Positions 1 through 64,000 of a stretch of 64,000 nucleotides of DNA are shown in pieces (the first letter of the stretch is position 1; the number at the start of each line of letters is the position of its first letter). The position numbers and the translations under genes were made by a program. The notes under the pieces are model-generated. The model was not told the origin of the DNA. It did no database searches and saw only the letters and a program-made list of their open reading frames with translations. This DNA comes from Takakia lepidozioides (Eukaryota; Plantae; Bryophyta). The DNA lies in contig CM060732.1 of NCBI GenBank assembly GCA_030704615.1, forward strand, positions 75,826,001-75,890,000, given 5' to 3'.

Positions 1-1590
1 CAAATGAGAGTCATTGACCACAAAAGCTCAAATCAAGCTTTTGGCTCAGCAAAGACTCTCCTCACTCCCTATGCTTAGGGGAGAGAGAAAGGCACGGAGA
101 GAGAGAGAGAGAGAGCGAGAAAGAGTGAGTAAAAAATCCTTCACCATCAATCCGTATCTCCGAAGCTTCTAAAAAACAGAAAAAGTTGTACAGTCCAGGG
201 TCAAGTCATGCTCTCAAGCTCTGGGCCTGCCAAGGACGACTACAGCACCCTGCATTGATGGCGATGGCAGACTAAAAGTGCAGAGGAGGTCACCAGTTCT
301 CCAGGACCTTGCCACTCCGAAGCTCCCCACCCGCTGCACCACAGCTCTACCATACCCACCGGACAAACCGCACACGAACCGATGGACAAAAGTCTCCTCC
401 CAAACTGGGATACTTTGTCCGGCGGACAACTGACCATTATGTTACCTATATCTACCACGTGTCGGAATACATCTCATCCAGGCAACCAAGATGGTCCACG
501 TGTAATAGACAATAGTAATAAAACTGAGACTTCAGCCCTATTGGACCCTTTTGTTGGACGGTTAATATTTTTCATATTTTAATACATTTTTCAGAATCGG
601 ACAACCCAATGCCTTTTCGGATGATCTACTGTTTGAAATTGCATCCCGTCTTCATCCGGACTTTGGCCCACTGGTATGGGCTCCTTTGTCAACTCCTCTG
701 CTGTGGTCGAGAGGTCTGGGGTCAATCCCCTGTGGTGTCGTTGACCAATGTGTTCGTGCAGTGGAATAACCTTCAGGGAAGTAATGTCCAATTTCTCACA
801 TTAAACTGTTTGGGGTTCAATTGAAGGCTTTTTGTGGAATATTTTGTTTCTAATAAGGAAAATTTCAAAATCTATCATTAGATGAATCTGGAGCCATGGA
901 TCCCAGAAAATCCAACGGGTCGTTATCATGGCGAAAGTAGCGGGACGAAAAGTCAATCGCCAGAGTTTAGCCAATCGATGAATAAAATTCCTCATCCAGA
1001 TTCATGGATGACGGTACACATCGCGAGGGAAACGATGCCCTACTGGGCACATGCGGGTGCGGTTCCTGCGGCGCGGAAATGGAGGTACCCCCCTAATGCC
1101 GCGGAGCCGCCTACTTCGCCGCACACACCACTGACATGCTTTCATCGATACGAACCACGTTTCTCTACGTAAACTGATGCTCTATCAGGCTCTTTCCCCA
1201 GTGGACTTGTTCCTGCAACAGACTGCACATGAGGGGATCAGCCTGCATAGAGTATGGCAGCAGCTTGCAAGAATCTGTCTCGAAATGAGTGGGAGCATCC
1301 CCACAGAGTGACGAGGGAAAAAAGAAATGTTGGAAACAAACACATAAACAGATGTGACATCTCGGCTGGATCTGCAGAAATGCTGCGCAACAAAAAATAC
1401 GAAGGATGGCGCGCAGTGCCCACCCCATGCACTGACAACAGTCTCCATCTGCTATGGATAAACTTCTGCATTAACCAAGGCTTGAATAAGATTCCCTCTC
1501 CCATCCCTCCCAGATCCTGACTACTATTTTGGCTGCAGATGGGTTGATCATGTGGTAGAGGAAGACTAGTGAATGAAGATAAGTGCAAGA

Positions 1591-4500
1591 TCAAGCAGCC
1601 ACAGGGGCAGGAAGGGGCTGAAGGGCTTTAAGGGGATTAGAGATCACAGCATCGATGAGGCCGTACTCCTTCGCCTCCTTAGCACTCATAAAGAAATCCC
1701 GGTCCGTGTCCTGAACAATCTTCTCCAATGGCTGTCCCGTATGGTACGCCAAGTACCCATTCAAGTTTGCCTTGTGGTGCAAGATCTCGTTTGCCTACAT
1801 CCCCATCACCAAACTTGCATCAAACACACCAGCTATTCTGCTTCCTCCCTTTACTGAAGAGATCTGCTCTTTTCCAATAAATTTTTGATGACTAGCCTTT
1901 ATGGTGAAGTTAGAAGGCCAGCTCCCGAAGGACTGATGAGAACAGAACAATTGATTTTCGCCACTGGGCTTAAGAACGGTCTGACACCAATTATGGCACA
2001 ATGCCTTACATGGTGAAGAGAAGTACCTGAATCTCAATGTCGGTCTGCTGACCTTGGGCACCTCCAAGTGGCTGATGGATCATGATGCGTGAATTCGGGA
2101 GACTGTACCGCTTGCCTGGGCCACCCTCATAACAATATGCATGGCACATAAGCTACCAACAAACGAGTTGTGGAGCAGGATATCCAAACTCATTCATGGG
2201 CGAATGACGGGGAAACAACAAGGTCTGCAATTATTGAAGTGAGAATGCTGGCACGGTCGGGCCTCAATATGCACCTACCACCAGCCTTGTTTGATGATAA
2301 TTTCATTGTACCTTCCAGAGTCTGAGGGTTGCACAAGCACCCTACCAAGATACACTCTGCCAGCCATTTTTGCGACAACTCTCCCCATACCCCTCTTCTG
2401 TTTGCCCCTTCAAGTGTAAATGCACCCCCATGCGAATTTCTCAAACACACTCAATAACATGGCCAGCTCAGAAAACGAGTCCCTTACATACCTTTTGTGC
2501 CACCACTAAGAAGGAAAGCACCCATACTGCATACACAGAATAAAGCAGGTCAGACATCTCTCCACGACTACTATGCTTTCATGATCCAAACTGGTTTGAA
2601 AACAAGTCTCCCACTGCCTAGTTTTATTTATTGAAAATACACACATTCTCACAAACAGCAGGGATACAGATCTTTCTGCTAGAAATGCTACATACAAGTT
2701 CATAGATGGATACAGACACAGAACATGCAAGGCCAGGTGCATACCTGGCAGCCAGCCCAACGCATACAGTACTAACATCAGGACGAATATGCCTCATTGT
2801 ATCAAATATGGCCATCCCTATCACATGTCATCAAAAGAACATCAGCTATATGCTCCTAACATGTCACTCAAGACCTCCAATCAATGACAAAAAACTGGCA
2901 CCGTGAGAGAACCTCCTGCAAATACCATATCACTCAAAACTTATGAATGCTGAAGGAATAATGAAAGATGTAAGATGTGAATTGACAACTCTCCCATTCT
3001 CATATTGAAGAATTGACTTCATGGAACTGAGCAATGCCTTCAAGTGCATCTCAGCAAGTAGTTGGACAGCAAAGAGGAGTTGGCTGCTCCATCATGTGAG
3101 GAGAGCTCATGGTCACACAACAGTATACAGTGACCACGCATGACACTGCAATCCTTCCTGTTCCATCATGCAAGGGTAGCTGATGGTAACATAATACTCT
3201 ACACCAACTATGTGTGATATTGAATCCTTCTTAGAACAAGGAACACTTGCTATCTCAAGGATTGACACTGGAAAAAAGGTGGCAGCATACCCGCAGTGAC
3301 TGAACCTCCAGGTGAGTTGACGTACATGATGATGTCCTGCATGGCATTGAGCCAAACCCACTCAGATCCAGCCCTCACATCTGGATTGGCAATTGAGACT
3401 GGACGTAAAAAGAATTAGATGCATCACTGAAATTTAGCTCCGAGTTATTGATATTGCTGGCTTCGGTGAGTGCAACAAATTTTGACTTGTCTTCAGCCCC
3501 AGCATTCGTGGAGTTAAACTCTTGGAAAGAAACCTTAATTACACATGCAATCCTCTCTAATGTGTGTATAAACAAGCAAGGGTAAAATGTGTAAAACACA
3601 CCCTGTTGGGATCAGCAGCATCCAGATAGAGCAACTGCGCCACAATCAAGTTGGCCATGTCATCGTCCACAGCGCCCCCACACCGAATGATTCGCTGTTG
3701 CTCCCCAGACCCACCCTCAGTCAATACAGCTCTAAACAGATCACTAAGGCCAACTGACGTACATCCTCATGAGCAATCAACAATCCATCAGTTACCACAA
3801 TCTGAAGAGGAAATGATGTGCCCATCTCAGAATCACACCACTGTAAATATTTGCCAAAGGACCTCAATCCCTCAAATCTGTTTGGCAAACATAACTCCAG
3901 TGCACCTACCTAGGAACTATGCATTGCCTGTTTGATCCTCCAACTTTTGTTCCCACAGTTGTAGAAACTATTATAATTTTATATCACCTGATCCCTTGCT
4001 TCACATAACAATCTTCCATACTCCAAGAATGATTTAGAGGAAAGTCATGAAAGGACGCCATGTGGCCGAGGAGATCAGTTCATGATGCAAGGGCATCCTG
4101 AAGCTCGGAATAAGAGCACCGATCATATGGTGCGTTCACTAATACAAAAAAGCGAAGCTGAGCTTACTTGTTGAAAAAGCTGAGTGATCACGCTTTGGAA
4201 TCGCTCAGCCAACATGGGTGATGGGCCCTGCCCTCCCTGAGCAATTGGCCCCTCATAAGCATAAGCTGAGGTGGGTAACTCCAGATCACTCCTGCTTCCC
4301 CATCAATGGTTGTTCTCAGATAGTCATCCTGAGAGCACAAACGACTAGTCACCTACTCCTGATCTGCATACTTCAAATCAGCTTGGCTGGCTTCTACAGA
4401 AGCTATAGAAACCTAAGCTTCTACAGGATGGTAAGAGCCTAGTGAACTCCCCTAATGTCTCACATACATACTTGCACTCGAGCACTAAGATTTTGATGCC

Positions 4501-5213
4501 CCTGCTTGAAAGCTGAGTATGCTGCTCAGCAACGAGACTTCAATTCCAAAATATTGCAAATGAGAATGATATACACCTCATGGACCAGACTTGGTGACTG
4601 TCACTGGATGAAGGAGTCCAGAATCCTTCAGAAGTCAAGCTTGCTGATGGTTTGTAAGCGACACATTTCGTCCTGCACGTGGAAATCTCACAAACACCAA
4701 ACGTCCTGTTAGGCATCCGAACTGCAGGTTGCATTGCCAGCTCTTCTGGAGATACCCAGTAAAAATTCAAACCTACTCTGACTTACACAGCAAGCCCTAG
4801 TCTGATAATCAGAAACTAAGATAGTCCAGCTGTTTTGGAAAACTATGATATAAAATTACAAAAAAGCTTCCTCTGCGGGGCGCAGCAGAATTCTATGACT
4901 AACCTTGTGACTGTTTTTTTCGTTACCCAGATGTGAGCCACAAGCCCGCGAAATGCAACTCATCGTACCTCGTACATAAAAAAACAGACGTAAACCCCGA
5001 ATGGAGAGGGTTTAAGGAGCGCACGACCGAAGAGGCCGAGTAACAAAAAGAACGTTTGAAAAAATGAGAAACCGCCCACAGGAAAGAGTGGAAGCACCTT
5101 GCAGATCTCAGAGGGAGAGGCAAGAAGGCGGTTCGTCGGAGCTGGTGCTGAATTGAGCTGCAATTGACGGGACTAACCAGAACCAAAGGCTTCACAAGCA
5201 ACGCATGCGCCAT
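1591..5213 (-). CDS. CLPP5: Plastid ATP-dependent Clp protease proteolytic subunit ClpP5 (nuclear-encoded), 9 exons
   Basis: GT-AG exons 5098-5213, 4577-4672, 4168-4291, 3602-3694, 3291-3336, 2745-2817, 2492-2526, 2027-2115 and 1591-1794 join in frame. They give a transit peptide, then [39 protein letters not shown]...[42 protein letters not shown]...[10 protein letters not shown]...[20 protein letters not shown], with the Ser-His-Asp triad present. Confidence 0.96.
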
Positions 5214-7751
5214 GGATTCCCGAGAGATGCCGAAGCTATCGATGCACAACAACAGCAGGGCAGAAACACAGTCGGCCAGCAGAATCCATCGGCAAGTAAA
5301 GGCAGAAAGGAGAGCGTGTGGCAGACAAGGAAGCGTGTGTTACTATACGATAGCGACGATCCCATGTATGGGGAACATGGGAACGTAATGGATTTGATTC
5401 TGGATTGACGTACTATAACATTCATTCATCTAGATGAATGTCATTTCTCATCCACTAGGGTTAGGGCAAAGGGGCTAGATAGGATATGGGAGCTTCGAGC
5501 CTGCCCTCTCATTGGCTGCGCGTCCTCGCGGCCACCCTGTGTTCGAATTCTCAGCGCGGCACCATCTCTGCTGGACTGTTGTGCGAGATGGCTTCGGACC
5601 TTGGCAGCTATGGCGTCGGCGCTGTGGAGCATTCTCGGAGGAAGCAGAGCAATGGAAGCAGAGCAGCGTTTGAGTCTGTGGAGAAGAGATTGATGGGAAG
5701 AAGATTGATTGAAGGGAGAGAGATTGATGGGAATGGGAATTTGAGAAGGGAGAGAGATTGACGAGAACGGCAATGGGAAGGGGAGAAGCAAGCGGGTAGG
5801 AGAGGGGGTAGGAGTGGAGGAGGAGATGGATATGTGGAGGCGGAGGAGCAGAGTGAGAGGCAGGCACAGAAATAGAAAGAATGTAACTCCCCTTGTAGTG
5901 CAGAATTATGAGAGAGATGAGGTGGTGTAGGAGGAGCATTCACGGGTGTGTCTCGGAATGTTGGTTAGGCTATGAGAATTTTGCAAAAGGATGCACGCGG
6001 GTGCTGATTTTGGAGAAAGACTGGACCCGGGTGAGAGAGTTGAGGTACCAGGGTGCAGCAAGGGACAGCCCGGGGCAATGCCATTTAGTGGCTGGGCAGA
6101 GGCGTTTGTGGAGATGTGGGAAGCTTAGTAAAATTAAACACTGGCAATTGTGGACGGGAGCGGGGCAGGTCTGTCTATGGCCTGCCGAGCTGCACACACC
6201 CCGTTATTGAGGCTTTGGATGGCGGGGGAATTGCTGTGCAAGCAAGTCAGTCTTGAGGGGTGGACTGGATTCAAATGCAGGGGCCACAGGAGTTCCTCTC
6301 TCTGCAACGAAACTGTTGGATGTTGGGGGCTACAATTGGGCATCGGAGCGATGGAGAAGGTCGGCGGCCTGGTACACGGCCCGAGCATTCATGAAGGCTT
6401 CAGGTCAGTGTTTAGCTGTCAGCATTAGTTCATTCTCCAATTCGGATTGAAACTAACGGATCAGGAGACCCACTTGTGTGCGCCCATTATCAGACAGCTT
6501 TTCTTCCAGAATTGGGACAAAAACGATGTCGAATTCAGGCTTAAGATTGATCCTGCAGTCATAGCTCATGGGGCGTTTGCCAGGCGAATATAATGTCGTA
6601 GTGTCCCGCACATTCCGGACAGCTACGAGCTGCAGGAAAAGAGCGCAATTCTCTGGTCCATAGGTTGAGGTTGATCACCAGAAATTCAGGCCCCTCGATT
6701 GGAAGTCAGTAAGCTCGCATAGGAGCACTTAAGTTAGGTCCCCTTGCAACCATGGCCTACATGTTAAGCCTTTTGGGAGGCATTGTTGAAGGTCATATGG
6801 GTCTCTAGTTTCTACCTACTTCCTGTGCTCAGGAGTTTCCTGTATAATCTAGAAAGGACCATTTTGGTCCACTTTCTCCATGGACAATCCGACATCAGTT
6901 TACACATCTAGCTGCAGCAAACAGTGCTGATGACCCCTAGGCATTGGTTACGATGGTTGAGTACAGCATTGGGCTTTTCACCAGAGGGAGAATCATTTGT
7001 TCTTTCTAAGCAGAATTTCAAGTGTACCGGTAGTGATTTTCACTGGATAGAGCATGATTGCATGCTTGTCAAGTGGCTTGGACATATGACTATGGACCAG
7101 AGAAGCTCGGGTTTTTCAGAATATGCAGACACATATATGGAGTGATTGAGAATAGTTAGTGGTGCTAGTGGCTGTAATCAGTACCTACTTGTTTTGATAT
7201 AGATACGCCCTAACCGAGCTGGGTCTAAAGGGGTTCTTTTTCTAAAGGTGCGGCTGCAGGCTGCCAGCATGGAAGGGGCTTTGTAAACGCCCAGCTATTT
7301 GGATTGCACATGTTGGACCAGCAGTGGTGGATGTATGCACTGACCCAAGGCGCCTTTTTGGTGGGAGCTCTATGGCTATGGCGGAGGGGTTACAGGGAGG
7401 GCCCGAAGATAAGGATGACCCTGTGCATGTCTCTGGTTCGTTCCTTTGAACTGGATAATGTGGTGGCTGTGGTGGACAAATAGCTGGCCACCTTGGATTT
7501 CTTGTGTCTCTCACTCTATATATCCTTTCCTCCAAAGTTAAGGTGCCCACCTTCCCAACAGAAGGCAGGTAGTCCTTCGGGGTGAAGAAACACTTGTAAT
7601 TAACGCTCGCACCTCAGCAGTCGTCAACCTTTTTATTCAGTTGTTTCTCCTCCAAAGTCCTGTGTTTGTAGATTGGGTATTGCCTTTTAGGTATGAAACT
7701 AGTGATCAGAAGATTTATCGCCCGAGTTTCATTTCTTAAAAGGAGCTGGTG

Positions 7752-10700
7752 ATGTCTCCACCTCGTGCAGGGGATGAAAGGAGCACAGGAGCAAGAGAAC
7801 TGACTGCATGGTCAGAGACTGATGGGGAAGGCCGTCGCCATGTAAAAGATGTTGCTGCTGCACTCCGTATGGTGAAGCACAAAGAGGAAATGAAAATTAG
7901 ACTTGCCCCTTTTGTGGGAAAGCTCTCAGCTCGTGATGTTATCGTGGTTTTGAAAATGCTGTACAATAGGCAGGTTGCAGTGGATTTTTACAAGTGGGTC
8001 AAACAGCAGCCTGGGTTTGAACCTGAGTTCCATCTATATTTGGCATTTGCTTTCTGCCTATTGCGGGTCCAGAAATGGGTAGCGCTTGAGATACTGGTTG
8101 ATGAAATGGTGAAAAACAACTGTGCCCCCGACAGCAGGCTGTATGTTCGAATCATGAAGACAGCCATTACTGCTGGGCGCTTACACACGGTTGAGAAGTG
8201 GTTCCAGAAGATGCAAGATCTAGGCTGCCCGCACGACTTGTCAGTCTACAACGTTGTCATTGCTGCGTATGGGAAGGAAGGACAGTTTGACCAAGCTATT
8301 TCTCTCTTCAGGCAACTCAAGGAGAAGGGACTGAAGCCGGACAGCGGTACATATAGTTCGGTTCTGAGCGCATGTGCAAAGGCTGGGAAGCTGGATGAGG
8401 GGCAAGCAATTTTTGTGGAGATGAAAGAGAGAGGGCTGCAACCAGACCAGGTGACCTACAGCATTTTGGTTGACCTTTTTGGCAAGGCAGGAAGACCTGA
8501 GGATGCCGCTGTTACATTCGAAGAGATGCAGGCATGCCCTCCTAAACCCTTGCTGTGTGCTGAGCTCTTTGGGGCTTGCTGTTTGTGGACATTTAAAGTC
8601 CCTCTTTCTTTCCCTCCCTCTTAGGCCTTTCCTCTTTGAGAGTGAGTGATTGTCATCTACAGCTACATTTGTCACATCTATGTCTAGTTAGGGTGTTTTA
8701 GCAGCACTCAACCTCATACTTTCTAGTAGAAAGTCAACGATATACAAAACCAAATGCCCTTCAACTCAGTAGTCATCAGGTGTCATAGCAAGGCAGATTG
8801 AGTCTCATATACCCTTGGGGCTGAAACACTGCAAGTGACCCTTAGTATCCTGTGAGGACTACACCTCAAGGGTGTGTCTGAGCAATGTTTGCAGGAAACC
8901 GTCAATGAATCTCTCTCTCTCTGTCTCATGCAGAACAAAATTTGAAACCAGAAGGCAATAAATGCTGTCTCTGGCAAAGAGAGAGAATGAAGACAGATTA
9001 GGGAGTGGTCAAGCAGATCATCTTCCAAGAAAAAGAAACCCCAACCAGAAAAGGGAGAAAGGCTGAAGACATCAGAGCTTGCAAGGCATGAGACAGCTGG
9101 TAACGACAAAGACTCTTACAACCCTGGGAAGGCCAACTCGGACAGACAAAACTTGACCAGCCAGTGACAAACTACCCAGGCCATGATACCTTTTGGCCCT
9201 GTTGGCCCATTGGATGTTCAATATTCATTCCCTCGTTCATATAGGAACCATGGCACCAGCAGGGAGAGCGGCTGAATGTGGCTTGAAGTGCAGTGATAAC
9301 TAGCATAGAAACCTTCCAGATGCATCCGGGGAGCTAGGGGGAAGAGTTGCTTTTTCTTTCACTCCCTCACCAAACTGAGCACAGGGTCCACAATGCTACA
9401 ATGGATCCAGGATTGGACAGCATACCTGAAAAATAAGGGGCCAATGAAAAAAACCTCAAGTTGCATTTGGAATAAATATTTGTAGGGTTCTCTAATCGAA
9501 CTAGAGCTGGTAGTCTACATGAGGAAGGGCCAAGCAGCATAACAGATCTCGATCCACTAGATACGGGCCTCATTCCAACCAAACCAAATCTAGTGTATGC
9601 ATATCGCTCATGTTTAGAGGCACATATCAACTTCTATGAGTTACTCTTTATGTGCAAAGGAGCTAGTACCGAGTCCAGGCAGGTGATGCCGTAGCAATAC
9701 ATTGAAACAATTGAATTGAAAATGAACTGCAGGCAGCTGGGTACTTGCCCGACAGAGTTGCGTTCAACACTCTGCTTCATGCATTTGCAAAGGCGGGAAT
9801 GGTTGACAAGGCAACGGTGGTATTTCGAGAAGCCCAGCGTGTAGGGTGCTTACAAGACCCCATCATCTTTTACACAATGATTCAGCTCTATGCCAATACA
9901 GGGCTTGCCGAAGAAGCCTTAAATGTGTTCAAGATGATGAAGGAATTTGGATTCAGGACAAATGAGGCTGGCTGTGTGAAGGTCCTCAATGCGTTTGTCA
10001 AGGCAGGGCTGCCAAAAATTGCCATCGATGTATTCCAGGACATGCAAGCTATGGGCTGCCCAATGGGTGAAAATACCTACATCACCATGCTCAATGTATT
10101 TTCCAAGGCAGGAATGCACGGGGCAGCGGAGCAACTTCTAGTAGAGATGAGGAAAAGAGGATTTCATCGTAGTGTGGTGGCATACAGCACGATAATAGAC
10201 ATGTATGGGAAAATTGGGAAGATGGAGGATGCTGTCCGGTTGTTTTCACGAATGAAAAAACAGGGCTGCCAAGGCAATTTGATTGTCTACAATACTTTGA
10301 TCGACATGTTTGGTAAGGCTGGAAAGCTGAAGGATGCAGAAAGGCTGCTGGTAGAGATGAAGGCAGCTGGGATTCCCCCCGACACTGTCACGTACACTAT
10401 TCTCATTAATGCATACAACAGAGTGGGGCAGTATGAAGAGTGCCTACAGACTTTTAAGCAACATAGGGCAGATGGTTTGGAGCTGGATAAAATAATCGTC
10501 GCAATTATGATCAATGTGTTTGGTAAGGCTCGTCTGTATGAGCCACTCGCTGAGCTCTTGGAGGAGATGGCCAAATCCGGCATTCAACCTGATGCTCGAA
10601 TATTCAAGACTGTGGTAGAGATTTTTCAAGATGGAGGGCTTTGCGAGAATACCTCTGAGCTTTTGACGAGGATACAGAAGCTAGGCCCTTTGGAGACGAA

Positions 10701-10776
10701 GTTGCCACATACACCAACTGCTTGCTTGCTATTGTCTAGTCATAGTAGGAACTCACTCTCTGCTGATGTGACATGA
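7752..10776 (+). CDS. P-class pentatricopeptide repeat protein; 2 exons visible (to 8531 and 9733-10776), true N-terminus uncertain
   Basis: Tandem 35-aa P motifs (YNVVIAAYGKEGQFDQAISLFRQLKEKGLKPD, YNTLIDMFGKAGKLKDAERLLVEMKAAGIPPD). The exons join as EEMQ|AAGYLPD across a GC-AG intron at 8532-9732. Confidence 0.85.
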
Positions 10777-10984
10777 GATGTTGCTTCAGTAGAGCACAAA
10801 TTAGAAGATCAAATTAGCACTGTGAATACCAGTTGTTCAACAAGAGGAGCACTGCGGCTCTGTCCCTATTCTTGCACGAACCCGAGGTGCCCTCATCTGG
10901 ATTGTGAATGGATTGTTCACTTTTGATGTGTGATCTTTCTCTTAGGGACTAGCTGCTGTAAGCAAGGGAAGTGGTGGTACTTTC

Positions 10985-11781
10985 CAGTGTTGGACTGGTA
11001 TATAGGGTCTGGCTGGGTATCAACTAGGGTACTCAAAGAACTGACCCGGCTGGCATCTACTTTTGTAATACTAGGTTTAAGAACCAAAACCCCTCTTATT
11101 GGCACTTGCAATCTGGAAGTTAGGTCCATACCCTACCTAGCCTGGTACTGGCGAAGGCAATACCCGTATTAGGGGTTAAAACAAGCACAATGCACACAGT
11201 ATTAGTATCAACCAATATTGGGCAGGAGGAGGTCCAGAGCAGTTCCAGGCTTCCAGCCCACTACCTGCTCTTCACTATTCCATCCAACATGCCAATACCT
11301 TGAAGACCTTGTTTCTCCTTGTTCAGGAGTTTTTTTCTGTCCAAAAACAAATATGATGGATGAGAAGAACTCTGCGTTGCAGATTTGGCCATGTTGGACA
11401 ATGAGACTTGGAACCAAATTTCCTAACTGATTGCACTTGAGTTGACAAAATATGCATATGTAATGCAAACGGCTTTTGCAACAGTTTTTTTCTTTGGGAA
11501 ACCAGGTAAGCTTATGCCCCAAACTCAGGCTACCACTTATAATTAAATTAAACTAAACTAATTATACCCGGGTTAGTAACCGGCTGCTATTACAATTGGA
11601 ATACCACTGGGTGATAGTTGATAGCCATCAAATCCAATATCCTACATCTATTGAGAACCGACGGATATGAAAATTTTGTAAGTATTCTAATACTATGGAA
11701 CCGGCTGGTATTGAAAAGTAAGAATAGTTCAATATCAGGACCAGGCTGGTATTTAAAAAAACTAATACCCGCCCAACACTG
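10985..11781. mobile_element. Non-autonomous hAT element (MITE)
   Basis: TIRs CAGTGTTGG (10985) and CCAACACTG (ends 11781). The 8-bp flanks GTACTTTC (10977-10984) and GTGCTTTC (11782-11789) match at 7/8, as expected for a hAT TSD. Confidence 0.75.
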
Positions 11782-12746
11782 GTGCTTTCGTGCTTTCCTC
11801 CTTTTCTCTTGTGTACTTTCAGCACCATACCTGCCTTTTTGGCATGTGTGCTTGAGGGTGACACTTGCTGCATCAAGCATGTTTCCTTTGTATAATGTTC
11901 AGGAGTCTGGATGGCACAGCAGAGACTAAAAAAAATTTGATCGTCTTCCAGGTTCAGAATTATTTTTGTTAGTCATAAAGTCTAGAAGCCGAAGCCACTC
12001 TCCAGATATGAAGTGTTGTTTCCTGCTTTGAAGGAAATGCATTGCACAGGTGAGAGCAGGAGCTTTCTACAACCAGGTCCATTGTCAGAGTCCCATGGTA
12101 CCCTGATGTTGTCCAGGTCAAGCCCATCTGACCTCTACAGCTGCAAGGCGGCTAAGCCTTCATGGAAGACATTTGACATATAATGGATGAAGCCATCAGA
12201 CAAATCTGACATCTAGGTCTTGCCAATGTGAATCTCCACTGAAAACCAAATTTGATTATTAACCCATCATCATCTGGCAATGCTTGGTACCAATAAGGTT
12301 GAAATTTAGTTTTAACTGAAAAGAATGATCTGTTAGCACTTGTTAAATGCGTAAATTGCCTTCATATAACAAGTCAAACTATGATTTTAAAGGAGCTGAA
12401 TCTTTGGTCTTTAGTGATGCATCTGTTGAGCACTGTTGAGTGTTGCAAAACAGAACAGGATGCACATGGAGCCATTCATCAGCAAATCCTTGGATCTCAT
12501 TTGTGGAGTGAACAAGCTGTTTCTCCCACAATGGGCCATCATTTCATAAACCCATTTGGAGCTCCCCAACTACGACTGAACTGGTAGACCACACTTGTTC
12601 TAAACTTGACTGCTTTTAACAAACTCTGCAACTAGAACAAAATACACCTACTATGAACATGACTCAATTTCCCTGTTGCAATTGAAGCAGACTAAGGGAA
12701 TAATAGAATTTCGTGCATACCTACTTTGCTATAGAAATCATTGGTA

Positions 12747-20481
<7,735 letters not shown>

Positions 20482-20510
20482 AGCTCCTCCTCACGACTCC
20501 CCTCAATCAA

Positions 20511-20519
<9 letters not shown>

Positions 20520-20597
<78 letters not shown>

Positions 20598-20598
20598 T
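20520..20598. repeat. (CT)n microsatellite just upstream of the ettA start codon
   Basis: About 38 consecutive CT units. Confidence 0.95.
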
Positions 20599-21405
20599 CA
20601 AAAAGTTGGGTTCTCAAAATTCTCACTTCCTCAACTCATTACCATCATCACTCGGCCATTTCCAAACCTTCAGAACAATTTACAAAATCCTCCCACAGAC
20701 TTGGAAGCGACAGTCTAGGAAGTGCAGAATTACCTGTAGGGGTTTCATCCCCAAGGCCTTGAGATACCGTAGGTTCATAGCAGATTAGGCACACATTAAA
20801 AAAAAATTAAATAAGCAAATCTGTGATTTTTCAAGATTTATGGCTGAAAGGTTGGAAAAATAATATGAAAGTGCCTAATTCAGTAAAATTGTCTAAAAAA
20901 ATCCTACTCTATATAATTTCTATTGAAAACAAAAAACAATGCCTCCATAAATGTTCAAAATGTATAGGCCAACTCCCTAGGTCCATACAACCTCTAAAGG
21001 ACCTTCCAATGAGTCTCAAACATCTTGCATATGCGCATCATTGAAGTCTTCATCCCCATCAACTCAGATACATCTGAGTCTTCAATGTGCAAATTTCCAA
21101 GGCAGCGACTCATGCTCTCCACCACCTCAACATCAAGATAGAAATCTGGCACCTCTGAGCAACTAAGAGTCATTTCCACTTCCTCTTGAGGAGTTGTGGC
21201 TGTAAACAAAGGCTCTGTAAAATTGGCTCTCATAGCCTCACACTGAAACTGAAACTCAAAAGTGTAATCATGGGTTGTGCTCATGCTTCATCCCGGGCAG
21301 CAAGTTCCCTTTGTGATTAGGCCCGGCATTTTTTCTCTTTTTTTCTTTTTTTTCTTATTTTCTTTGTTTGGAGGGGACAGACTCCAGAGACCCTCAGAAA
21401 CTTTA

Positions 21406-22788
21406 TTCTAGCAATGACCGAAGGTCGGAAGCTAGTTTAGCGTAGAGCAGATATAGGGTGCCATAGTGCCTCGCCATCTTCGCCATGTCATCGTCACCGC
21501 GTCATCATCGCCAAGTCATCGTCGCCGCGTCATCATCACCACGTCATCGTCACCGCGTCATCATCGCCACATCATCGTCACCAGGTCATCGTCGTCAATA
21601 TTTTTGGGATATGCCCGGACTGCCCAAAATGTTTTATTGGTCGTAGCAGGCCCTCGGGACCTACCCGCACTGCCCGAAATGTTTATGAGCGAATGCAGCG
21701 GGAAAGTCTTGATGATCGCAGGGATTTCTCCATCCTGCAAATGTGGGCTCTAGGCTCCTGTTAGTACCATGATTTGGTATTCTTCCTGATGTTTACAAGG
21801 TTCTTGGGAGAGTCAGCTTGGTCTTAGCAGACCGTGTTTCAATCTCTGCCTGCTCAGCTGCACCGTGGTTGATCACTTGCTCAAGTGCTTGAATGAAGAG
21901 GTGGGATTCCTGAAGTAATAAGTGGACTTTCTTATGAAGTCTGCTTTTCTTCGAAATTTGAATTGCATCTGCCAAGGACACAATAATCTAATCACATAAG
22001 GAGGCAGCAGGCCCTTTGTCTGTCAGTAACAGTTGATGCAAATCTGAAATCTGGGTTATTGGATTACATAGGGCAAGAGAAAAAGAAATGTTCTGTCTCA
22101 ATTTCTAGCAGTGTGCAAACTTGATGAAACCCTCTCCTCACTCGTTGAGTAATATGAGTTGTCATGGCAGGCCACATATCTGTCACACATGTATATAAAC
22201 ATCAGGACTGCCTTATCAGCCTGTCCCCGATTCATCAGGATAAACTCAGGAGGTGGAATAGTAGCAGAATTGTGTTGAGAGTGTGTGGTTGAAGAGAAAA
22301 GAGCGTAGCCTCTCAAACAGCAGATGGTAAGCTTGTGTCAGCTAATCTGTATATTACAAAGTGCTCACTGGTAGACAGTGGTTGGCAAGACTTTCCTTCA
22401 TAAATACAATTAGTATGGGTGTTCCAGATATCATGTAGTAAGCCTTGCAAACCAAATGCAATTTTTATGCAACTTTGTTTTCAAAAAAGGAAAAGGGGGG
22501 GAAGCCCTTGAGAGCTTTATTGGGATTATTGATGGGGAAAAAATGTAATATATGTTTTAATAAAACTTGAACATTCACAATCCAAAATTGCAAATAAATA
22601 AATAAATAAATAAAATTGCATCATGCATCAGAACACAATGCAGTCCATCTTTTCATAAGACTTGAATAGACCCCATCAACAAATTAACAATTCATCCCGT
22701 GCCGTGGGGACCCATCCTATTTTTGTACCAATTGAATGTAGTTCTCAGAATCCGTCGCTAGTAGTGCGGAGCAACGCGAAGCCCTAGT
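21406..22788 (+). mobile_element. Non-autonomous Helentron/Helitron2-like element A (~1.4 kb)
   Basis: 5' end TT-CTAGCAATGACCGAAGGTCGGAAGCTAG hairpin followed by a CATCATCGTC-type microsatellite. 3' end CCGTCGCTAG-TAGTGCGGAGCAACGCGAAGCC-CTAG-TTT. Both ends match element B; T-rich insertion site, no TSD. Confidence 0.7.
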
Positions 22789-25700
22789 TTTTTTTTATAA
22801 CAATTCTAGCGACGACCTAAGGTCGAAAGCTAGTTTAGCGTAGAGCGGGAATAGGGTGCCTTAGTGCCACATCATCGTCGCCACATTTCGTAGACATGTC
22901 ATCGTAGCCATGTCAACGTCGTCGTCAAAAATTTTATATCTGCCTGGACTGCCCGCCCGAAAATCCCAAAGCGCCAAGTTTTTTCGGAACTTGCCCGGAT
23001 TGCCCGATTCTTGAAGTTCTTGAACTGCAGGAGCTCTGCGTTTTCCGCCATCGTTCACGTTGCAAGCTGCAAGCACTCAACAGTCTCGTTGCTCATTGCA
23101 AACCGTGGCTTTTCCCTCAACGATCTTTGATCACGTGGAATATAATGTTGGCAGGATTTACCGAGCATGGGATGCTTTGGAGACCTATGAGCAAATGATG
23201 CGCGAAGGGGTGAAACCCAACCACATCACGTAACCACATCACGTTTGTTTGTGTTTTTGCAATGCGTGTGCAAGCCTGAGAGCCCTGGAAAAGGGGAAAG
23301 AGGTCGAATTTTCGAGCACAAACGTCTACCTTGGAGCACGGAGCAGAGCTGGCATGAATTTTTTAAACATCCTTCACGATGGGGGGACAACCACAATCAC
23401 AAGGTGTGACTTTTGCTTAATGTACCATGTGAAGAAGTTTTTCCATCGTGTAGATGCTCAACGATCTTTGATCACGTGGAATATAATGTTGGTTGAACCC
23501 TCCTTGGGTGAAAGCGGAACTGGCGACCTTTATACCTTGTCAAACATATTCTGCTTATGATTCTACTGTTGATGTACACCTTGGCGCTCAATGTCAAGAA
23601 TCCAAAAGGTATTGTCTTTGTGATTTCCAACTAAAACAGATGGAATTGCTACAAAATGTTTTCAAAACATTTTTAAGAAACCTGCTCTAGAGATCATTCA
23701 TTTGAGTATTTGAGTATTTTGTCAGAGATTGGCGACAACAGTACTTTGGAGTCATGCAGGCTAGCAGGGTTGGATCAGGCTCAATTGTTTGTTGGACATC
23801 TGACTGAAAGAGGGGTAGGACCTTCACTATCACCACTGCTTTGGAAAGAGGACCAAGGGAGGAAGTTAACAAGGGCTTTCCGGGCACTTGTGGGTATGTA
23901 AGGACCCTGTGTAAGGCAGGACAATTGAAAGAGGCGCTGCACATTTTGCACCAACAAGGCATTGTGGCCAACTCAAATACTTATATCTGTCTCTTGCAGG
24001 AGTGCATCAACCTGAAAAAAACTAGAAGAGGGAAAGCAGGTGCATGCCCATATTATCCAAAGCCAACCATCTTTCTACTCAACAACGTTATCAACATGTA
24101 CATCAAGTGCGGGAGCCTGGTGGACGCACGCCAAGTATTCCATCAAATCATATATGGACGAAGATGATGGCAGGTTGTGTCAAGCATGGACATGTTGAGG
24201 AGGCTCTCAAAATCTATGAGCAATTGCGACACGAAGGCGTGACACCAAACAGGGTCACATTCATTTGCGTCCTCAATGGTTGTGCCAGCGTAGGAGCCCT
24301 GGAAAGGGGCAAAGAGGTTCATGCTGATATCCTTAAAGCTGAAATTGCATCTGAATCATTTTGGAGAATACCCTTGTTGACATGTATGGAGCATGAACGA
24401 TGCACATCAAGTGTTTGATAATACGGCTGAACGGAATGTGGTGTCATGGAGTGCGATCATTGCTGGATGTGCCCAGCATGGTCATGGTATTGAGGCCCTG
24501 CATCTCTTTGAATGCATGCAACAGTAGGGCATGCAGCCAAACAGTATCACTTTTATATCTCTTCTCTCTGTGTGTATTCATGTGGGCCTAGTGGATGAAG
24601 GCCTTCACTACGGTTGTCTGTCTAGACTTGCTTAAGTGCATCAAGATGAAAGGTCTGGAAGCTGGAAAGCAGGTGCACACTCACATTCTCCAAAGTGGAT
24701 TCACGCCAAGGATGCGAAGGGAGTTTTCAACACTATGGCTGAACAAGATGTTGTGTCGTGGCACGCGATGCACAACAGGGACGTGGGATGGTGGCTTTGG
24801 AGACCTATGATCAAATGATGGGGGAAGGGGTGAATCCAAACCACATCACGTTTGTGCGCATTTGCAAGCCTGGCAGCCCTGGAAAAGGGCAAAGAGGTGC
24901 ATGGTTGCATCGCGAAGCTGGAATTGTACCAGATGTCATTCTGAACAATACCCTCGTGGACATGTATGCCAAATGTAGAAGGCATTTCAGCAGATTCAGA
25001 TACGTTTGTCTGTCTCTTGCTTAAGTGCATCAAGATGAAAGGTCTGGAAGCTGGAAAGCAGGTGCACACTACATTATTCAAAGTGGATTTACGCCAAGTG
25101 TTTTTCTCCTCAACACCCTTGTCAACATGTCAAACCTGGGAGCTCTGGAAAAGGGGAAAGAGGTCCATGGTGACATTGTCAAAGCTGGAATTGTACCAGA
25201 TGTCATTCTGAACACTGCCTTGGTGGACATGTATGCCAAATGTGGGTGCATTAAGGTTGCGAAGGGAGTTTTCAACACTATGGCTGAACGAGATGTGGTG
25301 TCATGGAAGACGATGCTTGCAGGGTATGCACGACAAGGACGTGGTATGAAGGCTTTGGAGACCTATGATCAAATGATGGGGGAAGGGGTGAAGCCCGACC
25401 ACAACACATTTGTGTGCATTTGCAATGCGTGTGCAAGCCTAGCAGCTCGGGAAAAGGGCGAAGAGGTCCATGGCGACATTGTCAGAGCTGCAATTGTACC
25501 AAGTGTCCTTTTGAACAATATCCTCGTGGACATGTATGAAGCACTACAACAGATTGCGGCATTTACGACTCTGTGTTATGACTGCAAATGCAGTTATGAA
25601 AGCCATTTACGACTTCATGACTCTGCAGTCGTAAAACCTTAGTCAGTTGTGGCATGGCAGATATGACTCGCCAGCCTGGCTGTGACGTGGCGCCTGAGCA

Positions 25701-25972
25701 GCTGTGGGGGTAGTCATACACGCTGGCTTTACTGAATGACTGAACGGGTCCATGTCAGCCGATGTGTAAGAGAGACACGTGCTCTCTACAGAACACGCCA
25801 CGTGCCAGACTGCGACGCCATCCGACTGCAGAGGAGGGAATCAGACGTCAGCATGTGTCGCATCGTGATTTTGACACGTGGTTCCTCGTATCAATTGACA
25901 CGCGTCGCTGTGGGGGGGGGGGGGGGTTTGGGGATTTAATTTATTGTTATTACAATTACTATAATAATAATA

Positions 25973-26004
<32 letters not shown>

Positions 26005-27189
26005 TTTTGACCAACATGGGACAGTGGCACATTATTAAATAACGAATTTTTGAAATTATATTCTTAGATAAAATATTTATTCGCTCATATACCAAAACAC
26101 ACCCTTTCAGGGAAGGAAAGTTTGCCTTAGTGCCTATGCTGAATTGCGTCTGCTACTGTTACCTGTTTATGGATACTTTTTTATTGTCACTTTGGCAGTA
26201 TCATGTCAAAGTCACTCCAAACTATCTACCATCTACCCATGACCATCTACCCATGCAGGTTTCTTGTAGCTATCATTCCACAGGGAATCATCGGTAATCT
26301 GGAGCTTGAAATCCGGCTTTCTTGGATGATCTGGACCCACACTTCTATCCCTACTCCTTCAGCTATCCATGCCTCTGCACAAATCATGCATATATCCTTG
26401 CATTGCTGTTAGCAACTGACAATGACAGCCTACATTTGTTCCAGCAAACACCCAACTCAACTTACCACACTAGTTCATATTCTCAATTGCATTGCTGCTC
26501 TTTGTAATCCAACAGACATTTACCTTTTTGCCTCGGTTGTCCCACCATTGACTGGGGTCAGAAAAATATTCATTCCACAGCTTCCCCTCATCTCCGTTAA
26601 CTGTTTTTCGATACTTTCCTGTTGTCACATTGACAATATCATGTCAAAGTCACTCCAAACTAGATTCACTCAACCAGCTAATTTGCAGACATTGAAATTT
26701 AGGGCCGGTTCTGATAAGAGGGAAAAACAGGGTGAAATGTGTTGAAGAAGGTGCGTTTATTAGCAGTGCTTGATTTTATCAATTGTGCCGCTACTCCTGC
26801 GGCTTCCAGTTCACCATCTACCCATGCAGGTTTCTTGTAGCTAAATCCACAGGTAATCATAGGTAATCATGTGCTTGAAATCTGGCCCTCTTGGATGAAT
26901 CTGGACCCATACTCTATCCCTGCTCTTTCAGCTATCACTGCTTCTGCACAAATCATGCATACTTCCTTGCCTTGCAGCTGATAATGACAACCTAGATTTG
27001 TTCTAGGAAACAACCAACTCAGCTTATCACACTAGTTCCTATGTTGAATTGCGTCTGCCCTCTATAATCTAATAGGCATTAACCTTTTTCCCTCGGTTGT
27101 CCCACCATTCCACAACTTCTCCTCATCTCTGTGACCTGTTTCTGGATACTTTCTTGTTGTCACATTGGCATCATGTCAAAGTTCAGATC

Positions 27190-28195
27190 GACATCTAGTA
27201 CAATTCCAGCTTGGACGATGTTACCACGAACCTCTTTGCTATTTTGCAGGGCTGCCAGGCTTGCACACATGTTGCAAATGTAACAAACGCGATGTGGTTG
27301 CGCTGCAGTATCCCTTCCCACACCACTTGCTCATAGACCTCTCCAAAGGGCCTCCATGCCGCGCCGCTGTTGTGCATATCCTAGGATCATCATCCTCCAT
27401 GCACCCCAATTTGGCATACAAGTCCACAAAGATATAGTTCAGAACAACATTTGTTTAATTTCAGCTTGGACGATGTCATCACAAACCCCGTCTTCACTCA
27501 TTGCCTACTCTAGTTAAGTGCAATTATGGGCTAGGCTGGTACTACATCTCATTCAGCCATATTATCAAAACAGCCATGTATCCTTGTAGTTGCATCCTGC
27601 AACCTTGGCATACATGTCCACTACGACAACATTCAGAATCACATCAGATACAATACCAGCTTTGACAATATCACCGTGGACCTTTGTACCCTTTTTCAGG
27701 GCTGCCATGCGTGCATTTGACATACATATCCACCTAGGCAGTGTTTAAAGTGACATCTAGTGGTACAATTCCAGATTTGATAATGGACCTTTGCGTCCTT
27801 TCCAGGGCTACCAGGCTCGCATTTGACATACATGTACACCAGGGGAATGTTCAGAATGATATCAGGTACAATTCCAGCTTTGATGATGTCACCATGAACC
27901 TCTTGGCCCCTTCCCAGGGCTGTTAGGCTCGCATATGCATATTAACAACACAAATGACATGACTGGTTTGGCTTCATCCTTTCCCACATCATTTGTTCTT
28001 AGGTTTCCAAAGCCTTACTCCCACACCTATGCTACACACACTTACAATCATGGCAGTCCACAACACCAACATCTCATTTAGCCATGTTGTCGAACTCTCT
28101 CCTTTGCATCAGGCTTGCTGCACACCACATTTGGCATACATGTCCACTAGGCAGTCGAATGACAACTAGTACGATTTCAGCTTTGACGATGGCAC
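27190..28195 (-). pseudogene. Captured, decayed PLS-PPR fragments inside CACTA copy 1
   Basis: Minus-strand remnants such as VDLYAKLGCMED, KAEIVLVVI...DMYAKCG, and (on the + strand) TGGCATACATGTCCAC repeats. Confidence 0.8.
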
Positions 28196-28529
28196 ATGGC
28201 CTAAAACACGGCCTGCTAAGACCAAGCTTACTCTCCCAAGAACCTTGAAATATCAGGAAGAATACCAAATCATGGTACTAACAAGAGCCAACAGCCCACA
28301 TTTGCAGGATGGACAAACTTCTTCACATCGTACATTAAGGAAAAGCCACACCTTGCCATTGCGGTTGTCGCACCATCGTGAAGGATCTTTAGGAATCTCA
28401 TGCCAACTCTGCTCCGTGCTGCAAATGAAGGGCCGAGTATGATGAGAGGGCAAAACAGGCTGAAATAGGTGCCCTCACCACATTGTCCTCGACCTTGTGT
28501 CATGACCCATGGAGGATTTACTCTTTTAT

Positions 28530-28960
28530 TACAGGAAAGCAGTTCAATTCCCTCGATTCATATCCTCCATATTGTCTCAAAAGCATGTTGGTTTTTGAAC
28601 AAATACACTGTCAAACAAGAGTTTTATGTTGAAATACTCTTTTGTTATGGCCAAACAATTCAAATCCCTCAGTTCATATCCCTCCAAAAACACTTTTATA
28701 CAAGAGTTCCGTGTTGAGGAAATAATGCAGATTTTCGAACAAAATCCCTGTCAAACAAGAGTATTGTGTTGAAAAACTCTTGTGCTAAGGCAAAGGAGTT
28801 CAAATCCCTTAGTTCATATCCCTCCATATTGTTTCAAAAGCCTGGAGGGTTTTCTAACAAATATGACAAGTGTTTCGTGTTGAGAAACTCTTTTGTCACG
28901 GCAAAAAGTTCAAATCTCTCAGTTCATATCTCTCCAAATTTGTTCAAGAGGATGAAGTTT
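28530..28960. repeat. Imperfect tandem repeat inside CACTA copy 1
   Basis: About four copies of TTCAAATCCCTCAGTTCATATC(C)CTCCA, each with a TGTTGAAA..CTCTT motif. Confidence 0.7.
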
Positions 28961-29639
28961 TATCATTGTCCGACTAGAGTTTGACTGACCATGAACCCAA
29001 GAGGACCTCTTCAGTGTGCTGCTTGTTTCTGTAGTCAGGTAATGTCGGATTGGTCAGTGAGAACCACCACGGTGCAGCTGAGTGGGCAGAGATTGAAACA
29101 CGGCCTGCTAAGACCAAGCTAACTCGAACCTTGTAAACATCAGGAAGAATACCAAATCATGGTACTAACAGGAGCCAACAACCCACATTTGCAGGATGGA
29201 CAAACTTCTTCACATCGTACATTAAGAAAAAGCCACACCTTGCGATTGCGGTTGTCCCACCATCGTGAAGGATCTTTTAGAAACTCATGCCAGCTCTGCT
29301 CCGTGCTGTAAAATCAGGGCCGAGCGGGTAGAGATTGAAACACGGTCTGCTAAGACGAAGCTGACTCTCCCAAGAACGGCAGGCTCCCAGCCGAAACCTC
29401 CTCGCACACATACCCTAGCGTTTCTAGGGTTGCTTGCTCCAAATGCGAAGGTTGATCCAACTGCGGGCCTCCCATGCATGTTTGCCCTCTCTCCCGCTCG
29501 CTCGCTCCAAGTCCCAACCCTCTCTCTCTCTTCCCTCCCGCTCGCTCTAATCTGTTCACGCTACCGTGATGGGCAACTTTTTAAGTTTTTTAATCTTTTT
29601 GTAAACCCTAAAAGTCCCTCTTTGATTTTTTTTCTTTTT

Positions 29640-29830
29640 TTTTTTTTCTTAAAGGAAACCACATGCCCTTGAGGAGGGGGGAAAATTCACCCGCCTTCAT
29701 TTATGGGCCATAAGACGTACAGGACGATCAACGCCCAGACATACCGTCACGAACAATCCCACACACGGGATAAGGCAGCAGGTTTGAACCCCAAACCACC
29801 GGGGCGACACACTGTGCACTTACCAGCCGA
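29640..29830 (-). mobile_element. 5'-truncated tRNA-derived SINE inside CACTA copy 1
   Basis: Reverse copy of the SINE at 34221-34445, with B box GGTTCAAACC and a poly-T run on +. Confidence 0.75.
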
Positions 29831-32789
29831 TGTGTGTGTTTTTTTTTAAAAAATTGCATTTAAAAAAAAATGATTCTAGTGGTCAGAGTCTCCATTTTTT
29901 CAAAATATAAATACTCATATATTATATATATAACCAGAAAAGCATGTGTCGACATGTGCAGTCATGTAGTGATTTATCCATGTGATGATCTGGCAGAATG
30001 CATTAGAGTGAGAGTCATGAAGTCATATGTCTTTCTAGCAATATACACACGTCATTCCAGTGTAGCCATGACCGTGACTGGTAGTCATATCTGCCATGCC
30101 AATATTCGTGGTCAAACATATTTGACTTGTGTTGCGCAGAGTCCGGAGCCATGCAGTCGCATATACGCCTTCCCCAGACCTGCATTATGACTTCAAAAAC
30201 ATTTTACGACTGCAAATGGCATTTCTGCCACAAATCTGTCATGACTGCGCACCCATGGGAGTCATAAAAGCCGCAATCTGTTGTAGTGAAGGGAGTGTTC
30301 GACAGTATGGTTGAATGAGATGTGGTGTCGTGGAGTGCGATGATTGCAGGATATGCACAGCAAGGGCATGGGATGGAGGCTTTGGAGACCTCTTAGCAAA
30401 TGATGTGCGAAGGGGTGAAGCCCAACCGCATAATGTTTGTTTGCATTGGCAATGCGTGTGCAAGACTGGCAGCCCTGGAAAGGTACAAAGAGGTCCATGG
30501 TGACATCGTCAAATCTGGAATTGTACCCGATGTCATTATGGACACTGTGAGTGCATCGAGGATGCAAATGGAGTGTTCGACAGTATGGCTGAATGAGATG
30601 TGGTGTCGTGGAGTGCGATGATTGCAGGATATGCACAGCAAGGATGCGGGATGGAGGCTTATGAGCAATTGATGTGCGAAGGGGTGAAGCCCAACCGCAA
30701 CACATTTGTTTGTGTTTGCAATGCGTGTGCAAGCCTAGGAGCCTGGAAAAGGGGAAAGAGGTCCATGGTGACATCGTCAAAGCTGGATTTGTACCAGATG
30801 TCATCCTGAACACTGTCCTGGTGGACATGTATGCCAAATGTGGGTGCATGAAGGATGCGAAGGGAGTTTTCAAATGGCTGAACAAGATGTGGTGTCGTGG
30901 AACGCGATGCTTCCAGGGTATGCACAGCAGGGGCGTGGGATGGAGGCTTTGGAGACCTATGAGCAAATGATGGGGGAAGGGGTGAAGCCCGACCACATCA
31001 CGCTTGTGTGCGTTTGCAATGCGTGTGCAAGCCTGGCAGCCCTAGAAAAGGGCAAAGAGGTGCATGGTTGCATCGCCAAAGCTGGAACTGTACCAGGTGT
31101 GATCCTGAACACTGCCCTGGTGGACATGTATGCCAAATGTGGGAGCATTGAGGATGCAGAGGGAGTGTTCAACAATATGACTGAACGAGATTTATTGTCG
31201 TGGAACGTGATGCTTGCAGGATATGCACAGCAGGACGTGGGATGGAGGACTTGGAGACCTATGAGCAAATGATGGGGGAAGGAGTGAAGCGCGACCACAT
31301 CATGTTTGTGTGCGTTTGCAGTGCGTGTGCAAGCCTGGCAGCCCTGGAAAAAGGCAAAGAGGAGCATGGTTGCATCGCCAAAGCTGGAATTGTACCAGAT
31401 GTGATTCTGGACAATAGCCTCGTGGACATGTATGCCAAATGTGGGAGCATTGAGGATGCGGAGGGAGTGTTCAACAATATGGCTGAACGAGATTTGGTGT
31501 CATGGAACGCCATGCTGGCAGGATATGCACAGCAGGGCGTGGGATGGAGGACTTGGAGACCTATGAGCAAATGATGGCGGAAGGGGTGAAGCGCAACAAC
31601 ATCAAGTTTGTGTGCGTTTGCAGTGCTTGTGCAAGCCTGGCAGCCCTGGAAAAGGGTGAAGAGGTGCATGGTGACATCCCCAAAGTTGGAATTGTATCAA
31701 CCGTCATTCTAGACACTGCCCTGGTGGACATGTATGCGAAATGTGGGTGCATTGAGGATGCAAAGGGAGTATTTGACAATGTAACTGAACGAAATGTGGT
31801 GTCGTGGAATGCGATGATCGCAGGATCCCCAACATGGTTGTCATAGGGAGGTCCTGCAACTATTTGAAGGAATGTAAAAGAACGGCTTGAAGCCGGACAG
31901 TATCACCTTTATCTGTGTTCTATCTGCATGTAGCCACACTGGCCTACTGAATGAAGGAAGACGCTACTTTCATTCCCTGAGTCAAGATCATGGTGTTACT
32001 CCGACAGTAAAGCACTTTGGCTGCATGATGGACCTTCTTGGATGTGCGGGACAACTGGATGAGGCAGTGGACCTGATTAATAAAATGCCAATCAATCCAT
32101 AGGTTGTGGTGCGGAAGGCCTTGCTTGGTGCCTGCAGAATCCATGGCAATGTGGAGATGGCTAAACTTGCAGCAACATCTATCCTCAAGTGGGATGAACA
32201 GGATGCCGCGACCTATGTGTTGCTATCAAACATCTATGCTGCAGCTGGCAGGTGGGATGATACTGCAAAGGTGAGAAAAATGATGAAGGTTAGAGGGGTT
32301 AGAAAGGAGCCAGGTCGCTTCGGCATTGAGGTTGGCAACAGGGTGCACACCTTCGTTGTAGATGACAAGTTGCATCCCAAAATTAAGGAAATCCATGTTG
32401 ACCTGAGAAGATTGTCTGGGCAGATGAAGGAGGTGGGGTATGTGCCTGATACACGCTTTGTATTGCATGATGTGGGGGAGGAGGAAAAGAAATTTTCTCT
32501 TTGCCACCACAGCGAGAAGCTGGCCATTGGGTTTTGGGTTGATCAGCACAACCCCTACGATGCCTCCTCCTCCACTGAATTTACAATTGCCATCAAACAT
32601 CTATGCTGCAGCTGGCAGGTGGGATCCATCTGAGCAGCAAAATGTTCTCTCTGCATTTTACTAGCGCCTAACAACAAGCTGTATGTCCCATCACATTTCA
32701 CATGAGCTTGTTCTTCTTTGTACACCAATTTGACACATAGAATAGTTTATATAACTACCTGTTATGTGCTACCTCTCTTTCTCAAAAAG

Positions 32790-33320
32790 ATGCAGAGAGG
32801 AAAGGGAGATTGTCAATGCCTAATGTGAGGGTGGCCTGAAGACAATATCCATTTTCTGCTACAATGTCCGGGGGTATTCTCATCAGGCTGAGCCTGAAGC
32901 ACTGACCCTCTCTGAACTTGTTTCCAGTCTGTGACATAGGAGAGGCCATCATGGATAACCTCAAGGGTTTATCCACCCTCGGCACTAGACTGAAATCTAA
33001 ACTCGGGGCAGGAAGCCTACCTTTGAACAACAAACAGATGCAGTGAGGAAAGAGGGATTGCAATTACCCATTGTGTGGGCAACCTGAAGACACAGGGATA
33101 GCATTGTGGCCGTGCCCCCAGTCTGGGCGGAACAAGAGCAAACCTTTGTGAGGGGCTCACTCCAGTAGCAATATCCATCAACATGACTCGAATATTCATC
33201 AATGTGAGTAATACGAGCACACTTAAAACGGAAGTTGGGGGCTTAGGAAATAAGGTCTGCGTCACTGATAATGCTGCCTTGTCTGTACTTCTTAGTTCTT
33301 ACGGATCAAAGTCCTTCAGA
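32790..33320 (-). mobile_element. LINE C-terminal fragment, same family as 58600-59030
   Basis: DNA similar to 58700-59000, encoding a decayed TLGTRL.FRLGAGSLPLN segment. Confidence 0.65.
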
Positions 33321-34220
33321 CCAGTTTAATCTAGGAAGATAGTAGCAGAAACCGGATAAAGAACCTGTATGGTAGTTTAGAGCAACTCTTACTTTGTGTA
33401 ATTATGAAAAGAACATTATGAAGGCCAGGCTTGAGATCCTAGTAACGAATGAAGAAAGAAAGTAAGTGGGTCTCTTTTGAACATGTTCATGAAAGCTCAT
33501 AGAACAAACTACCTTCGAAGAGAAATATCCATATCCACATCGGTACTTTTTATCAACACAGATTTTGTTCAAAACAATAATATTTGTCACTGAGTTTATG
33601 TAGGCAACTATTTTTTTAAAGAATGTATCTTTGAATATACGGTCGTTATCTATTATATCAAAATGCTAATGTCCACCGTAAACAATAAAAACTTGGGCAT
33701 GTGTATAACTTGGAAAAACAAACTGTTAATGCGGAGAGGCAGACAAAATAAACGATGTACTCCGGAACAAACATGCATTAAATAAAAGACCACCAAGATT
33801 TTTCAGGAAACCGTGGCATTAAATAAAAGTCCAAACTATTTGAAATCTACACCAATTGCAAATAAAAGATGAAAAAAGATATCATATAAACAACATTCAT
33901 AATCCAAATCCAAATCTGCTTGTTGTATCAAAATGAGCCACAATCATTACACCGGTCAAATGAATCTTGAAATGAAATAGAGAGAAAAAAATACAGAAAA
34001 ATACAGAAATACAGAAAAGGGGTTCCACTCCCCCACACTTCGTGGGCATAGATAGAGGTAGCTGCATCAAACAATGAAATACAGAGATGTGAACAGAGAT
34101 GTAAGACCATGGGATGACCCCCCCTTTTTATACCAATTGAACGCAGTTCTCAGAATTCGTCGCTAGTAGTGCGGAGCAACGCGAAGCCCTAGTTATTAAG
34201 AAAGAAAAGCCAAGCACATT

Positions 34221-34445
34221 GGCTGGTAGCTCGGCTAGTAAGTGCACAATGTGTCGCCCTGGTGAATCAGGGTTCAAACCTGCTGCCCTTCCCCGTGTGT
34301 GGGATTGTTCGTGATGTTATGTCTTGGCGTGATTCGGTCCTGTAGGTCTCCATGGCCCACAAATGAAAGGGGGTTAATTTTTCCCCCTCCTCAAGGGCCT
34401 AAATTGTGGGCTGTCGGTTTCTTTTAATAAAAAAAATAAAAAAAC
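34221..34445 (+). mobile_element. tRNA-derived SINE
   Basis: A-box-like TAGCTCGGCTAGTA, B box GGGTTCAAACC and an A-rich tail. Further copies at 29640-29830, 52950-53146 and a decayed inverted one at ~34560-34672. Confidence 0.8.
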
Positions 34446-35505
34446 AAGGAAATGTTTTTCTTAAACATGTCAAAAAGATACAAATTGTCGAACGGCTCAC
34501 AATTTTGGCAGGCCATTCTTAAATGTTAAGAAAAAATGTTAATTATTTTTATAAGCCATAAAGTGTACAGACGGGGAGGCTAAGAAACCATACCACACAC
34601 ATGAGAAGGTAGTATAATTTGAGCCCCAAACCATTCAGGTGACTCATTATGCACTATCCGATCGGCTGCCGGTATGTTTGAAAATGAACAATGCCTTTTT
34701 TAGTCTTATATATATATTATTTTTTAAAACATCACAATGAGGAAAGGGAAGGGGAAGGAGGAAGCTACTTTCTAGTTACAAAATACTAAAATGCATGCAT
34801 GCGTCACTTATTATTCTTGGCCTTGAACTATGGGACAGTATTATAAGTTATCCTTACTAGGATAACTTGTATTTAATTAGATTAGAGCAATAGAAATGGG
34901 TTAGAATATAAGCGATTGTTTAGTTGCAATAGCTAAACTGGGTGTACTAGTTTGCAGTGAGTTAAATGCATGTCACTGTGGTATATATTTTTCAGATAGG
35001 AAGAAGCCCTTGAACCAAATTAGGAAAAAGTAATCCAGCAAAGATTACAAAAGAAACAGGAGCTACCAACCACAAACCCTCACCAAGAGCGGTACTGCTC
35101 CCTTTCGGGGGTGGGCTCTACGACGATATATGACATTCTGTTGATGCAGGCAGTCGTTGCCATCTTTTGTAGCTTGGATAACACAAGTAGTTGACATTTT
35201 TGCGTTTGCAAACACTCCAACTGATGGTGAAATAACCATATGAATTGACTTAGTGATTGATAAATCAAACATGTTTTCAATAAATAGGTGTTATGTAATA
35301 TCGGGCTAGTTCCTTCAGGGCTTCATAGACTTGTTGTTCTCCTTGCCTTACCAACAGAGATAAGCAAAGCAACTCAAAAAACAGTTTCTCGCCACCATGA
35401 TAGGATTAAGTAAACCAATAGTGGAGCTAGCCATATACAAGGACAGATAAAGAGCCCGAGGGATTGGGCAATTTTTGAGTACTGTAACAAAGCATAGCCA
35501 TTCAA

Positions 35506-35541
<36 letters not shown>

Positions 35542-38500
35542 GTTACTATTGTCATGTCAAGACATGATATATTGGCTTGACTATACAAGATCAGTCCATA
35601 CAATTAATGACATCATCTGCCTGAAACATATCTCATCATACTATACACTCTCATTCCTTATTTTCTGCTTACTCTAGTCCGGGTGGGTGGCTGGGGGGAT
35701 ACCATCTAACCCACACTAAGAGAACTTTCTATGACAATGACAGTCCAACAATATAAATGTCATTTCAAATCCTTCCCAAGCCAAAGCCATAGGTATTAGA
35801 TGAAGTATTTCAAAGCTAGTATGGACATCAACATCATAGCAAAGAAAAACAACAATGATGCCAACATATACATTTCAAGTGGTTACCAAACTCTGTGCAG
35901 TATTTAAAAACCAAACGTCATTTACAGGCTTGGAAGAAGTCATTAGACAACAGCCACTCTAGCTATCAAGGCAAAGGTGAGGCCTTACCTGGTCCAATCA
36001 CAAGCACCCCACAAAACCAATAGGTTAACGACCCTTGTGGAACCCCATGTATACTGCATCACCTAGTTGTTATCCATGTCCATCATGAGAGACAAATGAG
36101 ATTGGAAGTGAAGTCCTAAATGACAAATTACAAAACATTGCAGTAGCAAATTAGCAAACAATTGCAAATGAAGTCATATGGAACATGTTTGCTTAGTCTT
36201 TCTACCTGGCTATTTCTTGAGGAAGAGGCCATTGTAGTCACTCTTCTCCTTCCTTCTTGCAAGAGCCTTCCTCCTTAGAGATGAACAGTCTGAGCTCTTC
36301 TTCTCTTTATCTCTACTCTTGAAGTAAGAAAGGTGCAGGGAAAGAGACCCAACTCATTAAGGACCATGGACCACCATCTATGACTTTGAAAAGCGAACTA
36401 GTAGGTGGTGGTATTTATTAGAGAGCCCAACCATTTAAGGAGGTCTCTTGCTGGTTATGACAAGTGCCCCATTCATTCTTAAAATCCAAAATCCTAATTA
36501 GGGATCTGCAAAGTTAGGTTTTATGCCCTCTGTTCATCCATTTCAACAAAAATTTGTTTTGCAAAAGTTTATGGGCAAGTCCAAACTAGATTGGAGAGAG
36601 AGAGAAAGCCGGCGTAACTAAGAGCCAATTCGCCTTACGGTTATGAGCGAGGGATACATAACTCACATCTTGGCCGGATAAACTAAATTGAAAGTCTCAC
36701 AACTACGTAATGATAAATAAGAAAACTAAGAGGCTAAAAAAGAAGCATCCAAGGACTCGATGTTGGAGTACCCAATCTCCTACGCCTACTTTACACCTAA
36801 GTGGTTCGAACTTGAGGTGTGTCTTAAAATTAAAATTGCGATTTTTTCTATGATGCCAATTAATGTCTTCGTCTATCTAGGGAAAGTCCATTATGGGGGA
36901 CCTCCAACCTCTTGGAGAGTGCTTATGATTGAGCAGATGATGCTTTGCCATTCTCTAGAGTCGAAATTGAGTCATAGTACGAGTTATTACAATGAAATAT
37001 ATTAATTAACTTTACATATATATAATAATTGTAAAGTAATTCTAAGGATATAAGGATAATGTTTTTAGTATTTTTTATGGGGAGTTGGAAATGTCGCCGG
37101 CTTCATGACGTTTATGTGACATCAGCACTTGGAATTGATGTCAAGACAATTTAAAAGCCATTTTCTACAACAGTTTCTACAATAATTTCTAATCTAGTTT
37201 CATTTTTTTCAATATCCTATGTCCAATCCACATCCTGAACCATTCGGGACCTCAATATCGGGCAGGGGAGCAACACAAATTTATGAAAAGTTCTTTCCCG
37301 GGCACCTTCTTTCTGGCCTTCTTTGTGGGCGCTGCCCGGCCATGACGTCGCCCGGGAAAAAGCTAGGGTTGCAGGCACCTCGCAAGATGCCAGTCACCCA
37401 TCGCGTGGTTTGTGTGAGGGATTCTGATGTTGCTGGTGACGTTGGGGAGATTTTGGGGGGATTTGTGTGAAGGGACTGGCTGTGCTTCCTGAAGTGGCGG
37501 TCGTGGAATCCACAGATTGAGTAGCAGCCCCACCAGCTTCTTGCTTTGCGTGCTGCCATTTTGTGCGTTGCTGATGGGCTCCATGTTGTAGGCTCTCTCT
37601 GGCTCTCTCAAGCTGTGAGATTGGTAAATTTCCATTTGAAGCTTTTCGTAGGCGGGAGTTTGTGTTTCAACACACCCACACACACATACACACACACTCT
37701 CTCTCTGGCTGGCTTTCAAGCTGCAAGTCTCTGAAATTGGTTGGCATTTTATAGTTTCACAAAGCGGGTCACACCGTTTACCTAGTTCCAAATTGGATGT
37801 CAGCGGCTGGACTTACAAATCAGGGTGGTGTCCTGGCTCCCGTGCCGAGTAGCTGTGGTCACAATCCTGCAAATGGCTGTCAAATTTCGTTGCAGCAACT
37901 GCAGGAGTCACGAACAGCAACTGCAGAAGTGATGTACAGTGAGTTCTTTAAGGCCAAAACTGCAACAGCCGTTGGAAATCTGAACGTCGGTCTGCGGGTA
38001 TCCTGATGATACCGCTTTTGTTGCTAGGAATGCACTTAGAAGGCGAAGTAACTAGATATGTGCGTGCAGGAGCTGAGGAAAGAATTCGAAAACAATGGAC
38101 CGCTTGGTCAGCAGTGAAGAGAAGGCCCACACGGGTACAAAATCTGCTCGATTAAAACGTGCGTGTACTTTTCCCTTGTACAATGTCTTGACAGCTGATA
38201 GGTGGAACCGTTTTCTATGTTACATGCTAGCATTTGACACTCTACAAGGTATGGAATCACCAGGCTGGTGTTGTAGAGTCTACCAGGAAATGCAGGTGCT
38301 GAATTTTCTCTACAGTGGATTTCTTAATTTTGCTGCATTGAGATTTTACAGTAAGGAGTAGTTCCAAGGAGAAGTCTTGTTTCAGAGATGTGCTTGTGGC
38401 GGTTGGTTGGAGCTGTCTTGTAACACTCGAGCTCTAGTAAGAACAATCTGGGAGCAAGGATATAATCGTCCGGTGTGATGCTCTGGTATTTGATGAACTG

Positions 38501-38777
38501 GGGTTGTTGGTTAATGTATTATGGCTTCGCGGTAGCCCCTTAGAGTATGGCAGGAAAGTAGGCAGCCCTTTGCCCATTTAGCCCTGCTGTGAAGAGCGGA
38601 GGCGTTTGAATTCAGCTACCTATCAGAATGGGATGGAAGAAAAGGGCCCTGGAGACGCGGGAATGGAGCAGGAAGGGCCTATAGTCGTAAATCAAGCTTT
38701 TGACTAACTCGTTGGTGATGAAAAGTTTGTTTAAAGGGGGCATCTATTTAACTCGTCAGAGATCATTCAAATTAACA

Positions 38778-41700
38778 ATGGCTATGGCAATTGGATGGGC
38801 AGGCGACGAGTTTTTTGATGCCTCTCAGTATGCTTTTTTTGGGAGAGGTGGGAGTGAAGAAGTTGAGCTTGGGGGCTTAGACGAGGATGATGGAGGAGAG
38901 CAACTTGAAGATGGGGATGATGCTGTCTCCAACCCGGGTGAGGGGGATGAGGTCAGTGTCTAGATCCTGACCACTTATGCTATGTTCATCACTTGCAACC
39001 CTCTTTACCTGGTTGACCTCTCTCCCGGCAGATATCCTGTCTCTGCTGGAAAGGCTTCTGGACTGGGAAATGTGATACTCATCGGTCCATCAGACAAGGG
39101 ATATGTTGCATGTTTGGCGGGGAGATTTGGGGTTGCAGGATTCACTTATTAATATTTCCTTGCATACCATACCTCTGTAACTGTGGCATCTGGTTACACG
39201 AACTCCTAGTAGTTAGCATATGGATATGAGTGATGTAAGCTGCTGAACAAAGTTGCTGGCTTGACAGACTGAGCCTCCTGAGGCAGTACCTGAGTGGGAC
39301 GTGGCTGAGCTTGCTTCCTCCTTCTCCAAGGTAAATTGTTCGCGTATTTGGGCTGTTATGTATTTTCTGGTTTGCCCCTCAGTATTGGAGTGCTTACTAG
39401 ACTGCTGCTTGCGGCCTTTTGTGTGTGTTTATATTCATGGGTTGTTTTGTTGGTAAATTCACCCAAGGCCTGTGTCAGTGATTGTCGACAGAAGTTGGTG
39501 TTACCTATGCACTGGCACTGAATTTTCTGTATTGTCACTCTGTATGTGCTCTTTTCTCGTTTGCAGCTTAACAAGATAACGCCCAGGAAAGAAGGAGCTC
39601 ACAGTGGGTTGGAAGGGGGGGTCCCCCCAATAAACAGAGAGGGTATGGAATGTCCAGTTATACCATGGTTGAGCAAACTTAGGAAAACTAGAGTGTACAT
39701 TTAATTTGCCCTCACTTTTACATTGCTGAGTATGCCAGAATGTATTTCCACTGCAGATTCCATCTTACTTCAGGTGTGCAGAAAAAACAACTGGACTATA
39801 ACCTAAACTGCCATTGTTCATGTTGTCAGTTGCAGCATCACCAGATTGGCTGTACGAGGGTGGGGCTCCCCCTACCTGGCTCGACCGTCCAATTGTGGAC
39901 AAAGAAGTTGAGAGTGGAGCTAGGAAATGGTGGCCTAATCATCAGCATCAGTCTGTGCATGGGATTGACTTTGAAGGTCCTCCCTTGGGGCCTCCACCCT
40001 CTCAGCAGCTCTCACAATCACAACAGCGCTGGTGGGGTGGGGAGCTGGGTTCAAGCCACCTGTCCACAACCCCTCCTGTGCCTGGGATGTACTTGCCTCC
40101 TTCAGTGAGACAAACACACCAGGTATTTAGGCCAGATCATCCTTATCGTTTTGTTGAGCGAGGATGTTGCAGAATTCATCTTGAAGTTTAAAGGCCATAA
40201 TAACCTAGCTGGTGGATGACAGTTTCAAGGTCCAAAATCAACTATTATGTCCCAACGAGCTGACTTCTGTTTGTATAATTGTTAGTGCTGAGTCTACTAG
40301 TGACATTATCAACCTCATACAGAGAAATACCTGCAACAAAGTTCGTGCTGTGAATTTTTCCAGGGACAGCGAGGAATGGCACCGGTGCCTCCGGGGCCGC
40401 AGTCAGGCCAGTACCGGCATCCTTTGCCAGGGCCTCCAGGGCCTCTCACACACTCCCACATGGGTGGGGGTGTTTTGCCATCCCTCATGACATATGGTCC
40501 AGGCCAACCTCCCTTTGTGACTTCAGGACCTCTTCTGCCTCCCATACAACCACAACAGGGCCCATGGCTTCACCGATCAGGTGGGGGTGTGGGGTCAGTG
40601 GGCAACTCAATGCCTCAGCAAATGCCCCTCATGCCTCCACAAGTCATGCTGCAGTTCCAAAGACCTCAGCCGCCTCCATTGCACTCTAATCCCCCTCAAC
40701 CATACGGGCAAATTCCAGCTCACCCAATGCATGGTTCGCCCCCTCCAACAGTGCCACTCTTAATGCAGAAGCTGAATGAGAATTTGATGGCTGGTGAGTT
40801 TAGGGATCAACGCTATGACCCCCAGTATCGAACCAGGCCACATCAACGTTACCACCAGCAAGCCTCATCGCCTGATGGAGGCCTTGCAGGTAGGGAACAG
40901 TGCTCAGCTTAAGTCACGGATTCCTAGAGTTTAGTGATATGCATGCATCTTAGATAGGCTCTAGTGCCCATGTCCTTGCTATCTCATTAACAATATTTCT
41001 ACATGGGAGATAGGTAACAGAGCAGCACAAATCTGGAGTGTGAAGCTTGGCTGCCTAGGTCTTGTTTCTGGTGGGGGTTGTATTTCTTGGGCTGGGCATA
41101 TGGTGGAATGCAAGTGAGCAAATGGCATGTGCTGGGGGTTCCTAACCGTGACTGCCATGGAAGGCTGGTGAGCAGTTATTGTTTGATAACACTATAGTGG
41201 ACCTTTTCTTTGACGTGATGAGAACAAGGGGTTTTGTTGTGATTGGTTGAGCATTGCAAATTGCAAAAAATGTTATCGGAGAAAATGGCAGATAGGGTTC
41301 TGATGTGGGTTTCCACTATCATTCATGTTTTGCAGGAAGGGGAAGCCACAATGCATGGCAGCCACTACGATCCAAGTACATGACAGCAGAAGAGATTGAG
41401 AACATCGTGCGCATTCAGTGGGCTGCCACACACGGCACTGACCCCTACATTGATGACTATTACCACCAAGCTGTGCAAGCCAAGGTTGCCAGTGGTACCC
41501 CTCATGGACGACGCCACTTCGCTCCATCCCACCTTCGGGATATTCCTTCGCATGCACGGGCAGCTGCGGAACCGCACGCATTTCTCCAAGTTGATGCATT
41601 GGGAAGGGTTCCATTTTCGTCCATCCGAAGGCCTCGACCCCTGTTGGAGGTTGAACCACCAGGGTTGGATGGCATGGGAACGTTAGAGGACAATGGGAAT

Positions 41701-42711
41701 GGGGACATTGGTGTGGAAGCCATGGCACCTCAGAGGCCTTTAGAACAAGAACCCATGCTGGCAGCGCGGATTGCAATTGAAGATGGTCTGTGCCTTCTCC
41801 TTGATGTTGATGACATTGATCGGTTTCTGGCTATTTCTCAAACTCATGATGGAGGTGCCCAATTGCGACGAAAGCGACAGATGCTACTGGATGGCTTGGC
41901 AGCATCTCTTCAGTTAGCAGACCCACTTGGAAACACTGCAGATCTTGGCAACCGCATTTTGAATGGTCGTTTTGTGGGGTTAGGTCTAGGTCCTAAGGAT
42001 GACCTGGTTTTTCTGCGCTTGGTGTCCCTTCCCAAGGGTCGCAAGCTGCTCACACGTTATCTCCAGTTGCTGACGCCCGGGAGTGAACTGGTACCAGTTG
42101 TGTGCATGGCAGTCTTCCGGCACTTGCGGTTCTTGTTTGGGGGCCTCCAGTCTGATGCTAGGACCACAGCGACCAGCACAGGGCTGGCCAATGCGGTGGC
42201 TCTTTCAGTGTTGACTATGGACCTGCCTTCCTTGAGTGCCTGTTTGCTCTCTGTGGTGTTGGCACCAGAGCAAGCGCCACTACGCCCCATGGGCAGCCCA
42301 GCAGGGGATGGTGCCACTGTTATATTGCGTGCGGTTTTAGAGCGAGCAAACATATTGAGGAGGGATCGAACTGCCCTATATCTTCCCCAGAACCTCAATC
42401 TCTGGCAACAGGCCTTTGATGCATTTTTTGCGTTACTGACCGAGTTCTGTACCAACAAGTACGAAAGTGTTATGCATTTACTAACAATGTCGTACCCTGG
42501 CAACATCCCTGCCATCCATGCTGCAGCGGATGAGGCCTTGAAAAAAGAAATTCCAGTTGAACTTTTGCAGGCTACGCTGCCGCATACAAGTGAGCAGCAG
42601 CGTAAGCTACTGTATAACCTGATTACCAACCGAGCGGGGGCAATAAGCGGGCTCCCTCCTGGTGCTAGCACTGACAGCCATTCCAGTAGTACTGCTACTG
42701 TACGAGGTTGA
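38778..42711 (+). CDS. PAT1: PAT1 homolog (mRNA decapping activator); start codon uncertain (38633 or 38778)
   Basis: N-terminal FFDASQYAFFG...EVELGGLDE, Pro-rich middle exons, and a last exon 41336-42711 with RSKYMTAEEIENIVRIQWAATHGTDPYIDDYYHQA, LGRVPFSSIRRPRPLLEV and PLEQEPMLAARIAIEDGLCLLLDVDDIDRFL. Internal exons at about 39269-39330, 39568-39642, 39830-40122 and 40364-40889. Confidence 0.92.
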
Positions 42712-44278
42712 TCCCTGTTGTTAGCCTTGGAAGGTTTTCAGTCTGTAAAGATAGGAAAAGTTGAAATCACTGTGTTCTTTGGGACAGACACACAGAGAAA
42801 GATATGCAAGGATGAGGGAATGGGGGTACATTTTCAATCTCTGGGTGGCAGCCATTGGTGGGTTCAATAAGATGGAGAGTGCTGCAAATGGGCACACTCG
42901 TACCGTAAGACCCTTTAGCCTCGTTCATGAAGCCAGTGCAGTTTATCTGTTTTGGTGCATACAGTCCAGGCAGATACCTAGATACACATTTTCATACACA
43001 CACATACACTGACCATCCCTTTGCTGGTTATGCCTTGTGAATTTTGACAGAACGCCAGGGTCCTCATATTGTGTACTTGTAGGTGGAAATCCAGACCACA
43101 GTATCATTTACACCATGACTTTGTCACATACCCTAGTCATAGACCTAGATTAGATAGTCTGCTAGTTACTTGCTTGCTATTAGCATTGGTGCTTCCTTTG
43201 TTAGTTGGGTTTAAAACAGAAGGTCCATACAGGTGATAATTACATGGGTCACTTTTACTCGTGACTGAAGAATTCGTCGATCTTTTTACTTTGTAAATGT
43301 CCATATTCATATTGTATCAAAACTTTTGTACAATTGCCTTTGGCTCTCTGCCCAGTGTCTGGGTGTTCTATCCTGACAAGTCACAACAATAGACCAATTC
43401 TGGAATGCCCAATTTTCAGTATGGTTGTCTGCCTTTCCTGCTTTGTTTCTCCACTGACAGGGGGTGCTGAGGACAATAGTGTTAAGTGGGGCACTTTTCC
43501 TGTGGAGTATTTTGAATTGCGGATACAGGATGCTGCTACCTATCGCAGACGGGCATGTTTGGGTGTAGATTCACAGATTGACAAATTGTCAACCTAATTA
43601 CCACCACTGTCAAGCAATCTGTGCTACACAAGGATCCAATAGTTGTTCAACTAACTTCACTGAGTGATGCAAGAGTTGGAAATCAATTCAGCATGATCTT
43701 TTTGATATACGACCTAATGTGCCATTTCTTCACCAGTGGCATGCCAACCGGAGTTAGCCTACATAAGCTCTACCCCTTGGAGGGCCTCCTTTTTGGGGGT
43801 GGGTACCTATAGAATGAAAAGTTGACCACTTTCAATCTTCAGTTTGTTGAGAATGAGTGTTGTAAGACGTCCGATAGTAGTAAATCAACTAATCATAGAT
43901 CACAATACTATTGCACAATTTCAAACGCAATTAGGAATACACATGGACAAAAACCCAATTTGTGAGCGGTATATAGATCACAGTTACCAAAACCATATAT
44001 ATATTAACTATATACATATTGAATAACTGCAAATACCAAGAGGAAGTGAGCAAGATCTAGAAGAGAGAGAGATATACCAAAACTATTAAACAAATGCAAA
44101 AAGCTCGAGGAAATGAGCAAGATCTAGAAGAGAGAGAGAGAGTTACCAAAACTATATTTGAGCAACAAAGACCCCTAGGAAGCAAGCAAAATGAAGTGAG
44201 ATAGGATAGAAAACTGCATCCTTATATATAGTTTGTCTCAAGTGTTTCTTTCTACTCTTTTGCATGTCAAATTAGCGC

Positions 44279-46437
44279 TTTTTCTTTTTCTTTTTTTTAG
44301 GGAAACAGGGACGGCGGCCCTGGACTTGATTTTTATTAAGATTATTGAAGGAAAAAAATTTTTTTTTAAAAAAAAATCATTGGTTGGCACGTAGCCGCCA
44401 TGAGGCCTAACACACGTTATTCGTGACGGATACCCCGAAGAGCAGGACGATTAGCAGAGCTAAGCAAGGAGAGTCTGGGTCCCTGAAGAGACGTAGACTA
44501 CTGACTTTAACAAGAATAATACAACCTAGAGATGCTTCCTAGGTTAGATGCGCAACAGACTATGAAGCAGGAAGCTATGAGTCTGAATGATCCCGGAGGA
44601 ATGAAGAGCTCCGATTTAACTTAACTAGAACCTGGAGATGATATTCAGGAATAGCCCTTGCAGAGGCATTTATGGAAGGTAGGAAAGCTTGGTCTTCATG
44701 GAGGCCCTCACGTGCTTCCAGTTGATGTCTGTTTTGTCAAACTCTGGGGAAGCGGAAGAGGAGGGCTCACTTTCCCCTCCATTGAGGAGGGATCTACCTA
44801 GGCCAGACGCATGAGTCAGGTCCCGAGCAGGAGCAGATGATGCCCCCTCTCCCCTAGGTGGAATTGAACTGCTGCAGGAGAGCCTGTTCTCGTTCTGGTT
44901 TCCTGGCAATGCCTGCACAGACTTTATTCCAAGCCAGCTTAGCTGCCACGGTGAGTTCAAAGAAGATTCTTGTTAGCACAGCAGTTGCAGTTGAGTTCAG
45001 ACGTTGCATAGACCAGGTGCTTCTAGCTTTTCATAATTGCCAGAGAGCGGCACCTCGTAGGGCTTAATAAACTGGGCAACCGCATGCTATCGATTTTGAT
45101 TGTTTGTTGTAGTTGAGGGGCAACTCCACCCTGCCTATAGGGATAGGGCCCCAGCCTGAGTAGAAGGAGGCAATATATGGCCAAATGAGGGCTGGCCCCT
45201 GACAGGATATGAGACAGTGCTCCAGGGTTTCCACAGTGCCAATGTGGTAGCAGGTGCAGAGTAGGGCCTCTTGGAAGTTTAGAAATTGCCCCACCTTCAG
45301 CACCCAGTTGGTGATCTGCCAAAGGAAAGCACTGAGCTTTGCTGGTTTTGTTTTCTCCCAAACAAGGCCCCATGTAATGTCCCAATTCTCTTCATGAAAG
45401 CTCTCCAATCCCCATTTGTCATTCCATTTGGCTGTGAGAGCCACAACATTGTTAAGGGATCTGTATGTTTTTTTGGTTGAGTAGGAGAAGAACTTGGAGT
45501 GAGCCGCATCCAGGTTCCATTCCCACTCACTGGGTCTATCTGAAGATCCTGGATCTGCCCCCCTCCTATGCAGGCGAAGTTACTGGCTTGTATCCAGTGC
45601 ATTATTGGTTTATCTATGGGGGCAGAAGGGTTGAATTCTTTGCCCTTGCTGGACCAAAGACAGATTCTAACAGGACAGGCCTGTGACATGTCTAGGGACT
45701 GGGGCTAGCTGGAGAATAGTGTAAGGAAGCCCGAGAAGGTGTCTGCAAGGAACCCATAGCCTGAAAGCGAGGTCTGCATGGCTACTCTAGTGAGTGCTCA
45801 GCAGGGGGGAGCTAAAGGCAATGTTATCTCCACCAGCAGCTTCCACCATCCGCCTTCTGGTCCCAGAAATCTGGGCAGCCATTTGCCTAGCAGATCTTGG
45901 ATCTGCATTTCTGGGTCCAAGACCCCCAGTCCCCCCTTTTTTTTGGGGAGGCATATTTGTCTGGGGTCTTTTGTTCTGTGTTGAACTGTTTGCCCCCCAG
46001 ATGAAGTTCCTCACACACCTTTTGACCTCGTTTATGAACTCAGAATCCGGCCCCCAAGTAGAGGCAAAGAACCAGATGTTTGCCTCAAGCACTTGGTTTG
46101 CCACCAGAGCTCTTCCTGTAATGGAAAGGAAGCGGGATCCCCAGTAGGCCAATTTTCTTTTGAGCATAGATAGAATGGGCCCCATTCTTTGGCTTTCTGT
46201 AAGGTCTTTCCCAAAGGCATATCCCATGAGTGTTGTTGTTTCACCAGATGCCAGCCAGACCAGACTAAATTCTTCGCCCCAAGATGGGGTATCGCCAATT
46301 TCCAATTGAGTGAGGTCACCCACCAGGATGGCCTTGGTTTTACTCCAATTGACCCTGAAGCCAGAGACATCCCAGAGCTAAGCCAATGGATCTTGGGCAG
46401 CCTGAAGGGTGTTGGGGTTGGCATCCAATAGCAACAA
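44279..46437 (-). mobile_element. 5'-truncated L1-clade LINE (RT thumb region and C-terminal CCHC), decayed
   Basis: SGFRVNWSKT, KLAYWGSRFLSITGRALVANQVLEANIWF, KKGG(L)G, FLWQI...CTCYHIGTVETLEHCLISC; poly-T at 44279-44298 is the poly-A tail. Confidence 0.85.
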
Positions 46438-47077
46438 CGACGCAATGGCGTGAGCGCGTGAGCGTACGCTCACGCAGGAGTGACGTGGCGTGAGTGTACG
46501 CTCACGCCAGCTGACATGGCGTGAGCGTCATGTCAGCTGGCTGATGTGGCGGCAAATGATGACGTGGCATTGCGTCGTCATCTGCCACATCAGCATTAAC
46601 ATGCGTCGCCTATAACCGAGGATGGTCCTATGACCGTGGGATTATTGCAAGGAATCCTTGGCTGAATACAATCAAGACTACCATGAGGCCTACAATTGTA
46701 GCATCCAACATTGTGCAATTACAAATGTTTCTTTCACTTTTACAATTACGAGGACGAGAAAATATCCTCACAAAGTGTGCGCCATAGAGGCTGCCACGGG
46801 AAGACCTTGCTCCCTCCCCAAATAACAATGAGAGTTAGGATCATCTTCAAAAGATGATTACTGCGCATAACGACAGGAAGACATGTAGACTTCGAACGGT
46901 GCAATGATGCATGTGCTTATAAAAGTTGCCACTCAGACCTCACTCAGTATAGTTGGAAGCATAATGGAGGGATAAGGGACGCCATATCATTGCACCGCCG
47001 ACGATGTTGCAAACGAATTGATTTGAATTTCACATTTCATAGCATGGTCGTCCACATACCACATTGCATAGTTGATG

Positions 47078-48585
47078 CTACCAATGTATTGTATCCCGCT
47101 GCAATAGAGTATCGACCTCGTTGAAACTCAGAGTGGCCGAAGTTGTCATGTTTGGGATCGCAAACCATCCTTTCAAAAATATGAAATACAAATGTTTGCA
47201 CGGTATGAATTTACCTCTCTTGCCCAAACTGGTTGATAGCATGTTCACAAAATCAGGATATGTGCAATTGGGGAAATTGGAAACCGTGATGTCGTAGGCC
47301 CTGTCATGAACAGCAGATGTCGAAGTGATCATTGTGTACACCCGACCATATCCTGGATCGGGCACTTCCGTGGTGCTTGCAACAAGAGCTTGGAGCATTC
47401 TTGCGGACTCCACTTTGCCAAAGTGTTCAGCGGTTGGAGGGAAACGCCAAACGAGCTTTCCATCTCGTTTGGTTGGCCACAAGTGAGGATTTGCAGAAGG
47501 GACCCAAGAGGACGCAAAAGTAGTAGCACATGCATGCAGTTGGGGTTGTCTCGCAAGGGAAAAGTCTGCCTCCTCCAGCATTGCAATCTCCTGACTTGTG
47601 AGATGTGTTCCCACCTTGACGGGCCAAATGGTTGGAGGAGCTAGCTTCATCATCACTGAAGGACGCACAGTTCTATGCACACTTCTGCCACAATCATCTG
47701 CGCAGAACCAGAACTTGTGGTTCTTGGCTTCTGGTTGACCGTATGGACGCATCAAACCCGTGAAAGTCGGAGCAGGAGTCCGGGCACCACCTCTGGATAT
47801 AGATGAAAATTAGTTGCCCTGATCGCTGTACATTTCACACGAGACCCTGCACTTGTGCGTTCTATGTGTGGTCCAGGCACTCAAGCACATCAAGGGGGTT
47901 GTTTCTCTCCTGCACCATTTCAGTGGCATTGTTTGATGTTGGAGCCTGCCGTCATGTTGGAGGTTCCGGACATGGATCTGTCATGCAGGGGAACACGAGG
48001 CTTCGAGAAGTTATCACGGTCTGCCCTATGCGAATCGGAATCCAAACCAGGTGGAGTGTTCAATTTCCTCTTACACGAGCCGAATCTCTCCTCCCCTTCA
48101 AGATGTGGAACTCTTGAAACAAGTGGCGTTCCCTGGGCATACATGCTCACCGCCCGTGCTATCTTGCTTGGATCCCCAGATCTGTTTGCAACACGCAACA
48201 TCAACTCCAATTTGTCCGAACCCTTGCCACCAACCCCACCTCGCAAGAAATCACGGTATCGGGTTTGTTGTTGCAAGGCACGTATCAAATCATCTGTTGT
48301 TGCCACATGACTTAGTTGCTGCCTGTAGCCCCGATTTTGGCCTGCTTTGCTCCTGGTTTGAGGTGCTACAGCTTCTATTTGACTTAAAGTTTTGCTGCCA
48401 TTGGTGGGGCATCTCAGCTTGTCAGGCCTGTCTCTTGAAGCTCTACATCCGAACCTTACCCGGTCTTGTGATCCTTGACAGCAGTGCCTGTGGGTTACTA
48501 AAGCTAGGATATATGGCCTTAAAGAGGATCTTTGTTTTATGGGTAAGGATTCAGTTGCTTTTGGGTTATGTGGACAATGAGGCCT
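47078..48585 (-). pseudogene. SWIM zinc-finger transposon-associated protein, frameshifted and 5'-interrupted by CACTA copy 2
   Basis: HLEGEERFGSCKRKLNTPPGLDSDSHR, FWFCADD, IWPVKVGTHLT and the SWIM motif NCTYPDF...FIPCKHLYF (second Cys replaced by Tyr). Confidence 0.75.
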
Positions 48586-50479
48586 CACTACAACAAATTG
48601 CGGCTTTTACGTCTCTATGTTATGACTGCAAATGCAGTCATGGAAGCCATTTACGACTTTCTGACTCTGCAGACGTAAAGACCTAGTCAGTTGTGACATG
48701 GCAAATATGACTCTCCAGGCTGGCTGTCACGGGGCGCCAGAGCAGCTGTGGGGGTAGTCATACACGCTGGCTTTACTGAATGACTGAACGGACAGTGTAG
48801 TCCATGTCAGCGGCTGTGCAAGAGTGGCACGTGCTCGATGCAGGAAATGACACGTGGCAGAATGTTTAGCTCTCCATGACTGCGAACTATGACTACGAGT
48901 GTGCTAATCCGGTTGCAACACGTGGCGCGTTTCAGTTTTTACACGTGGTCCATCAGCAGATTGACATGTGTCATGATGGGTTTTGGGGTGTATTGCTATT
49001 TTTTTACATATTTGTATTTCTGCCACGTAGTGTAGTACTATTGGAGAGTGAAAATAGATGTAGTCATTATTATGACTATGATAGCAGTCATGTACATGTC
49101 TATTACAACAATGAAATATAATATATAATACAAAGAGAACAAGGCAGCAAGACATAACTGCAACAAGCTGAGCAAAACCAAGAGATTGCATACCATCTCT
49201 ATTTACCAATCTATTTATCATTATCATTTTTGTTGCGATCTAAAAATACATTAAATAGTCGCATGTTCTCATGTGAATTATTTTGTCTAACTATAACACT
49301 TTGAAAAGTGTTCACCCAAAATCTTCTAACTACTCATGTATTCCATCAATCTGCAACCCATCAAAAACGGCTTGCATGGCTTTAAGAATTACTACAACAA
49401 GGACATTTGTTTGTTTTCCAAGTTCTTGCATAAGATGCACCAACCAATATTGCATTGTGAGACACTCACTCGCTATACTCCAAGGCGTCCAGGGAAGGTC
49501 ACTGAGCAACCTGCCAAGGCGGAAACAATTAAGAGAATTATCTAATACCATATATGAAAAACCAATGCCAGTGTTGTTTATGGTAACTTCTATCCCATGT
49601 CCTAAACAAACCAAAGCAAAAAGGTTGGTGTGTATTGGCGAAGTCATCAGATACTTCACAAAGAAACATGCACTAAAAATGAGAGCCAGGAGGATAGGAA
49701 GGTCACTCACGTTTATACAAAGACATCTTGCCCATTGCCCAGCACCCTGCGTCACCCACACTCTATCTCTATTCCTTCAGCTATCCATGCCTCTGCACAA
49801 ATCAAGCATTCATCCTTGCCTTGCTACTAGCAGCTGACAATGACAGCCTACATTTGTTCTAGGAAACACCCAACTCAGCGTAGCACACTAGTTCCTATGC
49901 TGAATTGCGTCTGCTACTCTCTGAAATGTAGCAGGCATTCACCTTTCTGCCCCGGTTGACCCATCAGTGACTGGGCTCAGATAAGTATTCATTCCACAGC
50001 TTCTCCTCATCTCTGTTACCTATTTTTTGACACTTTCCTGTTGTCACATTGGCAGTATCATGTCAAAGTCACTCCAAACTAGATTCACTCAACCAGCTAA
50101 CTTGCAGAATTGAACATGTAAATTTAGGGCCGATTCTGATAAGAGGGAAAAACAGGGTGAAATATGTTGAAGAAGATGCCTTCATTAGCAGTGCCTGATT
50201 TTATCACTTGTGCCGCTGCTCCCAGTTGACCATCTACCCATGCAGGTTTCTTGTAGCTATTGATCCACAGGGAATCACAGGTAATCTTGTGCTTGAAATC
50301 TGGCCTTCTTGGATGAATCTGGACCCACACGAAATCCCTGCTCCTTCAGCTATCCATGCCTCTGCACAAATCATGCATACATCCTCGCCTTGTTGCTAGC
50401 AGCTGACAATGACAGCCTAGAATTGTCAAAGCAAACACTAGCAGGGAAAACAGGGTGAAATATGTTGAAGAAGGTACCT

Positions 50480-50955
50480 TCATCCTTTTCTCCATCATTT
50501 GCTTTCAGGTGTCCAAAGCCCCATCCCGCGCTCCTGCTCTGCACACCCTTCAAGCATCGCATTCCACGACACCATATCTAGTTCAGCCATAGTGTTGAAC
50601 ACTCCCTTAGCATCCTCAATGCTCCCACATTTAGCATACATGGCCACCAGAGCCATGTTCAGGATGACATCTGGTACAATTGCAGATTTGATGATGTCAC
50701 CAGGGATCTCTTTGTCCTTTTCCAGGGCTGCAGACGCACTGCAAACGCATACAAACGTTATGTCGGCGGCCTTCACCCCTTCCCCCATCATTTTCTCAAA
50801 GGTTGGAGCCTCTTTCCCGCACCCCAGCTGTGCATACCCAGCAAGCATCGCACTCCACGACACCACATCTCATTCAGCCACAGTGTTGAACACTCCCTTT
50901 GCATCCTCAATGCACCCACAATTGGCGTACATGTCCACCAGGGCAGGGGCAGTGT
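50480..50955 (-). pseudogene. Captured PLS-PPR fragment inside CACTA copy 2
   Basis: VVSWSAMLAGYAQLGCGKEA...GVKAADITFVCVCSA...LVAMYAKCGSIEDAKGVFNTMAELDMVSWNAML. Confidence 0.9.
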
Positions 50956-52949
50956 TCAAAAGAACATGTGGTAATTTGACAGGCATTCACCTCCTGACTT
51001 GGCTATTACCAACCCATCCTGCCATTGGCAAGAGATTCCACAGAAACTGATAGTTGTCTGTTTGACTATATAACTATGTATCTCTTGCTTTCTTACAGCT
51101 TGTACTGTGACACGCATAATGCTCTTGTTGTGTTGAATCATTTCACGCCTTCAGGTTTCATAACATTACCGTCTTTCTTTATCAGACATGTGCACCAAGA
51201 CAGAATCTCACCAAAAGATTGTTGGTGTTCAACAGTACCATACATGAAGATAACTAGCACCAAAAGGGAATATGAAGCTTATTCTGCTCTCCACCGGTAT
51301 TAACTTGCACCAGGACTTTCAATGGCTGTCTTCCAGTCCACCCATGGCCCGCTGTAAATGGCTTGCAACCTACAGATTTTCAAGAGAGCTGATTACCATG
51401 AAAATTTCAAAACTGGCTTTACAAACCTAATAATTCAACCATAATCAGCATTCAAGCTAAGGAAGCTTTACAAGCATCGTGTTGCGAGTAAAGCCTTGGC
51501 AATGTCACCAGGAAATCCCTGGCTGAATGGATGACACTGAAATAATGGAGCTTGAAATCCGGCCCTCTTGGACGAATTTGGGCCCACACTCTATCCCTGC
51601 TCCTTCAGCTATCTATGCCTCTGCACAAAATCCTTCAGCTATCTATGCATACATCCTTGCCTTCCTGCTAGCAGCTGACAATGACAGCCTAGAATTGTTC
51701 CAGCAAACACCCCCAACCCTACTTATCAACGAGCAATGAGCTAACTTACAAAATTCAATATGCATCTCAGGACGTCTGATGAGAGGGCAAAACATGCTGA
51801 AATAGGTCAAAGAAGAAGGTGCCCTCACCACACTGTCCTTGACCTTGTGTCATGACCCATGGAGGATTTGACCTTGTGTGTGATGCTTGTGTCTGTAGTC
51901 AGGTAATGTCGGATTGGTCAGTGAGAACCTGCACCACGGTGCAGCAGAGCAGGCAGACGTTGAAACACGGTCTGCTAAGACCAAGCTGACTCTCCCAAGA
52001 ACCTTGTAAACATCAGGAAGAATATCAAATCATGGTACTAACAGGAGCCAACAACCCACATTTGCAGGATGGACAAAATTCTGCACATCGTACATTAAAA
52101 AAAAACCACACCTTGCGATTGCGGTCGCACCCTCGTGAAGGATCTTAAAAAAACTCATGCCAGCTCTGCTCCATGATTCAAATTCAGGGCCGAGTCTGAT
52201 GAGAGGGAAAAATAGGCTGAAATAGGTCGAAGAAGAACGTGCCCTCACCACATTGTCCTCGACCTTGTGTCATGACCCATGGAGGATTTGACTGAACATG
52301 AACCCAAGATGACCTCTAGTGTGTGCTGCTTGTGTCTGTAGTTAGGTAATGTCGGATTGGTCAGTGAGGACCACCACGGTGCAGCTGAGTGGGCAGAGAT
52401 TGAAACACGGCCTACTAAGACCAAGCTAACTCTCCCAAGAACCTTGTAAACATCAGGAAGAATACCAAATCATGGTACTAACAGGAGAGCCAACCCACAT
52501 TTGCAGGATTGACAAACTTCTTCACATCGTACATTAAGAAAAAGCCACACCTTGCGATTGCGGTTGTCCCACCATCGTGAAGGATCTTTTAGAAACTCAT
52601 GCCAGCTCTGCTCCGTGCTGTAAAATCAGGGCCGAGCGGGTAGAGATTGAAACACGGCCTGCTAAGACGAAGCTGACTCTCCCAAGAACGGCGGGCTCCC
52701 AGCCGAAACCTCCTCGCACACATACCCTAGCGTTTCTAGGGTTGCTTGCTCCAGATGCGAAGGTTGATCCAACTGCGGGCCTCCCATGCATGTTTGCCCT
52801 CTCTCCCGCTCGCTCGCTCTAAGTCCCAACCCTCTCTCTCTCTCCCTCCCTCCCGCTCGCTCTAACTGTTCACGCTACCGTGATGGGCAACTTTTTAAGT
52901 TTTTTAACCTTTTTGTAAACCCTTAAAGCCCCTTTTTGATTTTTTTTTC

Positions 52950-53146
52950 TTTTTTCTTTTTTTCTTAAAGGAAACCACAAGCCCTTGAGGAGGGGGAAAA
53001 TTCACCCGCCTTCATTTATGGGCCATAAGACCTACAGGACGATCAACGTCAAGACATACCGTCTCGAACAATCCCACACACGGGATAAGGGCAGCGGGTT
53101 TGAACCCCAAACCACAAGGGCGACACACTGTGCACTTACCAGCCGA
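52950..53146 (-). mobile_element. 5'-truncated SINE inside CACTA copy 2, at the same position as in copy 1
   Basis: Near-identical to 29640-29830. Confidence 0.75.
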
Positions 53147-53759
53147 TGTGATTTTTTTTAAATCTTTGTTTTTTTTGGGTTTTTGTTAATTCATTCTAGT
53201 TGGTAAGAGTCTCTGTTTTTTTAAGATATAAATACTCATATATTAAAAATATATAACCAGAAAAGCATGTGTCGACACGTGTAGTCATGTAGTGATTCAT
53301 CCATGTGATGATCTGGCATAATGCATTAGAGTGAGAGTCATGAAGTCATATGTCTGTCTTGCAATATGCACACGTCATTCCAGTGTAGCCATGACCGTGA
53401 CTGGTAGTCATATCTGCCATGCCAATATTCGTGGTCAAACATGTTTGACCTGTGTTGCGCAGAGTCCGAAGCCATGCAGTCGCATATACGCCTTCTCCAG
53501 ACCTGCATTATGACTTCAAAAGCATTTTACGACTGCAAATGGCATTTCTGCCACAAATCTGTCATGATTGCGCACCCATGGGAGTCATAAAAGCCGCAAT
53601 CTGTTGTAGTGCCTTGAATTTTATGATGGTAGTTTGGTAAGCTCTACCCTGCCTGTTTCAGGCTTGATTTTGGTATGTTATGGATCATAATGAGGTATTT
53701 TTGCAAAACCTAGCATAAGCCTCTTGGAAAACGGTGATGGTAAGCTTTAAATGGAATCC

Positions 53760-54730
53760 TGCCACTGATTTTGGCTTTGTCATGACACCAGGCTTGTGAC
53801 CTGCAATTAAATGATTCATTGGCCAAGAGGGCCGGATCTCGGGTATTCAAGATGTTTATTTGTACATGTCTTGAATCTGTAAATCTGCCAGGCTGCCTGG
53901 ATGCACGTCTCAGATCTGATAAATTGCAGGCTGGTCCATTTAACCATGATGCCTTGCTTGGTAAATGATTCATTGGCCATGAGGGCCGGATCTCGGATGC
54001 TCAAGAGGCTTATGGCTACATGTCTTGAATATGTAATTTGCCATGATGCATGGATGCATGTCTCAGATCTGATAAATTGCAGGCTGGTCCATTTAACCAT
54101 GATACCTTGCTTGGTGCATGTCCTAGTGTACTTAAAAGTTGGTATGGTAGGATGCAGTAACATGTTTTGTCATGCCCATGACTTTTGTTTGAAGACATGT
54201 CTTTGAATCTGCAAAATGACAGGCTGATTTTCACATACCCTTGATGCCTTGTAAGTTACATGTCTTGGGGTAATTACAAAAGGTATGGAATCTGTTTTAT
54301 CATGCCCAAGTGGTTTGCTTGGAGGCATGTCTTGATTCTGAAACATTGCAGGCTGGTCCTTGTGCTTTGCTTGATGCATGACCTTCTGTAATAAAAAGCT
54401 GATAAGGTAAGGTGCTGCAACCTGTTTTGTCATGCCCAAGATGTATGTTTAAAGACATGTCTTGAAAATGTAATAGGGCAGGCTGAACCATGGTGCCTTG
54501 CCCCTTGCATGACCTCAACAATTTGTTATCCTTGAATACATGGCATGCTGGTAAGGTAAGGTGCAACAACCTGTTTTGTCATGCCCAAGACGTTTGTTTG
54601 AAGACATGTCTTGTATATGTTTTTGGGCAGGCTGACCCAAGGTGCCTTGCCTCTTGCATGACTGCGGCAATATGTTTATCATGTCCCTTACATGAACAAA
54701 CCCTGCCCTCCCACCCTGTTTTATCATGAA
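53760..54730. repeat. Imperfect tandem repeats of ~130-150 bp
   Basis: Repeated AATGATTCATTGGCCA.GAGGGCCGGATCTCGG...TCTCAGATCTGATAAATTGCAGGCTGGTCC and CTGTTTTGTCATGCCCAAGA units. Confidence 0.75.
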
Positions 54731-55169
54731 TGATTGGGTGATGTCAATTGGGAAGCTATGCCAAGAATGGAAATGTTAGATGGTCCCCTTTTTTTGGGCT
54801 GTTTATGTCTTTAATTGACAATGACCCTAGTGGGGTTCCCTCTCCCTCCCTCTCTCTCTCACTCCCTCTCTCTATCTTTTGTGCTGCTTATAAAACAAAA
54901 CAAACAAGAGAGGGAAGATACTCATGTCATGTCAAGACATGGAGATCAGGAAACCAAAAAAAAAAAAAAAAATGGTGGGGGGGGGGGGGGGGGACTGAGC
55001 AGCTACTGCTTAGTCACTCCCCCCCCCCACCTTCTTTTTTCTTCTTTGTTGCCCCCTCTCTCCTTCTCTCTCTCTCCATCCTTGGAATTGGCCGGTTTTA
55101 TCAGTGTTAATTTCTTGCGTTTTCATCCACACTCGATAGACTCTGGCAATTTTTTCACCCGTCCTATAA

Positions 55170-55580
55170 TGATTTTTCATCCATACCGGATGAACTACCA
55201 AGGTGGACACTGAATTACCTCTAAGATGAGTCTCTGATTATTCATTCCTCTTTTATTGACCTTCATCCATACCGGATGAGTCACCAAAGAATTAGAAATT
55301 ACCTCTGTGGGGGTTGCCACTGGCATCCTATTTTTCCATCCATACTGGATGAAAAATGCCAGGATAATAATTTTTTCATTCCTCTTTTATTGCTTTTTCA
55401 TCCATACCGGATGAGGCATTTTTGGGATGTGGAATTACCTGTGAGGATGTAAAACCGATGCCTTGGATGTCATTTCCTGTTTTGTCATCCTACTGCTGAA
55501 TTTTTTCCAACGGATGAACTCAATAATTTTTTTCATCTGAACCGGATGAAGTGTACAGCTTTTGATGGCCCTCGGATGAT
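55170..55580. repeat. Array of quasi-palindromic TCATCCATACCGGATGA motifs, resembling transposon subterminal repeats
   Basis: Motif at about 55177, 55263, 55335 and 55398, plus weaker GGATGA copies. Confidence 0.7.
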
Positions 55581-56529
55581 ATTGATTACCCCCAATTATG
55601 GTTGGTTAAGGTGTGAAACCCTAACCCCTACCCTTAAACCTACCGTTTAACCTAGCTACGGATAAAATCCGTCGGGTTTTAAAGGATGTGGTGGTGATTA
55701 TTCATCCTGCACGGATGAAAAATCGGGCAAGAGCCCTAGGATGTCTCTCCCGCCGTCAGAAGCACGAGTAATGCTTTTGAGCTCGCGAGAAGAGCGTTTT
55801 GGCGTCTGCGTTAAATTGCTGCTACCCTGTTTGCTGCATCGTACCCGTGCTGGGCGATCTCCTGGGGATGCGCAATGGCGGCGTTTTTTTTTTTTCTTAC
55901 AGGTGGGAGACAATGCTATGAATGCATCGTGTCTTTCCCTCCTCTGGCTTTTAATTTTTGCAACGGCGCTTGTGTGGGGAAGTAGCTCTCTCTCCCTTCT
56001 TAAACCTAGCAAGTGCGCTTGTATGCTTCACTTCTCTTTTGCTTTGCTGGAGGTGGCTTGTTGGTGGTGATCTGGTGCACAGTTCTCTTCCCCAATCGCT
56101 CAAGGTGGTTTTGGTGATTAGGGTTCCTTTTGTTTTATGTCTTTCTCTCTTGCTTTTGAGGTTCTTAGTTGACATCGATGACAAGAGTTTTGGCCTTAAA
56201 GAGGAGGTGAGTTTTATGGTAAGGCCTCAGTGGCTGTCAGGTTCTAAGGAAGAGGAGGCCCTGATTTTGAAGATGGCAGCCTGATAAGGCACTGACATGC
56301 CTCTTTCAGACTTGAATCTGGTGTGGAATGAAGCATAGTGAGGTTTATTTGCAAACCCTGGCATAAACCTCCTGGAAAACAGTGTTGGTAAACTCTACTG
56401 GACCTTTGTCAAAGATTATTAGCCTTGTATTGCCATCAGGCCAGTTACCTGCAATGTATGGATTATTTTTTGGCCAAGAGGGCTTGGTCCCGGGCACTCA
56501 AGATGTTTGTGTGGTTGCATGACTCCAAT

Positions 56530-57345
56530 GGTGGCTGCATGACTCCAGCAGTATCTGCATGAACGCTGGGGTTTTTTCCTTTGTACCTCTCCAGGGAGTG
56601 CCATCTGGTCTTTTGAGAGTTTGACTGGACTGCATGAAGTTGTACAAAATGTCATCGACATGCGGCTCATACGGGGGGTTGATGAAACAACCTTGGTCAG
56701 AAATTTCAAAGTTGCGGAGAGAGGATGGTGTCTTTGAGGTGCGAATCCTCCGCAGGCAGATCGCCTCGAACGTCCTCGTCTGCCAAAGACTGCAGGTTAG
56801 GATGGTAAACACCAACTATAGTGGAAGTTTGTACATTGGCTATTCAAAACACAGACATACAACAATCTGTTTTGTCACGAATCTGTCATGATCGGTGTCG
56901 ATCATTACAGATTGTGCGCAAAACTTCAAACCCAGAGGACTTCAGGTATGATGCCAAGGCCCGACGAGTATCTTTGTCACATGATTGAAAAAGCAGAAGT
57001 GTCCCTGCATCAGAGAGGAAATTATTGCAAAACCCGAACACCCAACTCCAGTAGTTGTCATTGAATTTGTTCCAGCTTGGCGTCTTGCCCTTCGGAAGAA
57101 CTTCTGGCACAGCCTATCCGTCCGGGATGTCGAGAATGACCATGTCAGCCGCAAATGATTTCTGCACACCGCACATGAAGGTGGGACCAATGCTCACCTG
57201 CAACAGACATGTCCAATTTTAGAATGAAGACTATAATGTTTTCAAAGAACCAAACTTTAACACTGCAAATGACACTTACAGATGCAAAGGAAAAATCAAA
57301 TTCTCACCAGATTAAGGAATGAGATCATGTTGTCCCAGGTAGGCG
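56530..57345 (-). pseudogene. Intron-containing beta-class DNA amino-methyltransferase (N6-A/N4-C)-like gene fragment
   Basis: Spliced translation ...NMISFLNL|VSIGPTF...ADMVILDIPDG*AVP...PSWN...FCNNFLSDAGTLLLF...|...PWRGTKEKTPAFMQILLESCS. Motif IV-like DIPD precedes motif X-like EK.P..M..LLE. In-frame TAG at 57114-57116; motif I not found. Confidence 0.6.
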
Positions 57346-58317
57346 AAGGCCCTGGGGGGTGCACTCCTCATTAAATGTACCAGCCACGTGCGTGCACAGG
57401 AGGGGGTATTTTAAACCCCCCCATGTACAACATTATACATACAGAGGGGGGTTTAAAACACCTTAAATATAATTTTATAGGAGGGGGCTGTTGAGTTTTA
57501 AGGGGTAGTGTAGTGGTAAGAGCGGTGTATAAGCCGCGATGCACCGCGGGATCATCCTTTTGTTTGTTTGTTTGCTTGTTTTTGTTTTGTTTTTTTTTTT
57601 CTATCCGCGATCTTTCTCCCCTTCCCTCCCGCGGCTTTCTCTTTTCCCTCTCCTCCTCTTATCTCCTCTCCACTCCTCTCCGGCGTTCGCCTTCTCTTCC
57701 GCGGGCTTTCTCTTTTCCCTCCTCTCCTCTCCCCTCCTCTCCATAGGGCATGGTATTCTTCCTGATGTTTACAAGGTTTAGGGGAGAGTGAGCTTGGTCT
57801 TAGCAGGCCATTTTGTGGTGGTTTCTCAAAGACCAATCCGACATTACCTGACTACAGACACCAGCAACACACCGAAGCGATCCTTTTGGGTTGATGGGAG
57901 GGCAATCCTCCATGGGTCATGACACAAGGTCAAGAACAATGTGGTGAGGGCACCTTCTTCTTTGACCTATTTCAGCCTGTCTTGCCCTCTCATCAGAGTC
58001 GGCCCTGAATTTGCAGCACTGAGCAGACCTGGCATGAGTTTTTAGAAGATTGACAATGGTGGGACAACTGCAATCGCAAGGTGTGGCGTTTTCTTAAGGT
58101 ACGATGTGAAGATTTTTTTCCATCCTGCTATTGCGGGCTCTTGCCTCCTATTAGTACCTGATTTGGTATTCTTCCAAATGTTTATAAGGTTCTTGGGAGA
58201 GTCAGCTTGGTCTTAGCAGGCCGTGCTCAGCTGCACCGTGGTGGTTCTCACTGACCAATCCGTCGTTACCTGACTACAGACACAAGTAGGCACACACAAG
58301 AGGTCCTCTTTTGAGTC

Positions 58318-59920
58318 AGTCCAAACCATGAAGTGGTCAGAGGTACCAATATCAGTTCTGTCGATCAACACATTGGCACACTGGGGGAACAAATTTTTGT
58401 CCATTATGATATAGTCCACAATGGAACGTTCCCCAGTTTGGGATTTCTCACGAGTCCACTGCACTTGGTCACCTGCAGTTGAAGTCCTTGCCCTTTGGTT
58501 GTCTTCCTAGAGCGCCCCATTGAATTACCTATGTCTAAGACCGCTCTCCAGCCAGTCAAGGGACGAACTTCTTTGAGATTGAATTGATGTGGGACTCTAT
58601 TAGAAGCACTTTTGGTCATTGCAACCTTCAACGTACACCTGTTATCAATGAGAGAACCCCGGACAGTGTATCAGAAAATGAATACTGTCTTCAAATTGCC
58701 CACACAATGGGAAGTGCACTCTCCCTTTCCTCTCTGCTTCTGTTTGATGTTCAAAGGTAGGCTTCCTGCCCTGAGTTTAAATTTCAGTCTAGTGCCGAGA
58801 GTGGGTGGACCCTTGAGGTCATCCATGATGTCCTCCCCCGTGTCACTGACTGGAAACAAGTTCAGGGAAGTTTTCTGCCTAACTTCATTTTCATCAGACA
58901 ATCTCATGGCAATAGACATGGCTTTGGACACTACAGCCTCTAAGTCGGATTTATCCAGCAGGGTCAAGACTTGCGGATCCAAGTCCAGGTCCTTGAGAAT
59001 CTCTTTCACTCTGGTGTTGGGAAAACACCTTTTGATCTCAGTCCAAACCAGGAAGTGGTCAGAGGGACCAATATCAGTTTTGTCGATCAACACATTGGCA
59101 CACTGGGGAAACAAATTTTTGTCCATTATGATATAGTCCACAATGGAACGTTCCCCAGTTTGGGATTTCTCACGAGTCCACTGCACTTGGTCACCTCTTG
59201 TCCTGTTATTCAAGGTCAAAAGATGAAGCTCTTCCAGACAGTTAATTAACTGTCTGCCATTAGAATTCAACTCGTCCTCACCAGAAGGCCCAGTGATATC
59301 GTCCTGATGGAGCCCTTTGCCCACCCGGGCATTGAAGTCACCCAATAGCACCACCTGACCTTTGGCAAGGAACGAAGCACAGTCCAGTTTTACATCTTCG
59401 AAGGCTTTGTCTGCGTCAGCACTAAGGGTCCCCTCTGTGGGCATGTAAACACAACCCACAAAGAGGTCCTTCGTACTCAAGCTGCCCTTCAGATGCAGTT
59501 TTAGCCAGATACTATGCTCGTACCTCAAACCCTTGTTGATAATTTCACAATTGTCCAACAAGAAATCACGGACAAAGAATCCAGCCCCTTTTTTACTGCG
59601 TTTGGCAGAGGCTGCCTTGAGAGTACACATCTTACCTGCCCATTTATAACCATTGACATCTCCAACCAGTTTATCCGACGTTTCCCAAGTTTCTGCCCAG
59701 CACAGATATGTATATCATTAGTCCGAAGAACTTGTCCAACTTCGAGTTGTTTCCTTTGGTTGGTCAACCCTGAGAAGTTGAAAGTGGCCAGCCGCAAGCC
59801 AGCCCTTTGCATGTGAATTGTTTGTCGTCTAGGTAGCTTGTGATTGCTCCTGGACGGCCAACCGTTCTGCAAAGGGGGGACAGTTACCCCATGGATTCAT
59901 AGCATCAAACCGATTAGAAA
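58318..59920 (-). mobile_element. LINE derivative: APE endonuclease joined to the C-terminal domain, RT domain missing
   Basis: RLATFNFSGL, GAGFFVRD, VGCVYMP, LLGDFNARVG, NSNGRQL, SIVDYI and SDHFLV, then in the same frame GTRLKFKLRAGSLPLN. 58318-58475 duplicates 59040-59195. Confidence 0.85.
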
Positions 59921-59934
59921 CTCTCAAGTTGAAG

Positions 59935-60901
59935 TCCTTGCACACTCACATTATCCAAAGTGGATTCACGCCAAATGTTTTTCTACTCAACACCCTTGTC
60001 AACCTGTATGTTATGTGCGGGAGCATCATTGATGCTCACCAAGTGTTCAACAGAATGCCTCAACGATCTTTGATCACGTGGAATATAATGTTGGCAGGAT
60101 GCAATGCGTGTCCAAGCCTGCGAGCTCTGGAAAAGGGGAAAGAGGTCCATGGTGACATTGTCAAAGTTGGAATTGTACCAGATGTCATTCTGAACACTCC
60201 CCTGGTGGACATGTATGCCAAATGTGGGCATTAAGGATGCGAAGGGAGTTTCCATGGCTGAACGAGATGTGGTGTCGTGGAGTGCGATGCTTGCAGGGTA
60301 TGCACAGCAGACACGTGGTATGGAGGCTTTGGAGACCTATGATCAAATGATGGGGGAAGGGGTGAAGCCCGACCACATTACATTTGTGTACATTTGCAAG
60401 CCTGTCAGCTCTGGAAAAGGGCAAAGAGGTCCATGGCGACATTGTCAGATTTGCAATTGTATCAAATGTCATTCTAAACAATACCCTCGTGGACATGTAT
60501 GAAGGGAGTGTTCAACGGTATGGCTGAACGAGATGTGCTATCATGGAGTGCGATGATTGTAGGATATGCACAGCAAGGGCGCGAGATGGAGGCTTTGGAG
60601 ACCTATGAGCAAATGATGTGCAAAGGGGTGAAGCCCGCGCTTTGCATTGCATGATGTTGAGGAAGAGCTTAAAGAATCGTCTCTTTGCCACCACAATGAG
60701 AAGCTGGCCATTGTTTTTGGGCTTATCAACACACCCTATGGGATGTCTTTGAGGATCACCAGGAATCTTCGGATGTGTGGTGATTGCCACACAGCCACCA
60801 AATTCATCTCAAAGATAGCTAAGCAAGAGATTGTTGTACGGGATGCAAACCGCTTTCACCACTTCCAAAATGGTGTTTGTTCTTGTGGGGAGTATTGGTG
60901 A
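59935..60901 (+). pseudogene. Deleted PLS-PPR gene fused to the C-terminal half of a DYW deaminase
   Basis: PPR remnants, then [30 protein letters not shown]...[18 protein letters not shown]...[20 protein letters not shown]. Confidence 0.92.
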
Positions 60902-61594
60902 AATGAAATGCTTGTCACCTAATTGAATGTATTGAACTCTATCAGCTTCAGGTTGGACTCCAACAGTGGCAGCAAAGGTGCACGAAATCTCTTTTTGGAG
61001 ATGAATTCTCAAGAGTAGGTTTTGAACATAATTGGACCTTGCAAAGGTTGAAACTGTAGAACAAGTTTAGAAAGTGTCCTAGTTGATGAACAGAGGTGCA
61101 GTGACTAGGTCTTGATGGTCTTCAAGAGGATCACTCTCTGATGAAAATACCCAGGACTGTATATCAGAAAATGGAATCTTTCTTCGGGCCTCTTGCACAT
61201 CGGGCATTGACAATGTCCCTTTCCTCTCTGCATCTGAATATTGTTCAAAGTGAGATTCCACAGCAAGTTTTATTGAGGGCAAACAATTTTTTAAATTAAT
61301 TTATTAGATTTTATTCGATTTTAAATGAATAAACTTGATATAATATAAAAACATACATATACATATTTGAGGGTATCTTTTAATTATTGAAAAGGGAAAT
61401 ATACATACATAAGGGGGTACTTTTAAAAAATTACAAATTTCTATATATTTACAGGAGGGGGTTTTATAATCTTCAAAATGTATGTACAGAGGGGGTATAA
61501 ATGATCCAAGGACCCGTATACATGGGTTTTTTTTATTAGGCGGCGAACGCACGTGATACGGACATTTTATAAAGAGTGCACCCCCCAGGGCGCA

Positions 61595-62240
61595 GGCGCC
61601 CCAGTGTATCCTCTCTTTCGACTCTACATCATCGCCAGCCAACCCTCATTGACAATCTTAATCTCGCCTGCCAAATCAGCACGGGAAGGGTATGGCCTGG
61701 CATCGAACACGCACTGAATTGTGCAGGTATACCTTCCAGCAATGAAGTCATTCTCACTATCATTTTCCTTCTCCCTCTCCATTTCTTTCTCCTTCCCCTT
61801 GTCCTTTTCCTTTTCCTTGTCCTTGGGACTTGTCTTTGTCCTTTGGCTTTGCTGGTGACATGGCTATGACATCAGGAGCCTTGTCTTTTGGTTTGCACCC
61901 CGCCTTCTTGCCCTTCTGCGTCGTTTCCTGAGCATCAGGCTCCTTGGCGGCCAATATTGCTATGTTTCTTTGGTACTCCTCGTCATTCAGAGGCGCCAGC
62001 ATCTCAACATTATTGTTCAAATATTTCATGTGCTGCTCTTGAAAGGTCGTGTGCTCAGGTGGGCAGTTTAGGTACCAACCACAATCTCTGAAGTGAGAAA
62101 GACTCCAGTCCTTCAATATCCCTGCAGTGTACATGGTTGGATCGTTTGCAAGGTCCGACCCCATGTCAAGATAGTCTGGAATACCGCTGAGGTGATTTCT
62201 ATCCATAAGCACATATTTCGTGCACCTGTGAAACACGAGA
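61595..62240 (-). pseudogene. Decayed exon of a transposon-associated protein, possibly the upstream part of the methyltransferase-like gene
   Basis: 158-aa ORF (LANDPTMYTAGILKDWSLSHFRDCGWYLNCPPEH, then a K/G-rich linker), on the same strand as and upstream of 56530-57345, abutting the other TIR. Confidence 0.4.
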
Positions 62241-62469
62241 CAAAACCCAACCCACCAAAGCGCGAAGTGAGTAAGATGCCAGTAGCACAGAATGAAAAAA
62301 ACGAGGAAGGAAATGGAGCTCAGAACAGCTCTAAGGAGCTCTCAGGAGCTCACAACAGCTCTGGATGTGAATGTCATCAACGACATTCACAAAATTCCAT
62401 TCAAGGACACTGCAAACACACTCTAAGTTCCTAATCCAGGTGAATGCAATCTCTAGCTTTGGAAGGACA

Positions 62470-64000
62470 CACTACAACAAAAAGCGGCTTTTACGTCTCT
62501 GTGTTATGACTGCAAATGCAGTCATGGAAGCCATTTACGACTTCCTGACTCTGAAGACGTAAAGACCTAGTCAGTTGTGACATGGCAGATATGACTCTCC
62601 AGGCTGGCTGTGACGTGGCGCCTAAGCAGCTGTGGGGGTAGTCATACACGCTGGCTTTACTGAATGACTGAACGGACAATGTAATCCATGTCAGCGGCTG
62701 TGCAAGAGTGGCACGTGCTCGATACATGAAATGACACGTGGCAGAGTGTTCGCTCTCCATGACTGCCAACTATGACTACGGGAGTGCTAATCTGATTGCA
62801 ACACGTGGCGCATTGTAATTTTTACACGTGGTCCCTCAGCAGATTGACATGTGTCATGATTGGTGTTTTTTGGGTGTATTGCTATTTTTTTTACATATTT
62901 GTATTTCTGCCACATGGTGTAGTACTATTGGAGAGTGAAAATATATGTAGTCATTATTATGACTATGATAGTAGTCATGTACATGTCTATTACAACAATG
63001 AAATATAATATATAATACAAAGAGAACAAGGCAGCAAGACATAACTGCAACAAGCTGAGCAAAACCAAGAGATTGTATACATTCTTTATTTACCAATCTA
63101 TTTATCATTATCATTTTGGTCGCGATCTAAAAATACATAAAATAGTCACATGTTCTCATGTGAATTATATTGTCTAACTATAACACTTTGAAAAGTGTTC
63201 ACCCATAATCTTCTAACTACTCATGCTATTCCATCAATCTGCAACCTATCAAAAACTAAAGCTTGCATGGCTTTAAGAATTACTACAGCAATGACATCTA
63301 TTTGTTTTCCAAGTTCTTGCATAAGATGCACCAACCAACATTGCATTGTGAGACACTCACTCGCTATACTCCAAAGCGTCCAGGGAAGGTCACTGAGCAA
63401 CCTGCCAAGGCGGAAATAATTAAGAGAATTGTCTAATACCATATATGAAAAACCAATGCCAGTGTTATTTATGGTAACTTCTATCCCATGGACTCGTAAA
63501 CAAACCAAAGCAAAAAGGTTGGTGTGTGTTGGCAAAGTCGTCAGATACTTCACAAAGAAACATGCACTAAAAATGAGAGCCAGGAGGATAGGAAGGTCAC
63601 TCACGTTTATACAAAGACGTCTTGCCCATTGCCCAACACCCTGCGTCACCCACACTCTATCTCTACTCCTTCAGCTATCCATGCCTCTGCACAAAATCAA
63701 GCATTCAACCTTGTCTTGCTACTAGCAACTGACAATGACAGCCTACATTTGTTCTAGGAAACACCCAACTCAGCATAGCACACTAGTTCCTATGTTGAAT
63801 TGCGTCTGCTACTCTTTGAAATGTAGCAGGCATTCACCTTTCTGCCCCGGTTGACCCATCAGTGACAAGGCTCAGATAAGTATTCATTCCACAACTTCTC
63901 CTCATCTCTGTTACCTGTTTTTGACACTTTCCTGTTGTCACATTGGCAGTATCATGTCAAAGTCACTCCAAACTAGATTCACTCAACCAGCTAACTTGTA
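62470..64000. mobile_element. CACTA copy 3, left part; runs off the window
   Basis: Starts CACTACAACAAAAAGCGGCTTTTACG and is colinear with 48586-50105. Predicted TSD is ACA. Confidence 0.92.

Follow-up and report, generated by a model that had tools for sequence, protein, structure and literature searches.

Broken PDF-PPR-DYW gene modules inside non-autonomous DNA transposons of several types in a Takakia genomic window

Results

All PLS, E and DYW DNA in the window, by which we mean the whole 64-kb stretch of Takakia lepidozioides DNA analysed here, lies within six non-autonomous elements: two Helitron2-like (HLE2-like) units, three CACTA copies and one unclassified TIR element (Table 1). 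We consider it fairly probable that a pool of such transposons amplifies and shuffles dead PDF-PPR-DYW modules.

The five top-level elements together make up 23,571 nt (36.8% of the window). With these masked, profile and tblastx scans of the rest of the window found no PLS, E, DYW or PDF DNA, and the sole matches outside the elements belong to an intact P-class PPR gene at ~7.7-10.8 kb. This agrees with an earlier note on this DNA, which had placed the PLS-PPR/DYW sequence wholly inside non-autonomous elements and whose terminus positions also held for CACTA-A, CACTA-B, the large HLE2-like unit and the TIR block. The chance of five of five top-level clusters falling within 37% of the DNA is ~0.007, a figure that is weak alone, since it was obtained with related clusters whose limits had been drawn post hoc. 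PPR, E, E+ and DYW were detected in the cargo by Pfam. Further cargo blocks which the earlier note had seen in several carriers are indeed shared, but their reading as other genes was rejected: they too belong to the PDF-PPR-DYW family, as its 5' exons and intron. The cargo derives from two or more source paralogs (~68% alike) and from two subfamilies of PDF, X and Y, and the window holds no autonomous partner element.

Table 1. Elements and cargo segments in the window
Feature	Position	Strand	Remarks
Small HLE2-like non-autonomous element	21406-22787	+	~1.4 kb, directly upstream of large unit
PDF-exon intron piece in small element	21725-21869		145 nt
Large HLE2-like unit	22804-34192	+	11.4 kb; 12-nt subterminal inverted repeats, 33-nt 3' end, T|T sites
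Large unit, scrambled cargo start	23115-23528	+	S/P/L fragment, then PDF pieces
Large unit, PDF exon 1 and intron start	23331-23456	+	
Large unit, PDF second half	23484-23528	+	
Large unit, PLS-PPR paralog 1	23898-24610	+	Short, broken; 5 frameshifts, 1 stop
Large unit, main PLS gene (paralog 2), 5' part	24609-25541	+	Ends at CACTA-A insertion
Pack-CACTA A	25542-30288	.	Nested within PPR cargo of large unit
CACTA-A, PDF-Y exons/intron	26240-27182	-	
CACTA-A, degenerate PLS motifs	27181-28199	-	
CACTA-A, PDF-X blocks	28204-28519 and 29014-29324	-	
Large unit, main gene 3' part	30289-32545	+	By TRF, Pfam, frame-aware alignment, translation
Large unit, LINE-like fragments	32782-33092	+	79-88% identity to TIR-block LINE piece
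Pack-CACTA B	48586-53611	.	TIRs 19/20; TSD CCT (perfect 3 bp)
CACTA-B, PDF-Y	49754-50438 and 51546-51728	-	
CACTA-B, five PLS motifs	50478-50958	-	
CACTA-B, PDF-X	51774-52636	-	
Unclassified TIR element	57349-61591	.	Internally deleted gene as cargo, in gene order
TIR element, PDF-X exons	57751-58310		
TIR element, LINE endonuclease piece	58308-59930	-	
TIR element, PLS	59939-60637		
Empty-site allele of CACTA-A insertion	60490-60512	+	Single AAG, same 26-nt deletion
TIR element, DYW C-half	60638-60901		
CACTA C, left part only	62470-64000	.	Continues beyond window; 94% identity to B over 1537 nt
CACTA-C, PDF-Y block	63648-63998		97% to CACTA-B Y block

Judged by their short TIRs with a CACTA/CACTG start, 3-bp TSDs, subterminal motifs and host-gene interiors, CACTA-A and CACTA-B are Pack-CACTA elements. 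The TIRs of CACTA-A are identical at 19/20 positions and its TSD, AAG on both sides, is a perfect 3 bp; each arm of A and B holds 7-11 occurrences of a 6-nt motif whose frequency in the window is 1.4 per kb, and the interiors of both consist of PDF and PLS pieces with no long ORF and no transposase. The two have PDF cargo in common at the same place, and while their right arms are 93% identical, the PPR piece reaches merely ~70-76%. CACTA-A forms a 4.7-kb insertion within the main gene; its cargo has ~7 frameshifts and 9 stops, with an omega of ~0.9 relative to the host motifs. That this cargo was copied from its flanks was rejected, as the two are 64-86% alike and the flanks are closer to each other. 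CACTA-B is inserted in a SWIM-type (MULE-like) reading frame, for which we obtained no Pfam name.

The two HLE2-like units stand head-to-tail with 16 nt between them. Each has a 12-nt subterminal inverted repeat (matching at 11/12 positions in the large unit), T|T junctions are present at 4/4 ends, and the 33-nt 3' end is identical in both; beyond this, the 5' arms are 79% identical over 123 nt and the 3' ends 93% over 73 nt. The right end has a 3-bp stem only, and its fold does not exceed that of shuffled sequence (z 0.11). There is no TSD at the large unit, no RepHel ORF within it or anywhere in the window, and no empty site for either unit within the window. The intron piece of the small element is 89-92% identical to the CACTA copies. 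In the large unit, positions 23115-23157 match 60058-60100 of the TIR cargo exactly over 43 nt, paralog 1 is only ~68% identical to the remaining cargo, and the start of paralog 2 is duplicated (24609-24986 and 25001-25541). The 3' part of this main gene contains five P-L-S triplets with a 302-nt period (79-91% alike by TRF), followed by P2-L2-S2, E, E+ and a DYW that ends after the HSE motif.

The TIR element has TIRs of ~45 bp, of which the first 18 nt are identical, and its host is a methyltransferase-like gene without a Pfam name. No 3-, 8- or 9-bp TSD was found there; the site fits a 2-bp GC duplication or a blunt G|C insertion, and the host frame stays open. A superfamily name was rejected for this block, its TSD being ambiguous and 2-bp GC at best. 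The DYW of its cargo has HNE, CGDC and the C-terminus, while E, E+ and the DYW start are missing. With a single copy each within the window and no clear TSD, we infer rather than observe that the large HLE2-like unit and the TIR element moved with their cargo.

The cargos of these two elements are evidently one gene lineage, as judged from sequence comparison, with a damaged allele now residing in two unrelated carrier types. They are 88.5% identical, and a 26-nt frameshift deletion in an S motif is common to the TIR copy and the 5' part of paralog 2 (24609-25541); similarity stops at the cargo, and the flanks are unlike. The earlier note had proposed a phylogeny of cargo motifs against their carriers, and cargo trees do cut across carriers, grouping H1 with T1 (95/75) and H2 with T2 (100/97). 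The two copies differ at 29 non-synonymous and 9 synonymous positions (omega ~1.2), as neutrality predicts. Because each retains parts missing from the other, both appear to descend from a longer ancestor outside the window. An 11-nt deletion in two L motifs was rejected as a lineage marker, since microhomology makes this deletion recurrent. The damaged allele in two carriers is a clean marker of cargo passage between unrelated elements.

A phase-0 intron of 183-189 nt interrupts the PDF motif of the cargo; the Y copies still have both of its splice borders (GT..AG), and two intact genes of the lycophyte Diphasiastrum carry the intron at this very codon. The intronic X block is 84-96% alike among all three carrier types. 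An intron at the ancestral site points to DNA-level capture rather than retrocopying, so that intron-bearing gene pieces evidently entered the elements as DNA. A retrocopy or retrogene origin was accordingly rejected, given the retained intron and, in the TIR cargo, the absence of polyA downstream of the DYW stop codon (60901).

All seven PPR cargo segments examined (7/7) are broken, and no cargo holds an open frame from the PPR array through E to DYW. The main gene has at least 7 frameshifts, 5 stops and a truncated DYW, and neither it nor the TIR copy has a complete DYW domain with HxE and CxxC. The cargo here is predicted to yield no working editing protein. The earlier suggestion that the elements could lead to new editing specificities is unsupported here as far as working factors are concerned, there being no open PPR-to-DYW frame and the divergence being neutral. 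Neighbouring repeats in the main-gene array have an omega of ~0.58 (P<0.005; intact genes give 0.46-0.51), where omega estimates come from 100-380 codons with multiple hits ignored, and within the array variability is higher at the base-specifying positions (0.63) than at the others (0.27; P=0.001), which together argue that the source gene was once functional.

Discussion

The earlier proposal that PLS-PPR/DYW modules are copied, shuffled and nested by DNA transposons of several types finds support in the intron-bearing cargo and in the trees that run across carriers. The filler of the Pack-CACTA, Pack-TIR and HLE2-like units would be genomic DNA from PDF-PPR-DYW genes, the host's largest gene family. 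The sequences show that a once functional gene gained the frameshift deletion, after which the damaged copy ended up in two unrelated carriers, and that the two copies diverged neutrally by ~11%, with different parts lost in each; the CACTA insertion came later, bringing further PDF and PPR pieces. Capture may have followed published routes (PMC6379663, PMC13317346), namely aberrant excision of neighbouring TIR elements, template-switching gap repair and rolling-circle end bypass, with the transposases presumably encoded elsewhere. Abundant PPR genes and PPR-filled elements may often serve as donors and at the same time offer insertion sites where no harm is done, a feedback that could lead to nesting and to cargo exchange between carrier types.

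Alternatively, common PPR pseudogenes could have been bracketed by chance, with the HLE2-like ends stemming from different insertions and the copies from segmental duplication. Takakia has 2,016 PPR genes (PMC13386178), the rolling-circle ends come without a TSD, and the large unit is an 11-kb patchwork with LINE pieces, which are found in both copies. We nevertheless think such passive co-location unlikely: family DNA is absent outside the elements, the likeness of the two copies is limited to cargo and does not extend to the flanks, and the CACTA copies, with their own TSDs and common PDF cargo, did move with that cargo. The small HLE2-like sibling has the same ends as the large unit and contains intron sequence 92% similar to that of a CACTA copy. 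Local tandem duplication at a single locus, which the earlier note had named as fatal to its proposal if it were the source of all copies, is contradicted by the data and hardly credible. Although the HLE2-like pair is head-to-tail, the three CACTA copies lie in one orientation within 40 kb and the cargo has internal repeats, this origin is largely refuted by the separate TSDs; flanks differ as well, cargo orientations are opposite, at least two paralogous sources and two PDF subfamilies are involved, and the likeness of CACTA-A cargo to its flanks falls below that of flank to flank.

A stronger reading is that the elements spread and recombine P-L-S triplets that differ in code residues, and occasionally give intact, expressed editors or pass triplets to live genes by gene conversion. 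In the TIR cargo the order of gene parts is indeed kept, along with introns and UTR-side DNA, and code positions vary from triplet to triplet; marks of retroposition are fewer in Takakia than in other PPR-rich plants, with 52% intron loss (PMC13386178), which leaves room for DNA-level duplication. Yet with every PPR cargo segment broken, lesions common to carriers that predate dispersal, and neutral divergence between carriers, we regard this as quite improbable. We also hold it rather doubtful that several class II superfamilies share a single circulating PDF-PPR-DYW pool as a standing library of RNA-binding triplets, from which genes in working order, or motifs altered by conversion, would emerge with new target codes, and that this, beside retroposition, drove the ~2,000 PPR genes and heavy organelle editing. 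Cargo of the kind described here should be treated as amplified pseudogene DNA until the elements can be linked to a gene that is both intact and expressed, and its presence can push up the numbers of PPR genes and of 'dispersed duplicates' in a genome.

Comparison with known systems

Pack-type capture, a PPR fragment included, is already published. Like Pack-CACTA and other Pack-TYPE elements (Catoni 2019, PMC6379663; Gisby and Catoni 2022, PMC8903248), the window copies have CACTA-type TIRs, a 3-bp TSD and a transposase-free, host-gene interior, and family members lie near each other in the same orientation with variable cargo; here, however, nearly all cargo comes from one gene family and is common to different superfamilies. 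Pack-TYPE elements have so far been described in flowering plants, with no mention of mosses or PPR in these papers (PMC6379663, PMC8903248), and our literature search gave no report of class II elements with PLS-DYW cargo in mosses. Grapevine Cactavine-5 (PMC2528002) is likewise a CACTA family with part of a PPR gene, but there the family codes for transposase and is represented by two copies with a single fragment, which is no PLS-DYW array and is not shared among carrier types. HLE2/Helentron elements, known from Sphagnum, are recognised by inverted repeats of ~12-16 nt near both ends (HELIANO, PMC11417382); the window units resemble them in their ~12-nt subterminal inverted repeats, T|T sites, tandem arrangement and gene capture, and differ in a weak 3' stem-loop, in the absence of RepHel from view and in a cargo that amounts to a near-whole editing gene.

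The PDF motif is known from OSB proteins (PMC6963530). Two PDF-PPR(-DYW) genes of Diphasiastrum complanatum (KAJ7517632.1, KAJ7568884.1) have the same N-terminal PDF motif and phase-0 intron, followed by P-L-S triplets and E, at 66-70% DNA identity to the window copies; these genes are intact whereas the window copies are fragments, and the window termini are absent from their 6-kb flanks. A metagenome scan returned only distant plant DYW loci, with the window termini in 0/21 foreign loci.

New here are the PDF-exon identity of the blocks, the damaged copy common to two carriers and the universal breakage of cargo. PPR expansion has been attributed to retroposition, yet its signs are weak in Takakia (PMC13386178). 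Like our window, that model involves dispersed PLS/DYW duplication near transposons, there in Takakia, hornworts and lycophytes; it relies on lost introns, polyA tails and flanking LTRs, whereas the window cargo has the ancestral intron, no polyA and class II carriers. Intron-bearing PPR cargo in three class II types offers a concrete and directly testable second route for PPR expansion.

Placement of PLS/DYW sequence and its carriers

As an earlier note had claimed, all PLS DNA of the window lies inside transposable elements: the five top-level elements, 36.8% of the window, were masked, and DNA profiles and tblastx run on the remainder matched a single feature, the P-class PPR gene at 7.7-10.8 kb, which is intact. 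For enrichment of PLS DNA within elements one window is weak proof, because the clusters are related and were bounded after the fact. The setting is plant nuclear DNA (45% GC) with transposons interspersed among genes, and the identities of a PAT1 exon (41305-42708; Sphagnum 79%, Selaginella 65%, seed plants ~58%) point to an early-branching moss as the source.

Genes and elements of the window
Feature	Position	Setting or ends
P-class PPR gene, intact-looking	7749-10776	outside elements
ABC-F-like gene	14000-17300	outside elements
Helitron2-like units, small and large	21406-22787 and 22804-34192	head to tail; subterminal inverted repeats ~12 nt
CACTA-A	25542-30288	TIRs 19/20 identical; subterminal motifs repeated; perfect 3-bp TSD AAG
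PAT1 gene	39740-42711	outside elements
Decayed LINE (zf-RVT match)	44200-46450	outside elements
CACTA-B	48586-53611	TIRs 19/20 identical; subterminal motifs repeated; perfect 3-bp TSD CCT
TIR element	57349-61591	TIRs ~45-bp; TSD at best 2-bp GC, hence left unclassified
CACTA C (third copy)	begins 62470	94% identical to CACTA-B

The TSDs of CACTA-A and CACTA-B thus differ in sequence, and none of the elements encodes a transposase. Both Helitron2-like units end 3' in the same 33 nt and have T|T junctions, which, together with their inverted repeats, agrees with the short subterminal inverted repeats and T|T junctions described for HLE2 (PMC11417382); the 3' hairpin of the large unit is weak. 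Their 5' ends (22804-22840 and 21406-21445) carry the same small hairpin with different loops, and these 5' hairpins fold no better than shuffles (z ~ -0.9). A SINE-like repeat of 220 nt that has tRNA-like A and B boxes lies in the right arms of CACTA-A (29629-29830) and CACTA-B (52939-53146); a reversed copy (34231-34453) sits just outside the large Helitron2-like unit, on its 3' side.

Around CACTA-B, reading frames at 46900-48585 (minus), open as far as its insertion, show a SWIM-type zinc-finger pattern (MULE-like); the flank on its other side (53611-53857) recurs at 56258-56508 as a copy of 74% identity. Two arrays of diverged ~140-150-nt repeats lie at 53808-54676 and 28520-28980. The TIR element sits in an intron-containing gene (56530-62240, minus) with a DNA amino-methyltransferase-like motif, DIPxG near 57130; this gene has in-frame stops, and its upstream exon had no Pfam match.

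The same lesion-bearing gene in Helitron2-like and TIR carriers

When CACTA-A is excised in silico, the Helitron2-like and TIR cargos align at 88.5% identity, and in both an S motif has lost the same 26 nt, a deletion that shifts the frame. The TIR copy retains the empty site of the CACTA-A insertion, a single AAG, and a 43-nt piece is missing from the Helitron2-like copy where it would be expected and turns up unchanged at 23115. In a triplet tree that left out fragments of <55 codons, motifs of the Helitron2-like (H) and TIR (T) cargos pair across carriers (H2+T2 100/97, H1+T1 95/75). The copies differ at 29 non-synonymous and 9 synonymous positions (omega ~1.2), a divergence as expected without selection. 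Neither copy in its present form derives from the other; the lesion came before the split, followed by separate deletions and then by the CACTA-A insertion.

Every cargo is broken, as counted by frame-aware alignment against intact protein. The main gene, in the large Helitron2-like unit, shows no fewer than 7 frameshifts and 5 stops (an eighth frameshift was called at 32241 but reflects an end effect); it retains E and E+, and its DYW breaks off after HSE. The short paralog 1 has 5 frameshifts and 1 stop, the CACTA-A cargo ~7 and 9, and the TIR copy 3 frameshifts; CACTA-B holds five PPR motifs, stop included, and lacks the gene ends. In the TIR copy a 2-kb deletion has joined a P motif to a DYW C-half with HNE and CGDC, with a stop codon immediately before the DYW part. 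LINE-related bits occur in both cargos (32782-33092, 61138-61235). A LINE piece at 58308-59930 (minus), whose 319-aa ORF joins an endonuclease domain directly to a C-terminal zinc-binding tail, the RT being deleted, lies where the PDF-PPR gene would have its second intron.

Source and capture of the cargo

Neighbouring triplets of the 30.3-31.8-kb array have omega ~0.58, with 0/300 neutral simulations as low and 0.46-0.51 in intact Diphasiastrum arrays, and variation is higher at base-specifying positions (0.63) than at the remaining ones (0.27, P=0.001). The source gene was functional in the past, and the diversity of target codes seen in the cargo is therefore inherited from a live gene; it is no evidence that the elements created new specificities, which the note had proposed as a possibility. 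Some shuffling of modules did follow the death of the gene: a 1-nt deletion is common to triplets 6 and 7, and the start of the gene is present twice.

The note had also reported other cargo blocks shared among carriers. The sharing is real, but the blocks are not other genes. At the start of full-length Diphasiastrum relatives stands a PDF motif, which OSB single-strand-binding proteins also have (PMC6963530). A profile of this motif matches the common blocks of the TIR element, the large Helitron2-like unit and each of the three CACTA copies, everywhere in the same sense as the adjacent PPR motifs, and this places the blocks in the same PDF-PPR gene family. The small Helitron2-like unit has the intron part; exon-like cargo at 21870-22330 in that unit terminates near 22328 with a donor site.

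The blocks form two subfamilies, X and Y, both with the PDF motif split by a phase-0 intron of 183-189 nt; donor and acceptor are intact in Y copies, and the acceptor is mutated in most X copies. In two intact Diphasiastrum complanatum genes (L001, L002) the intron falls at the same codon and its donor is that of X. The intronic X block is 84-96% alike across the small Helitron2-like unit, CACTA-A, CACTA-B and the TIR element. Since the intron was kept, the cargo was taken as genomic DNA.

Mechanism and comparison with known systems

The locus records DNA-level capture, nesting, a common dead allele and neutral drift. Capture may have proceeded by aberrant excision, gap repair or rolling-circle read-through, and a feedback could operate in which PPR DNA is abundant as donor and harmless as target. 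That a PPR library circulating in elements has yielded intact genes or new codes and driven expansion seems unlikely to us. Pack-type and Helitron gene capture has precedent, including a published grapevine CACTA that carries a PPR fragment (PMC2528002); what this locus adds is a lesion-marked allele across carrier types. Our literature search found no paper describing, for a moss, PLS-DYW cargo common to multiple class II types, and no published description of a PDF-PPR fusion.

The authors of a retroposition model of PPR expansion themselves point out that features of retroposition are limited in Takakia (PMC13386178); in contrast to that model, the cargo here has the PDF intron, and no polyA follows the sole DYW stop codon, in the TIR cargo. 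Between CACTA-A and CACTA-B the right arm (93%) and the X and Y blocks (85-96%) are alike, whereas the PPR pieces are less so (~70-76%); the shared PDF cargo thus moved with the CACTA family, and the PPR part was either exchanged or acquired in a capture of its own. The CACTA-A PPR piece was also considered as a copy of its own flanks, and this was rejected. Lying close together in the same orientation with varying cargo, the CACTA copies resemble Arabidopsis Pack-CACTA elements, whose nearby copies likewise share orientation and vary in cargo (PMC6379663).
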